Shown here: piece after piece, positions 1 through 64,000 of the stretch
Layout of the letters: every line of letters starts with the position of its first letter
Numbering within the stretch: position 1 is the first letter of the stretch
Source: a virus
Taxonomy: Duplodnaviria; Caudoviricetes
IMG/VR virus record: IMGVR_UViG_3300030620_000004
Span: 22,187 to 86,186 of that record
Length of the DNA stretch: 64,000 nt
Strand: one strand, 5' to 3'
The notes under the pieces: model-generated
Databases searched by the model: none
What the model was told of the DNA's origin: nothing
The model's input: the letters and a program-made list of their open reading frames with translations, nothing else
Made by a program: the position numbers and the translations under genes

Positions 1-1597
1 ACTTGCCCGCCTGCGCAATCGACTCGGCCACGTCGCGCTCATGGAAGCGCGAGAAGATCGACCCCTGCACCCCGTAGAAGCTGTTGGCCGCAATCTTGTA
101 GGCGCCCGCACGACGGTCGAACTCCTTCCACGCCTTGGTGCCCGGCGCCTCTTGGTCCTTGCGCCGAGTCCACACGCTCCGCAAATCGTTCAGCCGCTCG
201 AGTGCAATCGGCAAGATCCCTTTCTTGTCCGTGCGAAACACCTTGTCGGTGAACGGCACCACGCAGTGGTCCGAAGGAAGCGGTAACTCTTTCGGCGGAA
301 CATGGCTGAGGTACGACGGACGCTGCGAGACGTCCTCTTTCAGCACCACGTCGGTCAACGTCTCTGGACTCATGTTCCAGCTGATGATGGTGGACGGGTA
401 CAGACTCGCGAAGTCGCAGACGTGCACCCCTTTCAGGAGCCCCTTGCGAGTCGGCGTCATCACGTAGGCACCCTCGAACTTGTCGTCACCCACGAGCTCG
501 TACTTCGTCTGAAAGTGCTGGTCGTACTCCAGCCCGAGCTTCAGCATGTACCCCTCGACGAAGTTCGTCGGGTTCGTACCCCTGCTGTCAGGCAAGGTCG
601 AGCACGCCTCGCACACCGTGTAGTGCAGCTCGAGATAACCCGTCTCCGCTTCGATGTCACGCATCAACACGACGTCCTCGATGTTGTAGTCAATCAGCAA
701 GCCAGGGTCGTCGCACCACGCCTGGTACGTCCGGCGAGCATCGAACCCTTCGCGCTTGCCACGCTTCAACACCGCTTGCGCCACGCGGTCGAGCGCCATC
801 GACTCCTTTTCGTCACCACTCTCCGAAACGTTCATGTTGTAGCGCTTGTAAACCTGCAGGTGGTCAAGCCACAACCAACGCCTCGCTTCGACCTCAACCC
901 CCACTGCCTTGGTGCGCTTGATCAACACCGGGTAGTCGTACCGATCCAAGTTCCACGCGCACACCTGATCGTACGCGAGCAGCTCATCCCACAAATCCCC
1001 GATCAAGAGCGCCTCAGCGGCGTCCGTCTCGGCTTCGAGTAGCCCGTACACCTTGCGGCCTCGCTCGTCGCACAACGCCCACGAGAGTACTCGAGCGCAC
1101 CCATCGGCCTGAGCAACGAACGTCTCGCGGCTATCCACCTCCAAGTCCAGGTAGCACCGCAGCGGTCGCTGAATCTCCACATCGGTGTCCGTCAGAAACC
1201 GCCGCACCGGATGCACGTCGGCCTCGAACACCGTCAACCCCGCCTGAGCGAATGGTCCCTCGGGCATGCACGCTTCCTTGAGCACGCTCGCATCCCGCCA
1301 GCGCACCCGCCACCAGCTCCCTTCACGCCTCATCGACTGCACGTGCCTGAGCTCGCGCAGCTTCCGTTCGTTCAGCTCATCAAGGTCAGCCTGGCGAATG
1401 AAGCACGTGTACTCGGCAGGCACGAAGCGACGGGTGACCTGGTCACCCTCGCGTTGCACGAGACACACTCGGTTCCCCGTCCAAAAGGCATTGACGATGG
1501 CGTATCGCTCGAAAGCAGCACCGGTTGGACTATCGGCAGTTGGGGCTTGCGAGGAAGTGACACCCAACCGGTGCTGCTTTCGAGCGGTATCCTGCAC
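1..1597 (-). CDS. Family B DNA polymerase, 3' end truncated by the window edge; start uncertain (GTG at 1597 is the first candidate)
   Basis: Missing from the ORF track because it runs off the edge. Manual minus-strand translation gives ExoI-like CYLDLEVD, ExoIII-like DYNIEDV, motif A VCDFASLYPSTI and motif B YKIAANSFYG. Confidence 0.93.
   Translation of the reverse strand, partial: MQDTARKQHRLGVTSSQAPTADSPTGAAFERYAIVNAFWTGNRVCLVQREGDQVTRRFVPAEYTCFIRQADLDELNERKLRELRHVQSMRREGSWWRVRWRDASVLKEACMPEGPFAQAGLTVFEADVHPVRRFLTDTDVEIQRPLRCYLDLEVDSRETFVAQADGCARVLSWALCDERGRKVYGLLEAETDAAEALLIGDLWDELLAYDQVCAWNLDRYDYPVLIKRTKAVGVEVEARRWLWLDHLQVYKRYNMNVSESGDEKESMALDRVAQAVLKRGKREGFDARRTYQAWCDDPGLLIDYNIEDVVLMRDIEAETGYLELHYTVCEACSTLPDSRGTNPTNFVEGYMLKLGLEYDQHFQTKYELVGDDKFEGAYVMTPTRKGLLKGVHVCDFASLYPSTIISWNMSPETLTDVVLKEDVSQRPSYLSHVPPKELPLPSDHCVVPFTDKVFRTDKKGILPIALERLNDLRSVWTRRKDQEAPGTKAWKEFDRRAGAYKIAANSFYGVQGSIFSRFHERDVAESIAQAGK
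1506..1586. repeat. Perfect 23-bp inverted repeat with a 35-bp spacer, plus an adjacent 11-bp hairpin (1584-1613)
   Basis: CGCTCGAAAGCAGCACCGGTTGG (1506-1528) and its exact reverse complement (1564-1586). GCGGTATCCTG / CAGGATACCGC at 1584-1594 and 1603-1613. Confidence 0.95.
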
Positions 1598-1621
1598 TCT
1601 ACCAGGATACCGCCCGTGCGA

Positions 1622-2812
1622 CTACTCGTCGCGTCGCGTTTCGACCGCGATGGCCAGCCCTTTCTCGGTCTCGACGAGCGCGTACAGCACGACCATGCCG
1701 TTCGCACATTGCTCGACGCCGCACGCGTCCTTGACGTGTCGAGCCCGCTCCGTCGTGCCTCGCTTGAAGAGCTCCACGACAACCCGCGGTTCGGACCGCA
1801 CGATCGTGACCTTCGTGCTCTTCGCGGCCACCCCATCCTCGCGCACACCCTTGCCACCGCGCCCCTTGCCCGAATCGCCCTTGAAGCCGTCGCGTCCAGT
1901 GTCACGTACCTGGCCAGCCGCAAGCTTACCGACCTCGACCGCAAGCTTGCTTCGCGGCGTCTCCTTCGCGGCCTCGAGTAGCTTCGCACGTTGCTCCGGA
2001 GCAACCCGCACAATCATGCCGAGCTTGGTCACGCCTATCTCGGTGACTTGCTCGCGCGTGAAGTTCGCCGCGACGTCCATGATTCGGTAGCCGTGCTTCG
2101 GGTCGACACCGAGCTCCTTCTTGCAAAACTTCGTCCACGAGTCGTAGAGCGCCTTGCCGTCGGCTGTCATCTGAGTCCACAGCTTGCCCTCATAGATCGC
2201 GAACAAAGCGCGCCCCAGATCCCAGGTACACACGATCGCCTGATGCTGCAGCTCGCGCACCCTGGCCATGCCCTTGGTCAGATCGCCCGAACTGACAATC
2301 GCTACGGGGGCCTTGGGGGCCTTGGGGGCCTTGGGGGCCTTGGGGGCCTTGGGGGCCTTGGGGGCCTTGGGGGCCTTGGGGGCGTCCTGGGGGGCCTTTT
2401 CCCCCTTCCCCTTGCCCTTGCCCTTGGGGGGCCTTGGGAGCCCCTTGGGGGCGTCCTTGAGCGGCCTGGGCAATCCCTTGGGGGCGTCCTTGCCCTTGGC
2501 CTTCGTTGAGCTTTTCTTGGTCTTTTTTGCCATGTCGGTCACCTCTGTTGATGCGACGGCTGTCGCTGGTTCTGCTGTCGCTGGTTCGTCTGCTGTCGCT
2601 GGGCCGTCGCCGCAGTACGGGCACTCCGGCAGGCTGTCATCGCTGTCACCTCCACACTGGTCGCAGTGGGCCTCGACCGCGATACCGCGCATCTGGCCCA
2701 CGATTGCGTCGACCGCTGCGTTGATGTCGCTCGGGTCGACTTCGAGCCCGAAGTGCTTGACGTACCTCGCCAACACTTCGGGGTTCACTTTTTTGAGATT
2801 CGGTTTGTCCAT
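1622..2812 (-). CDS. DUF3102-like putative DNA-binding protein with an N-terminal Cys cluster and a Lys/Ala/Pro low-complexity linker
   Basis: Start MDKPNLKK at 2812 follows AGGAAGTGAC. CDQCGG..CPYCG zinc-finger-like motif, (KAP)8 tract, and WDLGRAL..LW..SWTKFCKKELGVDPKHGYRIMDVA resembling DUF3102. Confidence 0.6.
   Translation of the reverse strand: MDKPNLKKVNPEVLARYVKHFGLEVDPSDINAAVDAIVGQMRGIAVEAHCDQCGGDSDDSLPECPYCGDGPATADEPATAEPATAVASTEVTDMAKKTKKSSTKAKGKDAPKGLPRPLKDAPKGLPRPPKGKGKGKGEKAPQDAPKAPKAPKAPKAPKAPKAPKAPKAPVAIVSSGDLTKGMARVRELQHQAIVCTWDLGRALFAIYEGKLWTQMTADGKALYDSWTKFCKKELGVDPKHGYRIMDVAANFTREQVTEIGVTKLGMIVRVAPEQRAKLLEAAKETPRSKLAVEVGKLAAGQVRDTGRDGFKGDSGKGRGGKGVREDGVAAKSTKVTIVRSEPRVVVELFKRGTTERARHVKDACGVEQCANGMVVLYALVETEKGLAIAVETRRDE
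2306..2377. repeat. Tandem 9-bp repeat (GGGGGCCTT)x8 encoding (KAP)8
   Basis: Read directly from the sequence. Confidence 0.95.
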
Positions 2813-2837
2813 GTCACTTCCTTTCGCGTGTTCACCC

Positions 2838-3470
2838 TCATGCGCACAACTGGCGCATCGAGTCTTCGATCTGCCGCATCGCAGCGTGCGGACTGCCCCA
2901 CCGCTCGTGCAAGCGCAGCAGCACCTCATCGAACAGCAGCTCAGCCGCCTGCGGGATATTGCCGAACGCCTCGCGCAGCGCGACCAGCGCATACAGGTCG
3001 ACCCCATCGGCCACCGTGAGCGCACGAGCGAACTTCGCCCGCGCGTCCAGCAGCTCCGACGGGTCCTGTGTACTGGAGTCCTCGAGCAGCAAGTCGAGCG
3101 CCTTGCCCGGCTCATCGTCGATCCGCAACAGCTCGGTGAACGTCACCGGGTGCCGACTCGGAGCATGGTCGTCACGGCGCTTCGCACAGCGCTGCTCGTG
3201 GACGAACCGCGTCGCCTTGGCGCACGCCATGTAGACGACGTAGGACTTGAGCGACATCCCACCCCTCGACGTGTCGTATTCACCCACTGCGAGCCAAGCG
3301 TGCAAGAGCATCTCCTGCCTGATGTCGTCGAGCGAAACCCCCACGGGTAAGTTTCGCCGCCAGGCGCTGTAGACCTTACCCGCGAGCCGAGTCCAATCGG
3401 TCGCAGTCCGCCGTGCGAACTCGTCGAAGCTGACCTCGCCACGAGCGAGCGCGTCCAAGTGCTGCTTCAC
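2838..3470 (-). CDS. Sigma-70-like RNA polymerase sigma factor (region 2)
   Basis: LDDIRQEMLLHAWLAVGEYDTSRGGMSLKSYV matches the sigma region 2 pattern. GTG start overlaps the upstream TGA. Confidence 0.7.
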   Translation of the reverse strand: MKQHLDALARGEVSFDEFARRTATDWTRLAGKVYSAWRRNLPVGVSLDDIRQEMLLHAWLAVGEYDTSRGGMSLKSYVVYMACAKATRFVHEQRCAKRRDDHAPSRHPVTFTELLRIDDEPGKALDLLLEDSSTQDPSELLDARAKFARALTVADGVDLYALVALREAFGNIPQAAELLFDEVLLRLHERWGSPHAAMRQIEDSMRQLCA

Positions 3471-4264
3471 GATGCCGCCTGTTCTGCCGCTGGCATCACA
3501 GCGTCCTCGCGAGGCTCGCGTGCCTGAAGTCCAGTCGCTTCCGCCAACGTCGCTGGCCGGAAGTAGAGCGTGCCGTACCAGCCGCTTCGCACATCGAAGT
3601 GGCCCATGTCCTCGGCATCCTCTCCTCGCAGAAAGGTCGCGAGCTCGAAGCCCACGAGCACGACCGCAATCCGCTGGTTGCGAGTCTTCAACCACTGGAG
3701 ATGCCCGACCGGCTTGCCCGGATGTCGTTCTGAGCGGGAGGCCTCGAAGTCTGCACACAACTCGGAACGTTCACCCACGAGGCCGTCCTTCGCTCCGAGC
3801 CGTTGCGCTTCAGAGCGATGCTGCTTGTATTCGGCTCGCAGCTGCTGCAAGCGGCCGAACGTCATCCCAGGCTCGCGACGCCCGCGCCACTGGCGATCTT
3901 GATAGCGCTTGGTGACCTCCACTTCGGCTTCGGACGCCCAGAACACCTTGGACCCGTCCGTGAATGCAAGCTTGCAGGCAGGCCCCTTGCGCGTCGAGCC
4001 CGACCAAAGCAGCAGATACTCGGTCCCCTTGTAGCGAGCCTTGCCTGCGACCTCAGTCGCGTCGCCCAGGCGTTCAGCATCGGGCTTGTCGGCGGCTTCA
4101 CCCGACGCCGCTGCAAAGCGCAGTGCGACCTCAGCCTTGCCCGTCCACCACGCTCGTTTGTCCTGGTCCCAGTTACACCCAGCGGACCGGAGCTGATCCT
4201 TGAGTCCGTAGGGCGTGTTGAGCAGGTAGTACCGCCTGCCTTCCTGTTTCATCTCGATTGCCAT
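3467..4264 (-). CDS. Hypothetical protein with a DUF5710-like N-terminus
   Basis: TPYGLKDQLRSAGCNWDQDKRAWW; good RBS upstream. Confidence 0.6.
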   Translation of the reverse strand: MAIEMKQEGRRYYLLNTPYGLKDQLRSAGCNWDQDKRAWWTGKAEVALRFAAASGEAADKPDAERLGDATEVAGKARYKGTEYLLLWSGSTRKGPACKLAFTDGSKVFWASEAEVEVTKRYQDRQWRGRREPGMTFGRLQQLRAEYKQHRSEAQRLGAKDGLVGERSELCADFEASRSERHPGKPVGHLQWLKTRNQRIAVVLVGFELATFLRGEDAEDMGHFDVRSGWYGTLYFRPATLAEATGLQAREPREDAVMPAAEQAAS

Positions 4265-4300
4265 GTGTCACTTCCTTGGTGCGTGCTTGAATGCACGGTC

Positions 4301-4340
4301 CGACGGGCGAATGGAATCCCGGGATTCCATTCGCCCGTCG
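4301..4340. repeat. Dispersed palindrome copy 1 (core 4311-4330; perfect 40-bp palindrome overall)
   Basis: CGACGGGCGA-ATGGAATCCCGGGATTCCAT-TCGCCCGTCG. Confidence 0.95.
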
Positions 4341-4350
4341 ACCCCTACAC

Positions 4351-5901
4351 TCACGCCATTGCGAGGTACGGAAGCGGAGCAGGCGCCTTGCCGTGGTGGC
4401 TGCTCAGCAGAGCACCCGCCCCGGCCCTGATGTCGTCGGCCCGGAAGGGGTCGGTCTCGACCTCGTGCGCGTAGCGCGTGAAGGCGTTGACCACGCTGGC
4501 CCGGCTGACGCCGTATTCCTCCGCAGCCTCATCGGCACGGTGCATCTCCAAGAGCTTCGGCACAGCGTCCTCGCGCCGGCCTCGCACGGGCACCAAGTCC
4601 CGCTCCAGAATGCCATTGAAGATGCCAGGCAACACGGCCTCGACAGGCAGTGAAGCCAAGTCGTCGCGCGTCGTGCCCTGCACAGCCTTGATCAGCTCAC
4701 GCCCCTGCTCATTGCGAGCGTACGTCCACGCCCGTCGGAAGGCGTCGACTGAGGTTAACGCCTGATTGAAGGCGTCCCTGAACGACGCCGCAAGCGCCTG
4801 CACCGAGCCTTGGTGCCTCAGGCGCACGTCCACGCCAATGGCCTTGCTCAAGATGATGAGATTCAGGCACAGGTTGCGCCAGATCGTCGACTGCACACGA
4901 ATCGCGTGTCCGCCGACGTCGCCCGAGGTCACGATCACGCCGGCCTTGAACACTTCGCCTGCGACGTAGTCCGCAGCCGGCACATCAGAGTGCCACATCC
5001 CTTCCAGGCGGAAGCGTTCGCCATCGTAGTCAAGCGAACCGCGAGCGTCGCTCGGGAAGGCCATCTGCAGCGCTTCGCCGATCTTGTCCGCGTCGAACGA
5101 CGTGTACTTGGGCGAGACCGCACCATAGGCGACCCGCGTGGCGCCAACCTTGCGCGTGCGCACGACCACTTCCTTGACGTGGTCTCCGGCGCCACGCTCA
5201 GATTCACCCAGCGCCACGGCCCAGTGATTGAAGTTGATGCTGCGCAGCTGCGTCGGACAATCGTTGAGGTACGCCGTACCACTCGCGCACGGCATGCGCT
5301 GCATGAGGCCAGCGAAAATGCGCTCATTGATCGGCATGCGCGCACCCTGCAACACCTGATGACTGTCGGGCAATGCGAGCTTGCCGCTCGACGTCATCCG
5401 CAAGTCTGCGAGCCGCACGACCGGCAAATCCTGCCGGTCCTCGGCTCGCACGTGCGCAACCAAGCTAGACGCCAACTCCTGTGCGAACGGCTTCGCGTCG
5501 TGCTCAACCTGGCTCGCATGAGCGTTCTCGACGCCGATTGAGTTCACCCGAGTGCCGAGCCGATACACCGGCTCGGCAAGAACGAACCCGTTCTCGCTCG
5601 CGATCTGCGCGTCGCGTTCTCCTCGCTCGCGTCCCGAGGCACTGACGCCGTCGCCGTCGAGATCGTCCACTGGTGGCTTCACCAAAGCAACACTAGGTGC
5701 GTGCGGCTTCACCTTGCCGATCGGGATGGCGTCTCGGACTAGTTCACTGATTCGCGTCACCTTGGGGACTCCGCCGTACTTCGCGTGCAACTCGTCGCAC
5801 GCTTCCTGGTACGTAGCCGCGTTCACCCGGCGCGTTTCTCCTTCGAGCGAGACGATGTGGGTTGCTGGTTCGGACTGGGGAATTGGGGTCGATTGAGTCA
5901 T
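4351..5901 (-). CDS. DUF932-like phage protein
   Basis: Start MTQSTP at 5901 follows AGGAAGTGAA. VSPKYTSFD..GVIVTSGDVGG..VQSTIWRNLCLN..RHQG resembles DUF932/DUF945. Confidence 0.6.
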   Translation of the reverse strand: MTQSTPIPQSEPATHIVSLEGETRRVNAATYQEACDELHAKYGGVPKVTRISELVRDAIPIGKVKPHAPSVALVKPPVDDLDGDGVSASGRERGERDAQIASENGFVLAEPVYRLGTRVNSIGVENAHASQVEHDAKPFAQELASSLVAHVRAEDRQDLPVVRLADLRMTSSGKLALPDSHQVLQGARMPINERIFAGLMQRMPCASGTAYLNDCPTQLRSINFNHWAVALGESERGAGDHVKEVVVRTRKVGATRVAYGAVSPKYTSFDADKIGEALQMAFPSDARGSLDYDGERFRLEGMWHSDVPAADYVAGEVFKAGVIVTSGDVGGHAIRVQSTIWRNLCLNLIILSKAIGVDVRLRHQGSVQALAASFRDAFNQALTSVDAFRRAWTYARNEQGRELIKAVQGTTRDDLASLPVEAVLPGIFNGILERDLVPVRGRREDAVPKLLEMHRADEAAEEYGVSRASVVNAFTRYAHEVETDPFRADDIRAGAGALLSSHHGKAPAPLPYLAMA

Positions 5902-6029
5902 TTCACTTCCTTTGGTTTGGCGCGGAGCCCCGTGCCAAACCCATGGTCGCTCAATTGCGCGCATGATGCCAGCAATTAGTGCTCTACCCCCCGACCCATG
6001 AGTCAATTGGGACCCCTTGGGGGGCCCTG

Positions 6030-6176
6030 GGGCCCTGGCCTTGCCCTTGGGGCCCTGGGCTTGCCCTTGGGCCCCTGGCCTTGCCCTTGGGGCCCTGGGC
6101 TTGCCCTTGGGCCCCTGGCCTTGCCCTTGGGGCCCTGGGCTTGCCCTTGGGCCCCTGGCCTTGCCCTTGGGGCCCT
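6030..6176. repeat. Intergenic array of seven 20-bp direct repeats (alternating GGGCCCTGGGCTTGCCCTTG / GGCCCCTGGCCTTGCCCTTG)
   Basis: Read directly; period 20 with a 40-bp higher-order alternation. Confidence 0.95.
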
Positions 6177-6412
6177 CAGCCTTGCTGGCGCTTCGGACCA
6201 CGACGGCCGCGACGGCCTGCCCGAGGGTCGTCGAGCCCTGCATCGACGAGCCGTTTGAGCCAGCGGAAGACCGTCGACTTGTTGACACCGAGCTCAACCG
6301 ACACCCCCCCGACATCGCCCAAGTGGCGCGAGAACAGCACGCGCAGTCGCGAATGCGCTTCTCGCGGTTTGCGCAAGACGAGTTCACTCAACTGTACAAA
6401 GCGGAACGACAT
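6176..6412 (-). CDS. Small helix-turn-helix DNA-binding protein
   Basis: GDVGGVSVELGVNKSTVFRWLKRL. Confidence 0.75.
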   Translation of the reverse strand: MSFRFVQLSELVLRKPREAHSRLRVLFSRHLGDVGGVSVELGVNKSTVFRWLKRLVDAGLDDPRAGRRGRRGPKRQQG

Positions 6413-6431
6413 TCCAAATGGATGATACCGC

Positions 6432-6578
6432 TCAACCCCAGCTCTTGATCAGAGCCGCGACTGCCAACGGGTCTTCGAGACTCTCGCCGTGGCGACTCGC
6501 AGCCAACGCCTGCGCGATCTCTTGGGTGCTCATGTCCTTGCAAGCCTCGGCCAGTTTGGCCTTTACGTCGTCGTTCAT
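6432..6578 (-). CDS. Hypothetical 48-aa protein (MNDDVKAKL...)
   Basis: Below the track size cut-off. ATGA-coupled to the upstream gene. Confidence 0.5.
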   Translation of the reverse strand: MNDDVKAKLAEACKDMSTQEIAQALAASRHGESLEDPLAVAALIKSWG

Positions 6579-6820
6579 TGCAGCAGTTCCTTTGCTCGTC
6601 GAAGCCACTCGGGGTCTTGGACAGCTCGAGCGGCACTCAGTTCACCTTCCAAGCTAGCCTGTTTGATGAAGCGATACAACTGACGCCGCGAGATCGCGAA
6701 GATCGTCGCAGCCCGATTCACGTTCCCATCGCTAGCGCGCAAGACGGACCTGAGTTCTGCGACGGCGCCCTGTCGATCCTGCTTCCACCTCGTGCCGATC
6801 CCGGTCTTGATGTACGACAC
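6575..6820 (-). CDS. Fis-family (HTH_8-like) DNA-binding protein
   Basis: SDGNVNRAATIFAISRRQLYRFIK. Confidence 0.8.
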   Translation of the reverse strand: MSYIKTGIGTRWKQDRQGAVAELRSVLRASDGNVNRAATIFAISRRQLYRFIKQASLEGELSAARAVQDPEWLRRAKELLQ

Positions 6821-7772
6821 GCAACCCCGAGTCTACCGCTAGCCTGAGCTCGGCGGTAGGCATGCTCGCACAGTCCTGCCCCTTTGGGATTTCGACCCGC
6901 ACGACCTGTACCCAGCGCCTGAGCTGCTCGTCGAGCGCCTGAGCTACGGCATTGCCCGCCTTGTCGGGGTCCGTGCACATGAGCACGTGCTCGAAAGTGG
7001 AGAGCCTGGCGATGTGGCCCTGATGCAGCTGCGAGCCGTAGATACCCCCGATCGGCAAGCTGTACGGAAAGGCGCGCTCGATCGCCAACGCGTCGAGCGC
7101 GCCTTCGGTGACCGCCACGACCTTGCGCCGCTTCGGCCAATGCTCCGCGCCAAACACCGAGCCGAGGTCAGCACCCTCGGCTTTCTGCGGTTCCTTGTAC
7201 CGCAGCTCGCTCCCCGTGTAGCTGCGACCCGTGTACCCGATGAGCTTGCCGCCAACGTCACGCACCGGAAAGACGATGCGCCCCGACAACCTGTTCCTCA
7301 CCCCGTCGTAGCCCACAGGCGCGTACACCACTTGCCAGCGTTGCACTTGCCAGTCCAAAAGGCCGCGCTTCACCGCGTACTCGCGGGGCTCGGGCTCCCA
7401 CTGATGCAACGGCTCCCACGCGTTGACGCCGAGCGGAAGGCGGAACACTGGCGACAACCCTCGCTGGTAGTCAATCGCGACCGACAACGGCAACGGCGGG
7501 TCCTGCTCGATGTCCTTGAGCCACTCGACGGCTTCGACTCGCGTACAGCCGAGCGCGGCTTCCACGAGATGCACAGGCCAGCCGCCGAACCCACACCCGT
7601 AGCACCGGTGCTGCCCAAACTTCGGATTCTCTTCCTCAACGATGATTCGCCAGCTCGGCGTACTGTCGGAATGGTCTGGGTGCGGACAGCTCGCCCACAG
7701 AGCAGTGCCTCGCCTGTCGTAGCGAATGCCCAGACGGTCGAGCAACTGCTCAGGGTCGACGCTCTTGAACAT
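6732..7772 (-). CDS. DnaG-like DNA primase (zinc finger + TOPRIM)
   Basis: SCPHPDHSDSTPSW..CYGCG zinc finger; FPVRDVGGKLIGYTGR; TEGALD and CTDPDKAG TOPRIM motifs. Confidence 0.9.
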   Translation of the reverse strand: MFKSVDPEQLLDRLGIRYDRRGTALWASCPHPDHSDSTPSWRIIVEEENPKFGQHRCYGCGFGGWPVHLVEAALGCTRVEAVEWLKDIEQDPPLPLSVAIDYQRGLSPVFRLPLGVNAWEPLHQWEPEPREYAVKRGLLDWQVQRWQVVYAPVGYDGVRNRLSGRIVFPVRDVGGKLIGYTGRSYTGSELRYKEPQKAEGADLGSVFGAEHWPKRRKVVAVTEGALDALAIERAFPYSLPIGGIYGSQLHQGHIARLSTFEHVLMCTDPDKAGNAVAQALDEQLRRWVQVVRVEIPKGQDCASMPTAELRLAVDSGLRVVHQDRDRHEVEAGSTGRRRRTQVRLAR

Positions 7773-7950
7773 CGAGCAGCTCCAACAAGTAACCCCTCGC
7801 CAGTGGCGACGCCAACGCGCAGCCATGCTCGCGCGCAAAGTCATCGACCCGGCTCTGAATTGCCCAACCCCGGTCAGAAAGACCTTCCAACCTGGACGCC
7901 TCCGCGTCTGTTAACCCATAGCGGTTCATCAACCAACGCCACGGCTTCAT
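7750..7950 (-). CDS. Hypothetical protein
   Basis: Sits between helicase and primase, coupled to the helicase stop. Confidence 0.5.
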   Translation of the reverse strand: MKPWRWLMNRYGLTDAEASRLEGLSDRGWAIQSRVDDFAREHGCALASPLARGYLLELLDVQERRP

Positions 7951-9419
7951 GGCTTCTCTTTCCTGCTCGCACCCCAGAACAAGTCTGCGCCGCTTTCGGC
8001 TTCGTCTTGATCCGAAAACTTCACCTCGACACTTTTACCGCCGACGATCGAGCCGAACACCGGGTCCCAGGCGTGCTCGATCATGAGCGGCCACTTGCCG
8101 TGCCGCTGCTTGAGCACGAGCGAATAGATGAGGTCATCGGGCACATTCTTCCAAAGCGCAGGGCGATGCCAGCCGATGATTTGGTCTGGAACCTCGACCC
8201 ACGCGCCCGAGCCCTTGATCGTTTCACGACGCGGAAGCTTACTCTTGGTCGCCTCGACCTGCTTCACGTTCTGCTGCTGCACGAGCATCAAGTGGACGTT
8301 CAACTGCTTCGCTAGGTGCTGCATCGCCAGCAACGCCTGCTCTTCGTCATTCGGGTCCGTGTCCGACAACGTACGCTTGAACAGGTCTGCGATGTAGACG
8401 TCGCACCTCGAATCAATGATGCTCTGCGCAATCCGATCGAGCGCCCGCCCGTTCGGATTCCGAGCCTTGGTCGTGAACCCCTCGTACGGAATCTCGTCGA
8501 AGACCACGCGCTGGCCGATCTTCAGCATCGCCGCTTTGACGGCAGCAAGGTCGTCATCGCTGAACCGCCCCGTCATCAAGTCAGTTCGGCTGTAGCCGAG
8601 CTCGAACGCTGCGAGCAATTCGAGCGTCATCCCCGAGCCCTGCTCGAACGCTCCGTATGTGATGCGACGCCCCTCGTGGCACATGGTGAGCACGCCTCGC
8701 GCCGTCGCAGTCGTCTTGCCCGAGCCAGATACCCCCGTGACCACGGACAGCGTCCCGGGTGAAGTTCCCGGCACAAGGCGCGGATACCCCTCCAAGTCGA
8801 TGCGCTTGCCGTCGACCAGCTCGAAGTCCCCTGGTCCGTACACATCGAGGCCTGGGATGCCGACACCATAGGTCGCGACACCCTCGCGCCGTTGGTCGAT
8901 GATGTGCGCCTGCTCCTCTGCAAGCTGCACTGAATTTCGGAGCGAGCGGTTCACCCCGATGGCGAGGCCCGCTTCAATCTGCTTCGCCGCACTACGCAGC
9001 GTTGCAGGGTCGGCGCGCGGGTCCCGTAGAAGCTCGAGGAAGGTCGTCACTGGCCCGCGTGCCGTCGCGACACGCGCAGCATCCCAGCGCAGCATCTCAA
9101 CGTGGTGCTCCAAGTTGGGGGGTGCCAATGGGCGCTGGGCGATGAGCCCCTCGACGTACTGCACGTCGACCTCGGGCCCACCCAACTGCTTGAGCGTGGC
9201 GGGGTCGTAGTGCAGCCCCTTGCGGTCGAGCTGTTGCAGCGTGCGCCACAAAAGCGCGTGTCCCGTGCCAAACATCATCTCAGCCGACAGCGTCTGCAAG
9301 TAGCGTTTGCGCACCTGCTCGTCGACGATGACCGCTGCAATCACGACCATCTCGTTCACCGAGTCGTGCGGGATGCGAACCTTTTCGTCTTCAGGCTTTC
9401 GCTTGTCGGTGCGCTTCAT
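7947..9419 (-). CDS. DnaB-like replicative helicase
   Basis: N-terminal EMVVIAAVI; Walker A TGVSGSGKT; Walker B-like YIADL; IKGSGAWVEVPD; KQRHG. Confidence 0.88.
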   Translation of the reverse strand: MKRTDKRKPEDEKVRIPHDSVNEMVVIAAVIVDEQVRKRYLQTLSAEMMFGTGHALLWRTLQQLDRKGLHYDPATLKQLGGPEVDVQYVEGLIAQRPLAPPNLEHHVEMLRWDAARVATARGPVTTFLELLRDPRADPATLRSAAKQIEAGLAIGVNRSLRNSVQLAEEQAHIIDQRREGVATYGVGIPGLDVYGPGDFELVDGKRIDLEGYPRLVPGTSPGTLSVVTGVSGSGKTTATARGVLTMCHEGRRITYGAFEQGSGMTLELLAAFELGYSRTDLMTGRFSDDDLAAVKAAMLKIGQRVVFDEIPYEGFTTKARNPNGRALDRIAQSIIDSRCDVYIADLFKRTLSDTDPNDEEQALLAMQHLAKQLNVHLMLVQQQNVKQVEATKSKLPRRETIKGSGAWVEVPDQIIGWHRPALWKNVPDDLIYSLVLKQRHGKWPLMIEHAWDPVFGSIVGGKSVEVKFSDQDEAESGADLFWGASRKEKP

Positions 9420-9886
9420 GGGGTTCGACGTCGAGTGGTGCGTCGGCGCGCCTGCGCCACTCGGTAGTCGCTCAGCAACGGTCGACCAAACTGCAAGCGC
9501 CACCCAATCCGAAAGTCACTGTCGCGGTCGCGTTGGCTGTCCTTGTACTCCTCGCGCCGCCACGTCCAGCGCATGAAGTCGACCATCGAAAGTTGCTCGC
9601 CGCTGAACTCGTGCTTGAGCATGCGCATCGACGCGCCCACTGCCGGGCGGAACTGGTCTCGCACTTCGTCGGGCACCACCTTGTAGACGTGTTGGTGCAG
9701 CAAGCAGTAGAGCCCGACGAAGTGCTTCGGCGTGAACTCGCTCCACGCCTGCCGATCCTTCAGCGCATTCGTCTCCGTCAAGAGCTGCTCGAAGTCTCGC
9801 TTCGGCATCGCTCGTTTTTTCTGCGGACGCCGCTCAGGCTCGGGCTCCGTCCCGAAGTCAGTGAACTGCGTCTGCTTAACTGCCAT
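9416..9886 (-). CDS. Hypothetical protein
   Basis: 156-aa ORF, ATGA-coupled to the helicase. Confidence 0.6.
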   Translation of the reverse strand: MAVKQTQFTDFGTEPEPERRPQKKRAMPKRDFEQLLTETNALKDRQAWSEFTPKHFVGLYCLLHQHVYKVVPDEVRDQFRPAVGASMRMLKHEFSGEQLSMVDFMRWTWRREEYKDSQRDRDSDFRIGWRLQFGRPLLSDYRVAQARRRTTRRRTP

Positions 9887-10214
9887 GAAGTTCCTTCAAC
9901 CGACCGGAGTAGGTGACTCGCTTCATCTCGAAGTCGGCGTGCATCAATACCTCGACGAGCGCACGCGCACGCGAGTACACCTCGTGCGCCTTCTCGCCAT
10001 CGCGCACGTGCACCATCGCTTGCACCGGGCCGACTTCGAGCAACCCCCCGTTACCCATGGGGTACACCTCACGCCCGCTGGTCAACGTGAAGGAATCGCC
10101 CGCTCGAAGCCCATGGTCGAGCGCAATGGAAACCCGGGATTCCATGTCGCCTTCAACCACGGGCTCTGAGGAAACCGAGCTGCTCGTCGTCCTGCCTGTT
10201 CTTGTCGTCTTCAC
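9876..10214 (-). CDS. Hypothetical protein containing palindrome copy 2
   Basis: Fills the operon gap; the palindrome is read as MESRVSI. Confidence 0.55.
   Translation of the reverse strand: MKTTRTGRTTSSSVSSEPVVEGDMESRVSIALDHGLRAGDSFTLTSGREVYPMGNGGLLEVGPVQAMVHVRDGEKAHEVYSRARALVEVLMHADFEMKRVTYSGRLKELHGS
10126..10145. repeat. Dispersed palindrome copy 2
   Basis: ATGGAAACCCGGGATTCCAT. Confidence 0.95.
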
Positions 10215-11700
10215 GCTGCTCCTCTTCTCTGATGAATTGCTTCGCGTTCACCCAGTGCTCGCCATCAAGCACCTTGACCTTCGGCTTCCACCGCGAGATG
10301 TGGATCAACGGCCACAAGCCGAACACCTTGCGGTCCCAGAAATAGTACACGATGACCGCATCCTGCTCGACCTTGCCAGTCTCGGGTGACGGCCGTTCGT
10401 ATCGCCCAGTGAACTGGGCGAACTGTTGCTTGCCGCTCTTGCCTGCGCATGGTGCCGCAAAGATGCCGCGACTCACGAGCGGTAGGTCAAAGCCGACGCC
10501 GATCGCCTGATACGTGCCGACCGCTTGATTCAAACTGCATTCGCGCAACTCGCGTTCGGTCCGGTCGAACTCGTCGCGAGACTCGGCACCGCCGAGCAGC
10601 AAACCAGAGTCCCACCCACGCGCGAGGCTCATCGAGTTGAGCGTAGCGCAGTGCTCCCGATGCCACGCCAGCGTGATCGTCGGCTCACCCTCCTCGACGC
10701 ACCAGCCCAGCACCTCCATGACGAGCGCATTACGGGCCTTGTTCCCTTCGAGCTCAACCGTCAACCGCTGCTGATTGTGGCTCTGGGCCCGCTTGAGCGG
10801 CGCGAGCTCTGTGTACCAGGGAGCATCGAACTCCGTCGGAACCACTCGGATTTCAGCGTCGATGATGGCCCCCTGGGCAATCAAGGTTTCACGTGAAACC
10901 TCGAGCAGCACGGGGCCGAACACGTCGTGAACCAGGAACTCCTTCTTGTCCGAACGCCGTTCATCGGCCGTCAGCCCAACCCGGTACACCGCCTTCAACA
11001 CGTCGATGACATCGAAGAAGGTTGACGCCGCGAACCGCTGCGCCTCGTCACCGATGACGAGGCCGAAGACGTCGGCGTACTCATGTGCACAGTTTCGCAG
11101 TGTCTGCTGCATGCCGATGGTCAACGGCCTGATAACCCGCTTGTTGCCTCTGATGATTCCGACCTCATCGGCCTCGAGCCCCAAGTTCTTGAGCGCCCCA
11201 TCAACCCACTGCTTGAAGATGCGTTCCGTCGGAACGACGACGAGCGTCGCCAAATTGATCTCGGAGGCGATGGCAAAGCCCGTGGTAGTTTTTCCGCTTC
11301 CCTGGGGACTTCGGATGAGTGCCGTGCCACTCAAGCCAAGTTCGTGCGTGCAGACGCGCTTGATCTCCTCTTGGTACGGACGCAGTCGAATGCGATGCTC
11401 TGGGAGGGGACTCGCCAAGGGGCGCCCCATGCACTTCGCTCGGCGCACGCGGAGAGCGCCGAGCACGTCGCGCAGCTTGTCGAGCGCACCTCGTGGGACC
11501 GACAGCTCGCAGGTCGAAAGCTCCCAGCTGCGCAGCGTCTCCGGAACTCCCCGAGGTACGAACCCTCGAATCGCCTTGAGCTTGCGATACTCTGGATTGT
11601 CGTAGGTGAACTGCCGTTGCACCTTGAGGACCAACGCGACGCTCAACTGCGACAGCGGGATTCTGATGCGGTTGTCGATGAGGACTTGCACTTGCCTCAT
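10153..11700 (-). CDS. Superfamily 2 (DExH-box) helicase
   Basis: LRPYQ Q-motif; SPQGSGKT; IGDEAQ; GLTA; IGVGFDLP; QFTGRYER. Confidence 0.92.
   Translation of the reverse strand: MRQVQVLIDNRIRIPLSQLSVALVLKVQRQFTYDNPEYRKLKAIRGFVPRGVPETLRSWELSTCELSVPRGALDKLRDVLGALRVRRAKCMGRPLASPLPEHRIRLRPYQEEIKRVCTHELGLSGTALIRSPQGSGKTTTGFAIASEINLATLVVVPTERIFKQWVDGALKNLGLEADEVGIIRGNKRVIRPLTIGMQQTLRNCAHEYADVFGLVIGDEAQRFAASTFFDVIDVLKAVYRVGLTADERRSDKKEFLVHDVFGPVLLEVSRETLIAQGAIIDAEIRVVPTEFDAPWYTELAPLKRAQSHNQQRLTVELEGNKARNALVMEVLGWCVEEGEPTITLAWHREHCATLNSMSLARGWDSGLLLGGAESRDEFDRTERELRECSLNQAVGTYQAIGVGFDLPLVSRGIFAAPCAGKSGKQQFAQFTGRYERPSPETGKVEQDAVIVYYFWDRKVFGLWPLIHISRWKPKVKVLDGEHWVNAKQFIREEEQREDDKNRQDDEQLGFLRARG
10885..10900. 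promoter_or_regulatory. parS-like palindrome
   Basis: GGTTTCACGTGAAACC; the inner 14 bp equal the canonical parS core. Confidence 0.35.
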
Positions 11701-11761
11701 GATGCCGCTTTCTTTCTTCGGATCTAAAATGCACGGCAGCAGCCAAAGCGCGCTAGCGCTT

Positions 11762-11834
11762 GCGACGCGGCGGAGCCGCGTCGCCAAGGATGCTTTCAAA
11801 TCCTAGATCCCTTGCTGACTGAAACAGCAAGGGA
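11762..11834. promoter_or_regulatory. Two 10-bp hairpins upstream of the replication operon
   Basis: GCGACGCGGC/GCCGCGTCGC (11762-11784) and TCCCTTGCTG/CAGCAAGGGA (11808-11834). Function unknown. Confidence 0.4.
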
Positions 11835-11883
11835 CTCCGCGGTATAATAGGGGCGGTTTCGGTGGGTGGGTCGCGGAAAATGC

Positions 11884-12252
11884 TCAGCGTCGAGGAGGCC
11901 GCACACTCTCCCTGCGGACCTCTGGCAAGACGCTTTCGACGATGCGTTCCGCCTTTACGCGAGTCACTCGCGTCAGCACGTTCGTCTTGTCGTGCATGAG
12001 ATTGACGGCCATCGCAAGCTTGGCGTCGCCTCGCAAGCCAGCAAGCTCGCCTGCTCGGTGTTCGACCTCGAGCGCGCTCTGCTTGGCGAAGGTGCGCAAG
12101 GTGTGGCTGCGAAGCCACGCGACGAGCGCTGCGGTCGCTGCTGGCACCAGCACGATCAATGCTTGTGCAACGATGCTCTCCAGCTGCGAGTACGGGGTTG
12201 CTTCGTTGGGCGAGATCGACTGGTAGACGTAGAACATGCGAGTGGAGACCAT
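11884..12252 (-). CDS. Holin-like membrane protein (LL-H-like)
   Basis: One TM segment (ALIVLVPAATAALVAWL) followed by AKQSALEVE..GDAKL. Confidence 0.5.
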   Translation of the reverse strand: MVSTRMFYVYQSISPNEATPYSQLESIVAQALIVLVPAATAALVAWLRSHTLRTFAKQSALEVEHRAGELAGLRGDAKLAMAVNLMHDKTNVLTRVTRVKAERIVESVLPEVRRESVRPPRR

Positions 12253-12272
12253 GCGCCTATTCTAGCAGGGAA

Positions 12273-12292
12273 ATGGAAACCCGGGATTCCAT
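12273..12292. repeat. Dispersed palindrome copy 3
   Basis: ATGGAAACCCGGGATTCCAT, just upstream of an extended -10-like TGCTAGAAT (minus strand, 12259-12267). Confidence 0.95.
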
Positions 12293-12721
12293 TCACGGGT
12301 CGAGCGGCAAGCCTTCGAGCGGCGGGTTTCCTTGAGCCAGGTTTCGTCGCACGCGCTCGGCTGCCTGTCGCGCACGTGGACTGTGCTTGAAGTCTTCCGC
12401 CGAGCTCCCGGCAAGCATGATGAGCATGTAGTCGATGCGCGAACTGAGCTTGTCGATGGCTTCGCCCGTCTTCTCGTAGTTTCTGTCGAGCTGCTCGATC
12501 TTGGCTTCGACGCCCGCGTTGGTCTTCTCGTGCTGCTGCTGCGCTGCGGCCATCGCTGCGGTCGACGCTTCCTTGGCAATCTGCGTGACGTCCTCGTGGG
12601 TCGGCATCTTGGTCCACGCCACGATGACAGCAGCCACGAGCGCGATGACGCCGATCAAGTTCGTCGGCGTCAGCAGGATTGGCGTCTTCGCGGTGAACGG
12701 GCGTTCCGAGACTTGAGGCAC
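12293..12721 (-). CDS. Membrane protein with a coiled coil (holin/XhlA-like)
   Basis: TM LIGVIALVAAVIVAW followed by a heptad-rich segment. Confidence 0.5.
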   Translation of the reverse strand: MPQVSERPFTAKTPILLTPTNLIGVIALVAAVIVAWTKMPTHEDVTQIAKEASTAAMAAAQQQHEKTNAGVEAKIEQLDRNYEKTGEAIDKLSSRIDYMLIMLAGSSAEDFKHSPRARQAAERVRRNLAQGNPPLEGLPLDP

Positions 12722-12732
12722 GGGCAGCCCTT

Positions 12733-14448
12733 TCAAAGCCGGTAACCCAAGAGTTCCAGGTTGCTCGTGACCGCACTGAATTGCCACTGCCCGCCGAGCG
12801 GCGCACTCGACCCGCTTGACGCAGTCAGGCTTGCGATGCCGGTTCGGAGCAAGTTCGCCGCAGGTGCATCGGGGTCGAAGACGAGCGGCATCCAGCTCGT
12901 GTGCGTCACGAGCCGCTCGGGTACCACGGTGCCATCGCCGATGACACTCTGCTGCGGGTAGAGGTCCAGGTGCAGCAACGTCTCGTGCCTCGAGAAGAAG
13001 CCAAGGTTGTCGTAAGTCGCGCTTGGTGGCGGAGCTGCCACGAACGTCTCGACGGATGGCGGCGTCCACTGAAAGGCAATCCCGACCATGTTCTTGGGCA
13101 GGCCGAAGTCGTTGCTATCCCGGAGTATCGCGAGGTCCCACGTCATGAACTGGGTCTGCGCAACGGCCAGCTGAAACGTCAACAAGCGCTGTTGACCGGG
13201 TGAAAAGGTGTAACCCGCAGGGTACAAGACTTCACGCCCACAGCCCGCGCACGGCACCATGCTCGCGCCACCGCCCGCGTTCTGGATGACGTGGCCCATG
13301 AAGAGCATCACGCCGTTGGCAGTGCCCGTCAGCCCCGTCGACGCAGGCAGGCTCACATTCGCAGCGAGCCCGCGAGTGTCGACCTTCGTTTTGTCACTCA
13401 ACGTATTGCGACCTGCGACGAGGATTCCTCGAGGCCCGTAGGGCGCGCGAATCGAGAGGCTGGGGGCAGCACCTTCTGAGTAGCGACTCCACCGCGGTAG
13501 CCCATTGGGGAAGAGCGCGAAGAGAGGAATCGCGCCAGGGTCCGAGCCTCCACTGATGGGCCCGAGAATGCCGAGGTTGTTCGTCGCGTTCTCGGGGTCT
13601 GCAAAGTCGAACTTCACGTCACCCGTGCCCATCGCGCCAGTAGGCGTCGACTTCATCAGCTTACCGCCTGCGAGGTAGCCCCCGAAGGCGGACCAAGCTT
13701 CACCCGTCGCTTCCGACGCAACCACGCTGAAGTTGAAGTCGTAGGGCGTTCGGTTGTCGTGTCGCGTGACGCCCTGGCTGTTCTGCGTCGAGCGGTCCTG
13801 CCACAGCGGGCGGACATCCCAGAACGTCGCATCTGCCCACGTGAGCGCCCCGTCGGGCACCGATGCGACGACGAGCGGCAATGTGTTCGTCAACGCCGGC
13901 ATGCCCAACCCCGGCGTGCCTCGAATGATGGTGTAGCTCAGCCGCTTCGACACCACCTTGTTCACGGTCTGCGGCGTGAACAAGCCCGTTGCGGGATCGA
14001 AGATGTCTCGGTTGTCGGTCTCGAGCACCAGGTCGACGACGTCGGCGAGCACGACGTCGATGCGCCTGCTCCCGCTCGCGTTGGCGAGGAAGGTCAGCAC
14101 ACCCCCCGTCTGCAAGCCTGGGTCGTTCACCAGCTTGTACGGGTCGTCGTCGAGCCCTGGCGTCGCGTCTGGGTCCACCACCCCGAGGACCCCCGCATCG
14201 ACGAAGAGACTCGTCGGGTCGTCGACCTTCACGAACAAGCCGCCGAACACGTCGGCCACCATCGGCACCTGCCCGCCCGTGATCACGGGACTCGTGTGCC
14301 CAGGCCTGCTCGAGAAGTAGACGTCGGTGGATGCACGTGCCAGTTGCGCCGCTCGCGCCTGCCCGATCATGTCCTGCAACCGATTGTGATCGTTGCTGAT
14401 GACACGCTCGCGCGTGTTGAAGACTACTCGCTTTCCGCCGTTGGCCAT
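12733..14448 (-). CDS. Tail fibre/baseplate-distal virion protein, paralog 1
   Basis: 571 aa, downstream of baseplate genes; visibly paralogous to 14468-16171. Confidence 0.65.
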   Translation of the reverse strand: MANGGKRVVFNTRERVISNDHNRLQDMIGQARAAQLARASTDVYFSSRPGHTSPVITGGQVPMVADVFGGLFVKVDDPTSLFVDAGVLGVVDPDATPGLDDDPYKLVNDPGLQTGGVLTFLANASGSRRIDVVLADVVDLVLETDNRDIFDPATGLFTPQTVNKVVSKRLSYTIIRGTPGLGMPALTNTLPLVVASVPDGALTWADATFWDVRPLWQDRSTQNSQGVTRHDNRTPYDFNFSVVASEATGEAWSAFGGYLAGGKLMKSTPTGAMGTGDVKFDFADPENATNNLGILGPISGGSDPGAIPLFALFPNGLPRWSRYSEGAAPSLSIRAPYGPRGILVAGRNTLSDKTKVDTRGLAANVSLPASTGLTGTANGVMLFMGHVIQNAGGGASMVPCAGCGREVLYPAGYTFSPGQQRLLTFQLAVAQTQFMTWDLAILRDSNDFGLPKNMVGIAFQWTPPSVETFVAAPPPSATYDNLGFFSRHETLLHLDLYPQQSVIGDGTVVPERLVTHTSWMPLVFDPDAPAANLLRTGIASLTASSGSSAPLGGQWQFSAVTSNLELLGYRL

Positions 14449-14467
14449 GCCGTTCCTTCTGAGCCTT

Positions 14468-16171
14468 TTAGAGCTCGTAACCTAGCAGCAATACTATCGA
14501 GGTACCCGTGCCGTCGAACTTCCACAACGACGCCGCCGCCGGCATCGGTCCAGTCGACGGCACGTCGATGCCACACTCCAGACGCACCGGTGATTGCTCG
14601 TGCTGAATCGGCACTTCGACCTCGGGCCCTGCGTAGCTGATCAAGTCGACCGGCAGCACAGTACCGTCACCGAGTGCACGGTGCGACCACGAGCCACCCC
14701 ACTGCATGGCTTCCTGCTGCACGTAGAAGCCGATGCGCGCATAGTCGACTAGGGGCGGCGGTGAACCGACAGTCGTCGTGATCGGCGGCGGGTCCCATCG
14801 CAGCTTGACTCGACGCGCGTTGCGCGGACAGGCGATCTTGCCAGCGTCCCACCACTCCGTCTGCACGTTGTGAAAAATGAAGTTCGCCTGCGCAGCCCAC
14901 GTGCCTGTGAGCGTGTCCTCGACACGTATCTCGCTGCTCGGCCCCTCCTCTTGCGAGAACAGAATCCACCGCCCAGTGCCGAGCGAACGCACGGGGCTTC
15001 GATCGCCCGCTACCGTGTTTTGCACGTGCAGCATGTAAAGCAGCACGCCGTCGGCAGTGCCCGTTAACCCGGTGCTGGGAGGAATCTGTACGGCGCTGGC
15101 AAGCCCGTTCACGTCGACCTTGTTGTAGTCCTCGAAGCCCACCCGAGCGCGACCTGCGACGAGCAGCCCAGTCGTCCCGTAGGGCGCTCGAATCGCTAGC
15201 CCAGGCGCAGCACCTTCTGAGTATCGAGCCCACCTGGGAAGCCCACCCGGAAAGAGCAGGAACACCGGGTTCGCCCCGAGGTCGTCGGGCGGAGAGATCA
15301 ACCCGTTGAAGTTGTCGTTGGCAGTCGCGTTTGCCGGAGCGTCCGCGTCGAATACGACGTCGCCGAGCCCTGGCACGCTTGTCATCAGTCGGCCACCCAC
15401 CAGATACCCGTTCCACTCGGTGTACGCGAAGCCAAAGTGATCAGCAGAAACGTCCGCGTAGAAGTCGAAGTCGTAGTACCTGCGACGCTCGTTCTGCCGC
15501 TTGTAGTACGTGATGCGGTCGGCCACCAATGGGCGAACATCCCAGAACGTGACGTCGGCCCACGATGCGGTCCCGCTCGGCACCGACGCGACTGCCAGGG
15601 GAATCGTGTTCGTCAACGCCGGCAGGCCTGCCCCTGGAGTCCCCCGAAGAATGCTGTAGACCAAGCGCTTCGCAGTGACCTTGTTCAGCAACATTGGGGT
15701 GAACAGCCCGGTCGCTGTGTCGAACACGTCCCGGGTGTCGGTCTCGAGTACCTGGTTCGCCACGTCTGCCACCACGACGTCGATGCGCCTGCTTCCGCTC
15801 ACGTTGCCGAGCCACGGCAGGATGCCAGCGAGCGCCATGCCTGGGTCGTCGACGAGCTTATACGGGTCGTCGTCAGGACCCGGAGCCCCGTCGGGGTCGA
15901 TGACGCCGACGACGCCAGGGTCGACGAAGAGACTGCTCGCATTGTCGACCTTCACGAACAGCCCGCCGTAGACATCCGCGAGCATCGGAGTCTGGCCACC
16001 TGCACTGATCTGCGCAGCGTAGCCCGGCGTGCGCACGTTGTACTGGTCAGCATGTGACCGTGCCAGCTGCACCGCGCGCGCTTGCCCGACCATGTCCTGC
16101 AAGCGGTCATGGTCAGCACTGACGATTCGCTCGCGAACGTTGAACTCGACTCTTTTTCCGCCGTTGCTCAT
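14468..16171 (-). CDS. Tail fibre/baseplate-distal virion protein, paralog 2
   Basis: N-terminus MSNGGKRVEFNVRERIVSADHDRLQDM versus MANGGKRVVFNTRERVISNDHNRLQDM in paralog 1. Confidence 0.65.
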   Translation of the reverse strand: MSNGGKRVEFNVRERIVSADHDRLQDMVGQARAVQLARSHADQYNVRTPGYAAQISAGGQTPMLADVYGGLFVKVDNASSLFVDPGVVGVIDPDGAPGPDDDPYKLVDDPGMALAGILPWLGNVSGSRRIDVVVADVANQVLETDTRDVFDTATGLFTPMLLNKVTAKRLVYSILRGTPGAGLPALTNTIPLAVASVPSGTASWADVTFWDVRPLVADRITYYKRQNERRRYYDFDFYADVSADHFGFAYTEWNGYLVGGRLMTSVPGLGDVVFDADAPANATANDNFNGLISPPDDLGANPVFLLFPGGLPRWARYSEGAAPGLAIRAPYGTTGLLVAGRARVGFEDYNKVDVNGLASAVQIPPSTGLTGTADGVLLYMLHVQNTVAGDRSPVRSLGTGRWILFSQEEGPSSEIRVEDTLTGTWAAQANFIFHNVQTEWWDAGKIACPRNARRVKLRWDPPPITTTVGSPPPLVDYARIGFYVQQEAMQWGGSWSHRALGDGTVLPVDLISYAGPEVEVPIQHEQSPVRLECGIDVPSTGPMPAAASLWKFDGTGTSIVLLLGYEL

Positions 16172-18114
16172 CAGAAACACCCAAGTTCTTCGATGTAGAG
16201 GTCGAAGGGGACACCCGCCGGCCTCACGTTGTCGACGGCTTCATAAATTCGAGCGTACACCGAATTGGAACCAAGCGCAGTGCCGTCGTAGAAGTTGAGC
16301 AGCACGTTCGTGTCGAACGCATTGTTCGGCGCCAAGTCGTAGAACATGCCGAAGTCCTGCAGGAGCACCCGCGGCACGCCGACAAGGAAAAACCCGCGGA
16401 ACTCGCGCAAGCTCAGGTACACGTAGAACCGGTGTTGCGGGAGCAACCCAGGCCCTACCGTCACGATCGTCTGCTCGAAGCCGCTCACGTGCCCCCGCAA
16501 GACCTGCCCTGGCGCAAACCCCGGGCCTCGCACCCGCACCACCCCTCGGAACACTTGCTGCGTCGTGCCCACCACGTAGTCGAACTGGGCAATACCCGTC
16601 GTGATCACGCCGTCCGTGTTCACCGTCGAGACCAGCTCGCCCGGGATGAACCCGGGACTGCTACCCACCAAGGGGAACCCTGGCGAGAGACTGTTCAGGC
16701 TGTAGAAGTTGGTGTTGAAAAACGGCGCTGGGTTATCGAAGAAGCCGTTGTCGCCAGCATCGAAGAATGCGGCGTACTCGCTGTCGAACAAGTTCCCGCC
16801 AAGCATCGCCATCTCGACAAGGTCGAGGTCGTACGCGAACGGCAGCTGGTTCGGCGCCCCGTCGTAGAACATCCCAGGAAGCAACGGCCTGCCGACTTCA
16901 CGGAGACACACCTCCTCGCCGAGCGGCTCGAGCACCTTGTTGCCTGCCCGAATGACGGCACCGGGTGACACGACGTCGGCTGGCACCGCGATGCGCCGCC
17001 TGTACTCGTCGTCACTCTCGCCCGTGAAGCGAGGCAATCCGCGTTCGTTACCGAGCTCGTCGAGAAACCCGCATTCCCCGCCCGTCGGGAAGGTCTCGTT
17101 CGTCACCGAAACCGTCAAGTCTTCGAACCAGCGCATGATGCGCCACCCCGCTGAACTCACTTCCGGCACGAGCGTCTCGTTCTGCTCTTTGCCCGTCACC
17201 GTAGCGGTCGCACCAAGCTCGCCTTGAATCGGGTCAACCCCGTTGAATGTGCCGTTCGTTCGCAGGATGACGAGCCGCCCGCCGTAGAGCGAGATGAACT
17301 GCCCTTCTGCACCGCTCGCCGGCTGCGAGATGCGCTCACCCGGCGCGAACGTCCCGACGAGCCCCGTGATCGTCAAGATGAGCTCGGCTGCAAGGTTGAA
17401 CACTCCGCCGTGCGGGAGCGTCGGGTTCGGGTTCTCGATCCCGACGATGCGGCGGTACTGCCCTGTGTTCGCACCCAGCGTGAAGAGCAGGTACTGCCCA
17501 ACGTGCTTCGTGATTGGAACGTCGGGAAAGATGGTCGCGATCACGCGGTTCGTCGAGCCCGAGCCATTCTCGACTGTGGCCGCTAGGTTGTTGAACCCGA
17601 CGCCAGGCTGAAGAATCGTCCGGAGCGTCTCTGGTTCCGGACGGTTGTAGCCCGGCCCTGGGTTTACAGCGACGACTCTGATCTCGATGGGCCCTGCTTC
17701 ACCGACGCCAAAGGCCGCGGGCTCCTCGACGATGTACAGCCGGTTCGTCGTCACGTCCTGAGGCCCGTGCTCGCCGTAGTCGTTCAGACGGTGCTGCACC
17801 AGTATCTCACCCGGCGTGAAGAAAAGCGGAACCTCGAAGTGTCCTGTGCGAGTTCCGGTCAAGATCGTGCGGGCGAAGCGGACGCCCGACGCTGGGGGTC
17901 CCGTCTGCCCACTCCACGGCAGGATGAACATGCCCTGTGTGTTGCCGTCGACCTGTCGACTCACCACGGCAAACTGCTCCGCCGCCTGCTCGATGACCTC
18001 GATGTTCGAGTCCGGCTTTTCGAGCAGCGGCTTGTTGTACTCGCGGTCCGTCACCGAGCGCCAAAGCTCCATGAGCTCGGCGCGTGTTAACGGCCCTGTT
18101 TTGATGTGCGGCAT
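16171..18114 (-). CDS. Baseplate wedge-type protein
   Basis: Follows baseplate J; contains LDELGNERGLPRFTGESDDEYRRRI. Confidence 0.6.
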   Translation of the reverse strand: MPHIKTGPLTRAELMELWRSVTDREYNKPLLEKPDSNIEVIEQAAEQFAVVSRQVDGNTQGMFILPWSGQTGPPASGVRFARTILTGTRTGHFEVPLFFTPGEILVQHRLNDYGEHGPQDVTTNRLYIVEEPAAFGVGEAGPIEIRVVAVNPGPGYNRPEPETLRTILQPGVGFNNLAATVENGSGSTNRVIATIFPDVPITKHVGQYLLFTLGANTGQYRRIVGIENPNPTLPHGGVFNLAAELILTITGLVGTFAPGERISQPASGAEGQFISLYGGRLVILRTNGTFNGVDPIQGELGATATVTGKEQNETLVPEVSSAGWRIMRWFEDLTVSVTNETFPTGGECGFLDELGNERGLPRFTGESDDEYRRRIAVPADVVSPGAVIRAGNKVLEPLGEEVCLREVGRPLLPGMFYDGAPNQLPFAYDLDLVEMAMLGGNLFDSEYAAFFDAGDNGFFDNPAPFFNTNFYSLNSLSPGFPLVGSSPGFIPGELVSTVNTDGVITTGIAQFDYVVGTTQQVFRGVVRVRGPGFAPGQVLRGHVSGFEQTIVTVGPGLLPQHRFYVYLSLREFRGFFLVGVPRVLLQDFGMFYDLAPNNAFDTNVLLNFYDGTALGSNSVYARIYEAVDNVRPAGVPFDLYIEELGCF

Positions 18115-18115
18115 G

Positions 18116-19267
18116 TCAGACGAGAATCAACGAGGGTGAAGTCAGTGGAGCAAGAATCTGCACGTTGGTCGGGCGCGTGCGCAGGGTGAACCCAGGGTTG
18201 GGAAACAGGTCACCAAGCGGCTCGAGCAATGAAGTCTGCTTCGGGATCAACCCATCCGCTCTGAAGCGTGCGAACACGGCACCGAGGTCGTTGAGTAGCA
18301 ACGGCTCGTTCACTCGAAGCGAGTTGATGTACTCGACCATGGCGTTGCGAATCTGCTCGCTCAACCCCGACGTGTCCACGCCAGCGACGAACGACGGCTG
18401 AAAGACGATGTCGATGATCTGCGGGCGTGACGTGTTCACCGCCACGAAGATGCCAGCAGGCCGATACTCGAGCAGCGTCTGGTCGACAGCCGTCGCCAGC
18501 GCGAGCGATGCAACCCCCGACGAGTCCGCAATGAACAGCTCCACGAATCGGTTCGGCCTGCCGAGGTCGTCGAGAATCTCGATCGCGTTGGCACTCTCGA
18601 CCCCCGGCGTGGCGCGCGCACCAAACTCGATTGCCGCAAGGGTTCCCCTTCGAGCAGCAACCCAGAAGTCCCGCACCCGCTCGCGAAACACATCGTCCGT
18701 CTCGGCAGGCTCGCCACCCGCCGTCGGCTCGGCGTTGTTCACTTGAATCGACACGTCGAAGATCGTGTTCGGCTTGTCGAACCGCCTGATCTGGTTCGCC
18801 CCCACCTGGAAGTCCTTGCCCGCTTGCGCCGCGCGCACGTTGGCAGTCGAGAGCAACGAGTTGGGTCCGAGCGACGTGAAGTTCGCAGTGGTCGTCGTCA
18901 GGTACTCGATACCCGCAAGACTGATGAGCTTCGTGCCCACCGGCAGACTGCCAGCGCCCGCAGTCGCCGTGAGACGGGTGAACTGCACAGCCCCGAGCGC
19001 AGCTGCCGCACCCTTGCGGAACAGCTGGTAGCGGTCGAATGCGTAGCGGTCGAGGTCGTCCCCTCGAGCCCCGTCGAGCAAGAGCGCGTTGATCCGTTCG
19101 ATGTTCTGACGCGCCACCGCGTTCGCCATGTACGACGCGGCTCCGACGAACAAGTTGATGTCTGAGCCTTCGACGTCGACCTCACGAGGGTTGATGCGCT
19201 TGGCGCGGGTTATGACGTAGCTGCGCCCAATCGCGAAGAGATCGAGCCTGGAAAGTAGTTCGGCCAT
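18116..19267 (-). CDS. Baseplate J-like protein
   Basis: ARGDDLDRY..ALGAVQFTR..LPVGT..GGEPAETDDVFRER..RGTLAAIEF. Confidence 0.9.
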   Translation of the reverse strand: MAELLSRLDLFAIGRSYVITRAKRINPREVDVEGSDINLFVGAASYMANAVARQNIERINALLLDGARGDDLDRYAFDRYQLFRKGAAAALGAVQFTRLTATAGAGSLPVGTKLISLAGIEYLTTTTANFTSLGPNSLLSTANVRAAQAGKDFQVGANQIRRFDKPNTIFDVSIQVNNAEPTAGGEPAETDDVFRERVRDFWVAARRGTLAAIEFGARATPGVESANAIEILDDLGRPNRFVELFIADSSGVASLALATAVDQTLLEYRPAGIFVAVNTSRPQIIDIVFQPSFVAGVDTSGLSEQIRNAMVEYINSLRVNEPLLLNDLGAVFARFRADGLIPKQTSLLEPLGDLFPNPGFTLRTRPTNVQILAPLTSPSLILV

Positions 19268-20181
19268 CAGAGTCCAGTCGGTGAAAACGACAACGGCACG
19301 TTGAAGTCGGGCAGCTGCCCGATGTTAGTTCGAGCTCGAATGCGGTAGCGCGTGATGTCCGGGTGCGCTGCTTCGACAACTAGCGCCACCGAGACGTCGA
19401 CAGTCTCAGGTTCCTGCCTGATCTGCGACTCGGCTTCCTCCGCCATGAATTCGCGGATGCCCGCCCGAGCGAGCTGCTTGATGCTGGTCATCATGCTGAC
19501 GCCGTAGTTGGGCAAGTGCGCGAACTTACCCTTGCGTGTCGTGAGCCTGCGCATCACTCGCTTGCGATATCCCGCAAGCCCTTCATCGAAGGCGATGTCG
19601 CCTTGGCTGTCCTCGCGAAACGTCCCCAAGAGCGCGTCGAGCTCTTGGTTCTCCACCACCGGCAACGGATCGAAGATACCCGAGCGCGTCTGCGGGTTCG
19701 CGATGTCGCGGTTGTTGATGATGAACTCGGGAATGAGCGGCACGAGCCCCTTGAACAACGCGGTGTAGCGTCGCGTCGTGTCGAGCATCGGTATCTCACC
19801 CACCGCCGTCACCAGCCCGGACAACGTGACGTCGTACTCCCCCGGCTCAGGACTCATCGGGCGGTCGAGGATGAGGTCCAGAATCGTCCCCTCGTCGTTC
19901 ACCTGCTCGACTGCAATGACCGTCACCGGCCGCGTGGGCTCTGCGTCGCGCCCCGTCGACCCCACCACCGGGACCACTGTGTACCGACGGGCGTCGCTCG
20001 CGTCGTTCGGGTCCCCCAACATCGTGAACTTCGGACTGACGTTGAGCCTGACGCGGATGACGTTCTCGCGAATCGCCAACACCTCGAGCAGGTCGAGCGC
20101 AACACCCGCCGGCATCGACGTGCCGTACGGCATCGTCCCGTACGGTCCGATGCCGTAGCCTGCGAAAGGACCTGAGGGCAT
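19267..20181 (-). CDS. gp25/GPW-like baseplate wedge protein with an N-terminal extension
   Basis: C-terminal RRLTTRKGKFAHLPNYG..EAESQIRQEP; synteny with baseplate J. Confidence 0.75.
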   Translation of the reverse strand: MPSGPFAGYGIGPYGTMPYGTSMPAGVALDLLEVLAIRENVIRVRLNVSPKFTMLGDPNDASDARRYTVVPVVGSTGRDAEPTRPVTVIAVEQVNDEGTILDLILDRPMSPEPGEYDVTLSGLVTAVGEIPMLDTTRRYTALFKGLVPLIPEFIINNRDIANPQTRSGIFDPLPVVENQELDALLGTFREDSQGDIAFDEGLAGYRKRVMRRLTTRKGKFAHLPNYGVSMMTSIKQLARAGIREFMAEEAESQIRQEPETVDVSVALVVEAAHPDITRYRIRARTNIGQLPDFNVPLSFSPTGL

Positions 20182-20211
20182 GCACCCAATGCTAGCGCAA
20201 CTGGCCCCCCC

Positions 20212-20231
20212 ATGGAATCCCGGGTTTCCAT
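20212..20231. repeat. Dispersed palindrome copy 4
   Basis: ATGGAATCCCGGGTTTCCAT. Confidence 0.95.
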
Positions 20232-20525
20232 TCAGTCCTTGAGCTCGTCGTCGCTGTCGACGTCGCTCTGCCCCACTCGCCCACCGCCGAACTCGAAGTC
20301 CGCGTCAATCGGGTTCGACAGGTCGCAGTTCAGCTGAACGAAAAAGTCGAACGTCGGGAACTCGAACGACGGGAATGCGACGAAAATGTTCAGGTCGAAA
20401 ACGAAGATCGGGAACCCAAACCCGCACACCGTCGCACCTGTCGGCGACGGCTGAAACCCAGCCTCGACGGCTTCTTGCTCTTGCTCCTCTGGCGGCGGTG
20501 CGTCTTCTGGTGGTGCGAATCCCAT
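20232..20525 (-). CDS. Small acidic, Phe-rich baseplate-region protein
   Basis: Lies between the spike and gp25-like genes. Confidence 0.55.
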   Translation of the reverse strand: MGFAPPEDAPPPEEQEQEAVEAGFQPSPTGATVCGFGFPIFVFDLNIFVAFPSFEFPTFDFFVQLNCDLSNPIDADFEFGGGRVGQSDVDSDDELKD

Positions 20526-20529
20526 GGCG

Positions 20530-21591
20530 TCACCCAATCTGTAGGCCGGCGCTCATGATGCCAGGCGTTGCAGCCAGGCCCGAGACCGGGTTGCCAATGA
20601 GCTTCTGCGGCTGGCTTTGTAGCGCAAGCGCGATGGCCGACTGCGTCGCCAGCGCAGCCGTCCACGGCCCCGAGCTCGTCGCCGCGAGAATCGCTGCCGC
20701 AAGCAACGCATCCGCCTGCGCTGGCGTCGTGAACACGAGCGGATTGATGATGGGCAGGAAGCCGACGATGATGTTCGCGAAGTTCTCCACGCTCATCGCG
20801 TGTTCACCCGCCATGTTGCCGTTGGTGCTCAGGCTGAACGGCGTCGCGACTTTCAGCATGTTGTTCGGCTCAGGCGTCGCCGCACTGTCACTCAGGTTGA
20901 AGAGCGTGTCGCCGACAGTGAACGAGAGGTGTCGATCCGTCAGGTTCATCTGCATCATGAACTCGGGCGGCGTGCTCTCGTCGCTCGGCCCCTGAAACCC
21001 GATGACGTCGGGACTCATCTGGAACACCGAGCGGTCGCCAGTCCGCACCGTGAACACACCCGCAGTGTCGAGGCTGATGAGCGCCTCGCTCATCGCACTG
21101 CGCCACATGATGGGCCCGTTGACCTCCTCGACTCGAGGCGTCCTGCGCCGGCTGAACGCGAACGTGTTCGTCGTCGGGTCCTGCCCCGCGACACTCTCCA
21201 TTGGGAACTTGTCGATGCCGTTCGAGAGCCGCGCAAGAATGACACACCCCGCTCGCTCATCTCCTTCGGGAATCGCGACGAGCACTTCGTCCCCTTCGAC
21301 GAACGGGTGCCAGTCCCCTTCCCCATTGCCTGCGACCTGCGCTCCGACGCGAGCGCGCACGGGAACCTTCGTCGGCTCAAGCAACACACGGACGAACGGC
21401 TGCCCCTCCTCTTCATCGAAGACGACGATGTCGTCGGTCTCATTGCCCGCCGTCACCAAGCCGATCGAAATCCACTGGCGTGGGTCGATGCCTGGCTGCC
21501 GCACGGCTTGCGCGGCCGTGCTCTGGTCGAGCGGCTTCGCCCAGCGACGGCCTCGGCTAAACCCAGGCGTCTTGCGGCGGCGCATCACCAT
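20530..21591 (-). CDS. Baseplate central spike (gpV/gp5 OB-fold)
   Basis: VRARV..AGNGEGDWHPFVEGDEVLVAIPEGD..GCVIL. Confidence 0.8.
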   Translation of the reverse strand: MVMRRRKTPGFSRGRRWAKPLDQSTAAQAVRQPGIDPRQWISIGLVTAGNETDDIVVFDEEEGQPFVRVLLEPTKVPVRARVGAQVAGNGEGDWHPFVEGDEVLVAIPEGDERAGCVILARLSNGIDKFPMESVAGQDPTTNTFAFSRRRTPRVEEVNGPIMWRSAMSEALISLDTAGVFTVRTGDRSVFQMSPDVIGFQGPSDESTPPEFMMQMNLTDRHLSFTVGDTLFNLSDSAATPEPNNMLKVATPFSLSTNGNMAGEHAMSVENFANIIVGFLPIINPLVFTTPAQADALLAAAILAATSSGPWTAALATQSAIALALQSQPQKLIGNPVSGLAATPGIMSAGLQIG

Positions 21592-23357
21592 TACAGGACG
21601 ACCTCATCTTCAACGACGACCTGCCGTGGCGCGTCGGCTGCCGTGTCCGGCTGCTCCTCTTCACCCTCTGGCAGCTCCGCATCGGCACGCACTTCCAAGT
21701 AGTTCGTCGCATCGAAGTCGATGCGCACGCCATCCGACATCTCGTCCCAGTCGATGTGAATCTCCCGCATGCGGAAGGTCGAAGGGAATGAGACGTCGTT
21801 CACTGCCCTAGCGTAAGCGTCTGCGAAGCTTGCCGGGAACCCAATCGAACGCAAGAACTCGCCCGGGCGTCGTGCGAGCTCGCCTTGAATCGTGGTCACC
21901 GTGTTCTGGTCGTCTGCTTCCAGGTTCCCGCGTTGCACCACGATGTCGACCGCGTCACCGACCTTCGTGTCGAGCATGTCCGGGTCCAGGTTCCCACCGC
22001 CGTAGCTGCCGAGATTCTTCGTCAGCACGGTGACGCCGAGCTCGTTGCGCGCGAGCACCTCATAGAGCTGCTGCGCGACCGCCCGCAGCACTGCTTCGTC
22101 TTGGATGCCCGGAATACTCAGCACCTCGAACTTCTGGTCCGAGCTCTCGCCAGGGTTCAGCCGCTTCGTGCGCTTGTCGACCTGCGGGAACCGAGCGATG
22201 AGCGTCTTCTTTCGGCGCGGGTTGTAGCTTCGCACCTCGACGTTCAGCGGCTGGTACTTCGCGAACTCGCGTCGCCACTGCATCTCGAGGATGTTCTGCC
22301 CGTAGATCATGAGGCGGTGCCCGATGGCGCCGAGCTTCGGCAGGGTGCGCCCCTGGAACGGGTCGTCCGCTCGTGGTGGGAACTTGCGATTGTACAGGGC
22401 ACGTGGGCGCTGAACGATGACACGGGTGCCCTCGAAACGGATGTTCAGCCCAACGCTCTTCGTGACGTCGGTCAAGTAGTCCCACACCGACAGCTTGTTG
22501 TCGCCGCCCTTCGACGCGCTCGGGCCGACCCCAGGCGGGTAGGCCGTCGGCGCAAGCGCGTCCTTCAGTGTCGGCGGCTCGCTGCCCGCAGGTTGATACT
22601 CGACGCTCAGTCCTCGGAACTGCGGGAAGTTCGACAGGTAGTTTGCAATCGCAGTGTCGATGGGCTCCTCGACGGAGATGGCCAAACGCGACGGGTGGTC
22701 CTGCCCGATGAGCAGGCGCGTGTTGTCCGTGCACTCGAGCACGATCTTGGGCGAGTCACCCTCGGGCCAGTTCGCTTCCCAACTATCGACCCACCCCTCG
22801 AACCGCTTGTTCGTCCGAGACCGTCCGTTGTCATCGCTGTAGTCGTCCGGGATGACGTTGAAGGGAACACGCGAGCCCGGTGGCACCTTCGTCGTTCGGA
22901 GCTGACCGTTTACACCACGCTGAAAGTCATCAGCGCTCACAGTGCCGAGGAAGTACTGCACTCCGCAGCTCCGAATCGTTCGCGGGTCCAACGGCAGGTC
23001 GAGAAACTCGAGCTCCAGGTTTAGGGTGTCCGCCGTGCGGATGCCGTTCTGACTCCACCCCGCCGTGATAGGAATGATGCCGTCGATGACGTGGGTGTAC
23101 TCATCGAGGCTGCTGCTCTGCTGCTGTGGGCTCCCCACTGCGTTCGGCTCATCGCCGGGGCCCACCAAGAGCAACGCACCGTCTTGGGTCTCCACGCGCA
23201 ACCGTTCCCCACCGTCGTCCTTTTTGCCCCGGCGTTGCTGTGGCGGTGTCGCAGGTGGTTCAGGCGTGCCCTTCCTGCCGTAGTCCTCGAAGCGCACGAT
23301 CAATCTGACGCGAGCGCTTGGGTAGTAGCTCTGAATCGGTTGTTCGCGAGTCGGCAT
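21591..23357 (-). CDS. Baseplate hub (gp27/gpD-like)
   Basis: Size and position between the LysM-like initiator and the spike; LECTDNTRLL..LSVWDYL..GLNIRF. Confidence 0.7.
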   Translation of the reverse strand: MPTREQPIQSYYPSARVRLIVRFEDYGRKGTPEPPATPPQQRRGKKDDGGERLRVETQDGALLLVGPGDEPNAVGSPQQQSSSLDEYTHVIDGIIPITAGWSQNGIRTADTLNLELEFLDLPLDPRTIRSCGVQYFLGTVSADDFQRGVNGQLRTTKVPPGSRVPFNVIPDDYSDDNGRSRTNKRFEGWVDSWEANWPEGDSPKIVLECTDNTRLLIGQDHPSRLAISVEEPIDTAIANYLSNFPQFRGLSVEYQPAGSEPPTLKDALAPTAYPPGVGPSASKGGDNKLSVWDYLTDVTKSVGLNIRFEGTRVIVQRPRALYNRKFPPRADDPFQGRTLPKLGAIGHRLMIYGQNILEMQWRREFAKYQPLNVEVRSYNPRRKKTLIARFPQVDKRTKRLNPGESSDQKFEVLSIPGIQDEAVLRAVAQQLYEVLARNELGVTVLTKNLGSYGGGNLDPDMLDTKVGDAVDIVVQRGNLEADDQNTVTTIQGELARRPGEFLRSIGFPASFADAYARAVNDVSFPSTFRMREIHIDWDEMSDGVRIDFDATNYLEVRADAELPEGEEEQPDTAADAPRQVVVEDEVVL

Positions 23358-24593
23358 TTAGACACGGTTCCTGGTCGACTCCTCGAGGTTACGCCGCGTC
23401 GGAATGATGAGCGGCATGCGAGGCGGGGTGATGGTGTAGCCAGGCAACCCGTTCGCGATCGCGAGCTCGTCGGCAAGATCGGGCGAGCCATAGTACTTCT
23501 GTGCAATCGTCAGCATGGTTTCATCAGCACGCGGAATGTGAATCTGGAAGTTGTCGTCGGTCCGCATCTTGTCCTGCCGCCGACTGCTGCCTGCCGATGG
23601 GATGACACTGCTCTGCCGCCGACGCGCTGCTTCTGCAAGCAACTCCATGGCCACCGCCATGTTCGCCGCTTGGTTCTGCGAAGCGCTGAAGTACGACGCG
23701 TTCTTCGTCAGCACGTTCACCTTGTTCCGGAGACTCTGCGTCTCGGGGCCTTCACGCGTGACTTGGTCCATGAACTGGTTGGCGACCGAGACCCCGTTGT
23801 TCGCGACGTCGACGAGCCGCCCGAGGATGGCCGCGGGTGTCTCCTTGACCGTGATGATGATGTCGCCGATCTTCTTCAGCCGGTTGCTGATCGAATTGGC
23901 TGCGCGTGCGAACGAGTCCATGAGCTCGCGAGGTCCGTTCGCGATGGCCTCAAGCTGGCCGAGCGTGAACGTGCTGGCGCCCGGTTCCTGGTTCCGGTTC
24001 GGGTTGCGAATGACGTCACGCGCGACGGCGGCTGCTGCCGCGTTGGCCGCATTGATTGCGGCCTGGGTCAGTGCAAGCGGGTCCTGCCCTCTCACGTCGC
24101 TCGCCTTCGGCTGGTCTTCACCTCGGCCAATCCAAGCGAACGACACCGACCCGTTGATGTCGTCAGGACGGTCGTAGGCGAAATCCCATTCTGATGCGCG
24201 CCCAATGCGCGACTGACGCGGGCTCGGCTGCGACTGCTCGGCTGCGCTCGAAATCCAGGTCACCTTGAGCAACGCCCCACCGCGGAAGATGTCTTCGAGA
24301 ATTGTCGCAAGCGTCGACGCTCGCGTGACCTCGAACTCCTGCCCACCCTCCTCCTGCACCGTAATCGGGGTGCGGATGAGGCGCGTCGTGTTCCACACGA
24401 AATCCCAATCGCTTGGTACCTCCTGAGGCCCGAGCACGTGCTGTGTCGCCTCTGGGTTCCCCGGGTTCCAGTTGGTCACGAGCAGCTGTAAGCCGCTCCA
24501 GTTCGCCCCCTGAATCGGCAGTCCTCCGCCTACGAGCTCAACCCTGCGCTTGCTGCCCGTACGCTCTTCGATGATGACGACACTTGCAGCCAC
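23358..24593 (-). CDS. Tail tube initiator-like protein with a C-terminal LysM/gpX-like domain
   Basis: DETMLTIAQKYYGSPDLADELAIANGL..PLIIP. Confidence 0.75.
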   Translation of the reverse strand: MAASVVIIEERTGSKRRVELVGGGLPIQGANWSGLQLLVTNWNPGNPEATQHVLGPQEVPSDWDFVWNTTRLIRTPITVQEEGGQEFEVTRASTLATILEDIFRGGALLKVTWISSAAEQSQPSPRQSRIGRASEWDFAYDRPDDINGSVSFAWIGRGEDQPKASDVRGQDPLALTQAAINAANAAAAAVARDVIRNPNRNQEPGASTFTLGQLEAIANGPRELMDSFARAANSISNRLKKIGDIIITVKETPAAILGRLVDVANNGVSVANQFMDQVTREGPETQSLRNKVNVLTKNASYFSASQNQAANMAVAMELLAEAARRRQSSVIPSAGSSRRQDKMRTDDNFQIHIPRADETMLTIAQKYYGSPDLADELAIANGLPGYTITPPRMPLIIPTRRNLEESTRNRV

Positions 24594-24610
24594 TCGTTCA
24601 CGTCAAAGGT

Positions 24611-25279
24611 TCAGGCGTTGCGTTCCGCCCACATCTGCAAGGGCGATGGCTCTTCACTGTTCTCGCTGATCTGCGAGTGCGCAGCAGCCTTGGCTTTCTC
24701 GTGCGCTTCCTTCGCCTTTTCGAGCGCACCCTCGGCGACAGCCGCAGCTTCAGCCGCGGTCTCCAGGTCCTCATCGTCGGCGGCTTTCTCGGCGTCTTCT
24801 TTCGCGACTTCGGCTTCTGCCAACGCCTCGGTGATGACTTCGAGCGCTTCCTCGATCGGACCTTCGTCGCCGTTCGAATCCTTGGCAGCTGCTGCAAGGT
24901 CACTCATCGCGGTTTCCATTGCCGCAATCTCTTCGACGACGGCCCCTGCATTGGCTGCGAAGGTTGCAGCGTCATGCAACTCACTGCCTGCAGCTTGTTC
25001 AGACGCTTGCTGCTCTGGAGTTTCCGCTGCCTCATCGGCTGCGGTCTCGCCCGCTTCGTCATGGCTTGGCGTTGTCTCCACATCGCTGTTCATGAACTCG
25101 TCGAGCGCACCACTCAAGTAGGCCTCGCTGGCTTCCGACACCAACTCGGCCACGGTGTCTTCGTCGAGTTCTTCGAGCAGTGAAGCCAGGTCGGTCGCAT
25201 CGCCGCCGCCTTCGCCGCCCATGTCTTTCTCGTCGTTCGCAGCTCCACCGGTCAACCCGGGCATCATCGGCATCGTCAT
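24611..25279 (-). CDS. Highly acidic Ala/Glu/Asp-rich protein
   Basis: 222-aa ORF filling the gap between the tape measure and initiator genes. Confidence 0.6.
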   Translation of the reverse strand: MTMPMMPGLTGGAANDEKDMGGEGGGDATDLASLLEELDEDTVAELVSEASEAYLSGALDEFMNSDVETTPSHDEAGETAADEAAETPEQQASEQAAGSELHDAATFAANAGAVVEEIAAMETAMSDLAAAAKDSNGDEGPIEEALEVITEALAEAEVAKEDAEKAADDEDLETAAEAAAVAEGALEKAKEAHEKAKAAAHSQISENSEEPSPLQMWAERNA

Positions 25280-25325
25280 CGTGGTTTACCTCTTTCGGTC
25301 TGGGCACCTTATCACACCCGGGAGT

Positions 25326-27752
25326 TCACGTCCCGAATGGCGTCGCTGTGGTCGCTTGGACCCTAGAAATCGCAGCTTGCGTGAAGCGCTTCTCGAATGC
25401 AATCGCAATGCGGTCGGGTTCCTGGTCACGGAAGTTCTGCTCGATCTTGAAGACCTGACCGCCGTTGAAGTTCACCTGCGGTGCGGCCCCCTTGGTCATC
25501 TCTTCGATCTCCTGTTCCTGACGCCCCTTCAGGCCGGTCACGAGCGCCTGGAATTGCGGACCCATCTGCTCGGCGACCGAGATCATTTTTGCGAAGCCCT
25601 CGGCGCTCATGTCGGCACTGCGCACGAAGGCATTGCGGAGCTGCTCGGAGCGATTCACGACGCCGAGGATGTACTCCATTGAAGACTGGTCGTGCGCTTG
25701 CCACGACTTCGCGAACGCTTGCGTGATGAGCCCAACGCTCGCTTCCTCCGCCTGCGCTAGCTCGAGCAACCCCTGCATGTACTTCTCTTCTTCATCAATT
25801 GCAGCCGACGACGTCGCCCCGAATTGCTTCACGACTGCATCGAAGTGCGCCGTGTCCGAGCCGACTTTCTTCGCGATCTTGTCGACGTTGCTGAAGGCAT
25901 CCTCGAGCGGGTGAAACAGGCCTTGCAGCATCCCACGCCGCTGCTTGTCCATTCCTTCGAAGCGCTCGAACGTGCGCTCGGGAATGAGCTTGTCCGAAGC
26001 GGCACGCTCGGCTGCTGCCCGAAGTTCATCCATGCGCTTGATCTGCTCGTCGTTGAGCACGCCCATCGTCTGCGAAAGCTGCGCGTACTCCTTGAGTCCG
26101 TCGTCGACGATGCGGTTTCGCTCGTCCTCCGCCTCGTTCACCTTGGCGTTCAGGTAGATGAGCCCGCCCGCGAATGCCGTTACTGCCGCAGTCGCAGCCC
26201 ACGCCGGGGGTCCGCCGGCAATGATGGCCCCTGCAAGCGAACCGATGCCCTTCGTGAGCTGTGCTCCCATCTGCACCGCAGGGCCACCCGACGCGACGAA
26301 CCCGCTCATCGCCGAACCAAAGCGACCTGCGACCGTGCCCGTCGACGCCGCTGCCTTCACGATGGCTTGCTGCGCCACCGACATCCCCTGCACCGCATTC
26401 GAAACCTGCGACGAGCCGCGCATGAGCACTTGCCCTGCGACCCCGTGCGTGTTCACCAAGTCCTGCACCACCGCCTTGTTGATTGCCGCGACTTGCTTTT
26501 GAGAGTCGGTCAGCCCGGTCAAGTCCAGCTTGGGAAGCGGCACCATGCCGCCCCCCCGTGGAGCCCCTGGGGAAGGGGCTCCCAAAAGACCCATGCTCCT
26601 GCTCGCCTGGCGCTCGCCTAGCGCGTTTGCCGCCCCCCCAAGGCCCCCCATAACGGCGCCCCCCAAACCGCCTAGGAGACCGCCCCCAGCGCCCGTCATG
26701 CTGAGCATCATTCCGCCCCCAAGGACCATCAATTCCGTCTTGTGGGCCAGAATCCAAGTGACCGTGTCCCGCGCAAACTGGAACCCTTCCTTCACGGCCG
26801 ACTTGATCTCGTCGGCATGCGTCTGAATGAACGCAAACGCATCCCGCATCCCCTTGATCGCGTCGCCCGCAAACTGCCCAACCTCTCGCCCTACGTCCTT
26901 CGCGAACGCTCGCAGGTCTCCACGCGCATCGCCCAGATCGCCCTGCAAGTCGACGAGCCCACCCATGAACTCCGTCATCGCAGACTTGCCGAACGTCTCC
27001 ATGAACTCGTCGCCGATGGCTCGAATCGACGTCACCATGTCAGAGAGTGTCGGTGGGGCCTTCCCCAAGTTCTCGGCGATCGACCCGATGGCACCCGACA
27101 ACCGGTTGATGCGCTCCTCTTGCGTGAGCTCGCGCCACTCCTTGTTCACGTCCTCGATCTTGGACGCGAAGATGCCCGTGCCTCGCAACAAATTGAAGAG
27201 CGGGCTTTCCATTGCCACCATGCCGGCACTCATCCGCCCGAAGTCCATGCCGAGCCGCTGCATGCTCAACCCCTGGACATCTGCGAGCGTCGTCAGGTTT
27301 TGCAGGTTGTCGCTCGCAACCTGGAATGCGCGGCTGCCACCCCCGAGAAACGTCACGAGCTCTTGGTGCCCCGCCTTGATGTCGTCCTTCAACACGCCGC
27401 TCGAGATCGTGAGCGTGTTGAACTGCGCGTTCAGGTCTTCCGCATAGGCGCGTGCAATCACCCACTCGTTGCCCGTCATACCGGCGAGCATGCCGGCGAT
27501 GTTCTGCTCGAGGTCGTACGCTTCAGAGCCGACGTCGATGAACCCCGTGACGACGTCCTTCAGCTTGCCGAGCAGTGGCCCCACGCTCACGGCCGCAAAC
27601 GTCGCGGCGAACTGCGTACCGAAGTCTCGAAGGGACGACTGCGTTTGGTCGACCTCGGCGTCGACGTCATCGAACCCACTGCGAATGCGGTTCAGAACCT
27701 CAGTCGCAAGGTCGTCGAGCTTGAGTTCTGTGCGAACGGATACGTCAGCCAC
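25326..27752 (-). CDS. Tape measure protein
   Basis: 808 aa, helical Ala/Gly-rich, directly downstream of the chaperone pair. Confidence 0.85.
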   Translation of the reverse strand: MADVSVRTELKLDDLATEVLNRIRSGFDDVDAEVDQTQSSLRDFGTQFAATFAAVSVGPLLGKLKDVVTGFIDVGSEAYDLEQNIAGMLAGMTGNEWVIARAYAEDLNAQFNTLTISSGVLKDDIKAGHQELVTFLGGGSRAFQVASDNLQNLTTLADVQGLSMQRLGMDFGRMSAGMVAMESPLFNLLRGTGIFASKIEDVNKEWRELTQEERINRLSGAIGSIAENLGKAPPTLSDMVTSIRAIGDEFMETFGKSAMTEFMGGLVDLQGDLGDARGDLRAFAKDVGREVGQFAGDAIKGMRDAFAFIQTHADEIKSAVKEGFQFARDTVTWILAHKTELMVLGGGMMLSMTGAGGGLLGGLGGAVMGGLGGAANALGERQASRSMGLLGAPSPGAPRGGGMVPLPKLDLTGLTDSQKQVAAINKAVVQDLVNTHGVAGQVLMRGSSQVSNAVQGMSVAQQAIVKAAASTGTVAGRFGSAMSGFVASGGPAVQMGAQLTKGIGSLAGAIIAGGPPAWAATAAVTAFAGGLIYLNAKVNEAEDERNRIVDDGLKEYAQLSQTMGVLNDEQIKRMDELRAAAERAASDKLIPERTFERFEGMDKQRRGMLQGLFHPLEDAFSNVDKIAKKVGSDTAHFDAVVKQFGATSSAAIDEEEKYMQGLLELAQAEEASVGLITQAFAKSWQAHDQSSMEYILGVVNRSEQLRNAFVRSADMSAEGFAKMISVAEQMGPQFQALVTGLKGRQEQEIEEMTKGAAPQVNFNGGQVFKIEQNFRDQEPDRIAIAFEKRFTQAAISRVQATTATPFGT

Positions 27753-27767
27753 GGGTCAGCCTCAAGC

Positions 27768-28133
27768 CTACTGCCATTCCTTGGGCTTGTCATTGGAGCG
27801 CTCGAAGGTTTGCCGCTGCGTCTCGATGAGCTCGTGCAGGATGCTGAGCAGCTGGTTCTGACGCACGATGTCCTGCTGCTCCGTCCACTCCGGCGGCAGG
27901 TTCGCGAACTTCGCAAGGACGATGAGCGCGCGATCCATTTCGCGTAGTTCCTTGGCAGGATCATCGAAGGCGAAGGCCAGCGCCGCGTCGCAGATGACGT
28001 CGCCGTCGCTCTGTCCGAAGTACCCGAACAGATCCCGCATACGGTCTTCGGCAACACCTTGGTCGAGGGTGTTGCCGAAGTCGTCGCGCGTCAGGAGCCG
28101 GTGGACCTGACTTCGATGCAATTCTGTAAAAAA
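27768..28133 (-). CDS. Frameshift extension of the tail assembly chaperone (GT-like)
   Basis: Open -1 frame entered at the T TTT TTA heptamer (28133-28127). Confidence 0.75.
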   Translation of the reverse strand, partial: FFTELHRSQVHRLLTRDDFGNTLDQGVAEDRMRDLFGYFGQSDGDVICDAALAFAFDDPAKELREMDRALIVLAKFANLPPEWTEQQDIVRQNQLLSILHELIETQRQTFERSNDKPKEWQ

Positions 28134-28729
28134 TCGCGCTGCTCACTCGTGTCGAGCACGTGCAGCTTGTTGAACATCATGTGCATCAGACGCCGGCACC
28201 GCTCGCCGAGCTCGTTCCAGAACATCTCGATGCCGCCCGTGCGCACCGTGCTCCAGTCAGCCTCGACTCCGTCGTGCACCCGAACCATCTGCTTCGCGAG
28301 CTCGTCGCCCACCCGGTTCGCGTCGCGCTGGCTTCGCCCGAGTGCAAGCTTCTTGTCCGCCACGTTGATGGGCCACACGACGCACTGCCGGTACAACACC
28401 ACCCGGCCCTGCTCGTCGACCTCGCGAATCCCCGTCACAGGGTCCTTGATCGGCTCGCCCTTCCACGGAGCGTCTGTCCACTTCGACTTGAACTTCACAA
28501 ACAGCACCTGCTTCCCACGCGGAAACGTGAAGCCCGGAGGCAGCTTCACCCAATGGGGGGCTGCACCGTGCTCCGCCTCGGGTAACTCTAGCTCGCGCTG
28601 TTCAGCTTCGAGCTCACGCACGACACGCTCCTCGAGCGTGTCCTTCGGGTCCTCCTGCCCAGGGTCAGGCGGCACGTCGGGTTCACTCTGGTCACTTCTA
28701 AGGGGCAAGCCCTCGCTCTGGTCGGTCAT
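28091..28729 (-). CDS. Tail assembly chaperone (G-like)
   Basis: Lies between tube and tape measure; carries the slippery site near its 3' end. Confidence 0.75.
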   Translation of the reverse strand: MTDQSEGLPLRSDQSEPDVPPDPGQEDPKDTLEERVVRELEAEQRELELPEAEHGAAPHWVKLPPGFTFPRGKQVLFVKFKSKWTDAPWKGEPIKDPVTGIREVDEQGRVVLYRQCVVWPINVADKKLALGRSQRDANRVGDELAKQMVRVHDGVEADWSTVRTGGIEMFWNELGERCRRLMHMMFNKLHVLDTSEQRDFLQNCIEVRSTGS

Positions 28730-28840
28730 CGGTATTCCTCATTCTCGATTACTGACCCCGCGCCGTCGTGCGGAGGAAGCTTGCAGGCCGTCACCTAGAA
28801 GCACGCCCGACGGCGCAGTGTCATGTTGGCGCAGGGTAAA

Positions 28841-29287
28841 TCAGGGTAGAGCGTTGGTTTGCACCGGTCGCTCTTCACACCGAAATTCCATGCGCGGCTT
28901 GACGTAGTCACCACGACTGGCAACCGAAGTGGGAATCGCACCCCACTTGACATCCTGGTAGGTGAAGACCGACGTGTCCCCATTCGGGTAGAAGTCGGTC
29001 CGCACCACGTTGAAGACGAGGTCGGGTTGGGCTCGTGTCGCACGCGCAATGATGAGCTCGACCAGGTCGTTCCAGTCTGCTCGGTTCACGTGGAACTCGA
29101 AGTCCCCACCGTACCCGTTCAGAATGTCGTCGAACCGGTTCACCGTCTCGCCGAGGTAGCCCTGCTCCTTGAGCTCTAGGGCGACGTTGTCGTTGAACGC
29201 TGACACGCTGTCGATCGACGTCACGACGTTGCCGGCTTGAATCACTCGAACTGAGACTTCTTGGCCTTTCAGCCTTTGGTCGGCCAC
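28841..29287 (-). CDS. Tail tube protein
   Basis: 148 aa from a GTG start with RBS, downstream of the sheath; beta-rich sequence. Confidence 0.75.
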   Translation of the reverse strand: MADQRLKGQEVSVRVIQAGNVVTSIDSVSAFNDNVALELKEQGYLGETVNRFDDILNGYGGDFEFHVNRADWNDLVELIIARATRAQPDLVFNVVRTDFYPNGDTSVFTYQDVKWGAIPTSVASRGDYVKPRMEFRCEERPVQTNALP

Positions 29288-29326
29288 GCTTGAACCCTTT
29301 CTGCTAAACATGCCATATTCATGGTC

Positions 29327-29886
29327 ATGCAAATGGATGATTTGAAAGACCAACGCTTCGGGCGCTGGACCGTCGTCAAACGAAACCCAAGTCCTGCGGT
29401 TGCCTGCGTCGCGAAATGGGAGTCTCCAGAGGACATGCAAGCCGCAAGCATGGGGGCGACGGCACCCCCGAGTACATGGCCTATCACCAGGCCAAGCACC
29501 GTTGCACGAATGCAAATTCGCCGGTTTGGAACCACTACGGCGGACGAGGCATCGAGTTCAGATTCACTTCGTTCGAGCAATTCATTGCCGAGCTCGGACC
29601 TCGCCCGAGTTCTCGTCACTCGCTCGATCGCATCGACAACGAAGGACACTACGAACCGGACAACTGTCGTTGGGCAACTCCCAAACAACAGAACACCAAT
29701 TGCCGCAAGCGGAGTAAGCCAACCCGCCAGCGTCTTGTCGAGTTTCACGGGCTCAAGATGAACCTGCGCCAATGGGCTGCCGAGCTGGGAATTGCTGAAC
29801 ATGTATTGCAGAATCGCTTTAGAAGGGGTTGGACTGCCGAGCGGGCCTTCACGAACTCGACCAGAAAGTACGTGCTGGAAGACTAG
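29327..29886 (+). pseudogene. HNH homing endonuclease, frameshifted by an apparent internal deletion
   Basis: Frame 1 has DLKDQRFGRWTVV. A different frame has KSCGCL..HG..EYMAYHQAKHRCTN..YGGRGI..SLDRIDNEGHYEPDNCRWAT. It is the only credible plus-strand gene and looks more AT-rich. Confidence 0.8.
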
Positions 29887-32456
29887 GCCGCCAGTTGCTC
29901 CGTCACCGTCACCACGTTCTCGCCAATCTCGGTGTCGAGAACGATGAAGTCGAGCGAGGAAAGCGTTCGCACCTTGAGGATGATGCGGAAGATACCCGCC
30001 GCCAGCGCCTCGGGCGTGTTTCCCGAGATGGCGTCGATGATGTACGAGTCGATGCGTTGGCTGCTCGGGTTGTTCGGGCTCTTCAGCCCGTTCATGAACG
30101 AGTCGATCTCGCCGAGGATGAGACTGCGACGCTCACGGGTGTTCAGCTTCTTGTTGAACGCCTTGAGCCGCGGAGCAATCGAGTCCTGGATGAAGTCGGC
30201 CATCCGACGACGTGCGATGTTCTTCAGGTTCGGGAACGTCGTCGGGTTCACACTCGTGATGCCGCTCTGGATGATCGGCGTGCCGTCGTCGATACGCAGC
30301 GCTGCAATGCCGTTCGCCTTAAACGCCTTGTAGTCGTTGATCTTCATGTCCTGCACGTCCGGGTTCCCGCGCTCGAGCGCCTGGATTGCCGTCATGAAGC
30401 CCGTCAGCTGCCCCGGGTTCTCCTCGGGAGGCAGCTGGCTGAGCGTGCTGCTTACCCACGAATCGAACCCAGTGTCGATGACACCGTCTTCCGTGAAGCC
30501 GTCACCACCACCGAGCCCGCGGCTCGCAATCTGCGGGACGAACGTCGCAGAACCCGGGAAAGCGTACACCACCCGCTGCTCGCGGTAGGCACCGACGCCT
30601 GGCTGCTGCGTGCTCGACAAGGCGAGCGCTCGAGTCGTCGTGCCGAGCGGCGGGCGAATCACCGCCATGCGACCCGCCAACCCTTCACTCGACGCTTGCA
30701 GCGCGTTCTGGCGAAGTGCTGTCCGGATGGCGTTGCTCTGCCGCGCACTGAAGATGATGTTGCCCTGCTTCGAGATTGCGTTCGAATTCAACGTCGAATC
30801 GAGCGCCGTCACATACGCCGCATCGAGCGCCGCTTCAGTGAGCGCTGCGGACACCGGGAGCAGGTTCGTGGCGACGAACGAGTCGAAGCCAATCGCCGCG
30901 ACGACCGTCGTGACCGTACCCGTCAACGCGCTGAGTGCCGTGCCGTCGTCGAGCGCCGGCCGCACCCGCACCGTGTAGGGGCCGGGGTTGCCAGCCTCGA
31001 CGTTGACCGTCTTGGCCGTCACCCACGTGGTCACGCCGTCCGACACCCGAGTGCCCGCAGGGATGCTGCCCGCAAGGCCGTCGAGAATCGAATCAGTGTC
31101 GCCCACCGTGAAGCCAAGCGCAGCCGCCGTGTGCGCGAGCACCGTGATGTACGCGGTCGACAACGTCGACACGCTGCACACTCGCAACGACCCATCAGGC
31201 GCCTGCTCGACGCGAGACCCCGCAACGGCTGCCTCGACGATGAGCTTGATTTCGTTGAACGTGACCTGGTTGATGTTCGCAACGTTGCCAGTGCCCACCG
31301 CCGACGTCGCAGCACTGAACCCCGTCGCGGTCGTCACGAGCACGCCGCTCACGCTGTTCACCGTCACCGAGCCGGCAGTCCCAGGCACTCGCCCACTCAA
31401 CGTGGTCACGCCACCGCCCGACACGACCGCCGCCGTGTAGCCGAGCGCCGTGTTGATGCGGCTGACGACTTGAGCTTGCGTCTGGTCGGCAAGCTGGAAC
31501 ACGATGTCGAGCGGACCAATCTGCTGCGACGTGCCCTCGTCGATGGTGACGTTTATCGTCTCGCCACCGACGAACGTGGTCGGGTAGACTCCCGCTGCCG
31601 ATGCCAGCGCTGCAACGACGCCAGTGAACGTAGCAGTGTCCGAGTTGTCGCTGCCGGTGACGAGCGCAGTGACCGAGAAGCCAATCGCAGCAGTGATGCC
31701 CGCCGCAACGGCCGTGATCTCGAGCGTGCTCGCAGGTCCCGTGTTTGCAGACCGCAGCACGATGGTGTTCGCCACGGTGCCAAGTGAAGCCGCCGTGTAG
31801 CCGAGCTCTGTGTTGATGCGCGCGATGACTTGCGCAATGGTCTGATCCCCCACCAAGAACGAGATGACAGTCGGACCAGCGCCGTCCACATCGACCGTCA
31901 TCGTGTCGGCAACGCCGTCGAACCCAGTCGGGTAGGTGCCGACGGCCGACGTGATGCGCGCAGGCGAAAACTCGCCGTCGGGGTCGTCGAGCAGGAACTT
32001 GAGGGTCTGCCCACTCAAGAGGCCGTAGCTGAAAGCCTGCGCGCCCCCGACGCACGCATTGCGGATGAACTGGACCTGTCCCACGGTCGTGTCGACCCGC
32101 ACCACGATCAATCGACTGAAGCGCTTGTTCACGAGCGAGAGGAAGGCGTTGCCGTTCCAGTACTCGGGCAGGACTGCGAAGTCCGCCTTGCGAGCGCGGG
32201 CTGCGGGGTTGTTTCCCGAGACGCCGTCGTACGTGAAGCCGAAGGAACCGAAGCGGTCGAGCAAGTCTGTCGCGCTGAAGGCTTCGCTCGGCGCGTTGAA
32301 GTCGCCGTCTTCGAATTCACCCACTGCAATCACGACCCCCGTCGAGGCACCCTGGATGTTGCCCGGGGGTTCCCGGTCGATGATGACGACACCCTCGATC
32401 GACGTGATCTCGGAGACCCCAGGGTCTGATGTGAAACGACGAACGAAACCAGCCAT
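29883..32456 (-). CDS. Contractile tail sheath protein
   Basis: GASTGVVIAVGEFEDG N-terminus; NIARRRMADFI..LGEIDSFMNGL..RIILKVRTLSSLDFIV C-terminus. Confidence 0.9.
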   Translation of the reverse strand: MAGFVRRFTSDPGVSEITSIEGVVIIDREPPGNIQGASTGVVIAVGEFEDGDFNAPSEAFSATDLLDRFGSFGFTYDGVSGNNPAARARKADFAVLPEYWNGNAFLSLVNKRFSRLIVVRVDTTVGQVQFIRNACVGGAQAFSYGLLSGQTLKFLLDDPDGEFSPARITSAVGTYPTGFDGVADTMTVDVDGAGPTVISFLVGDQTIAQVIARINTELGYTAASLGTVANTIVLRSANTGPASTLEITAVAAGITAAIGFSVTALVTGSDNSDTATFTGVVAALASAAGVYPTTFVGGETINVTIDEGTSQQIGPLDIVFQLADQTQAQVVSRINTALGYTAAVVSGGGVTTLSGRVPGTAGSVTVNSVSGVLVTTATGFSAATSAVGTGNVANINQVTFNEIKLIVEAAVAGSRVEQAPDGSLRVCSVSTLSTAYITVLAHTAAALGFTVGDTDSILDGLAGSIPAGTRVSDGVTTWVTAKTVNVEAGNPGPYTVRVRPALDDGTALSALTGTVTTVVAAIGFDSFVATNLLPVSAALTEAALDAAYVTALDSTLNSNAISKQGNIIFSARQSNAIRTALRQNALQASSEGLAGRMAVIRPPLGTTTRALALSSTQQPGVGAYREQRVVYAFPGSATFVPQIASRGLGGGDGFTEDGVIDTGFDSWVSSTLSQLPPEENPGQLTGFMTAIQALERGNPDVQDMKINDYKAFKANGIAALRIDDGTPIIQSGITSVNPTTFPNLKNIARRRMADFIQDSIAPRLKAFNKKLNTRERRSLILGEIDSFMNGLKSPNNPSSQRIDSYIIDAISGNTPEALAAGIFRIILKVRTLSSLDFIVLDTEIGENVVTVTEQLAA

Positions 32457-32479
32457 GATTCTTTGCTCCTGTGGATTGG

Positions 32480-33175
32480 TCAGCAGTCTAGCGTGAGGAA
32501 GACGTTGCCGTCGAGTACCGTTGTCGCCACGTCGGCGTTCATCTGGCGGACGTTGACCAGTGTAACCTCGCAGACGCGCATCGTCACCATGAGATGTGCA
32601 CGACGCCGATTCCTGCTCACCTCATCGCCGTCGATGTACTGGCTCTCGATGAGCTCGAACGCCGCGGTCTCGTTGTAGTAAGCAGGCAGCGAGAGGAAGA
32701 TCGCAGACGAGCCGTCGTTGGCTCGAAACGCAGCCTTGAGGCCGGCGACCAACGCCCGACGCTCGGCTTTCTTGCTCCCCCAGACCTCGACGATGAACGG
32801 CTCGATGTAGTCACCCGCTCGCAGAAGCGCAGTGCCTGGCCCTGCAACCCCGACAGTGTCTTCGAGCACGGTCGGCGGCCCGAGCCCGTAGGTGTCGTGC
32901 ACCCCCCGCCCTGGGATGATGGCGATGCCAGGCAGAGGCGCGTCCTTCAAGTCGTCGGGTTGCTGAATCAGCACACTCTCGAACGGCAAGCAGAACGGGA
33001 TGGCCTCAAGCCCCGGCGCGTTCGTCCGGCGGAAGATGAGCGAACAGAAGTACTCTCGCAGCCGCTCGAGTGCGTAGTCCCGCGCATCCTTGTCCGGCAG
33101 CACCGGAAGCGGCTGCGGGGGATACACCACGTTGAGCGTGTTGTTCTTGAGCAGTGCCAACGACGGCGTGCTCAT
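32480..33175 (-). CDS. Tail terminator/completion-like protein
   Basis: Synteny immediately upstream of the sheath. Confidence 0.55.
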   Translation of the reverse strand: MSTPSLALLKNNTLNVVYPPQPLPVLPDKDARDYALERLREYFCSLIFRRTNAPGLEAIPFCLPFESVLIQQPDDLKDAPLPGIAIIPGRGVHDTYGLGPPTVLEDTVGVAGPGTALLRAGDYIEPFIVEVWGSKKAERRALVAGLKAAFRANDGSSAIFLSLPAYYNETAAFELIESQYIDGDEVSRNRRRAHLMVTMRVCEVTLVNVRQMNADVATTVLDGNVFLTLDC

Positions 33176-33699
33176 CGCGCTTGCCTCGCGGCTTGCTGCA
33201 TCTCGCGTGAGACTTCCTCGCGCAGGATGTCGTCGATGAAGTTCTCGTTCAGCTCACGCAGGATGCCGAGCCCCTTACGACCCATAGGGTTGAAGATGCC
33301 GTCTTTCTGCATCGTCTTCGCGATGGCCCACGCAACTCCAATCGCGCTCTGCTCGTCGTCGGCAATGCCCTTGCGCAACGCCCACTCGGCAAGCGCTCGA
33401 ATCATGGCGGCGCCAATCTTCACGTTCTCAGCCCGCACGCCCCCTTCGATGAACGGCGCGTGCGGCTCCGGGTTGAAGATGGCGACGACGTCACGCGAAA
33501 CCCGCTCCGTCTTCCAGCCTGCTCGATAGGTCCCGCGGTCGACAGGCTGCGGTGACCTCGACGGGATGATTTCAGCGACGAGCTTCTGCAATCCGCGCTC
33601 GCCTGCCTTCACCAGCCCGATGCGGGCCGCCGCAAGCATGCGCTCGCCGAGCTCGCCAAAGAATCGCGAGGCGTCCTCCAGCTTGACCTCGGCTGCCAT
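33172..33699 (-). CDS. HK97 gp10-like tail completion/neck protein
   Basis: PVDRGTYRAGW..IFNPEPHAPFIEGG. Confidence 0.7.
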   Translation of the reverse strand: MAAEVKLEDASRFFGELGERMLAAARIGLVKAGERGLQKLVAEIIPSRSPQPVDRGTYRAGWKTERVSRDVVAIFNPEPHAPFIEGGVRAENVKIGAAMIRALAEWALRKGIADDEQSAIGVAWAIAKTMQKDGIFNPMGRKGLGILRELNENFIDDILREEVSREMQQAARQAR

Positions 33700-34334
33700 C
33701 AGCCAAACCCCGGCGGTAGGTGCGCTTCGTTCACGCCAATCTGAGTCTCGGTACCGAGACGGTTGCGAGACTCGTCTGCACGCTCGAGGTTCACAGCCCA
33801 GTAGAGCGACCCCTCCGAACGACTCGGACCCCCGAACACTCGGTACCGCTGGCGCTCCGCCGGGTCGTCGCCACGCCCGTCCTCTTGCAACTCGTACCAG
33901 AAGTCGATGCGAGGGTTGCTCGCCTTTTCGATGGTCTTGCCGTTCACCCCTTGCCCAACGTCAGCACGCGGCGCCGACGTCGTCGCCCGGGGAATGCTCT
34001 TGCCGTTCAGCACGTCGAGCGTGTACGCACCCGCACTGATCTGGTCGACCCGGAGAGCACCCTCAGGAAAGATACCCGGAGGAAACGGCCTGCGTGCGAT
34101 GGCGGTCAAGTCACTGACGCGAGGCGTCGGCAAGAGCTCGACCTGCGCAAGCAACACCTCGACGCCTTCACCGCGCTCCACACCAGACCAAGTCGTCCAG
34201 ACGAGAAAGATTCGCTTCGACCTGAGCCCGAACCGAGTGTTCAGCTGACGCAGCCGGTCGGCAACTCGCGTCAGCCGGTGCGCAAGCGAGCGCTTCGCAC
34301 CTTCGGGTCCTGTGAGCGGTGCGGGTCGTGGCAA
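33699..34334 (-). CDS. Head closure/head-tail joining-like protein
   Basis: Synteny between the connector and gp10-like genes. Confidence 0.5.
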   Translation of the reverse strand: MPRPAPLTGPEGAKRSLAHRLTRVADRLRQLNTRFGLRSKRIFLVWTTWSGVERGEGVEVLLAQVELLPTPRVSDLTAIARRPFPPGIFPEGALRVDQISAGAYTLDVLNGKSIPRATTSAPRADVGQGVNGKTIEKASNPRIDFWYELQEDGRGDDPAERQRYRVFGGPSRSEGSLYWAVNLERADESRNRLGTETQIGVNEAHLPPGFG

Positions 34335-34341
34335 GGCGTGC

Positions 34342-34707
34342 TCATTCTTCCTGCGGCTTCAGACCGTGTGCGGCGCCAACCACCTGCTTCGCTGCGAGGA
34401 TGTTGCGAATGAACGGCTGCAAGTCCTCTTGCGCCGCGCACAAGTCTTCGAGCGTCACCCCTTGCGGGAGTGCTTCCTCGCCAAAGGCGACCTCGCACGC
34501 AATCCGGGCCGCGTCATTGACCGTCCGCGCAATCGGCTTGGCCTGCGCGCAGCCCGCCAGGCCCCCCAAGACCCCCAGCAAAAGAGCCAATTCCGGCCCC
34601 CTGGGTGGCCTTCCAAGAGACTTTTGACCAGGGGGGGCCCCCTGGTAGGGGTCCAGGCCCAAAGTCGCCCTGGGAGCGCCTGGGTCGGGGAGTCGGGGAG
34701 TCTGCAT
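34342..34707 (-). CDS. Putative lipoprotein (start probably later, TTG at 34617 or 34590)
   Basis: Hydrophobic stretch ending in lipobox LAGC. Confidence 0.6.
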   Translation of the reverse strand: MQTPRLPDPGAPRATLGLDPYQGAPPGQKSLGRPPRGPELALLLGVLGGLAGCAQAKPIARTVNDAARIACEVAFGEEALPQGVTLEDLCAAQEDLQPFIRNILAAKQVVGAAHGLKPQEE

Positions 34708-34722
34708 TTCGGGTTCCTTTCC

Positions 34723-35139
34723 TTAGCCGACACGGACGTTGAGTCCGCCCGTCCCAAGCGCGCCAAGCCGCTTGTCAAACGGGTTGCGATAGACGCCCAT
34801 CAGGTTCGCGAGCCCGTTCACCCATCGGTCGTAGACCTGGATGAGCTGACGCTGCTCTCGGTCCTGTCCCGTCGAGTTCACTTCAATCGTGTCGATCTTC
34901 GTGATCTGCAAGAGCTCGAGGTTCTGAATCATCTGCTCTTCGATTTGGTCGAGAATCTGAAGATGCCTGCGCACCTCGGGCAACGCCTCTTCGAGAATTC
35001 GATTCATCGCCCCTTCGACGATGAACTGGGTCTCGACGGCTGCCGGCGTGCCGAGCACGAAGGTCTGGGCTTCCTGGACGTTCAGGTAGCCCAAGTGCAG
35101 CCGAACCTTCACTTTCTCGATTTCGCTCAGCCCCGACAC
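34723..35139 (-). CDS. Head-tail connector-like protein
   Basis: Helical 138-aa protein two genes downstream of the major capsid gene. Confidence 0.6.
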   Translation of the reverse strand: MSGLSEIEKVKVRLHLGYLNVQEAQTFVLGTPAAVETQFIVEGAMNRILEEALPEVRRHLQILDQIEEQMIQNLELLQITKIDTIEVNSTGQDREQRQLIQVYDRWVNGLANLMGVYRNPFDKRLGALGTGGLNVRVG

Positions 35140-35150
35140 GGGTCACCCTT

Positions 35151-35501
35151 TCAGCCTGCCAGCGCTTCCTCTTCCGTGATCTCTTGCAGCGGCACGCCTT
35201 GGCTGCGCAGCTTCGAAATGTTGTAGGTCGTCGTGTTCACGACCTTGCCCGCGTGGAGCTTCGCTCGGAAGCCCGTCGCTCCCATGATGCGCCGCTCCGC
35301 CGTAACACGGAAGTACTGCACTGCCTCCCCCTTGCCCGTCTGCCGAGCAAACGCCTTCGCTGGGTGTTTCATCTGGGGTTCGGCAACTGCGTTCGCAGCG
35401 GCCTGCGTCATCGTGCCCGCTTCCTCAGGCATCGCTTCGACCGGTGCCTGCGAGAGCACCCTGACTTCTTCCTTTTCCTTCACAGCCTTCGTCTGTCGCA
35501 T
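35151..35501 (-). CDS. Small capsid-region protein
   Basis: Directly after the major capsid gene, with RBS. Confidence 0.55.
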   Translation of the reverse strand: MRQTKAVKEKEEVRVLSQAPVEAMPEEAGTMTQAAANAVAEPQMKHPAKAFARQTGKGEAVQYFRVTAERRIMGATGFRAKLHAGKVVNTTTYNISKLRSQGVPLQEITEEEALAG

Positions 35502-35596
35502 GGTTTTCCTCTTTTCGTATTGGTGACGGCACTGACCGGCAACCCGTGGCTAAACAGGCTGCCGGCCTTCAACTACCATTCTAGCACGCCAGCCGA

Positions 35597-37003
35597 TTAG
35601 CTGCTGAGCGCGTGCTCGATGACCAGCGCTCGCTTGAAGCGTTGTGGACCGCCGCTCGTGACGTCGCTCGGAATCGGGAACGACGTGGTGATGCTCCACG
35701 AGGCCGCAACGATGTCCTGCAACCGATTCACGGGCGCTCGCAAGATGAGGCGGATGCGCTCCGTCTGCACCTCGATACCAGCGTTCACGATCGTGAACTC
35801 GCCCGCCTTGCCCGTGATGCCGGCCTCGGTCACGTAGCTCTTCTCGTCGAGCCACTTCTCGTAGATCGCTCCACGCCCCGTCAGCACCACGCGACCGATA
35901 CCGATGTTCGACTCGTTCGTCGTCTCCGCACCGATGCCGCTCGAGTACTGCGCGTTCGCACCCGTCGGCACGAGGTCGCCCGCGTTGCCGCCGTCGGGGC
36001 TCTCCGTGTTCAGGAAGAATGCGATGCCTGCGAGGGTCCCGATGAACGCTTCCTGGTAGTAGCGATGGTCGGGCAGCGCAGTGTTCAGCCGCTGAAAGGC
36101 AGGGTCCTCGAACACCTGCGAGTTGCCGTCGGTGTTGATGTGCGCGTGGAAGTACCCGTCCTCGTGCGGCGGGATGTTGTTCTTGCGCATCCGGTTCGTC
36201 GCATTGATGGCGTCCTGCAACGTGAAGATGTCCGTTGCGCCGATGGCGTCGACGCTCGAACCACCACCCGCTCGAATGACGTCAGGCTTCGCGACCGAGA
36301 TGACAGCCGAGCGCACTGCGACGATGGCACCCACCGCAGCGTCGAGCACCAACGTGCCAGGACCGAACGGGTCGTCCGGGTCGTCCGGAATCGCCTGCGT
36401 CACGTTGCGAACGATGGCAAGCGTGTCCGGGTCGATGGTGATCTGCAACGGAGCACTCCCACTGACAGGCTGTGGGCGAACACCAGCCGCGCCTTGCAGG
36501 ATGACGTCTGTGAAGCCGTTCAGCGCGGCGACACTGATCTGAGTGTCCACCGCTGCAGTCGCTACCGTCAGGTTCGTCTGCCCGCTGAGGTACGACTTGA
36601 ACAGCTCGTTGCGAGGAATGCGGTTCAGTGATTGCCCCGCCTGCAACCCGAGCTGGTGGATGTTGCGCAGGAACTGGTCCGCATTCGACACCACGCTCGT
36701 CGGGATGTGGGTGTCGATGGTGCCAGCGAAGCGCTGAAGCCTCGCCACCCACTGCTCGTACGCCACCGCTTGCGGCGTCGGGTCGACACCCGCTGCGATG
36801 GGACGAGTGACCGGAGGAAGCAACCCGGGCCGCGACATGAAAATCTCGGTGCCGGTGTTGGCTTCCCACTGCTCCTCTTGTGCCTCGCTTCGATACAAGA
36901 GCCCCGGGTACAACCCGTCGTGAAAGCTCCGCTCGAGCAGTCCTTGCTGGACTAGGTTGAGAATCTGAGGAGGCACCCCCAGAACGAGATTGCTGATTGC
37001 CAT
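35597..37003 (-). CDS. Major capsid protein (N4-gp56-like, HK97 fold)
   Basis: GLQAGQSLNRIPRNEL and GYFHAHIN resemble the N4-gp56 family; it follows the scaffold gene. Confidence 0.8.
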   Translation of the reverse strand: MAISNLVLGVPPQILNLVQQGLLERSFHDGLYPGLLYRSEAQEEQWEANTGTEIFMSRPGLLPPVTRPIAAGVDPTPQAVAYEQWVARLQRFAGTIDTHIPTSVVSNADQFLRNIHQLGLQAGQSLNRIPRNELFKSYLSGQTNLTVATAAVDTQISVAALNGFTDVILQGAAGVRPQPVSGSAPLQITIDPDTLAIVRNVTQAIPDDPDDPFGPGTLVLDAAVGAIVAVRSAVISVAKPDVIRAGGGSSVDAIGATDIFTLQDAINATNRMRKNNIPPHEDGYFHAHINTDGNSQVFEDPAFQRLNTALPDHRYYQEAFIGTLAGIAFFLNTESPDGGNAGDLVPTGANAQYSSGIGAETTNESNIGIGRVVLTGRGAIYEKWLDEKSYVTEAGITGKAGEFTIVNAGIEVQTERIRLILRAPVNRLQDIVAASWSITTSFPIPSDVTSGGPQRFKRALVIEHALSS

Positions 37004-37151
37004 TGGTGGTTTCTCCGAGTGAGGTAGGAGGGGTTTGCTCGAACCGTCTCAACCAGAAACCACCTTGACTTGGACCGCGGGGTGGGCCGCGGAGCGCGGC
37101 GAGTCGGCTTGATCTGCTTGCAATACTGCCGTGACCCCGCGGGCGAGTCAA

Positions 37152-37185
37152 GCAGCCAATGGAATCCCGGGATTCCATTGGCTGC
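37152..37185. repeat. Dispersed palindrome copy 5 (core 37159-37178; perfect 34 bp)
   Basis: GCAGCCA-ATGGAATCCCGGGATTCCAT-TGGCTGC, followed on the minus strand by TTGACT (37146-37151). Confidence 0.95.
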
Positions 37186-37199
37186 CGACCGCTTCACAG

Positions 37200-38171
37200 T
37201 CAGTACGGGCGCATCCCCTGGGAGCGCATGTACTCGTTCAGCTCCTGCTTCGTCATCGAGTTGGGCTGACCCGGCTTCACCGTCTTCCCCTTGAACGACC
37301 CGGCTTGATCGGCTCCCGCGGGGGCCGGCGGCCGCGCTGGCGCCTTCGTCGTCGTCACCGTCCGCTTCACCACAGGCTTGGTCCCTGCTGCAGGCACGAC
37401 AGGCGCACCCGACGCTTGGTCGACCCCATTCGCAGACGGGTCAACCGCAGGCTTTGCAAGCCCCGGGTTCTCCTTTGCCCACTTCTCGAACCACCGCTCC
37501 GTCTGCTTCACGCCGAATTTCTTGAAGGATTCGGCGTCTTTCTTGAACAGCTCGACCATGGCTTCCGCAAAGTCACGCTTCGCGTGCTTCATGTACTGCG
37601 CCGCGACATAGCCTTGCGCCGCGCCCGAGATCACACTGTCCTGTTGGTGCACGAGCTCGGTCTGCTGCTGTTCCTTGAGCTGCACCTCGAGTTGCTTGAT
37701 TCGAGCATCTTTCGTCGCCAAGTCGGCGTTGACGCGCTCCTGCTCCGTCTGACGCGCGCGCTTGCGTGCTTCCTCTTGCCGCTTCAGCCGCGTGTACTCC
37801 TCAGCTTGGTCCTTGTTGAACGCGCCGAGTTCCTTCCCCTTGGCAATGAGCTTCTTCACTTCCTCGGGGTCGTCGGTCCCAGCCAAGTCGCGCAGCAAAC
37901 TCTTGCGAGACCGCTCAACCCGCTCGGAGATGGCTTCCTCGGTCATCGGCTTGCCGCCGTGGCCAAGCACCTTGGAACCTTCACCCTCAGGCTGACCTTC
38001 GGGCTTTGACTCTGCTGGACGCTCGCTTGTGGGCGGGGTCAACGGCTGTCCTGTCGACGAACCGACGAAGCCATGCAATGCAGGCTTCGTCGGTTCGGTT
38101 GGAGCAGGAGGGGTACCGTCTGCCGGCTTCTGTTGGGACTGGGCCCCCGTCGGGGCAATGGGTTCAGGCAT
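37200..38171 (-). CDS. Head scaffolding protein
   Basis: Pro-rich ends with a central coiled coil; upstream of the major capsid gene. Confidence 0.75.
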   Translation of the reverse strand: MPEPIAPTGAQSQQKPADGTPPAPTEPTKPALHGFVGSSTGQPLTPPTSERPAESKPEGQPEGEGSKVLGHGGKPMTEEAISERVERSRKSLLRDLAGTDDPEEVKKLIAKGKELGAFNKDQAEEYTRLKRQEEARKRARQTEQERVNADLATKDARIKQLEVQLKEQQQTELVHQQDSVISGAAQGYVAAQYMKHAKRDFAEAMVELFKKDAESFKKFGVKQTERWFEKWAKENPGLAKPAVDPSANGVDQASGAPVVPAAGTKPVVKRTVTTTKAPARPPAPAGADQAGSFKGKTVKPGQPNSMTKQELNEYMRSQGMRPY

Positions 38172-38221
38172 TGTCGAGTGCTTCCTTTCCTCAGAGAAGC
38201 GGCGGGTTAGAAGTTACCGCT

Positions 38222-38929
38222 TCAGACTGCTTGCGCCGCTGCGTTCAGCACTGCTTGCAGCTGCTCACTTGCCACAGGCGCAACCACGACCTTCACGCGT
38301 GCTCGTGTCACGGCGTCGGCTGCCGCAAACGTCACGGTGCTCTTCGCCAGATTCAGGCGAGCCTGTCCCGCCGCAGGAGCACCGGCACCCGGTACCAGAA
38401 CGATCTTCTTCCCCGTCGCGGTCCCAGCGACCACTTCGACCTCGGCCAAGAGCACGACGCCGAGCAACGTGATGCTGGCCGGCAACGTCAGCACGTTGGC
38501 GACCACCGGAAAGAACGACTCGACGACGTCTCCGCCTTCGGGCTGGTAGCTCACGTCGAGGTCAGTCCACGCATCGGCTGCAAGCACGACGATGTTCCCG
38601 TTCGGGCCCACCGCGATTTCACCCGCACCGGGCGTGGTGCCAGATGCGACGATTGCCAGGACACCGAGAGTACCAGCCCCGGCGCGAGCGTACGCGCGCA
38701 GGATGTTCTGGGCCTTGGCCTTGTCCGGCATCACCAGTGCGTCGAGCGTCGCCAGGTTGTAGGGGCTTGCCCCCGCTGCGTCCGGGTTCGTCTTGCGCAA
38801 GTGTTGCGGAAGGTGCCCCGCCAGGAGGTCGCCGACCTTCGCGAGCCTGAACAAGTCAGGCAGACTGTTCGGGTTCGCACGGTTGAACGAGGTGTGGTTG
38901 GTGTCGTTGGACGTTGCTTCGTTGGCCAT
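38222..38929 (-). CDS. Capsid decoration-like protein
   Basis: Ala/Val/Gly-rich beta-type sequence in the head module. Confidence 0.5.
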   Translation of the reverse strand: MANEATSNDTNHTSFNRANPNSLPDLFRLAKVGDLLAGHLPQHLRKTNPDAAGASPYNLATLDALVMPDKAKAQNILRAYARAGAGTLGVLAIVASGTTPGAGEIAVGPNGNIVVLAADAWTDLDVSYQPEGGDVVESFFPVVANVLTLPASITLLGVVLLAEVEVVAGTATGKKIVLVPGAGAPAAGQARLNLAKSTVTFAAADAVTRARVKVVVAPVASEQLQAVLNAAAQAV

Positions 38930-39028
38930 TTGGGGTCTCCGTCGTTTCTCCACTGCCGAGGCACGCCGAACGATGCGCGCTGGGAAGGTTTGCGAATCTC
39001 ACAGCTCAGCAGGACTGCGAGAGGTGAA

Positions 39029-39433
39029 TCAGTTACCGCTTGCGAAATACTCGAGTTTCGTGCTCGCTGCAACTTCGAGCAAGGTCACAGCCTTGTTGTC
39101 CGGGAACTCTGCCATGTAGAGCCCGCGATGATGCGAGGTCGAGACGGTGCTCCCACCCAACCCGTCGTCTTGAGTAACTCGCAAGTCGAAGTCACTCTCG
39201 GCTCGGATGTAGATGAAGTTCGCCTTGGGCACGTCTCGGGTCAGCCCGACTGCCGACAGCACAACGAACACGCTGGCGTCGGTCAGGATGCGCGTCAGGA
39301 TGCCCGACGCGACCTGGAACCCCTTCGGGCTCTGGCTGAGTCCAAGGGGCGTCTGGAACTGGGCCGCTGGGAAGACCGTGCCTCCCGTTGGCGGCCCGCC
39401 GAGCAGGGTGCCCGAAACCGAAATCTGGCCCAT
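39029..39433 (-). CDS. Hypothetical head-module protein
   Basis: 134-aa ORF with RBS. Confidence 0.55.
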   Translation of the reverse strand: MGQISVSGTLLGGPPTGGTVFPAAQFQTPLGLSQSPKGFQVASGILTRILTDASVFVVLSAVGLTRDVPKANFIYIRAESDFDLRVTQDDGLGGSTVSTSHHRGLYMAEFPDNKAVTLLEVAASTKLEYFASGN

Positions 39434-39443
39434 GGTTTACCTC

Positions 39444-39746
39444 TCACCCGCCGAGGCGAAACGGCTTCGCACCGTTGCCGATTGACCCAACGCCGACGTC
39501 AGGACCAGGCGAAGCTTGCACCTTAGGGATGAGCCCACCGGCTGCCGCATCGTCGGTGCTGCGGTCTGCGCCAGCTTCACGGGCGCCTTGCGGCGGTGGC
39601 TGCTGGTCGTCGAAGCGACGGCCGCTCCCGCTCGCTGCGCTTCCACGAGGGTTGGTCAGGAAGTTGTTTCCGGGCATTGCCTTGTCTCCTTTACCAGCAC
39701 CGTTTCCAAACGGATTGGTGCTGCCGTTTCCAGGCTCAGTCGCCAT
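39444..39746 (-). CDS. Small Gly/Pro-rich protein
   Basis: RBS present; ends KPFRLGG. Confidence 0.5.
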   Translation of the reverse strand: MATEPGNGSTNPFGNGAGKGDKAMPGNNFLTNPRGSAASGSGRRFDDQQPPPQGAREAGADRSTDDAAAGGLIPKVQASPGPDVGVGSIGNGAKPFRLGG

Positions 39747-39754
39747 GGGTCACC

Positions 39755-40009
39755 TCACTTTACGTTGAACCCGCTCTTGACGGGCGTAATTGCGGGGTAG
39801 GGGTTGTCTTGTCCCGTCAACTTGGCGGACCCCTGGCCGATTCCAGGTGCCCACCCGCTCATGGTCTGCTGGTCGTTGATCGCCGGTTTCTTCTCTGCGA
39901 GCGGGTTCGCAGGCACAGCGTCAGGACGCGCATATCGCCCGACAACGTCGCGCGTCTGCGAGCTGCCACCTTGCCCGTCGAGTCTGAACGGTCTGCGAGC
40001 TGTTGCCAT
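39755..40009 (-). CDS. Small Gly/Pro-rich protein
   Basis: Start MATARRPFRLDG. Confidence 0.5.
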   Translation of the reverse strand: MATARRPFRLDGQGGSSQTRDVVGRYARPDAVPANPLAEKKPAINDQQTMSGWAPGIGQGSAKLTGQDNPYPAITPVKSGFNVK

Positions 40010-40020
40010 GGGTCCTAAAG

Positions 40021-41067
40021 CTACGCCGGTTTTCCAATCGTGTCGAGTGGTACCGTCGTCATCAAAGGCCGAGGCGGCATCGCACGCTTGTTGCCCTCGA
40101 GTGCCCACCGCGCGGCCACCTCGGCATCGCTCTTCCACTCGAGTGCTGCTGGCAATGGCCAGTCGACGTTGTGCGGCACCACCGTCTCGCGGTCGTTTGG
40201 GCGTGCGGGCGGGTGTTGCATGCGCCCGTACCACGTCTCGAACGCCTCATGCGGACGCCGAATCTGACCATGTACCGCGTACGAATCTGCGGCCGTGCGG
40301 CTGTCGAAAGTCGCAACCAGAACCTTCAACATGCCACCGCCGACTTCTCGGTTCACCGCCCGGATACCCTCGAACTGAGCACGGTTGTGCGCCCCCATGA
40401 GCTCAGTGCGCACGATACGTTCAGCCCAGTACGCAGGTTGCTCCTGCAAGAACGGGCTGTCGGCAATGAGCTCCTTTCGCACATCGGCCCACGGCACCTT
40501 GGCGAGAAACCGCATCTGCAGCCGTTCCTCGAAGCGCTGCACGGTCTCCACCCCATAGCGTTCGAGGATGCCTGGGCCCTTCACTGAATCCCCAAGCAAC
40601 CGGCGCAAGATGCTGCTCTCAGTGCCCTTGACGGCGTGGTCGAGCACCTGCGCTTCTCGAATCGGCAGCCGCTGGGCGATGCCAGTGAACCGCTGATCAG
40701 CACGCTGAATGTACTCGAGCGTATGCTTGGCGGCCTGCTCGGCAGTGCGCTTCCCGTCGTCGACGACGACGTCGCGCACCCCTCGCTGCACTTCACCAAC
40801 GGCAAGCTTCAACTGAGCCAGGGTTGTTCTGAGCTGAGCAGCTGTGAAGCTGTCGGCGCCTGCCCCTCGCAACCCCTCGACTTGACGCAGCCGTCGATTC
40901 AGTTTGGCCTGGGCCGATTTGAGCAATCCTACGGTCTGCTCGACACCTTTAGTGCGTGCAAGCTCGAGCGCCTGCGTACGGTCAGACTTGAGCAGGTGCA
41001 GCGGATTCGGTTTCGGACGTCTCGCCACCTTCTCCCTCCATTGGCTCCGAGCCATCGGGGAGTTCAT
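40021..41067 (-). CDS. Phage Mu F-like minor head protein
   Basis: AERIVRTELMGAHN..ATFDSRT..HGQI..HPPARPNDRET; follows the portal. Confidence 0.85.
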   Translation of the reverse strand: MNSPMARSQWREKVARRPKPNPLHLLKSDRTQALELARTKGVEQTVGLLKSAQAKLNRRLRQVEGLRGAGADSFTAAQLRTTLAQLKLAVGEVQRGVRDVVVDDGKRTAEQAAKHTLEYIQRADQRFTGIAQRLPIREAQVLDHAVKGTESSILRRLLGDSVKGPGILERYGVETVQRFEERLQMRFLAKVPWADVRKELIADSPFLQEQPAYWAERIVRTELMGAHNRAQFEGIRAVNREVGGGMLKVLVATFDSRTAADSYAVHGQIRRPHEAFETWYGRMQHPPARPNDRETVVPHNVDWPLPAALEWKSDAEVAARWALEGNKRAMPPRPLMTTVPLDTIGKPA

Positions 41068-42820
41068 CCCCCGTAGTCACCTCACCTGCAGCGCTCGGAA
41101 ACATCGACGACTCGCCTTGACGGCGTTGCTGCTGCTCTGCTCGCAACCGGCTCCACTCGTCTTGCGGGTCCCGTTGCATTGCCGTCGCCAACTGCTCGAC
41201 TGCCGTCTGCTGACTCATCACCGGCTTACCACCAGTCGACAGCGTCAACGCCGTCGCTTCCTTCTGGTGGTCGTCGCTCGTCTGCTTGAAGTAGTCGGGC
41301 CACTCGAGCCACAAGTCACCTTCACCCGGCACGTGCGGCGACGTCTGCACCGTGAACTTGCCGGTGCCGTTGCCCTGTTCGTCGAGCACCTCCACCTTGT
41401 CGCGCTTGGGTGGCAGCACGACGGTGTACTCGACTTCGTCCGCCATCGGGTGTCCCGCATCGTCGAGCAACGGGTCGCCCGCTTCATCGACGTGCTCCTC
41501 GACGATCGTGCCTCCAACGTTCAGTCGCCTCGCTGTGCGAAGCATCCCTTCCAAGAGCCGAACAATCGCCTCGCCGTACTGGTCCCGCATGATGTCACCC
41601 TTGGCGAGCATCGGCGCGTACACGATCTTGAGCGCGACCGACGACGTCGCACTGCCGACGACTTCGTCCGGGTCAGGCACCACGCACTGGCAGGTCTCCA
41701 ACACCTGCTCACGCTGCTTGTCGATCGTCGCATGGCCTGCCGTGACCGCAGTCCCGCCGAGCTCTAGGTAACTGGCGTCGCCCGACAGCCCCGTCACGAT
41801 GGCATTCTCCGAGCCTTTCTTCACGAGCGCTTGCCCAACCTCCTCACGCTCCATTTTGAGCTTCAACGTCGGGTCGAGGTTCAGCGTCACGCCCTTCACG
41901 TTCACCGAGTTGAGCAGGTCGATTGCATCGAGCTGCTCGTAGGTTTCGGCGTAGTCGGGCTGGCCGTCAATACTCGTCGTGTCGTCGTCGGGAAGGTTCT
42001 GCACCCATACGAAGTGGCAGAACCCGTCCTTGTGCATCGACGAACCCTTCTCGTCGACATGCCAAGCTGGGTTGTCCTTCGCAACCTCCTGCTCTACGAA
42101 CTCGATGTCGGCTTCCTCCGTCCAGTCCCGACGGTGCCAGAAAAACTTGCGTTCGTAGCGCTTCTTGCTCTCGACCCAGATGTCCTTGGGGAACTGGTAC
42201 AGCTCGATCACATGCGACGGCACAAGCTCGTCCTCATCTTCCCACTTGGCAACGTACAGGTGCTTGGCAGCGTGCACACGAACTCGAGGCCGTCCGTCCT
42301 TGAACCCCCAGGAGATGCCAAGCGAACCACTCGCGCCGCCGAGGTTCCGAGCGCGAATCATCTTGGTCTTCAGCTTCGTCGCCTTGACCAACGCTTCCGC
42401 AAAGTCCTGCGTGTGTGAGTCGTCGCTTCGAAGCGACGGCCATCGCCCGTGACCGAAGGTGAGCGTGGTGAACGCACCCACAATCGTGCGCGCAAGCCGA
42501 TATGGTGCTTGTGGACGCCGCTGGTTCAACGGCACATAGAAGTCCGGCATCGAATTGCCGATGAGTGGCTGCGTCGGATACCGTTGCGGCTGCTGCATCG
42601 CCCCGTTCCAGTCGAACGTCTTCCAGTCGTGCTGCCGGCACTGGTAGTAGTTCTCGCGGAAAGTCAGCTCCCTCGTGCGCTGGCTGTTTACGATCTGCAG
42701 CGCCGGGAAGTCGGGTCCGAGCGTCGTGTTGTCCAGTCCGAACGAGCTCACGACCGCGAGCGCCGTCCCCTGGCGAACGGGCAGATGCGGTCCGGAGGGA
42801 GATGACAACGGCGAGGGCAT
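40982..42820 (-). CDS. Portal protein
   Basis: About 610 aa; LARTIVGAFTTLTFG..RNLGGASG..SGVALKIVY-like ATSSVALKIVYAPM..LEWPDYF; upstream of Mu F-like gene. Confidence 0.8.
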   Translation of the reverse strand: MPSPLSSPSGPHLPVRQGTALAVVSSFGLDNTTLGPDFPALQIVNSQRTRELTFRENYYQCRQHDWKTFDWNGAMQQPQRYPTQPLIGNSMPDFYVPLNQRRPQAPYRLARTIVGAFTTLTFGHGRWPSLRSDDSHTQDFAEALVKATKLKTKMIRARNLGGASGSLGISWGFKDGRPRVRVHAAKHLYVAKWEDEDELVPSHVIELYQFPKDIWVESKKRYERKFFWHRRDWTEEADIEFVEQEVAKDNPAWHVDEKGSSMHKDGFCHFVWVQNLPDDDTTSIDGQPDYAETYEQLDAIDLLNSVNVKGVTLNLDPTLKLKMEREEVGQALVKKGSENAIVTGLSGDASYLELGGTAVTAGHATIDKQREQVLETCQCVVPDPDEVVGSATSSVALKIVYAPMLAKGDIMRDQYGEAIVRLLEGMLRTARRLNVGGTIVEEHVDEAGDPLLDDAGHPMADEVEYTVVLPPKRDKVEVLDEQGNGTGKFTVQTSPHVPGEGDLWLEWPDYFKQTSDDHQKEATALTLSTGGKPVMSQQTAVEQLATAMQRDPQDEWSRLRAEQQQRRQGESSMFPSAAGEVTTGDELPDGSEPMEGEGGETSETESAAPAQV

Positions 42821-42842
42821 GCTTGCAACGATAGCCGAAATG

Positions 42843-43103
42843 CTAGTCCCAGTCACCCTTCACCCGTCGAAGGCGCTCCTCGATGCTGCCCTCCAACGGC
42901 TTCGGCTTCTCGGGATTGCGTTGAGGCAAAGGCCGTTGCAAGTCCACCCGCATCTCGACGGCTTTCGGTGACAGCTCCACGTCGGGCAGGATGTCGCCGG
43001 GCGGCTCGCGCCGAAACGACGTCTGCCCTTCGAGCTTGAATGCCGCACGAGCGAACAACTCAGAGAGCTTCAAGCTCGCATCGATCAGCCAGCTTCGGAC
43101 CAT
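42843..43103 (-). CDS. Hypothetical protein
   Basis: Plausible 3' part of track ORF 42843-43346. Confidence 0.45.
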   Translation of the reverse strand: MVRSWLIDASLKLSELFARAAFKLEGQTSFRREPPGDILPDVELSPKAVEMRVDLQRPLPQRNPEKPKPLEGSIEERLRRVKGDWD

Positions 43104-43639
43104 CTGTAGTCTTCCGTGTGCTGCGAGAGTGCGGACCACTTCACCCGCACGTTGTTTCCGACGACGTACAAGTCCGTGAACAAGAGACCATCTGTCGTCA
43201 CGTCGAACCGACTCTTGCCGTACACCGTCGCCCCGCCACGCTCGTCGAATTTCGGCGTCTGGTTCACGAACTCGACCTGACTCATGCCGCGCCCGAGCCC
43301 CCGCTGGTTGTCCGGGCTGTGCACCAGCCGCATCTTGGCCGACCATTGTTCACCCGGTTTGATCACCTCAAGCCTCGCCGCCCAGTAGACGAACCGACAG
43401 GTGTTGGTGACGTGCAAGAGCATCGGGCACCCCCTCTCGCCTACCGAACGCTCGAAGCGCCAGCCACGGCCGAAATGCACGAGCACAAACCCAGTCACGG
43501 CGAGTTTCGGCAGCTCGACGTCGAATGGCAGGAGCGCGACGTGGTGTCGCTTGAGCTGCGCAACTTCGTTCGCGCCTTCCACCACAGTGCCAGGCTCGAG
43601 TGACCGCGATGGGTCCTCGCACACGATTGCATTCATCAT
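43085..43639 (-). CDS. Hypothetical protein
   Basis: 184-aa ORF with RBS (AGGAGG). Confidence 0.6.
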   Translation of the reverse strand: MMNAIVCEDPSRSLEPGTVVEGANEVAQLKRHHVALLPFDVELPKLAVTGFVLVHFGRGWRFERSVGERGCPMLLHVTNTCRFVYWAARLEVIKPGEQWSAKMRLVHSPDNQRGLGRGMSQVEFVNQTPKFDERGGATVYGKSRFDVTTDGLLFTDLYVVGNNVRVKWSALSQHTEDYRWSEAG

Positions 43640-43676
43640 CAGCTTCCTCCTAACGGGTTACTGCGAGTGGACGGCC

Positions 43677-43946
43677 TCACTCGCACGTTCTGGCTTCTGC
43701 ACACGTCTCGGCGGCAAGCGTGCACTCCACGTTGCCGACCAAGTCGATACCTTCCTTGGCTGCGTTGTTCAACACTTCTTCACACGTGCTGCCCTCGGGT
43801 GTCGGCTGCCCTTCCTCGCACTCGAGCACCCGCAGCTTCTCGCAGACCCGCTCGACGTCGCCCTTGGGCGGCTCGACAGGCTCCGGCGGGGGAACCAACA
43901 CCGGGTGCGTACAGCCGCACACCAGCGCCAAGACCAGCAGCTTCAC
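43677..43946 (-). CDS. Cys-rich lipoprotein
   Basis: MKLLVLALVCGC signal/lipobox plus six further Cys; GTGA-coupled to the protease. Confidence 0.7.
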   Translation of the reverse strand: MKLLVLALVCGCTHPVLVPPPEPVEPPKGDVERVCEKLRVLECEEGQPTPEGSTCEEVLNNAAKEGIDLVGNVECTLAAETCAEARTCE

Positions 43947-44728
43947 GCAGCCTCCGAGAAGTATTGGGGTGTCTTGATCGCCCACTGGTCAAGTGCCCAG
44001 TCGAGGATGTACTGCCAACTGAGTCTGAACCACCCGCGCTGCCCCCACGAGCGCCCCCACGTCTGCGGCCCGTACACCCCTTGCTCGGTGTAGCCGAGCG
44101 CACACATCGCATGCCCATCCACCAACTGCGAGTCGAGCATCGGGCTCTTGATGTACCCGACGCCATCCCACTTGAAGAATGCCCGTTCGATCGGAACACC
44201 AAACACGACAGGATGCCCGCTCGAGATCGCTCGCTTCCAGCTCAGCACCCGCTCGTCACCGAGCCCCGTCACCCGGTAGTATTCGAGGTCGCTCAGCCGC
44301 TGGTCGATGGCTTTCTGAAACGCAAGCCTCGACGGCCGCTGGTTGTACCCTCGCAAGTCAGCACCACCGGTACCCGGATACGTCACGTCAGGACAGAAGC
44401 CGAGCTCCCGCATTTGCTTCAGCGCCGTCCGGATGTAGGTCCCAGCGTTGTTGAACTCGGAGCCGTGCGTGTGTCGCGAGCACCACCAGATGAACAAGGG
44501 GCTCGCAAGAAACGGCGTTTCGATACCGCTCGCCCGCCAGCCTGCGTAGAGCGCCTCGCTAAGCGAGAAGCCAACGCAGCTCTCGGCTTTCTGTTCGAGC
44601 AGGATGTCGAACATCGTGGCGAGCTCGTGGTGCTCTGCCGGCGGCTCCGTCGCACCAAGTACAGGCAGGCGCTCGAACACTCGATCGCGCACGTCGGGCA
44701 GGTCTCGAACGTAGCCGGTCGAAAACAT
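43943..44728 (-). CDS. Papain-like (C1 family) cysteine peptidase
   Basis: GYVRDLPDVRD; QKAESCVGF; SPLFIWW; GHAMCALGY; QTWGRSWGQRGWF. Confidence 0.85.
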   Translation of the reverse strand: MFSTGYVRDLPDVRDRVFERLPVLGATEPPAEHHELATMFDILLEQKAESCVGFSLSEALYAGWRASGIETPFLASPLFIWWCSRHTHGSEFNNAGTYIRTALKQMRELGFCPDVTYPGTGGADLRGYNQRPSRLAFQKAIDQRLSDLEYYRVTGLGDERVLSWKRAISSGHPVVFGVPIERAFFKWDGVGYIKSPMLDSQLVDGHAMCALGYTEQGVYGPQTWGRSWGQRGWFRLSWQYILDWALDQWAIKTPQYFSEAA

Positions 44729-45043
44729 CAGGACGACTCTACCACGCCGGGAAACTCGGCGTTAGTCATCGCAGCCGCCATCTCGTGCGCAGTCCACGCC
44801 GCACAGCACGCATGCGGGTGAATCGCACCAGGGTCATCGCCGTCCGGCATCCTCGATGAACATCGGGCAGTCCCGACACTGGTACTGCGTCTGCATGCCG
44901 CTCCGTTCGTCCGGCAGCACATGCAGGTACAAGACCCCCTGCTTCGACACCCGCACCGCACGACGCTCGAGGGGCGCCTCGACTGGCTCTTCCCCTTGTC
45001 CGCCACTCTCTCGTCGTGCCCAAGCTTCAAGCGGGGTTGCCAT
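44728..45043 (-). pseudogene. Small Cys-rich (HiPIP-like pattern) gene split over two frames
   Basis: QCRDCPMF in 44834-45043; AIHPHACCAAW in a different frame ending at 44728. Confidence 0.4.
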
Positions 45044-45052
45044 CGAAGCACC

Positions 45053-45081
45053 ATCTTACTGCCTCGCAGGAAACCGCACAA
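45053..45081 (-). promoter_or_regulatory. Sigma70-like promoter
   Basis: TTGTGC-17 nt-TAAGAT, 9 nt before the ATG at 45043. Confidence 0.55.
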
Positions 45082-45104
45082 GCAACCACTCACCAGCCAG
45101 CGTC

Positions 45105-45134
45105 CGGCAATGGAAACCCGGGTTTCCATTGCCG
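45105..45134. repeat. Dispersed palindrome copy 6 (core 45110-45129)
   Basis: CGGCA-ATGGAAACCCGGGTTTCCAT-TGCCG. Confidence 0.95.
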
Positions 45135-45139
45135 ACCCT

Positions 45140-45490
45140 TCACGGTGTCGCTGCGCGCCCCTCCACAGACTCGAAGTACCCACGGGCCATCCGCTCGCTT
45201 GCCCCTTCGAGCTCGCTCGCCATCGCACTCCGGGGGATGCGCCCAGTGTGCAAGTAAGTGGTGAACATCGCATCCGCGTCCGTCGTCTCGTCGATGATGA
45301 CGAAACTCAGCAGCTTCTCGTCGATGAACACCTGCACCGCCCACACCTTGCTCGGCACCGCAGCCTTGCGCCGCAAGAACTCGATCCCGTCGACCTCGAC
45401 TGCGAGCACCAGGTCGACGAGCCCGAACAACAGCACTGACCCGCTCTGCTGCTTCGCAACACTAGCCTCCAACTGGTACCGCCTGCTCAC
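45140..45490 (-). CDS. Hypothetical protein
   Basis: Operon-like packing. Confidence 0.55.
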   Translation of the reverse strand: MSRRYQLEASVAKQQSGSVLLFGLVDLVLAVEVDGIEFLRRKAAVPSKVWAVQVFIDEKLLSFVIIDETTDADAMFTTYLHTGRIPRSAMASELEGASERMARGYFESVEGRAATP

Positions 45491-46043
45491 CGCCGAGTTG
45501 TATCACACTCAGCTGCATGTTCACCCGGTTTGCGACCTCGCCCACCTTGCGCTGCTCGGCGAGCGAAGGGAGCCTCGACTTGAGCTCGCTCATCAGCCTG
45601 AACAACAGAGCAGAAGACTGAAAGACCCCTTCCGCATGCAAGAACCGAACGAGCTTGTCGTCCGGGTCGTCGCAGGTCAGGCGAATGAACACAGTCTCGG
45701 CATCGAGCTCGGTCAACGTGTGCAGAATGTGGGTGAGGCGCCCAAGCATGCTTGCGAGCTCATCGTCCGCAAGCGGCTCATCCGCAAGTCGCAGCACCAT
45801 ACCCGGACGAATCCCGTACTCGCTCTGCAAGGCGAGCCCGACTTGTTGTGCCGACGGCGCGCCGTGCACCTTCGCAACCGTGTAGCGGTACCCGCCGCAT
45901 CGCAGCCTGTCGCCAACCGCAAACCCGGGTAACCTCTGCCGTTGCTGGTCACTCACCAGCGCGATCGAGGGATTGCCTGGATACACCTGCTCTACTAGTA
46001 GTCGCATTCGCTTCCTCTGCTTTCTCTTCGAGGTCGAGTTCAT
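45462..46043 (-). CDS. Hypothetical protein
   Basis: Operon-like packing. Confidence 0.55.
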   Translation of the reverse strand: MNSTSKRKQRKRMRLLVEQVYPGNPSIALVSDQQRQRLPGFAVGDRLRCGGYRYTVAKVHGAPSAQQVGLALQSEYGIRPGMVLRLADEPLADDELASMLGRLTHILHTLTELDAETVFIRLTCDDPDDKLVRFLHAEGVFQSSALLFRLMSELKSRLPSLAEQRKVGEVANRVNMQLSVIQLGGEQAVPVGG

Positions 46044-46287
46044 AATCGATCTCAGCTTTCAGCGCCTTGTCGTATTGCGTCCACGCCAATGCGACCGCCG
46101 GCGGTCGCAAGTCGTCCACGTTGGCCCGCAGCTGCTTGAAGAGTAGGCGGGCCTTCTCGTCCGCAGCTTCACGCAAGCGCGCGTGCCGCGGGTCTTTCAA
46201 CGTGCGCATCGAAGCCATGATGCCGCGCTCCGGTGGCATTCCCAACACAGCGTCGAACGCCGCGACCTTTGGGTGCTTCAACCCCAT
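45949..46287 (-). CDS. Hypothetical protein
   Basis: Start MGLKHP; helical sequence. Confidence 0.45.
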   Translation of the reverse strand: MGLKHPKVAAFDAVLGMPPERGIMASMRTLKDPRHARLREAADEKARLLFKQLRANVDDLRPPAVALAWTQYDKALKAEIDYELDLEEKAEEANATTSRAGVSRQSLDRAGE

Positions 46288-46292
46288 CGGGT

Positions 46293-47147
46293 TCACCCCG
46301 GAATGCGCCGTGCTGCCAGCTGCATCTTGGTCACCTGCGCCGTGCTGCCCACCCCTTGCACGTCCACCCACAGCTCGAAGTAGTCACCCTCGACCACGTC
46401 CAGAGGTCCCGCCAGCGCCCCGAAGGCAGTCGCGGCGAGAATGCCCGAGACCGTACACCCGCCAAGCTGAAACGCCGCGGTAGGAGCGCTACCGTTCTTT
46501 CCAAGAGCAAGTTCCGCTTGCCCGCTGGCTCCGCTGAACAGCACCGACGCAAGGCACTGGAACTCAACGCGCCCCGTGAACTCGCACTTGATCCGATTGC
46601 TCTGCCCGTTCGTCGTGAACGACTTGCCGACCGCGTTGCCGGCAACGGTCGTGGTTCCGGGAGCCTTGACCCATGACCCCGCCGCCCCCATTGCAGCCCC
46701 GGGTGTGGTGAGCAGCAGGTAGAGCGAGTCCCCAACCATTTTGCCATACAGCTGTGGGTTCACGCCGTTCACGTCGATCGCTAGAACCGCCGCTGGCGTT
46801 GCCGCTGCGATGATCGCCGCCAGAATGTCAGCCTCGACCGCCCCAAGTTCCATTCTGCGCCGCACCACGTCCAGCACCTTGGTACCAAGCTCCGCGATCT
46901 TTTGAGCGCGAAAGATAGGGAGGTCCACCGCATCCTTCTCGGGCTGCGTCATCTCCTGCGCCTCGAACACGCCGCCCCCAATGTCCACGTAGTTGAGGTG
47001 CGAACGGGGCGGCTGAAACGGCACCCCTGCGCGCACCAAGTCCAGTAGCCCCTGCGGTTCGATCCAGTCCTCGAATGGCAAAGGAACCTCGGACGGGTCC
47101 ACGCTCAAGAGCACCTGTTTCGTCGTCGTGTGTGCGTAGTTGCCCAT
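46293..47147 (-). CDS. Virion fibre-associated protein
   Basis: Beta-sandwich-like C-terminus (GDYFELWV); downstream of the fibre and LamG genes. Confidence 0.55.
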   Translation of the reverse strand: MGNYAHTTTKQVLLSVDPSEVPLPFEDWIEPQGLLDLVRAGVPFQPPRSHLNYVDIGGGVFEAQEMTQPEKDAVDLPIFRAQKIAELGTKVLDVVRRRMELGAVEADILAAIIAAATPAAVLAIDVNGVNPQLYGKMVGDSLYLLLTTPGAAMGAAGSWVKAPGTTTVAGNAVGKSFTTNGQSNRIKCEFTGRVEFQCLASVLFSGASGQAELALGKNGSAPTAAFQLGGCTVSGILAATAFGALAGPLDVVEGDYFELWVDVQGVGSTAQVTKMQLAARRIPG

Positions 47148-47161
47148 GGCTTAACTCTCCT

Positions 47162-47905
47162 TCACTGAACCGGGAACGTCGTCGGGCCCCCTGCCAAGTG
47201 CCTGTCGTACACCGGGCTGTTTACCGTCGTGGCATCGACCACGCCCTGGCCCCACCAGTCGAACAGCGTTCCGGGCGCAATCGGCAGCTCGCCACGCATC
47301 GCCCAGTACGCCCCGGCTGATACCGCGCCGCCGAGCGTCCTCATGTTCTGCACAGCGCCCCGAGTGATGTGCAGATGCCGCATGGTCTGGGCGTCGAGCG
47401 CAGCCGCCCAACAAGCGAGCCCCTCAATGTACCCGTCGAAATGTTGGGTGTTGTCCTGTCGCGCACCAATCGCGTTGTTCGTGCTCGCCGTGTTCGAGCT
47501 GTTCGCAGTCCAACCCGCCGGGGCCGAATTCGCGACCTCGACTCCGTCGATCCAAATCCCAAACGACTGCGTTGCCCACCCACACACGATCCCGAGCGTG
47601 TGCAGATCACCCGCCGCAAGCGTGCCGCCCGCCGAATCAATCTGCTCTCCGGCATCTGCGTCCAAACGCCGCGAGAACCCGCGTAGGTGGCCCCCTGCTC
47701 CACTGTTCCGGTGCGTCAACGTCACCCGAGACGCCGTCGCAACCCCGTTGATCGAAAACACCGCAACCCTGCGCTCGTTGCCCGATGTCGGCACCGAATT
47801 CGGGAGTATCGAGCAGATCATGGTGAAGCCGGCACGGTTCTGCGTCAGTGACGTCGACGGGATTGTCGCGTACTGCGAGCTGGCCGATGCGAAGAGAACC
47901 GACAT
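47162..47905 (-). CDS. LamG/concanavalin A-like domain protein
   Basis: FTMICSI..HTLGIV..IWIDGVEV..NAIGAR..HFDGYIEGLACWAAAL. Confidence 0.8.
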   Translation of the reverse strand: MSVLFASASSQYATIPSTSLTQNRAGFTMICSILPNSVPTSGNERRVAVFSINGVATASRVTLTHRNSGAGGHLRGFSRRLDADAGEQIDSAGGTLAAGDLHTLGIVCGWATQSFGIWIDGVEVANSAPAGWTANSSNTASTNNAIGARQDNTQHFDGYIEGLACWAAALDAQTMRHLHITRGAVQNMRTLGGAVSAGAYWAMRGELPIAPGTLFDWWGQGVVDATTVNSPVYDRHLAGGPTTFPVQ

Positions 47906-50900
47906 TCAGTCCAGCTCCAGAACGATCGCGCGAATCACGAGGTCCTCGGCTACGTTGTCCGAGGGGTCATCGGGGTCTCGAATCAGTTCGATCTGAGCAA
48001 TCGAGTCCGCCACCAAACTGAGCGTGCTCAAGGGCACCCGGAACCGCGTCTTGAGCCAGTTCTCGTTTGCCACCGCGGCCGTCACATCAAAGGCCCCCTC
48101 TCCAACGTCGATCGCTGCCGTCCACGCCGTCATCGTCACCGCCGAGTTGTGGATCATGTAGCGGCTGTAGACAGCGAGCTGGAACCCGGTGCCCGTCGTG
48201 CCGCTTTCGCGACGGTACCAAATCTCGAAGGTAAGCTGAGTGCAGCCGACAGGGATGTCGAAGTTCAGCCCCACGCCTTCGTCGCCACCCGCTCCGCCGT
48301 CGAAACGGGCTACGGTCAGCACGTTGTTGTTCGTGTCCGCACCGAGTTCTGCCGCACTGTTGAGCGCCCAGTCTCCGCCCGCCACGTTGTTGAAGTGCTC
48401 GGCAAAGAACATGAAGCGGTATGTCTTGCGCGTGCGCAAGGTTCCGCCAACCGCTCCCGAGACCAAGCCGACCTCCTCATCGAACGACGCCCGAGTGATG
48501 TCGTCGAACTCCACGATGTTCGTCGCGAGCGCTCCCGCGGGAAACGCGAAGTTCGGCGCGGCCGCACCCTGGAATCGCACGTTGCGCAAGCGCACGAGGA
48601 CTCCGTCAATCGTCAGAGTGCCCGAGGTCACGTCGATAGCGCCGCTCAACAGGTCGATGCTGTTCACGTCCCACGCGCCGTTTTGCATGAGCACAGCATC
48701 GACACCCGTGATCACGCCAGCACCCGCACCCGAAGCGCCGCCAGTGAACGAGCGCAGCACCGACTTGTGCAAGTGCACGGTCAACGTCCCCGTGCTCGTC
48801 TGTGTTCTCGCCACTACGGCCAGGTCGCTGTCGTACGCTGCGATCGTGGCGGCCCCCGCGCTGCCAGCCACGGTGATCGTGCCAGTGACGTCAACGCCAC
48901 GGAAGATCAATGCGCCTTGTCCGTCGGGCGACGTCACCGTGGTGGTGAGCGTCGCCGATGTCGAGATCACGGCCTCGGGGAAAGCTGTGTCCTGCGGGTA
49001 ACCCAGAGCCGCTATCTCGTCCGGCAAGAGCGATGCGTAGGTGACCTTGCGCCCCGCGGGCCACGCCCCCGTGAACGTGTAGGTGAACCCGGGCATCAAG
49101 TAGACCACCCAGGAAGTCCCCACCGCAGCCGCGGCAATCGCCGTGTGTGCCTGAGTGATGCTTGCGAAGGGAGCTGCAATGCTGCCGTTCTGGTTCAGCG
49201 TCGGCACCGCGGTGTTCGGGTCCACCCACAGGAACCGCGACAATGGCGGAACGAGTGAGCTCGTTGCGTCAATGACGATATCGACCTCATCGCCCCCGCC
49301 ATCGTCCACGACCGTCAACGCAATTCCGGTGCCTTCAATCAAATTGATCTGGGGGCGAGTCCCGACGACTGCTCCGGAGTTTTTGCGGACTCGAACCTTT
49401 TGCGCCTCCAGCAGCACCCCCGACAAGCTGACCACGTTGATTACATCCGGTCCTCCAAATTGATGCCGACCGGCATGCGCGCTCACGTCAACACTATCGA
49501 CCGTGTTCACGTTCAGGATGTCATTGCCCCCCATGTCGAGGTCGCCCGTCATCGCGCGCACACCTGAAAGCGGTAGCAAGTTCGTCCCGCGCACGTCGAC
49601 GTTCAAGCCGTCAACCGCCACGATCACATCGTCTTCACCGACGAACGTTCGAAGATTGTGATCGTTTCCCGAGAGGCTTTGGAATACGCCGGCGCCACCG
49701 CCTACGTTGACCAGATTCACCGCTCCAACGCCCGCGACCTGCACGAACGCGAGCGGGTCTGTGTCGATGATGTCCGCTGGCTGGTCCGTCGTGCAGAGCC
49801 AGCCCGTGTCGGCATACGCGGTGCCCTGCTCCACGAAGGTGAACGCGCCGGCCGCGCCGTCCCCCGCAGCGAAGTCTGTGGGCCGCGTCCACGCCCCAGC
49901 ATGCGCGACCCAGATCCCGTTTTCAATCGGGCTCGTCTGCCCGTTGAGCAAAACTCGCATGCCATCCGTGTTGACCGCGAACCCATCGAGCGTCTGGGCG
50001 AGCCCGCTCAACGTGACGTTGCCTGCCCCAGCCGCACCGAAAGCGCGAACACTCTCCTTGGCGTCGATTGCGATGCTCACCACGACGGGCTTGTACGTAC
50101 CGTCGTCGAACAGCGCGTTCGTGCCCGGGCCGAGCGCCGTGAGCGGGACGTCGTTGAAAACAGTTGTGTCGAGCGGCACGTCGTGGCGCACCGCAACCTT
50201 GACAGTCGTGCCGTCGTTGAGCAGCGACTCGAGCATGCTGTGCGCAGGCGGGAACCGCTTCGCACTTGCCAGAAAGACCGGAGCCGCTCCCGTGTACAGT
50301 GCACCCACGACCGCCTGCGTCCACGCAAAGTCCCCGTCCATGTAGAGGTCGAACTGATTCGTGATGCTGCCGACGTCAACAAAGAGGTCGGTGCCGAGCA
50401 CCGTGCGCTCGCCCAAAAACCGAAACTCGACTTCGTTCGTCGAGCCCGAAATCTCGAACGAACCCGCGTCCGGAAACTGACAGTCCTCGAACCGATGTCG
50501 AGCCCCGGTCTCCGCGGACACCTCGAGCACCGGCGCCTGCCCAATCGTCGTCACCCGACCAATGACGTTGCGGAAGCCGGAGTGTTCGTAGGTCGTGTTC
50601 GTCGCATTGTTGTCGAGTAGGAAGAGCGCCAGCGTGTCGTTCTGATCGTTGCGACGAAACTCGAGCGTCGCATCCCCAATGCCTTCGATGTACCAGGGGT
50701 TGCGAATCTGGGTGAGGCTGTCGGTGAACGTGACGATGCGCCGGAAGTTCGTGTTGACGATGGCGATGCGCCCGTCGAGATTCAGAATCCCTCCCGCTGC
50801 GACGCTATACGGGTTCGGGTCTTGGTCGTCCTGACTGAGATAGATTACCCCGTACCCGTCGACCGCTAGCAGCGCGGTCACGCATGCTTGCAGCGTCGAC

Positions 50901-51478
50901 TTGCGAATCGCCGTATCGACAGGAACGTCCGGGTCCCAAACGACTTGATGCAGGTTCGACAGGCTCGGCCCCCCCGATGCGAGCCCTTCGATGGCGAGAA
51001 TGATCTCGCGTTGCTCCTGCCACCAGTTGGCGTAGTTGATCGTCGGGTCGTCGAGCAGCGGCTCGTTCTGGAATGAGACCGCAGCAGCACTCGCTTTCTT
51101 CGCAGGCGTGCTCGCGAGGTTCACCTCGAAGTCGCCCCTCGAGTTCAGCGCGGAGATGAGCAAGCCGCTATTCGGCAGGCGGATGCCGAACGCCTTGATG
51201 TCCTCGGTCTCGTTGGCAGTGTTCTCGGCTTCAATCAGACGAACTGCGTATTCGCCGTAGCGCGACGCGATCGGCGTGAACTCCCAGACCGCCGGCCCGA
51301 CTTGGCTGAGCACCGCACCCCCATCGTCCGGCGGCTTCCACCAGAACTCGCACCGGCACGGCTGCCCACTCGCGTTCGTGACGGTGACCTTGGCACCATT
51401 GTCGAGCCCGTCGCTGCGAGCCACCCCCGGAAGCCCCGCAGGGAGGCCGACTTGGTCGAACTGAATGGATGCCGCCAT
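47906..51478 (-). CDS. Large virion fibre/structural protein (1190 aa)
   Basis: Contains the common fibre module KESVR..NVTLSG..QTLDG..RVLLNGQT..ENGIW..WTRPTD..FVEQGT..GWLC, plus beta-helix-like segments. Confidence 0.75.
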   Translation of the reverse strand: MAASIQFDQVGLPAGLPGVARSDGLDNGAKVTVTNASGQPCRCEFWWKPPDDGGAVLSQVGPAVWEFTPIASRYGEYAVRLIEAENTANETEDIKAFGIRLPNSGLLISALNSRGDFEVNLASTPAKKASAAAVSFQNEPLLDDPTINYANWWQEQREIILAIEGLASGGPSLSNLHQVVWDPDVPVDTAIRKSTLQACVTALLAVDGYGVIYLSQDDQDPNPYSVAAGGILNLDGRIAIVNTNFRRIVTFTDSLTQIRNPWYIEGIGDATLEFRRNDQNDTLALFLLDNNATNTTYEHSGFRNVIGRVTTIGQAPVLEVSAETGARHRFEDCQFPDAGSFEISGSTNEVEFRFLGERTVLGTDLFVDVGSITNQFDLYMDGDFAWTQAVVGALYTGAAPVFLASAKRFPPAHSMLESLLNDGTTVKVAVRHDVPLDTTVFNDVPLTALGPGTNALFDDGTYKPVVVSIAIDAKESVRAFGAAGAGNVTLSGLAQTLDGFAVNTDGMRVLLNGQTSPIENGIWVAHAGAWTRPTDFAAGDGAAGAFTFVEQGTAYADTGWLCTTDQPADIIDTDPLAFVQVAGVGAVNLVNVGGGAGVFQSLSGNDHNLRTFVGEDDVIVAVDGLNVDVRGTNLLPLSGVRAMTGDLDMGGNDILNVNTVDSVDVSAHAGRHQFGGPDVINVVSLSGVLLEAQKVRVRKNSGAVVGTRPQINLIEGTGIALTVVDDGGGDEVDIVIDATSSLVPPLSRFLWVDPNTAVPTLNQNGSIAAPFASITQAHTAIAAAAVGTSWVVYLMPGFTYTFTGAWPAGRKVTYASLLPDEIAALGYPQDTAFPEAVISTSATLTTTVTSPDGQGALIFRGVDVTGTITVAGSAGAATIAAYDSDLAVVARTQTSTGTLTVHLHKSVLRSFTGGASGAGAGVITGVDAVLMQNGAWDVNSIDLLSGAIDVTSGTLTIDGVLVRLRNVRFQGAAAPNFAFPAGALATNIVEFDDITRASFDEEVGLVSGAVGGTLRTRKTYRFMFFAEHFNNVAGGDWALNSAAELGADTNNNVLTVARFDGGAGGDEGVGLNFDIPVGCTQLTFEIWYRRESGTTGTGFQLAVYSRYMIHNSAVTMTAWTAAIDVGEGAFDVTAAVANENWLKTRFRVPLSTLSLVADSIAQIELIRDPDDPSDNVAEDLVIRAIVLELD

Positions 51479-51517
51479 GGCTGACAGCGTACACCGCCGT
51501 CAGTCACGATTCCAGAT

Positions 51518-52135
51518 TCACGTCGAACCGCGACCTCGACGACTCGCACTGCCACCCGATGACACGAGACTGCTCTGCCGTCGCTTGCGTGTCGGTTCGA
51601 ACCCACTTGATGGTTCATCAGGCGGCGCGTCCCCTGCAACCACGGGCTCGGGCTCCACATGGAATCCCGGGATTCCATGTTCATCAGGCGGTGTCGCCGC
51701 GTCGGGTGGCGGCGGCTCCGTGTCTTCGACCTCCTCCACGTCGGGCACGGCGGGCTGGGCCTTCGAGCTCGACACCTCGACCGATCGCCCTGGCGAATCA
51801 CCAAGCATCTTGACCTCGCCCAAGCTCGGCCAGCTGCCCGTGAAGCGATACGCTCGGTCGTCGATGTACACCATCGCTTTTGGTTTCAGCGAGATGAGCA
51901 CCTTATCCGCGCGCGACTCCTCGAGCCCGTGCGCCTTGAGGTACCAGCGAATCAGGTCAACCGCAGCAGGCGTCGTCGCGCGCGTAGTGTGAATCGCTAC
52001 TCGATACCCCGCATCCTGCACGCTGCGAATGAAGTCGAGCGCCCCCTCGACAGGTGGGTCAGGCAGGCGGTTCTCGATGTACCCGCTCTTGTAGCTGTTG
52101 ACGACACCATCGAAGTCCAACGCGATCGTGCTCAT
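51518..52135 (-). CDS. HAD-superfamily phosphatase with a low-complexity tail
   Basis: IALDFDGV (motif I), HTTR (II), KPKAMVYIDDRA (III/IV). Confidence 0.85.
   Translation of the reverse strand: MSTIALDFDGVVNSYKSGYIENRLPDPPVEGALDFIRSVQDAGYRVAIHTTRATTPAAVDLIRWYLKAHGLEESRADKVLISLKPKAMVYIDDRAYRFTGSWPSLGEVKMLGDSPGRSVEVSSSKAQPAVPDVEEVEDTEPPPPDAATPPDEHGIPGFHVEPEPVVAGDAPPDEPSSGFEPTRKRRQSSLVSSGGSASRRGRGST
51659..51678. repeat. Dispersed palindrome copy 7 (intragenic)
   Basis: ATGGAATCCCGGGATTCCAT, read as HGIPGFH. Confidence 0.95.
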
Positions 52136-52306
52136 TCTGGTTCCCTTCGAAAAGGCCGGGCAGGGTGGAAAGACGAACAACTAGGAGTGAGCAAACCACG
52201 CGGGAACATCCACCCTGCCCTGGCTGCAACACAGACCTGGCAGGAATGCCCCCAACTAAAGGGGCCTTGGCGCTAGCCTACACCCCGAGCGCTTGGAGTG
52301 CCAGCC

Positions 52307-52666
52307 TTAACCCGGCGTTGACGACGTCGAGCGATTGCAGCCTCTGCTCGACGCGCATGGCGGTTCTGACCCGTGTTCTTCCGCAGCCAACGCGGATACA
52401 GCAAGCACGGGGTTTCGAAGTACGTGGGTCTCGGGCAAGTCGGAATGATCTAGAGCGGCTTGCATGCGCAGCCGCTCTTCAGCAGCACGCAACTGCCCTT
52501 CATGCACGAGCTCGCGTTCGAGTTTCTCAGCCGAGCGCTTGAGCGCACGCAGCCGACTTTCGGCGAGCTGCTGGAAGTACCAAGCCTCGATTGGTGCGAT
52601 GCCTTCCGCACGCAAGGTCGACTCGATGTCCGATACAGTTGGGTTCAGCCGGGCGATCACCGCCAC
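52307..52666 (-). CDS. Hypothetical protein
   Basis: 119-aa helical ORF. Confidence 0.5.
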   Translation of the reverse strand: MAVIARLNPTVSDIESTLRAEGIAPIEAWYFQQLAESRLRALKRSAEKLERELVHEGQLRAAEERLRMQAALDHSDLPETHVLRNPVLAVSALAAEEHGSEPPCASSRGCNRSTSSTPG

Positions 52667-52796
52667 CCAAGGGCCAAAGGGGCGGGGTCCCGATTCCCGG
52701 GTCCTAGGTGGCTACCCCAGCGACTTTCGGCCTTCCCCCCTATCCCAGGGGGTCCCCTTGGGGAAAGTCTCCCTAGCGAGCGCCCAGAGAGGCCAA

Positions 52797-52900
52797 AAGG
52801 CCCCCCAAGGCCCCCCAACTGGGGGGCCTTGGGGGGCCTTGGGGGGCCTTGGGGGGCCTTGGGGGGCCTTGGGGGGCCTTGGGGGGCCTTGGGGGGCCTT
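52797..52900. repeat. Intergenic (GGGGGGCCTT)x8 array preceded by two inverted copies
   Basis: Direct copies at 52821-52900; AAGGCCCCCC x2 at 52797-52816. Confidence 0.95.
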
Positions 52901-52967
52901 GGCCCCTAAAGGGCGAGCCCGATGGCAAAGCACGCCAGGATGGCGCCCAGGCAAGAGCAAGTCGAGG

Positions 52968-53294
52968 TCAGTGAGCTCTCGCACGACGTCCCCCTTTCCG
53001 CGCCTTGGCTTGGACCCGGTCGGCCATCTCGTCGAGCGCGCAAGGCCCGTAGTATTCAACGATCTTCGCCCAGCACGCGAGCCAGCCATCGCCTTCGAAC
53101 CGCATCTCCTCGCGAGTGTTCACCAGGGCGTGGCCGTGCTTGTTCTCTAGGGCTTTCCACTCGGGACCGAGCAAGGCGCGGAACAGTTTCCCTGCTTGCT
53201 GCACACTTGCGATCTCAAGCGCCCGCTCGAGCGCCGCCTTGGCAATTGCGGTCTGCTCGGGTGTCGAGGGCACAGGGTATCTCGGCAGTCTCAT
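52968..53294 (-). CDS. Hypothetical protein
   Basis: ATGA-coupled. Confidence 0.55.
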   Translation of the reverse strand: MRLPRYPVPSTPEQTAIAKAALERALEIASVQQAGKLFRALLGPEWKALENKHGHALVNTREEMRFEGDGWLACWAKIVEYYGPCALDEMADRVQAKARKGGRRARAH

Positions 53295-53788
53295 GCGACG
53301 CCCTTTCGAATCGAGGGTAAGCGACGACCGAGCTCGTCGCGGAGTTCCTGGCTCGCGCCTTCCCAGGGTTCACGAAACTCGTAGTCAGGTGCGAGGTACT
53401 TGCTCATCAGACCGCGCTTGAAGACGAGCTCGAACATCAATGCCGCTGGCTGCGACCCGAACGGCGCTTTCAGCGAGAGCTCCGACAGGAACCCCAGCAC
53501 TTCGGCGTCCGTTGGGGGAACCACGTCCTGCCCAGCAAGTGCGCGCTCGACGAGCTCCTGCACGTGCGCCCGGTACAGCTCAGTCGACTTGCCGCGCAAA
53601 AGGCCGTCCGGAACTAGGTACTTGAAGAGCGCACTAACGGCGGCCCGCTTGAGAGGGTGTCGGCGCGTGGCTTGTTCGAGCTCGGCTTCTGCGACAGCCA
53701 TGAACGCGAACGTCTGCGAGACCACGCTGCCCGGCGCACTCCACAGCGGCTCGAAGGCAGCGACCCAAGGCAGAGCCTGCGGCTTCAC
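53291..53788 (-). CDS. Hypothetical protein
   Basis: GTG start coupled to the upstream stop. Confidence 0.55.
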   Translation of the reverse strand: MKPQALPWVAAFEPLWSAPGSVVSQTFAFMAVAEAELEQATRRHPLKRAAVSALFKYLVPDGLLRGKSTELYRAHVQELVERALAGQDVVPPTDAEVLGFLSELSLKAPFGSQPAALMFELVFKRGLMSKYLAPDYEFREPWEGASQELRDELGRRLPSIRKGVA

Positions 53789-54024
53789 AGTAACTCTCCT
53801 GTCATCGCCCGGTAAGCGCGCTGGCGGTCTTCCAGGCACACGTCGCCCGGGATTGCGTTGTTGTAGTACATGCGCCCGCTGCGCTCGAACACCACCTGCA
53901 CCACCACGTCGTCGCGCATGAAGGCCACCACGTAAGCGTTGAAGGCCACTGGCAGCGTGTACACCTGACCACGCTCGATGCTCGACGGAATGGCGTCGCC
54001 CCGAGAAAGGTTCACGATGTTCAT
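53785..54024 (-). CDS. Hypothetical protein
   Basis: ATGA-coupled. Confidence 0.55.
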   Translation of the reverse strand: MNIVNLSRGDAIPSSIERGQVYTLPVAFNAYVVAFMRDDVVVQVVFERSGRMYYNNAIPGDVCLEDRQRAYRAMTGELL

Positions 54025-54308
54025 TGCCGACCTCGCTCGCGATGCGCGTCGGCAAACCGCTGTGACTCGGCAAAGGCTTCGAGCTCGTCGTCACAACCGG
54101 GCAACGCCGTGGCGCTCATGGCGCACTCGCTTGGAACGAACGCAGTTCCGGTTCGGAACTCGGCCACGAGCCGAGTTGTTTGCATGCCTCCCACGGCAAG
54201 CGAACCCAGGCCACCCACGACAGTCATTGGTTCGTCAGCCTTCCACGCGCTCGGGTGCAGATTCAGCTCGGCCTTTTCCCAGAGTACACCGCAGTGCGGT
54301 TCCTGGGC

Positions 54309-54554
54309 TCAGTAGGTGGGGCCGGCGTCGTACTCCGCCACGTCTTCCTCGGTAGCCGCCCTAACGATGCTGTCATATGCGTCCTCGTCCCCCTCGACGT
54401 ACTGCTCAGCCTCGCTGCGCGCGACGACGCATCGGCACGCTCCGTTCGCGGGGTAGCGCCCCCACCAGCTGCCTGTGCGGTGCGACGAACGATTGTGGTC
54501 CGGCATGTACTCCAGCACGACCTGCTCCTCGACCTGCTCGGTTAGGTGTCTCAT
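54309..54554 (-). CDS. Hypothetical protein
   Basis: Start MRHLTEQ after GAAAGGA. Confidence 0.55.
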   Translation of the reverse strand: MRHLTEQVEEQVVLEYMPDHNRSSHRTGSWWGRYPANGACRCVVARSEAEQYVEGDEDAYDSIVRAATEEDVAEYDAGPTY

Positions 54555-54672
54555 TCGATTCCTTTCCGGCCCGCTCACTTCGAGCGGGCTCTTGACTAGG
54601 TATCCCCTAATTCGCCGCATGATGCAAGCAATTGGAGGCTCGAACCCCACGGGTCCCGACCGCCAAGTCCAA

Positions 54673-54692
54673 ATGGAAACCCGGGTTTCCAC
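54673..54692. repeat. Dispersed palindrome copy 8 (one terminal mismatch)
   Basis: ATGGAAACCCGGGTTTCCAC. Confidence 0.9.
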
Positions 54693-54832
54693 GGGGCGCC
54701 CCTAAACCCCCTGCCCTGGCCCCCCAATGGGCGAACCAAAAGGCCCCCCAAGCGCCTTTCCCCAGGGGGCCTACCCTGGCCCCCCGACCCCTGCCCGGTC
54801 TCCCCTAGAGGCCCCTGGCCCGAACCCCAGAG

Positions 54833-55405
54833 TCAGGCCCCTACAGCCAATTCCACCTTGCGTGGACGGCCCCACCGCTCCCACCCTGGCCGGGCTGGCA
54901 AGGCCGGGTCCCCAAAGAGCTCCAAGTAGGGACCCTTGCTCCGCCGTTCGACGAGCTCGAACGCCTGCTCAGGCTTGCGGCTGTGAACCCGCACATGCTC
55001 CCCTTCGAGCACCGTCGTGAGCGACCGCGTGTCTTGGTACACGCTCGGGTCCTTCCCCTTCCCACGCACACCAAACAGCATGAGCTCGTGCTTGCCACGG
55101 AAGTATTGGCCGAGCCCCGCGCGCTGCTTCGGCCAGACCACATTCGTCACGTAGCGAAAGCCGAGCTGCTCAAGCAGCACCAAGCCTTGCCTCAAGTAGT
55201 TGTTCGTCACCCAGAGGTAACAATGGGCATGAACCTCGAAGTGAAAGACACCAGAAGCGAGTACCGTTTGCGGCATCTGCGACGGGTTGAGCAACTCGTA
55301 ATGGCGGTCCGCGCCTCGCTTGATCTTGCCGCCCCCCCGCTCAGGCCAAGGCGGGTCGAGCAAGGCGGTCCGGTACAGCTTAACCTTCTTCTCGCTTCTC
55401 TTCAT
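54833..55405 (-). CDS. MT-A70 family (N6-adenine) methyltransferase
   Basis: LDPPW; HCYLWVTN; GFRYVTNVVWPK; GLGQYFRGKHELMLFG; HSRKP. Confidence 0.9.
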   Translation of the reverse strand: MKRSEKKVKLYRTALLDPPWPERGGGKIKRGADRHYELLNPSQMPQTVLASGVFHFEVHAHCYLWVTNNYLRQGLVLLEQLGFRYVTNVVWPKQRAGLGQYFRGKHELMLFGVRGKGKDPSVYQDTRSLTTVLEGEHVRVHSRKPEQAFELVERRSKGPYLELFGDPALPARPGWERWGRPRKVELAVGA

Positions 55406-55664
55406 CGGATGCAATCCTCCGTGCGAAGACTTCGTCGGCTTCGCGCACCGCCAGCTCGTGGTTGCGATGCTCGTTCACTCGACGCTCATAAATGCCGGTC
55501 CACTCGCCCACCATGTCAACCCCCGCCGCCTGCTCGAACACACTTGCAATGAGCTCTGCCCGCTGCTGCCCCTTCACCACCGCGATGAGCTCCCCTTCGA
55601 TGTAGAGACCCCACCCGTCTGCCCCAAAGAGCAAGTACACACGCCGGGTCGAGTACTGCTTCAT
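55380..55664 (-). CDS. Hypothetical protein
   Basis: Start MKQYSTR. Confidence 0.5.
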   Translation of the reverse strand: MKQYSTRRVYLLFGADGWGLYIEGELIAVVKGQQRAELIASVFEQAAGVDMVGEWTGIYERRVNEHRNHELAVREADEVFARRIASDEEKREEG

Positions 55665-55677
55665 AGCTGCTGCTCCG

Positions 55678-55914
55678 CTAACCACTGATGCCGCCACCCC
55701 TCGCCGAGTCCAGCACGATCGTGATGCGAACGTCCTCGAATTCCCCGAGCGCAACGATGCCGAGCGTCATCCCGTGCTCGCGCACCAGCCGCCAATGCTC
55801 AATCTTGGCTTGCGAGTAGTTCTCGGCTTCGAGCGCCTCGTCGAGGTCACTTAAGATCGACGCTTGGTCGAAGAGTCCCTTCGCTCGCAACTCGCGGATG
55901 AGATCACCCAGCAT
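55678..55914 (-). CDS. Hypothetical protein
   Basis: Operon-like packing. Confidence 0.5.
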   Translation of the reverse strand: MLGDLIRELRAKGLFDQASILSDLDEALEAENYSQAKIEHWRLVREHGMTLGIVALGEFEDVRITIVLDSARGGGISG

Positions 55915-56512
55915 CGCGCACCCGTTCGACGAGCTCGGTCTGCTCGGGCGTCGCGTCCCACGACTGCGCGGCGAGCCGGCGCATGTAGCCCGTTCGGCGG
56001 TACGCCCCCGGACTCAGCCAGCAACTGTGCCCGAGATGGTAGCTGGTGAACATCGCTTGCGCCCAGTTGCTCCAGAAGCGCTTGCGCCAGCAGTAGTTCA
56101 GCGACGAGAGCAACGACTGCCCGCCTGCCAGAATGCACCACGTCGTCGCTTGCAGGTCAGTCCCGCCGAGTGCGTCGAACGATGGCGCCCCATGCCGCTG
56201 CCACTGCGGGTTGCTCGGATGAATCTGCATCAAACAGACCTCGCCCGCCAGACCTCGCTTCGAACCGCCATGCACGGCGACATCGAGCCCACTCTCTTCG
56301 ATCACGACTGCCGCAATCGCCGCACTCAACGAGCGCGGCGTCACCGAGCCTTTCTTGTTGTAGCGAGGCCACGTGGGAAGCAAGACGGCTTGCGCCTGCT
56401 CGGAAGCGACGGCCACGACCGCGACCCGCTCGGGATTCTCCGCGTACACCCTCGGGACTTCGTGCGCGTACAGCGCCAGGAAGCCCGCAGCCGCCAGCGC
56501 CACGCCGCTCAA
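55904..56512 (-). CDS. Lytic transglycosylase (SLT/lysozyme-like) with an N-terminal hydrophobic segment
   Basis: AVVIEESG (catalytic E-S) and CLMQI (GLMQ-like); N-terminal GVALAAAGFLALYA. Confidence 0.7.
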   Translation of the reverse strand: MSGVALAAAGFLALYAHEVPRVYAENPERVAVVAVASEQAQAVLLPTWPRYNKKGSVTPRSLSAAIAAVVIEESGLDVAVHGGSKRGLAGEVCLMQIHPSNPQWQRHGAPSFDALGGTDLQATTWCILAGGQSLLSSLNYCWRKRFWSNWAQAMFTSYHLGHSCWLSPGAYRRTGYMRRLAAQSWDATPEQTELVERVRDAG

Positions 56513-57132
56513 GCGTCCTCGCCTTCGACGTCGGTGCTTTGGGCTGGGAGCACGTGCAAGTCGGGGCGCCCAAGCTGGCTCGCCGAATCCAGCACCTTGC
56601 GAGGCCGCGTGATGCCGAGCCCGATGTGTTGCCGGATGCGTTCACTGTCCTCGCGCAAGAGCTGCAAAAGCCCGCCCTGGTTCATCATCTCGACCTTCTG
56701 CTCTTGGTCGGCATTGAACCGCGAGTGCTCGCTACGCAGCGTGGCGTGGAAGTGCTCGAGCCGCTGTTCAGCCGCAGAGCGATGCGCCGAGCACAGCTGC
56801 GGATGGGCCTCCCACTCCTCGACGACCGAGTAGCGCATTGGCATCGCGTACAGCCGATTCAGACCACGAAAGAACGGGAGCTGGTCGAACCACGAGCGGC
56901 CCGTCTTCACCGGGCGCTTCGTTGCCACCTGCCCACATATTCGGCAGAGCGGCTCGCCATACTCGTTGAGCACGCCCTGCTGCACCCCCTTCTGGATCAA
57001 AGCCTTCCGTTCTTCAGCATCGGTCTTCGCTTGCTGCCACGACCTGTATCGAGTGAACGCCATGATGAGCACGACGGCCAACCCGAGCGCTCCAACCGCA
57101 AGCGGCGTCACCCACACCGGCGCGTCGTTCAC
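56509..57132 (-). CDS. Single-TM membrane protein with a CxxC motif
   Basis: LAVGALGLAVVLIMAF; CRICG. Confidence 0.6.
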   Translation of the reverse strand: MNDAPVWVTPLAVGALGLAVVLIMAFTRYRSWQQAKTDAEERKALIQKGVQQGVLNEYGEPLCRICGQVATKRPVKTGRSWFDQLPFFRGLNRLYAMPMRYSVVEEWEAHPQLCSAHRSAAEQRLEHFHATLRSEHSRFNADQEQKVEMMNQGGLLQLLREDSERIRQHIGLGITRPRKVLDSASQLGRPDLHVLPAQSTDVEGEDA

Positions 57133-57196
57133 TTGCGAGCCTCCAATAGGTGCAGCGTCTTCCCGCCGACCTCAGTCTCGCGCTGGGCTTCGTCGA

Positions 57197-57430
57197 TCAT
57201 TGGTCGGACTCTTTCTTCGTCTTGGCCTTCACCTCGGTAATCACGATGGTCAGCCCGACCGACGCCTTGAACGCTGGCACGTACCGCACGATGTTCTCCT
57301 CGAGAAACTTCGCCGGGTCCTCGATGCCGTGTTCACTCAACGTCTTCAAGAGCGCCATCTGTTGCAGCTCCGCAAGCCCGTAGAGGTTCACGATTGGCAA
57401 GTCGACATTGGAGATCGTCATGAGTTTCAC
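57197..57430 (-). CDS. Hypothetical protein
   Basis: RBS present. Confidence 0.55.
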   Translation of the reverse strand: MKLMTISNVDLPIVNLYGLAELQQMALLKTLSEHGIEDPAKFLEENIVRYVPAFKASVGLTIVITEVKAKTKKESDQ

Positions 57431-57472
57431 CTCAGCAAGGGTATCAAGGTCCCACCCATCATGCCGCGCCCG

Positions 57473-57880
57473 TCACTCGCGGTAGCGTTCGGAGCAAATC
57501 TCCTCAGACTCCAAATCTTCCCCCGTGTCCCAATCGGTCATCTGGAGCATCTCGTGCATGATGCGGTCGTGCTCAGGATGGTGCACACAGGCCCCACCTC
57601 GCTTCCAGTCGACCGTCCGAATGCGGTGCGGGTAATGTGGCAGGCCGCACTTGCAGACGCTCCAATGCTCGTGCTTGAGCTTGCGAGCCCGGCACTTCGG
57701 CCGCCGTGGGTGACACCCCTCCACGTGGTTCAAGCGCTCGTGCTTCAGCCCTTTGAGCACACCGCACTTCTTCGGCCAGTCCACTCCGCCACGCCAGCGG
57801 AGTTTCGCGCCCTGCTTCGTGCCAGCCATGGCTTCACGGGAGGGCTGCCATGCGCTCAATGTTGAGAGCAACCGCTTCAA
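57473..57880 (-). CDS. Cys/His-rich hypothetical protein (start uncertain)
   Basis: CKCG..PHR..C..H. Confidence 0.45.
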   Translation of the reverse strand: MKRLLSTLSAWQPSREAMAGTKQGAKLRWRGGVDWPKKCGVLKGLKHERLNHVEGCHPRRPKCRARKLKHEHWSVCKCGLPHYPHRIRTVDWKRGGACVHHPEHDRIMHEMLQMTDWDTGEDLESEEICSERYRE

Positions 57881-58115
57881 TCTGAGAGAGCTTGCCCTTC
57901 TCTATCGCGAAGTCCCGCATGCTTCTGGCGCAGCTCAAGGCTTCCTCCAGCTGCACTTCGTCGGGGCTCCCCCCTTCGCGAATCCTCCGCAAGTTGATCC
58001 AGAACTCCACCACGAACGAAGCCACCGGGTCACGCCCAAGCAGAATGAACATCGGCTCATCGGGCGCTGCGTTGACGTAGCAGTCGAACTTACCCGGCGT
58101 GTTCTTGGTTCCCAT
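57834..58115 (-). CDS. Conserved small phage protein
   Basis: GKFDCY..APDEPMFILLGRDPVA, a motif I recall from many phages. Confidence 0.65.
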   Translation of the reverse strand: MGTKNTPGKFDCYVNAAPDEPMFILLGRDPVASFVVEFWINLRRIREGGSPDEVQLEEALSCARSMRDFAIEKGKLSQIEAVALNIERMAALP

Positions 58116-58383
58116 CGTCTTGCGCTTTCTCATGCTCGCCCGGGTCGAACCGGTAATCGCACGCCTTGCAGTGGATCGAGTCCGTGTAGGTCTCGTCCCA
58201 ATTAGAGTCGCCGTAGTGCTCGTGTGCGTCGTCCTCGCCAAGCAAGAACTGCGAAGCCGCCCAGTCCCAGACCTTGAGACTCCCAGCCGGCGTCAGGTCA
58301 ACACCGCAGCTCGGACACTGGTCTGGAATGACGACCTCGGCTTCCTTCCAGGTCGGCTCGGAGATGGTTAGCGTTCTCGGCAT
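58090..58383 (-). CDS. Small zinc-finger-like protein
   Basis: CPSCG and CKACD. Confidence 0.55.
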   Translation of the reverse strand: MPRTLTISEPTWKEAEVVIPDQCPSCGVDLTPAGSLKVWDWAASQFLLGEDDAHEHYGDSNWDETYTDSIHCKACDYRFDPGEHEKAQDDGNQEHAG

Positions 58384-58486
58384 GCCTGTATCATCGCGCG
58401 AGCAAACTCGCGTACGGTGCCCCATTGGTCGACAAGCCACAACACCGCGAGCGGCGCGTCGTGCTTCCAATCGCCGCAGAGATGCA

Positions 58487-58950
58487 TCAGAGATTGTCCT
58501 TGCCGAGGTTCAGCTCCTCGGGCGGTGCCAACAGGCGCACGCGAGCATCAGTGATGACGACCTGCCCACGGTGCACGTCTCGAAACCACCCCTTGATGTC
58601 CGGGAACACGAACCGCCCCTCGGCTGTGAACTCGTGCGTCGTGTAGACCGGCGCTCGCATCCAGCCGCGCTTGATGAGCCAGTGGAGCCACCTCAGGTGC
58701 GAGACCTTCCAATGGTCCCACCACGTTGCTGGCCAGCTCAGCCGCTCGCGGTAGGTCTGACGCCCGGACCCGAGGATGCAACTGCGCAGCTCGAACACCA
58801 GCCCACGCCCAAGCAGGTCGAGCTGGTCGCGCAACCGGACCTCGGTCATGACCAGCTCGTGCTGGCTTAACTCCTGAGCAACCGAGAACCGCACCACTTC
58901 GAGGCACTGCTCGCGAAGTAGCACCGGGTCCAGCTCAGCCTTCACAAGAA
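58487..58950 (-). CDS. Hypothetical protein (start uncertain)
   Basis: 3' part of track ORF 58487-59095. Confidence 0.5.
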
Positions 58951-59286
58951 CCTCGCAAGCAAGAACAAGGCGACAGCTGCGAGCAGCACCACGTTCAACG
59001 CGAACGACCACATCCCACCCCGGACATAGCGTCGCAGCTCGATGACGTCGACCTTCACGCCCACAGGGAAGTGGCGCGAGATTGCAGCCTTCCACTCTTC
59101 AGCGGTCGGCTCGGTGCGGAGCGTTGCCAAGTAGTACACCTGGACCGACGGCGCGCCAAGCCGCTCGCGCAAGAGCACCCGCACTGCCAAGTCTTCCTCG
59201 AGCCCGTACCTGATGCTCGACAGCGTGCCGTGCCGCACGCCGAGCGAAACCCGCTGCACGAACACGTCGCTCTGCTGTTTGCCCAT
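58942..59286 (-). CDS. Hypothetical protein with a C-terminal TM segment
   Basis: Start MGKQQS; WSFALNVVLLAAVALFLL. Confidence 0.55.
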   Translation of the reverse strand: MGKQQSDVFVQRVSLGVRHGTLSSIRYGLEEDLAVRVLLRERLGAPSVQVYYLATLRTEPTAEEWKAAISRHFPVGVKVDVIELRRYVRGGMWSFALNVVLLAAVALFLLARFL

Positions 59287-59302
59287 GTCCTGATGATGCC
59301 GC

Positions 59303-59322
59303 ATGGAATCCCGGGATTCCAT
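59303..59322. repeat. Dispersed palindrome copy 9
   Basis: ATGGAATCCCGGGATTCCAT, 16 bp upstream of the ATG at 59286. Confidence 0.95.
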
Positions 59323-59386
59323 TGCCAATCGCAAAGCCCAGGCCTCGCGGGCTCGGTCGCCGGGGGGTAAAGGGGTTCGCATAGCT

Positions 59387-59671
59387 TCACTCGAAAGCGC
59401 GAAGCGCCCGTCGCAGCTCGTCGGGAACGACCTCGATGATGATGGGCCCAATCTTCAGACCCACATTCTCAAGCGCCATGATGCGACCCCGCGGGTCTGC
59501 TTGCTCGTCGCCTGCGCTGAACACGATGAGCTCCACCATTGGGTCCTCATCACCCAGCTCGTTCAGCTCAGCGAGCGCTCGCGCCCACTGCCCGTTCTCG
59601 TCGACGACGATCCGCAGCATCCTGCCAAACAGCCTCTCCAGGTGAACCCGACCCTTGACCGCGACTCTCAT
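59387..59671 (-). CDS. Hypothetical protein
   Basis: ATGA-coupled. Confidence 0.5.
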   Translation of the reverse strand: MRVAVKGRVHLERLFGRMLRIVVDENGQWARALAELNELGDEDPMVELIVFSAGDEQADPRGRIMALENVGLKIGPIIIEVVPDELRRALRAFE

Positions 59672-60093
59672 AGTGGTTGCCTCGCGTGTTCCTTGCATTC
59701 CTCGAGCAGTGCTGTGATGCGCTGGCACAGCGCTTCCTCCACAGGCCCGCGAGTGTCGAACACAGTCTCGAACAGCGTCGAGACTTCCTTGCTCAGCATC
59801 CGCAAGAGCCGGGACACCGCCCGCACTTCCTCGAGCACGTCGCCGATTGAGCCATTGGGCATGCCGAGCGTGTCGTACATCTGGCTTAACACGGCGCTCC
59901 ACGCCTGAGAGTTGCCAGGGTACTCGCGAGTCTGTGGCGAATGAAAGGCCCCTTCTGCGTGCAGCCGGTCCAGGTGGAAGATCAACGATTGGAGAGTGTG
60001 TTGAGGCTCAGCCGCGTGAAACCCGTCCCGGCGTGCCATCTCGTAGGCGACCCTTTCGATGACCTCGCTCGGCTTGTCGTCGAGCACACTCAT
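59668..60093 (-). CDS. Hypothetical protein
   Basis: ATGA-coupled. Confidence 0.55.
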   Translation of the reverse strand: MSVLDDKPSEVIERVAYEMARRDGFHAAEPQHTLQSLIFHLDRLHAEGAFHSPQTREYPGNSQAWSAVLSQMYDTLGMPNGSIGDVLEEVRAVSRLLRMLSKEVSTLFETVFDTRGPVEEALCQRITALLEECKEHARQPL

Positions 60094-60296
60094 AGCCCCG
60101 CCTTGGCGAACATCCAAGCGTCGCCCGTGGCGAGCACGTACCGCCACCCGCATTGCAACATCGCACTGAGCAAGTCAGCCCGCTCCCGCATCAACAGGCT
60201 GTTAACCCGCAAGTATGCGACCCGCCCATCCTCAGAAGTCGAGGCAATCCTGCGGTGTCCGCAGACCTCGAGCGCAAAGCCAACATCGTTTGCCAT
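60090..60296 (-). CDS. Hypothetical protein
   Basis: Coupled to the next gene. Confidence 0.5.
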   Translation of the reverse strand: MANDVGFALEVCGHRRIASTSEDGRVAYLRVNSLLMRERADLLSAMLQCGWRYVLATGDAWMFAKAGL

Positions 60297-60328
60297 GGCC
60301 CATCATGCCGCAGGAACACTCACTCGGG

Positions 60329-60514
60329 TCACTTCTCAGGCGCAAGCCATCGCAGGGGCTCGTCGCGCTTCGTGTTCTCAGCTGCCTTGGCATGCACCCA
60401 GCAACACGGCTTCCCCTTGAACTCGAAGTGCGCGGGCTCGCCGCACTGCTTGTCTCGATGATGGTCGGCAATGCAGATTGCCACGCAGAGCTCGCTTGTG
60501 GTGAGTGTGGGCAT
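60329..60514 (-). CDS. Small Cys/His-rich protein
   Basis: C..C..HH..C..H..CC..H. Confidence 0.45.
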   Translation of the reverse strand: MPTLTTSELCVAICIADHHRDKQCGEPAHFEFKGKPCCWVHAKAAENTKRDEPLRWLAPEK

Positions 60515-60579
60515 GCCCCATCATGCCGCCTAGTAGGCTCCGTCGCGCGAGTCGTTGGGCACGACTCGAAGACCTGCCG

Positions 60580-61116
60580 TCAGGTCTTGTCCTTCCACGA
60601 GATCAAGTACTGGTTCGCCGCGTTGTTCGCCGCGTTCGCGACCACGTTGAGCACAGCCGCTCCAATCGTGAAGTCCGCCAGCGCACGCTCGCTCAACACG
60701 CCTGCCGTGTTCACCAGCACCGACACGAGCTCGTCGCCCACTGCCAGCACCGGCACCGCAATGACCGGCGTCATCGTCTCGTCGACGCCCGGCACGACGT
60801 CGTCGTGGTCAATGCCCGTCGCCAACTCGGACCCACCCACGGCACCCGCTGCAATCGCAGGCGCTGTCACGGCGTTGGCTTCGAGCTCGCTCGGCCCGAT
60901 GCCGGGCGTCAAGAGCTGCCCGAGAAAGGCGTTGTCGAAGTTCCCCGTCTGATTCACCGGCGTGATCGACAAACTCGGCGACGACGACCCGAGCGCACTC
61001 TCGACCTGCGCCACTGTCGCGTTCACCACGATACCCTGCCCAGCCTTGAGGATACCGCTCATCGGGTACGGCAGAGAAAGGGGAGATGCGGTGCGGTTCT
61101 TGATTGCGGTCGCCAT
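60580..61116 (-). CDS. Virion structural-like protein (decoration/cement-like)
   Basis: Ala/Val/Gly/Asn-rich; start MATAIKN. Confidence 0.5.
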   Translation of the reverse strand: MATAIKNRTASPLSLPYPMSGILKAGQGIVVNATVAQVESALGSSSPSLSITPVNQTGNFDNAFLGQLLTPGIGPSELEANAVTAPAIAAGAVGGSELATGIDHDDVVPGVDETMTPVIAVPVLAVGDELVSVLVNTAGVLSERALADFTIGAAVLNVVANAANNAANQYLISWKDKT

Positions 61117-61124
61117 GGGCGTGA

Positions 61125-61153
61125 AGCCTACCCGCACCTCGCATCGGCTGCAA
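61125..61153 (-). promoter_or_regulatory. Sigma70-like promoter, probably leaderless
   Basis: TTGCAG-17 nt-TAGGCT, 8 nt before the ATG at 61116. Confidence 0.6.
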
Positions 61154-61162
61154 GACCCAATC

Positions 61163-61196
61163 GTCGGCAATGGAAACCCGGGTTTCCATTGCCGAC
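61163..61196. repeat. Dispersed palindrome copy 10 (core 61170-61189; perfect 34 bp)
   Basis: GTCGGCA-ATGGAAACCCGGGTTTCCAT-TGCCGAC. Confidence 0.95.
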
Positions 61197-61199
61197 CCT

Positions 61200-61565
61200 T
61201 CACTCCCAAGGCAGCTTCAGCTGGTTTCGATGGCGGTCATCATGCAGGCGCGAAAACATGCGCCTGCAATTCTCCCGCCCCGTACACGGTTCAAGGTGCG
61301 CCCAGCGCACGCACCGCCGGTTGCGGCAAGTATGGTCGACCTCGAGCTCGCCAAGATCACCGAAGAAGAGAATCGCCATGATGCGGTGCGCACTCGCGTG
61401 CACCCGTTTCCCTGCCGTCGTCTTCACCGTCACGTGCGAGTAGCCCTTCGCAGTGCCGCCCATCCACACCAGACACTCCCCCTTCCGCCTGAGCCGTCTG
61501 AAGATGCGCGGCAACAAGCGGCTCTGCACGTAGTCGTCGTCAATCTCGTGTTCACCGTAGCGCAT
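61200..61565 (-). CDS. HNH endonuclease (HNH_3-like)
   Basis: CLVWMG..GYS..AHRI..VDHTCRNRRCV..HLEPCTGREN. Confidence 0.88.
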   Translation of the reverse strand: MRYGEHEIDDDYVQSRLLPRIFRRLRRKGECLVWMGGTAKGYSHVTVKTTAGKRVHASAHRIMAILFFGDLGELEVDHTCRNRRCVRWAHLEPCTGRENCRRMFSRLHDDRHRNQLKLPWE

Positions 61566-61903
61566 CAGCGCATCTCCAAGATGTCCTTGGCGGCAGTGCG
61601 AACACCAGGGCTTGGGTCGGCAACGAGAGTGCGAAGCTCATCGTCAATCGAGTCGCCTTCATGCTGCGCTAAGCCATAGACGGCACCCTCCCGAACCAGT
61701 GCCGACTCGTGCTTGAGTAGAGCAAGCAACGCAGGAACGACAACCTCGGAAGGCAAGTGCTGTCCTGCAACCTCAGCCGCATACGTCAAGAGAACAGGGT
61801 CTGGTTCAACACTGAGCATGGCGATGAGGCGCTCAGGTGCTTCCTTTGCCAAGCACTCGAAAACCGCTTGGCTGTGATGTTGAACCGAATCGTCGAGGGC
61901 CAT
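61565..61903 (-). CDS. HEAT-repeat protein
   Basis: VPALLALLKHESALVREGAVYGL and DPSPGVRTAAKDIL. Confidence 0.8.
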   Translation of the reverse strand: MALDDSVQHHSQAVFECLAKEAPERLIAMLSVEPDPVLLTYAAEVAGQHLPSEVVVPALLALLKHESALVREGAVYGLAQHEGDSIDDELRTLVADPSPGVRTAAKDILEMR

Positions 61904-61921
61904 GCCCTACAATGCCGCGCC

Positions 61922-62320
61922 CTAGTTGGGCAGCGTCAGCAGCTTGAAGACGGCGTTTGCCGCTGGCCGCGTGGTAACCTGCAAGTACACGTTGCCGCGT
62001 GGGCAGGGAACCCGCACCGTCACCGCCGAACCGCCGCTCCCAATGGGTCCAGACGGCCCCACAATCTGCCCAACGTCGACGTCGAAGGCGTTGCCCACCT
62101 GATACCACTTGCGCTCCGCTGCGGGCTTCTGCTCGTCGACGTCGTCGAGACCCCACAACTGCACAGTGCCGGTCTGCCCCGCCGTGCCCTCCAACGCGAC
62201 TGCGACGAAGTGAGCATCGTTGCGGAACACGCTCGACGACGGCACCGTGGCCGGAGTCGTACGGGGGTTGACGTCGGCAGCTGCGCCACCGGTGCTGTTG
62301 ATGAGGTGTGCGAACTTCAT
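61922..62320 (-). CDS. Hypothetical beta-rich protein
   Basis: Start MKFAHLIN. Confidence 0.55.
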   Translation of the reverse strand: MKFAHLINSTGGAAADVNPRTTPATVPSSSVFRNDAHFVAVALEGTAGQTGTVQLWGLDDVDEQKPAAERKWYQVGNAFDVDVGQIVGPSGPIGSGGSAVTVRVPCPRGNVYLQVTTRPAANAVFKLLTLPN

Positions 62321-62385
62321 GCGCCCAAGCGTATCAGCCGTCGTCGGGTTCCTCAAGCGGGATGGTGCGAGCCTTCGCGCGCCAC

Positions 62386-63222
62386 TTACCGACGTCCCCC
62401 AAGGATATCGGCTTCACCGACGATGAGCTTGCGGTACTGCACCCACCCATCGAAGTTGCTCATGAAGCGCATCCGCTCCTCCTCCTCGCTCGTCATCGGC
62501 CGCGCCACGTGCTCGAAGGGACTCATGTGCCCGGCTTCGAGCAACCGGTCGTGCAACGCAATGTCCGCCTCTGGGTTCCGCTTGCCGTCGTGGGTCAGAT
62601 AGCTGACGCGAGCACAGCGCCCGACGCTCATCTTGACGATGTTCTCGGAGCGCCATTCTTGCAGTTCATCTGGCGTCGTCAACGGCAAGTGCCACTCGTC
62701 CTGGGCAAGCAGCCTCGGCGCACTCGCCACCATCGCATCGCGCATGAGCACAGCCACCTTGCGGATGTCGGGATGTGCAGCTGCGTGGCACCGCAAGTGG
62801 AAGAAGTTGCTCCACTCCGTCGACGACACGATGACAGTGTGCCAGAGGAAGGGCTCGAGCAGGCGATTGGTCAGTTGCTTGTGCACACCGCAGTCGAGCA
62901 AACGCTGGGCTTGGTCGACCGCCGCATAGAGTGCCTGCAACCAGACGGCCTCGGCCTTCGACGCCTCGCGTGGGTCGAGCAGCTGCTCTGCCTGCATACC
63001 CTTCTGGTTCTGGCCCCACTCGCTCGGCACGTACGGGTGCTCGCACACCATGGCCAGCATCCGCTCGACGGGGATAGCCCTCGACGATGCGGAGTTGCGC
63101 GAGAACACGCGGTGCGTGTTGAACTCGGCAAGGACGATGCGAGGGAAGGTCACTTCGAGCGTCGTCAGGCGAACCCCAGCGGGGCTGATGCTATCGGCAA
63201 GGATGCGGGCTGCGTGGGTCAT
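62386..63222 (-). CDS. thyX: FAD-dependent thymidylate synthase
   Basis: EFNTHRVFSRNSASSR (xHRx7S); NRLLEP; EWSNFFHLR; CARVSY; HMSPFEH. Confidence 0.92.
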   Translation of the reverse strand: MTHAARILADSISPAGVRLTTLEVTFPRIVLAEFNTHRVFSRNSASSRAIPVERMLAMVCEHPYVPSEWGQNQKGMQAEQLLDPREASKAEAVWLQALYAAVDQAQRLLDCGVHKQLTNRLLEPFLWHTVIVSSTEWSNFFHLRCHAAAHPDIRKVAVLMRDAMVASAPRLLAQDEWHLPLTTPDELQEWRSENIVKMSVGRCARVSYLTHDGKRNPEADIALHDRLLEAGHMSPFEHVARPMTSEEEERMRFMSNFDGWVQYRKLIVGEADILGGRR

Positions 63223-63378
63223 GCCCCATCATAGCGTCAGCACCTTTCGGTTCGCCGACGATGCCCTCTTCACCCGGCAGTTGCGTACCCGGCATGAGCT
63301 CGCGTCGCGATTGTACGCTCAGGCTCGCCCACCCCTCAGGTAGCGACGCTTCACCGGGGTCGGGCGGCCTGCTCAACT

Positions 63379-63588
63379 TCATACTCGCTTCACCTCGACC
63401 GAACCGCAAACGTTGCCATAGATGTCGCGCAATTGGTCGTCGGCTTCGGGCGCTTTGCACAACGCCGGACGTCGTGACAGTTGAGCGCTCACCTTGCGCG
63501 GAACACTCTCGAGCACAGCAGCAATCTCCCCGAAGTACGGCAGCTCGAACTCGATATGCACCTTCAGCACGGCAGAACCTCGGCGCAC
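63379..63588 (-). CDS. Hypothetical protein
   Basis: Small ORF packed in the operon. Confidence 0.45.
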   Translation of the reverse strand: MRRGSAVLKVHIEFELPYFGEIAAVLESVPRKVSAQLSRRPALCKAPEADDQLRDIYGNVCGSVEVKRV

Positions 63589-63776
63589 CCTGCAAAGCAG
63601 TTCGCGACGCCGTCTTCGCGCGTCACCCAGTGCGCGCCATGCGAGACCCCGCCGTCAACGTGATCGTAGGTGTACTGCCTGCCGTCCACCGCCCGAAAGC
63701 GCCGCCCCTTGCGGAGCGTATCGATGCGCACGCGCTGTTCCGCAGACCACTCAGCATCCGGGCTCCACCGCGTCAC
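63564..63776 (-). CDS. Hypothetical protein
   Basis: Small ORF 14 bp downstream of palindrome 11. Confidence 0.45.
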   Translation of the reverse strand: MTRWSPDAEWSAEQRVRIDTLRKGRRFRAVDGRQYTYDHVDGGVSHGAHWVTREDGVANCFAGCAEVLPC

Positions 63777-63790
63777 TCGAACCCTCGCGA

Positions 63791-63810
63791 ATGGAATCCC
63801 GGGTTTCCAT
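63791..63810. repeat. Dispersed palindrome copy 11
   Basis: ATGGAATCCCGGGTTTCCAT. Confidence 0.95.
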
Positions 63811-63850
63811 GAATCGCAGAGGCCCCGCCATCAGGAGGGGAAACCTGGAC

Positions 63851-63961
63851 GGGGCCGCTGCAGAGTGCATCGGCGCAAGTTCTACAGCGGAATGGGAATG
63901 GGCTGCGTTCGCCCAGCGCTCTAGATGCCCTGCTTCAATGGGGCCGCTGTAGAACTTGCGC
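63851..63961 (-). CRISPR. Single-spacer mini-array built from split type I-G (I-U)-like repeat halves
   Basis: Minus strand: GCGCAAGTTCTACAGCGG-CCCCATTGAAGC / 36-37-nt spacer (63895-63931) / CATT-CCGCTGTAGAACTTGCGC-CGATGCAC-TCTGCAGCGG-CCCC. No cas genes in the window. Confidence 0.75.
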
Positions 63962-63969
63962 ACAACCCC

Positions 63970-63975
63970 ATCATA
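63970..63975 (-). promoter_or_regulatory. Putative -10 element for the mini-array transcript
   Basis: TATGAT followed by GGGG, 8 nt before the first arm. The same TATGATGGGG precedes thyX. Confidence 0.5.
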
Positions 63976-64000
63976 CCTCACCGTCACTCATCAGGCAGGT

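Follow-up and report, generated by a model that had tools for sequence, protein, structure and literature searches.

The phage studied here comes from soil and has a genome of about 86 kb, transcribed almost wholly in one direction. The window, i.e., the whole 64-kb stretch of DNA that was analysed, covers bases 22187-86186 of a virus record of 86,186 bp. Scattered along it is the palindrome ATGGAAWCCCGGGWTTCCAT, which occurs at the eleven places listed below and is matched exactly by ten of them. An earlier, sequence-only reading had listed the same eleven copies, and all were recovered at the positions it gave; its remarks that only the two W positions and one terminal base vary, that no copy lies between 20231 and 37159, and that early, structural and accessory modules carry copies alike also agree with what we found. 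The copies and three genes needed for the discussion are as follows.

4311..4330: palindrome copy, ATGGAATCCCGGGATTCCAT; 20 nt past the stop of a DUF932 gene and 46 nt ahead of the next start
10126..10145: palindrome copy; 7 nt past the stop of a ResIII helicase gene and 11 nt ahead of the ATG of the next gene
12273..12292: palindrome copy; directly abuts the stop codon of the upstream gene
20212..20231: palindrome copy; directly abuts the stop of a 97-aa gene
37159..37178: palindrome copy; 21 nt past the stop, in the gap separating the scaffold gene from the major head gene
45110..45129: palindrome copy; 10 nt past the stop of a 116-aa gene
51659..51678: palindrome copy; in frame within the minus-strand ORF 51518-52135
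54673..54692: palindrome copy, substituted at one terminal base; the intergenic region around it measures 278 nt
59303..59322: palindrome copy; 64 nt past a stop
61170..61189: palindrome copy; follows the HNH endonuclease gene 61200-61565, 10 nt from its stop
63791..63810: palindrome copy; a GTG start, with GAGGG as its ribosome-binding site, lies 14 nt downstream
2838..3470, minus strand: phage sigma factor (Sigma70_r2), whose homologues in relatives G004 and G008 carry a palindrome in a linker
6176..6412, minus strand: HTH_23-type protein of 78 aa with an Arg-rich tail, the best but weak candidate for the protein reading the palindrome
6575..6820, minus strand: Fis/NtrC-type HTH_8 protein, the second candidate

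Two further copies lie outside the window, at genome positions 5556 and 20569. The ends of the record share a 205-bp overlap with one mismatch, and the genome is therefore essentially complete, with about 85,981 bp and 13 copies. The contig break sits within the thirteenth copy; because the record ends overlap, the copy at 63791 is the one cut by the record start. None of 100 dinucleotide-preserving shuffles contained ATGGAAWCCCGGGWTTCCAT, and none is expected by chance. The complete genome holds no additional, degenerate copies (up to two mismatches in the 16-bp core) and no isolated half-sites of the 20-bp palindrome. The two W positions vary independently, four of the 13 copies being hybrids with a W:W mismatch. 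An abundant REP-like repeat of the host, which the sequence-only reading had named as an outcome that would speak against it, was also searched for: bacterial genomes totalling 596 Gb contain the word at three loci, compared with about two expected by chance (our own calculation), and the single metagenome-assembled genome (MAG) with two copies has no others in its 9.4 Mb. The 20-bp word is not a host repeat.

According to our own gene calls, ten of the eleven window copies are intergenic and one (51659) lies within an ORF, which is close to the earlier count of nine and two. Copies 10126 and 59303 touch possible start codons; the start codon of gene 58942-59304 may include the last two bases of the latter. 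The centre falls in non-coding DNA for eight of nine scored sites, with only 7.4% of the genome being non-coding (binomial P = 8e-9), and across eight genomes the intergenic enrichment has P values from 1.6e-4 to 1e-16. A stop codon precedes the copy by 0-21 nt in nine of the 11 scorable cases. No U-tract follows any copy, and canonical terminators are not enriched; just transcriptionally upstream of copy 54673 there is one canonical hairpin with a T-run (54741-54772, minus strand). The sites are spaced more evenly than random in nine of 12 genomes.

Promoter-like boxes follow five of the 13 copies of this phage. On the minus strand, 8 nt past copy 12273, TGCTAGAAT (12259-12264) is followed by ATG 12252, in the manner of a leaderless promoter. 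TAGCAT (20189-20194) stands 17 nt downstream of copy 20212, with the ATG of the baseplate gene at 20181; this copy is syntenic with one in relative L022. Copy 37159 is followed after 7 nt, on the minus strand, by TTGACT (37146-37151), a 17-nt spacer and CAGTAT (37123-37128), copy 45110 by TAAGAT (45053-45058) and ATG 45043, and copy 61170, again on the minus strand, by TTGCAG, a 17-nt spacer, TAGGCT (61125-61130) and ATG 61116. In relatives G007 and G014, a -10 box is found 3-13 nt downstream of the word, with a leaderless ATG behind it. Copy 10126 precedes the operon holding DnaB and primase, and its distance to the ATG, only 11 nt, leaves no room for a promoter; at the same junction, relative L030 has an unrelated 32-nt spacer and G004 its own palindrome.

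The flanks of some copies are also structured. Copy 4311 and its flanks form a perfect palindrome of 40 bp, with an RNA fold of -45.8 kcal/mol (z -7.5). Copies 45110 and 61170 share 39 identical bp, flanks included, next to unrelated upstream genes, and a 13-nt direct repeat, CCGCCTGATGAAC, stands on either side of copy 51659 (51679-51691 and 51613-51625).

Comparison with relatives was the most informative. Twelve related virulent myoviruses each carry 9-26 copies (nine in G004, 17 in G008) of a perfect palindrome of their own, 16-30 bp long, while relative G015 is palindrome-free; at least 17 distinct words were seen across 52 loci. All lineages' words are symmetric through the very centre, and the centres include CCCGGG, CACGTG, ATCGAT, GTCGAC, CTCGAG, GGCGCC and ACCGGT. 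At the head-gene address, about 175-200 nt upstream of the major head gene, where this phage has copy 37159, five lineages have five different words. In the linker of the sigma-factor gene, G004 and G008 each carry their own word, and the two agree in position and reading frame (encoding TETRVSV and TDDRSSV); further in-gene copies occur in the primase, Rad50-like and DnaB genes of relatives. A fragmented relative with 65-75% DNA identity has the identical core in 13 contigs, at junctions that are partly syntenic and partly different. Between close relatives the positions turn over, with genes inserted or deleted beside the copies: an extra 117-aa gene between copy and helicase, extra genes totalling about 1.5 kb with a copy at their border, or a copy-bearing insert of 600 nt.

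Since a different word occupies the same kind of place in each relative, the most likely role of the copies is to dock a paired phage protein that would punctuate or time gene expression. This agrees with the core idea of the sequence-only reading, namely genome-wide sites for one dimeric DNA-binding protein, which private palindromes at shared addresses, central symmetry and independent half-sites all favour. The 20-bp word would be a cis-acting site in double-stranded DNA for a phage-encoded protein, a homodimer or a higher symmetric form, which would read it symmetrically and whose sequence preference would be private to each phage lineage. The sites sit at the borders of transcription units and, if a promoter comes next, just upstream of or over the -35 place of this -10-only, often leaderless promoter. 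Given that the sites usually come after stop codons and often just upstream of a -10 box, our best guess is that an occupied site acts as an operator or roadblock, halting read-through from upstream and repressing or timing the promoter downstream. The extra flank complementarity at about half of the copies would most simply be a by-product (template-switch 'perfecting' of palindromes) or reflect a secondary hairpin role. For this reading as a whole, we put the chances at about even. A global repressor of the lysogeny type does not apply, as no integrase was found in these phages and they look virulent.

Several observations count against this explanation. Sites and promoters stand at varying distances from each other, and several of the sites lack any promoter. 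One protein sitting at early, replication and structural units alike would be hard to explain. Across the family, flank complementarity beyond the consensus reaches at least 2 bp in 51 of 189 copies, with about 12 expected, and the conserved palindrome of G006, about 30 bp or more, is long for a simple dimer and suggests some role for hairpin formation.

As for the reader itself, the best, though weak, candidate is the 78-aa HTH protein at 6176-6412, one of three that had been proposed earlier. The HTH_23 family is found in 11 of the 12 site-bearing genomes and is absent from palindrome-free G015, and its recognition helix appears to co-vary with the word, the helix start 'KST' being common only to two phages with the same word; however, the family is missing from G008 in spite of the 17 copies there. 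The other two proposals fared worse. The HTH_8 protein has a recognition helix (ISRRQLxRxI) that is nearly invariant between lineages and is present in G015 too, and the 'DUF3102-like' protein (1622-2812) has no Pfam or PHROG match and belongs to a family also found in G015. In the MAG island with the exact word, neither HTH protein has a homologue within 40 kb, and no conserved family was found that all site-bearing genomes share and G015 lacks.

The central symmetry, the independent variation of half-sites, the copies inside essential genes of relatives and the lack of U-tracts favour a site in duplex DNA; the rivals are a terminator hairpin, a mobile repeat, a ParB/Noc site and, in addition, a cleavage site. 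The copies might work as RNA (or single-stranded DNA) hairpins, serving as a terminator, attenuator, insulator or 3'-end stabiliser at the end of every transcription unit, in many cases joined to the promoter that follows, as in the PeSL cassettes of T4-type phages, with recombination between cassettes keeping them identical. The placement after stop codons fits, about half of the copies can form long hairpins with perfect pairing (-32 to -46 kcal/mol, z -4 to -7), and the coding strand otherwise lacks canonical terminators. Flank complementarity, in differing sequence, averages 3.1 pairs compared with 0.38 (P < 1e-5) in this phage and is above chance family-wide too; ahead of the head gene, the syntenic copies of two phages are each extended by 7 bp, of differing sequence. 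Several copies are followed by promoter-like boxes, as in PeSLs (PMC2839356). Nevertheless, we consider such hairpins a rather unlikely explanation: a U-tract is absent after every copy, the nine copies of G004 show zero flank complementarity, and a hairpin needs neither identical copies nor a self-complementary loop, yet all words are centrally symmetric. The copies inside the primase, Rad50-like, DnaB and sigma genes of relatives, the copy so close to the ATG of the DnaB/primase operon and the W:W mismatches argue in the same direction, and when G:U wobbles were compared for asymmetry on the transcribed strand, the counts came out even, at about 6 to 6. It is also conceivable that no dedicated reader exists and that the copies are repeats which spread by themselves or are homogenised by recombination, gene conversion or template switching keeping them identical, and which serve mainly as linkers for module exchange. 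The absence of degenerate copies, the turnover of positions with gene indels beside them, the 39 bp shared by copies 45110 and 61170, the direct repeat around copy 51659 and a full recombination kit (RecA/UvsX, Mre11/Rad50) would suit such repeats, and indels arise by recombination between the repeats of Cluster O phages and between PeSLs (PMC4351075, PMC2839356). We find this unlikely, given that a target-site duplication occurs at one copy only, flanks are unrelated except in two pairs, neither a RAYT/IS200-type transposase nor an integrase was found, 16-20 bp is very short for homologous gene conversion, and spacing is more even than random in nine of 12 genomes. Moreover, an address keeps its site while the word changes, even within a protein-coding linker, which implies selection for matching the genome's current word rather than mere copying.

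The sequence-only reading had also thought of genome organisers. Loading sites for ParB/KorB/Noc-type clamps, or for another organiser bridging or sliding from evenly spaced sites, would account for the regular spacing in most genomes; dispersed perfect palindromes are typical of ParB-family sites, KorB represses at short and long range from dispersed O_B operators (PMC11790492), a small ParB_N protein is encoded in all genomes tested, and G003 has in addition a 569-aa ParB-like protein just downstream of a site. The conserved ParB_N protein, however, has 218 aa and no recognisable HTH, carries GEHRWK or GGHQR where the CTP-binding GERRxR motif is expected (PMC11790492), and differs in its RHH-like tail between this phage and a relative with the same word. 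The phages are virulent and so do not need partition. The suggested kinship with Noc sites and parS is not supported: words vary too widely among relatives for CCCGGG or CACGTG centres to carry it, and the CCCGGG centre is one accident among many. A clamp thus seems very unlikely to us. Finally, a nuclease of the phage (PD-(D/E)XK, HNH or ParB_N nuclease-like) could cleave or nick the DNA at the copies in a programmed way, the breaks being processed by Mre11/Rad50 and RecA to start recombination-dependent replication. A RecA-Mre11-Rad50-PD-(D/E)XK-ParB_N cluster is conserved in all lineages, homodimeric PD-(D/E)XK nucleases typically read palindromes, and the records of this phage and G003 end within or beside a copy, with imperfect terminal overlaps. 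Against this, it would be hazardous for a genome to be broken at 13 to 26 places, G007 and G008 end in clean circular-assembly overlaps of 127 bp that lie far from any site, the nuclease families occur in palindrome-free G015 too, and an intergenic, promoter-proximal position has no obvious meaning for cutting; we regard cleavage as highly improbable.

Among known systems, the 17-bp dyad repeats of Cluster O mycobacteriophages, TGTTCGGNNNCCGAACA (Cresawn et al. 2015, PMC4351075), resemble the copies in many respects: more than 30 copies of one short inverted repeat with invariant arms lie genome-wide, mostly in short intergenic gaps with some in ORFs, host genomes lack the repeat, indels between relatives are explained by inter-copy recombination, and the authors suspect dimeric DNA-binding proteins as readers (PMC4351075). 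They differ in having a variable 3-bp spacer (PMC4351075) in place of central symmetry and one word in all five phages in place of lineage-specific words at shared addresses; moreover, those phages are siphoviruses with prolate heads and another host and have no sequence relation to ours. PeSLs share the composite order of stop codon, stem-loop, promoter and start codon, the variable position of the stem-loop relative to the promoter and the link to gene gain and loss between relatives (PMC2839356, PMC4122927), and both occur in myoviruses with T4-like replication and recombination genes. There, however, a conserved sigma-70 promoter accompanies varying stem-loops that are demonstrated to terminate (PMC2839356, PMC4122927), whereas here an invariant palindrome, lacking U-tracts and found inside essential genes of relatives, accompanies varying or absent promoters. 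KorB and its operator O_B of the IncP plasmid RK2 offer one palindromic operator spread over a replicon of about 60 kb, near and far from promoters, under one global regulator (PMC11790492), and all phage genomes tested encode a protein with a ParB_N domain. Yet KorB combines a ParB N-terminal CTPase domain bearing GERRxR with central DNA-binding and C-terminal dimerisation domains (PMC11790492), unlike the short phage protein, and no KorA or ParA partner was seen in the phage.

The stoperators of Cluster A mycobacteriophages are a precedent for many sites that co-vary with their regulator. With up to about 30 sites per genome, they lie in short intergenic spaces of co-directional operons, and their motif changes between lineages together with the regulator (PMC6550527, PMC9283540). 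The bound Cluster A repressor stops both initiation and elongation (PMC6550527, PMC9283540), which is the mechanism that, by analogy, we propose here. Stoperators are asymmetric 13-bp sites, read by a monomer, oriented with transcription and degenerate, whereas the copies here are perfect palindromes and identical; Cluster A phages are temperate and gain immunity from the system, while ours have no integrase. If our interpretation is true, the sites of this phage would be functional counterparts of stoperators in palindromic form.

Within the window, the pattern ATGGAAWCCCGGGWTTCCAT was found at exactly 11 positions, ten of them exact matches and one (54673) with a single terminal-base difference; 100 shuffles gave no match. 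The window forms the right-hand part (64 kb) of an 86,186-bp IMG/VR record, the remainder of which holds two further copies. Since the ends of this record (classed as 'linear') overlap by 205 bp with one mismatch, window positions 63796-64000 matching genome bases 1-205, the phage genome is essentially complete at about 85,981 bp and carries 13 copies; the contig break lies inside copy 13. The 11 copies reported by the sequence-only reading hold at their positions, and the pattern is stronger than was first stated. The word is a perfect palindrome with continuous symmetry and no spacer, and it varies only at positions 7 and 14 (A or T). Four of the 13 copies are mismatched at these positions, the two half-sites taking A or T independently. 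Relaxing the 16-bp core by two mismatches added no copies in the genome search, and no isolated half-sites were found in the phage genome. Overall, the copies are a sharply bounded family of identical sites. Restriction-site avoidance around CCCGGG can be dismissed, as this hexamer occurs elsewhere in the genome 43 times against 39 expected. Separately, the whole genome has no AGATCT, of which 11.6 are expected, and no GGATCC, of which 1.6 are expected; ATGCAT, ACGCGT, ATCGAT and CTGCAG are 3-7-fold under-represented in it, and GATC itself is not avoided. Restriction avoidance may account for these missing or rare words.

The phage, a myovirus, encodes portal, scaffold, major head, sheath and baseplate proteins, and nearly all of its genes lie on the minus strand. 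Its replication and recombination genes form a T4-like set that comprises a DnaB-like helicase, a DnaG-type primase, a ResIII helicase, a family B polymerase, a RecA/UvsX-like recombinase, Mre11- and Rad50-like proteins, a PD-(D/E)XK nuclease, a ParB_N protein, a phage sigma factor, ThyX, an HNH endonuclease and an MT-A70 methylase. Neither a tyrosine nor a serine integrase was found in the phage or in four relatives (four of these five genomes are complete), so the group looks virulent. A megablast of 17 kb of the phage against isolated phages returned no match. In the left part of the genome (L032, genome positions 9770-19036), the RecA/UvsX-like, Mre11-like, Rad50-like, PD-(D/E)XK and ParB_N genes form a conserved cluster with the gene for a 161-aa protein. 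A base-modification cassette, absent from the relatives G003 and G004, is inserted here between the PD-(D/E)XK and ParB_N genes.

The copies of the word keep close to gene ends: reading along the transcripts, 9 of the 11 scorable ones start 0-21 nt past the stop codon of the preceding gene, and the next start codon follows at a distance of 11 to about 200 nt.

Individual copies and neighbouring segments (window positions)
Copy 10126: 7 nt past a stop codon and 11 nt before the ATG of the DnaB and primase operon; no room for a promoter
Copy 51659: in frame inside an ORF
Copy 63791: junction too short for any promoter
5827-6175: 349-nt non-coding gap between the HTH_23 and DUF932 genes, holding an iteron-like 20-bp repeat array
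45096-45134 and 61156-61194: 39 bp identical between two copies, upstream stop codon included
51613-51691: the in-ORF copy plus 33 nt, bracketed by the exact 13-nt direct repeat CCGCCTGATGAAC
54741-54772, minus strand: 12-bp G/C-rich stem plus TTTT, the coding strand's sole good canonical terminator-like site; copy 54673 lies about 48 nt downstream of it

The flanks of different copies are unrelated except in two pairs. The genes preceding the shared 39 bp are themselves unrelated, one encoding a 116-aa protein and the other a 121-aa HNH endonuclease. The 66-nt unit around the in-ORF copy is in frame, sits in a Pro/Asp/Glu-rich tail and looks like the outcome of an insertion or duplication event; its 33-nt part has 13 nt in common with the flank of copy 10126. 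In the close relative L017, the gap that matches 5827-6175 is replaced by a palindrome copy overlapping the 3' end of the HTH gene.

Thirteen short contigs from one metagenome assembly represent a single phage with 65-75% DNA identity to ours, and all of them carry the perfect core, here in C...G flanks. Two copies of this relative, one ahead of the head gene and one ahead of the baseplate gene, are clearly syntenic with copies of our phage. Others occupy junctions at which our phage has no copy, and gene insertions or deletions adjoin several of them. A search with the major head protein yielded 52 related loci from viral contigs, most of which carry a repeated perfect palindrome of their own, such as TCGGAAGATCGATCTTCCGA, ACGGAAACACGTGTTTCCGT, ACGGATGATCGATCATCCGT, CAATTGGATCGATCCAATTG, CCTTGAGGTCGACCTCAAGG, CTGGGAACCCGGGTTCCCAG and GGCGAAACCCGGGTTTCGCC; the centres across the family are CCCGGG, CACGTG, ATCGAT, GTCGAC, CTCGAG, GGCGCC and ACCGGT. 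Among lineages that differ in their word, the L060/L081 lineage (ATGGATGATC...) and the relative G008 (ACGGATGATC...) are the closest pair, their words being one half-site position apart. In twelve complete or nearly complete genomes, the private word occurs 9-26 times with a conserved length of 16 to about 30 bp, and no palindrome word was found in G015, a 97%-complete relative. The sites show a strong intergenic bias (P = 1.6e-4 to 1e-16) in placement statistics that exclude G009 and G011-G013, the genomes of highest GC, where our home-made gene caller is unreliable. In nine of the twelve genomes they are spaced more evenly than random.

The addresses of the sites are also kept. At the junction about 175-200 nt upstream of the head gene, five lineages carry five different words, and the site between the helicase and 156-aa genes is common to the phage and G004. 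Some copies of the relatives lie inside genes, namely primase (aa 211), a Rad50-like gene (aa 407), DnaB (aa 8) and the sigma factor. G004 and G008 both have a copy of their respective words at one shared position of the sigma-factor linker, read in one shared frame and encoding TETRVSV and TDDRSSV; an orthologous site is therefore rewritten along with all other copies of its genome, even where this changes a protein. The sigma factor itself (2838-3470, minus strand; Sigma70_r2) is conserved in at least nine related genomes, palindrome-free G015 included. A tie between genome termini and sites is not general: the ends of G003 share an imperfect overlap (71 bp, 91.5%) that spans a palindrome copy, and the overlaps of G007 and G008 are clean (127 bp).

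Copies that are identical within a genome, words that diverge between genomes and addresses that are conserved together call for a trans-acting, lineage-specific reader or else for an unusually efficient homogenising process. Every word stays symmetric right through its centre, and in our phage the half-sites vary independently; both features fit a symmetric protein bound to duplex DNA more readily than a hairpin in RNA, the loop of which need not be self-complementary. A single dimeric protein with genome-wide sites, as had been proposed from the first look, is the best supported reading, and we give it about an even chance of being correct. The kinship to parS and Noc suggested alongside it is not supported: presumably only the inner ~8 bp of the word (TCCCGGGA) resemble the Noc site, and this likeness carries no weight because the centre varies freely within the phage family.

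A hairpin acting in RNA has to be weighed against this protein-bound site. Many copies have extra complementary flanks of differing sequence (GCGA/TCGC, GTCA/TGAC, GGCA/TGCC), the longest extension making a 40-bp perfect palindrome at 4311, and copies of this kind give very stable RNA folds. The mean extension is 3.1 pairs vs 0.38 at random positions (P<1e-5), and across the family complementarity of at least 2 bp was seen in 51 of 189 copies vs about 12 expected. In the transcribed-strand test, G:U wobble outnumbered A:C by 4 to 0 in the phage alone and by 7 to 5 with the relatives included, and the latter comparison became balanced (6 vs 6) once the orientation of the related locus L025 was corrected. 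This excess is only partly explained; it possibly stems from template switching, which can perfect palindromes, or from a secondary hairpin role. None of the nine copies of G004 has complementary flanks, which argues that the 20-mer itself is the functional unit. As for termination, no copy is followed by a T-run, and thus none has the G+C-rich hairpin plus U-tract of an intrinsic terminator; scans of the coding strand found no enrichment of canonical terminators and no copy among the terminator-like sites. Intrinsic terminators would be expected to keep out of the interiors of essential genes, but the relatives have copies within primase, Rad50-like, DnaB and sigma-factor genes; the first three exclude a constitutive terminator. 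A strict sigma-70 promoter scan of the coding strand likewise gave no enrichment. By eye, promoter-like boxes follow five copies, and in three cases the layout is leaderless, the ATG coming 6-8 nt after a -10 box; that the boxes are promoters we only infer, since none meets the criteria of the strict scan. Most copies in G007 and G014 precede a -10 box and leaderless start by 3-13 nt, which puts them at the place of a -35 element, and such variable spacing is more in keeping with a repressor or roadblock than with a phased activator. Given the evidence from address, symmetry, and in-gene and -10-proximal placement, we favour an operator or roadblock role, in which the bound site would close one transcription unit and control the next.

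Other short words of the genome deserve a comment. Elsewhere in the genome, an early-promoter word distinct from the palindrome is conserved, GCGGCATGATGGGG with an ATG after it. A second intergenic word that is conserved, [T/C]ATGATGGG with GCGG or GCT in front, occurs on the minus strand at 63232, 60524, 60306, 57462 and 63974, at three sites 2-3 nt ahead of an ATG, and looks like a putative -10-only promoter for leaderless mRNAs. Related forms in G003, G007 and G014 (CATAATGGGG, CATAGTAGGGG and CATCATGGGG) often come right after their palindromes.

The word might also have been an abundant REP-like repeat of the host, the alternative raised alongside the original proposal. Among 185,579 species genomes (596 Gb), in which the true host may not be represented, the exact word was found at three loci, where about two are expected by chance by calculation; on these genomes, a host REP-like repeat is rejected. 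The exact word was also found in one unrelated viral contig. Transposon-like insertion fails as a general explanation, as bracketing direct repeats accompany the in-ORF copy only and the RAYT/IS200 Y1 transposase (PF01797) is absent from five genomes. In a 9.4-Mb MAG that bears the label 'uncultured delta proteobacterium', the word occurs exactly twice, 3 kb apart (positions 3763 and 6758 of its stretch L007, G001:C7:8001-16000), and the two copies flank a DnaB-like gene 51-54% identical to that of the phage; the genes around them are ORFans in Pfam. This island, a hint at the host group, may represent either the remnant of a prophage or a piece of phage binned in error.

Which protein might read the word? 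Among the binders named by the sequence-only reading, the HTH_23 protein (6176-6412) fares best, although not without difficulty. Its homologues are present in 11 of the 12 site-bearing genomes, its recognition helix varies between lineages, with first residues 'KST' common only to the two phages sharing our word, and it is absent from G015, where the match is a cross-match to the Fis-type ORF. Against it, no homologue was found in G008, which has 17 copies. The second HTH candidate, the Fis-type protein (6575-6820), has a nearly invariant helix and is present in G015; it was not detected in G007. Searching the MAG island with both HTH families gave nothing significant, and no HTH_23 homologue lies within 40 kb. 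The proposed 'DUF3102-like' binder (1622-2812) is not supported: it has no Pfam or PHROG hit, and its own family is also found in palindrome-free G015. ParB-type readers combine an N-terminal CTPase domain with the motif GERRxR (PMC11790492), a central HTH and a C-terminal dimerisation domain. The sole ParB_N protein of the phage has 218 aa, ParB_N as its only Pfam domain and no HTH, and reads GEHRWK at the CTP motif (GGHQR in G003 and G004). Its RHH-like tail differs between the two phages with the same word, making it an unlikely reader. G003 alone encodes a 569-aa ParB-like protein with a Cys-rich, zinc-ribbon-like segment (L043/G003 51664-53373), two genes downstream of a palindrome. Presence/absence profiling against G015 revealed no family specific to site-bearing genomes.

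With respect to known systems, the feature is a variant of dispersed operator-like sites and a member of none of the families compared, because at least one defining feature of each is missing. Literature searches returned no paper with the literal word, and keyword searches none on lineage-specific dispersed palindromes in phages. The closest published case, and the only parallel found, is the 17-bp dyad repeats of Cluster O mycobacteriophages (PMC4351075), which have lacked a functional explanation since 2015. They share with the phage word many genome-wide copies, absence from hosts and indels at copies, but have invariant 7-bp arms around a variable 3-bp spacer, whereas our word has none. 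Cluster A stoperators (PMC6550527, PMC9283540) likewise occupy many short intergenic gaps with a lineage-specific motif; however, they are asymmetric, fixed in orientation to transcription and part of a temperate immunity system, whereas our sites are perfect palindromes in genomes without integrases. The phage sites would be their palindromic functional analogue. KorB-O_B (PMC11790492) offers a palindromic operator dispersed over a replicon in promoter-proximal and distal positions, matched here by 13 copies over 86 kb, five of them by promoter-like boxes. In PeSL cassettes (PMC2839356, PMC4122927), the repeated core is a conserved sigma-70 early promoter and the stem-loop sequence varies; unlike these, the repeated core here is the palindrome, and the downstream promoter-like boxes differ or are absent. 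Stoperators, KorB/O_B and PeSL cassettes are mechanistic analogues.

It is tempting to go further, in a scenario that we consider rather unlikely as a whole. Virulent T4-like soil myoviruses would have swapped sequence-independent terminators and operators for a private word, and a fast-evolving symmetric protein at 10-26 evenly spaced, identical palindromes would act as roadblock or insulator and timing switch for each transcription unit. Because word and reader would change together, co-infecting relatives would be regulatorily incompatible, a kind of lytic 'immunity' or exclusion, and the concerted rewriting of all copies, in-gene ones included, would be an undescribed mode of regulon evolution.

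In practical terms, the private 20-mers could barcode lineages of uncultured phages, supply synthetic biology with orthogonal operator/regulator pairs and mark operon boundaries in phage genomes without recognisable terminators. Naming the reader here would probably explain the repeats of Cluster O mycobacteriophages too, and one address with different words is a clean natural experiment in protein-DNA co-evolution. Should a private regulator dock at these sites, one protein would organise and time about a dozen transcription units in a large virulent phage, and a whole regulon of identical sites could be rewritten as the preference of its regulator changes, even in coding sequence.

Follow-up and report, generated by a model that had tools for sequence, protein, structure and literature searches.

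A putative virus-encoded type I-G crRNA gene with a stem-closed, circularly permuted layout

Background

Can a phage encode a CRISPR RNA without encoding a single complete CRISPR repeat? The question is raised by a small locus on the minus strand (63851-63975), near the end of the window, that is, of the whole 64,000-nucleotide stretch of viral DNA analysed here. A first-pass annotation of this DNA had read the locus as a circularly permuted, single-spacer unit of type I-G-like character with two alternative folds, a design of which it knew no description. To our knowledge type I-G is the least studied of the type I systems. The known formats of viral CRISPR RNA are mini-arrays, Racr and crRNA-like regulators, and all of them were found by way of whole or nearly whole repeats. 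The virus-borne mini-arrays (repeat-spacer-repeat) have been reviewed (PMC11656645) and were tested in Saccharolobus portogloboviruses.

Results and discussion

Genomic setting

The window makes up the final 64 kb of an IMG/VR record of 86,186 bp, from an uncultured soil phage, with an estimated completeness of 93%. Its final 205 nt repeat the first 205 nt of the record with one mismatch, and the whole unit lies inside this overlap. It follows that the genome is either circular or has terminal redundancy, and that the bases beyond position 64000 are known. On the minus strand the gene order is TerL (phrog_38, beyond the end of the window), a 91-aa ORF (phrog_1761, with its stop codon at 63984-63986), the unit, small ORFs and thymidylate synthase. 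The first-pass annotation had considered that the locus might be the degenerate end of a host array continuing past 64000. This is ruled out, as the contig wraps through the overlap into phage genes, namely the 91-aa ORF and TerL.

The sole mismatch between the two terminal copies is 63873 G>A, which recurs in an independent metagenome run, and contigs of four DNA runs confirm both the sequence and this polymorphism. In the stem described below the outermost pair, G-C, thereby becomes G-U on the minus strand, whereas the plus strand would have A-C. Among the public sequencing runs no RNA run is listed as holding the sequence. Deposited phages gave no match to the region (blastn) or to TerL (tblastn), a TerL-based search of IMG/VR returned no related loci, and no tRNAs were found in the window.

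Structure of the unit

The features of the locus are listed below in the direction in which the minus strand is read.

63796-64000: terminal overlap (205 nt), identical to bases 1-205 of the contig apart from 1 mismatch
63993-63998, minus strand: candidate -35, weak (3/6)
63984-64000, minus strand: last codons and stop of the 91-aa phage ORF (phrog_1761) that precedes the unit
63970-63975, minus strand: TATGAT, a -10-like hexamer, 8 nt upstream of arm A
63944-63961, minus strand: arm A, which pairs with arm B
63940-63943, minus strand: CCCC, the 4-nt linker from the stem base to the expected Csb2 cut site, invariant in native repeats
63932-63939, minus strand: ATTGAAGC, the 8-nt 5' handle of the predicted crRNA
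63895-63931, minus strand: spacer (putative guide), 37 nt
63891-63894, minus strand: CATT, corresponding to the first 4 nt of the repeat (native starts are NTTT, NTCT or similar)
63873-63890, minus strand: arm B, complementary to arm A
63865-63872, minus strand: 8-nt linker
63855-63864, minus strand: arm C, a partial copy of arm A
63851-63854, minus strand: CCCC after arm C
63816-63827, minus strand: predicted partner D of arm C, forming a hairpin just 3' of the unit (inverted repeat and fold)

All the motifs of the first-pass annotation were found on the minus strand where it had placed them, and the spacer measures 37 nt. The unit thus runs in the order arm A, CCCC, ATTGAAGC, 37-nt spacer, CATT and arm B. 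A repeat search of the window returned arms A and B as an inverted repeat of 18 nt, 100% complementary as had been described, with 53 nt between them; by our own estimate the chance expectation for such an inverted repeat in 64 kb is about 1e-4. The inner 6 nt of arm A, CAGCGG, are those of the 3' stem arm of the type I-G repeat and its outer 12 nt are an extension specific to the unit, while arm B begins with the 6 nt of the repeat's 5' stem arm, CCGCTG, and continues with a 12-nt extension complementary to arm A.

No 5' arm was found upstream of arm A and no handle after arm C, so that two complete direct repeats are missing, in agreement with the earlier statement that the locus holds no complete repeat. 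The sole direct repeat in the unit is a 14-nt A/C copy, in which arm C with its CCCC reproduces the inner part of arm A with its CCCC at 13/14 positions. No Rfam family matched the region 63300-64000 at E values up to 10.

Relationship to type I-G repeats

The 18-mer CAGCGGCCCCATTGAAGC (63932-63949), which comprises the inner end of arm A, CCCC and the handle, was scanned for in one genome per prokaryotic species. It was present at 53 prokaryotic loci, about 17 of which are true arrays, and its identity to the native repeats is exact. These native arrays have a period of 72-73 nt, with repeats of 36 nt and spacers of 36-37 nt. Their repeat is built of an NTTT-like start, a CCGCTG.. arm, a loop of 4-6 nt, a ..CAGCGG arm, CCCC and ATTGAAGC, and the repeat layout which the first-pass annotation had given is correct against them. 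On the other side of the phage spacer, CATT-CCGCTG (63885-63894) agrees with the starts of native repeats, among them ATTT-, CTTT- and GTCT-CCGCTG. The phyla with native arrays include Myxococcota, Planctomycetota, Acidobacteriota, Cyanobacteriota and Verrucomicrobiota.

Cas4g/Cas1g (NF049935) was found beside two of these arrays, L046 and L063, with 743 and 727 bits against a cut-off of 560, and Csb2 (TIGR02165), a fusion of Cas5 and Cas6, scored above the cut-off in 5/5 repeat-holding genomes. As the repeats adjoin Cas4g/Cas1g and the genomes hold Csb2, the repeat family is that of type I-G, and the half repeats of the phage, proposed earlier to be type I-G-like, belong with it by the exact 18-mer and by the matching 5' start. 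A profile search of the phage genome gave no Csb2 and no Csb1, and the absence of Csb2 is meaningful since the same search succeeded in all five bacterial genomes. Judged by its sequence, the phage unit has a spacer of native length flanked by the two ends of a type I-G repeat in exchanged positions.

The system of Thioalkalivibrio sulfidiphilus has a repeat of 36 nt and the PAM TTN. Its Csb2 cleaves at a point 4 nt 3' of the 7-bp stem; the 5' handle left by this cut is 8 nt long, and the enzyme remains on the hairpin (PMC9638904). The stem-CCCC-handle arrangement of the phage unit fits this published enzymology. In sequence and in predicted folds the unit has the geometry expected of a substrate, and pairing of arms A and B would rebuild what Csb2 cuts, much as the first-pass annotation had supposed.

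Permuted units in other viruses

When viral contigs were scanned with the 18-mer one other locus (L011) was obtained, which has the same layout; its stem, of 27 bp, differs in sequence and its spacer is of 36 nt. A second pattern was then run on IMG/VR, consisting of GGCCCC, the handle, 36-42 free bases and TCCG, which corresponds to spacers of 33-39 nt and does not demand a stem. It gave 54 viral loci, of which 10 are arrays, 20 are mini-arrays of the conventional kind, with one spacer and one or more complete repeats, and 3 are without structure; the remaining 21 have the permuted layout, without a 5' arm of their own and with an A:B stem of 9-30 bp (median 15). In total, with the window, there are 22 distinct units in 21 viral contigs, that is 21 further units in 20 other viral contigs. 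One contig (L086) carries two tandem units, and one virus of 100 kb carries two units at different places (L011 and L072).

The common layout is arm A, CCCC, ATTGAAGC, a spacer of 34-39 nt, NTTT and arm B. The search pattern itself fixed the handle, CCCC and CCG, which for that reason do not vary. The T before CCG is conserved in at least 90% though it was not forced by the search. When 20 units are aligned, every stem differs from all the others, and yet 96.2% of the stem cells pair, against 59.8% after shuffling and 40-54% when the partner arm is slid. Ten of the 13 stem pairs change on both sides and the covariation score is 0.907, against 0.178. Since a minimum of 9 pairs was the condition for including a unit, the statistic is partly circular, and the 21 permuted units among 54 unselected hits are the fairer measure. 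Folding of 21 units gave a minimum-free-energy structure with the A:B stem in each case (21/21). Covariation between arms A and B had been named beforehand as the thing to look for in related phages; it is strong, and it was found in units of other viruses.

Genes flanking the 21 units are not homologous between units and no associated protein was found, which indicates that the unit is an independent module. The spacer sequences are also unrelated between units. Native arrays fit the layout trivially, as a covariance model confirms, since each repeat has a 3' arm complementary to the 5' arm of its successor; the viral units are set apart from them by the missing partner halves, by the extended stems specific to each unit, and by a promoter and terminator of their own.

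A unit of the same layout occurs as an orphan in two Bryobacterales chromosomes that have type I-G systems. Its spacer is short (21-27 nt) and it stands at a conserved site, which is not beside cas genes. No second site for this spacer was found in its own genome within 3 mismatches.

Secondary structure and the role of arm C

The first-pass annotation had proposed two alternative folds, one pairing arm A with arm B and one pairing arm B with arm C, the latter allowing a second cut. When the RNA of the window unit was folded, the A:B stem appeared in the minimum-free-energy fold with a mean pair probability of 0.88, and this half of the proposal stands. The B:C stem had a mean pair probability of 0.0 and was not predicted to form even with arm A blocked or removed. 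In a longer transcript arm C is predicted to pair with 63816-63827 (partner D) with a probability of 0.91, and arm C is absent from all 21 other units. The B:C fold, together with the second cut that it was meant to permit, is not supported on any of these three counts.

The 13/14 identity of arm C to arm A is nevertheless not a matter of chance. Arm C and its CCCC are probably a second 3' half-repeat that lacks the handle, a remnant of an ancestral mini-array in which it belonged to the second of two repeats, and the window unit would in that case be an evolutionary intermediate. In the predicted folds arm C now serves as the 5' arm of the downstream hairpin.

Strand, promoter and terminator signals

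Arms B and C have one irregular pair, which reads as a U-G wobble on the minus strand but would be an A-C mismatch on the plus strand. Each strand gives a more stable fold than its shuffled versions (z = -2.8 and -2.3), so that folding energy alone is uninformative on the strand. More can be learned from the family of units. The pattern TANNNT was found within 16 nt upstream of arm A in 13/21 units, against 3.7% of control windows (p = 3e-14), and arm B is followed by at least four consecutive T in 9/21 units, against 2.4% (p = 6e-10). Good -35 boxes at a distance of 16-18 nt were seen in six units (L066, L096, L088, L109, L093 and L080). The enrichment of both signals agrees with the minus-strand direction first assigned to the window unit. 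They mark the unit as a putative RNA gene read in the predicted direction, with a likely start at the foot of arm A or close to it and an end that often falls just past arm B. In the units with a T-run after arm B the stem may double as terminator.

The window unit itself has a good -10 (TATGAT) and a weak -35. A strict sigma-70 scan called no promoter at this unit, and there is no T-run after its arm B; it may thus also be read through from the upstream ORF, which ends 8 nt before the -10.

Spacer length and target searches

The spacer of the window unit, at 37 nt, has the native length, as obtained by subtracting the 36-nt repeat from the 72-73-nt period. Among the units the spacer is of 34 nt in 1, 36 nt in 7, 37 nt in 6, 38 nt in 6 and 39 nt in 1. 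A scan for spacers of 12-33 nt returned no standard unit. It gave two forms with a short loop, in which 6-8 nt follow the handle (L137 and L141), and one locus (L134) in which the true partner arm lies further on and the spacer is of 42 nt. A guide of native length speaks for assembly of a full Cascade rather than for a simple sponge of Csb2.

Protospacers were sought for three of the spacers. That of the window unit had no match in the phage's own genome, and a seed pattern with every sixth base free found no protospacer for it in viral or metagenome contigs. With its 3' part, metagenome contigs gave just chance matches of 23-25/37 without the seed, and 401 genomes of one candidate phylum gave no match with 3 mismatches allowed. 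The spacers of L088 and L011 had no protospacer in viral contigs. In the reverse direction, none of 423 spacers of native arrays matched the phage, and no host link was obtained in this way. These negative protospacer searches say little, given that no relatives of the phage were found in the collections.

Proposed processing and function

The element is probably a self-contained type I-G crRNA gene encoded by the virus, stem-closed and circularly permuted, whose product is a crRNA mimic with use as a guide as its likeliest role. Its processing can be pictured as follows. The RNA would be read from the minus strand, either from its own weak promoter or by co-transcription with the upstream ORF. 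The 18-bp A:B helix would take the place of the native repeat hairpin of 7-8 bp, keeping the native stem sequence in its inner 6 bp, and the additional base pairs would offset the cost of closing a loop of 53 nt. Csb2 of the host would bind this helix and make a single cut 4 nt past its base, giving a product made of the 8-nt handle, a guide of native length, CATT and arm B. Arm B would stay paired to the short leader fragment, and the whole would be equivalent to a mature crRNA whose hairpin loop has been opened. Cas7 and Cas8g of the host could then assemble on the product, by which part of the host Cascade would receive a guide chosen by the phage. The guide would be aimed most likely at a competing mobile element or at a host locus, some dilution of host crRNAs being a side effect. 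Guide use, taken by itself, is put forward tentatively, at somewhat below an even chance. For the units as a whole we incline slightly to the view that viruses of type I-G hosts have evolved a distinct and widespread class of "one-cut" crRNA genes, in which one cleavage by Csb2 would yield a loaded guide with its 3' hairpin split over two RNA strands.

The same RNA could also act as an RNA anti-CRISPR decoy, a repeat mimic that ties up Csb2, Cas7 and Cas8g with a meaningless guide and lowers host immunity, the spacer sequence being irrelevant. Solitary viral repeat units act so in type I-F (PMC10651486), and this would agree with the lack of relationship between the spacers and with the lack of a target for the three that were tried (0/3). 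The short-loop forms L137 and L141 can hardly guide, and long stems would bind Csb2 stably. A simple Csb2 sponge, however, needs no particular spacer length, whereas the length here is held at the native 36-38 nt with no forms of 12-33 nt, and the known Racrs are whole single repeats without a spacer. We therefore regard the decoy as an unlikely, though by no means negligible, explanation; it should be added that decoy and guide roles are not mutually exclusive.

Somewhat less likely again is a regulatory crRNA-like RNA similar to Cracr, which would pair partially with a host promoter (of the cas operon, of a CreT-type toxin or of another defence) so that Cascade represses it without Cas3 cutting. 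Partial matches of this kind would escape searches with an exact seed, viral crlRNAs have been reported for V-A, I-F, I-E, I-C and I-B (bioRxiv 10.1101/2024.10.29.618823), and the Bryobacterales orphan units, with their spacers of 21-27 nt, look regulatory. Yet no CreR or CreA of type I-G is known for comparison, and the viral spacers have the full length and are different in each unit, whereas those of Cracrs are copies of conserved host CreR/CreA spacers; the missing second genomic site (within 3 mismatches) for the orphan bacterial unit also speaks against regulation.

A role outside CRISPR, as an intergenic hairpin or terminator, as a packaging or recombination site, or as a functionless and decaying remnant of a host array, could be suspected from the position of the unit inside the 205-nt terminal overlap near the terminase gene, from the resemblance of arm C to the relic of a second repeat and from the lack of an Rfam match, but it is very improbable, as half-repeat motifs at native spacing recur in 21 other units whose neighbouring genes are unrelated and not mutually homologous, with covarying stems and enriched promoter and terminator signals that are not expected from decay or from a packaging site.

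Comparison with known systems

The preferred reading, that of a permuted crRNA gene, can be set beside the systems already described. Like the viral mini-arrays, the unit is a viral locus without cas genes, with one spacer of native length and a repeat that matches a host system, and in both cases the Cas proteins of the host must consequently be borrowed. Unlike them, it has neither two direct repeats nor any complete repeat, the 3' half standing before the spacer and the 5' half after it. Its halves pair across the spacer in an extended stem of 9-30 bp that is specific to each unit, and one predicted cut, not two, would free its guide.

With Racr (PMC10651486) the unit shares the character of a small viral RNA that mimics a repeat, is often placed directly behind a promoter and has no cas genes nearby, and it would likewise compete for Cas6-type and Cas7 proteins. 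The difference is that a Racr is a whole single repeat without a guide, whereas the unit has a spacer of native length and no intact repeat. Subtype I-G is not mentioned in the main text of the Racr paper, in which the finder scores whole-repeat alignments at a coverage of at least 50% (PMC10651486). The 10-nt 5' half of the unit falls below this coverage, which may explain why the format has been missed.

Cracr, CreA and CreR (bioRxiv 10.1101/2024.10.29.618823; PMC10120712) resemble the unit in having a single guide between degenerate parts of a repeat within an independent small transcription unit, sometimes in tandem, as are the two permuted units of L086. These RNAs keep the order repeat-spacer-repeat, with repeats that are degenerate but co-linear, whereas the unit is permuted. 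Moreover, Cracr belongs to V-A, I-F, I-E, I-C and I-B and its spacers copy host regulators, whereas the units belong to I-G and every spacer is different.

With the native type I-G arrays, for example those of Thioalkalivibrio sulfidiphilus (PMC9638904), the unit shares the CCCC linker, the handle ATTGAAGC, a spacer of 36-37 nt and a predicted cut 4 nt past the stem; the stem base CCGCTG/CAGCGG is common to the unit and to many natural type I-G arrays. Nevertheless the unit is not an array, it is found in viruses without cas genes, and its stem joins the halves of two different repeat positions. The loop, which includes CCCC, the handle, the spacer and the 4-nt repeat start, is of 52-55 nt instead of 4-6 nt, and the stem is extended to 9-30 bp.

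No viral mimic of a type I-G crRNA and no halves pairing across a spacer were found in the literature searched, and the belief of the first-pass annotation that the permuted design had gone undescribed is to that extent borne out. The permuted unit would be a fourth format of viral CRISPR RNA, without an intact repeat and with the recognition helix of a Cas6-type enzyme rebuilt across the spacer, and within the literature searched it is the first viral RNA mimic found for type I-G. It leads to the prediction that Csb2 processes a helix whose loop consists of the CCCC linker, the handle, the guide and the repeat start. If this is true, closure of the helix in trans is tolerated by a Cas6-type enzyme and by Cascade, and a whole layer of CRISPR RNAs carried by viruses has escaped pipelines that depend on whole repeats. 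Other subtypes and bacterial chromosomes may use the same device, as the Bryobacterales orphan units could indicate, and surveys of phage counter-defence should seek half repeats with covarying partners. In practical terms, the design could offer a compact, recombination-proof way of expressing one guide with a single cut for type I-G genome editing.

Conventional type I-G mini-arrays with spacer turnover were also observed in the same database (L067-L083, L100 and L115).

Variant forms of the permuted unit in viral contigs

The permuted layout (arm A, CCCC, handle, spacer, start of the repeat and arm B, with A pairing with B) was also found in unusual versions in viral contigs:

L086:4385-4563, minus strand, tandem pair of permuted units spaced by about 20 nt
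L137:1175-1225, short-loop permuted form
L141:1580-1622, short-loop permuted form
L112:3560-3665, permuted unit with a partial copy of its spacer

Each member of the tandem pair has a stem sequence and a spacer of its own, and T-rich stretches lie behind each stem; together the two resemble an 'array' built by stacking permuted units. The short-loop forms run in the order arm A, CCCC, handle, only 6-8 nt, TTTT and arm B, with a T-run 3' of the one in L137, and they look like repeat decoys in the permuted format. In L112 arm B runs straight into a degenerate handle-like word, after which the unit's own spacer recurs exactly over its first 17 nt; this may reflect either a duplication or a second unit that has decayed.

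Conventional mini-arrays and bacterial loci

In contrast to the permuted units, which have no complete repeat, 12 related viral contigs (L067, L068, L070, L071, L073-L075, L081-L083, L100 and L115) carry a conventional two-repeat type I-G mini-array in which the handle of the second repeat is degenerate. At least four different spacers occupy one and the same place across these contigs, which demonstrates that spacers turn over within a virus lineage.

Related elements were located in bacterial sequences:

L016:4690-4790, minus strand, orphan permuted-layout unit, Bryobacterales chromosome
L034:2890-2960, minus strand, orphan permuted-layout unit, second Bryobacterales chromosome
L033:3900-4000, solitary type I-G repeat whose loop is enlarged, Myxococcales contig

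The spacers of the orphan units are short (27 nt in L016 and 21 nt in L034). Their site is conserved, adjoining rarA and thrB and distant from the resident type I-G locus, and the resident arrays, of 124 and 279 repeats, have a stem sequence unlike that of the orphan units. A copy of the resident repeat hairpin lacking the handle lies 3' of each one. The orphan unit may represent a crRNA-like regulatory RNA encoded by the host. No second repeat was found within 75 nt of the solitary Myxococcales repeat, which shares its contig with a normal array built on another repeat.

Ends of the phage genome

The ends of the phage record overlap by 205 nt, window positions 63796-64000 matching contig bases 1-205 with one mismatch (63873 G/A). 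The database labels the record as linear despite this overlap, which indicates that the genome is circular or terminally redundant. If the 205-nt repeat is physical, one copy of the permuted unit would lie at each end of the virion DNA.

A palindrome of about 20 bp with a CCCGGG core, a possible operator or terminator, is repeated throughout the phage genome, mostly in intergenic positions:

Window 63791-63810, copy downstream of the unit at a distance of about 40 nt
G000:C1:20565-20592, 26493-26520 and 34459-34483 (coordinates of the phage's own record), examples from at least 10 other genome sites
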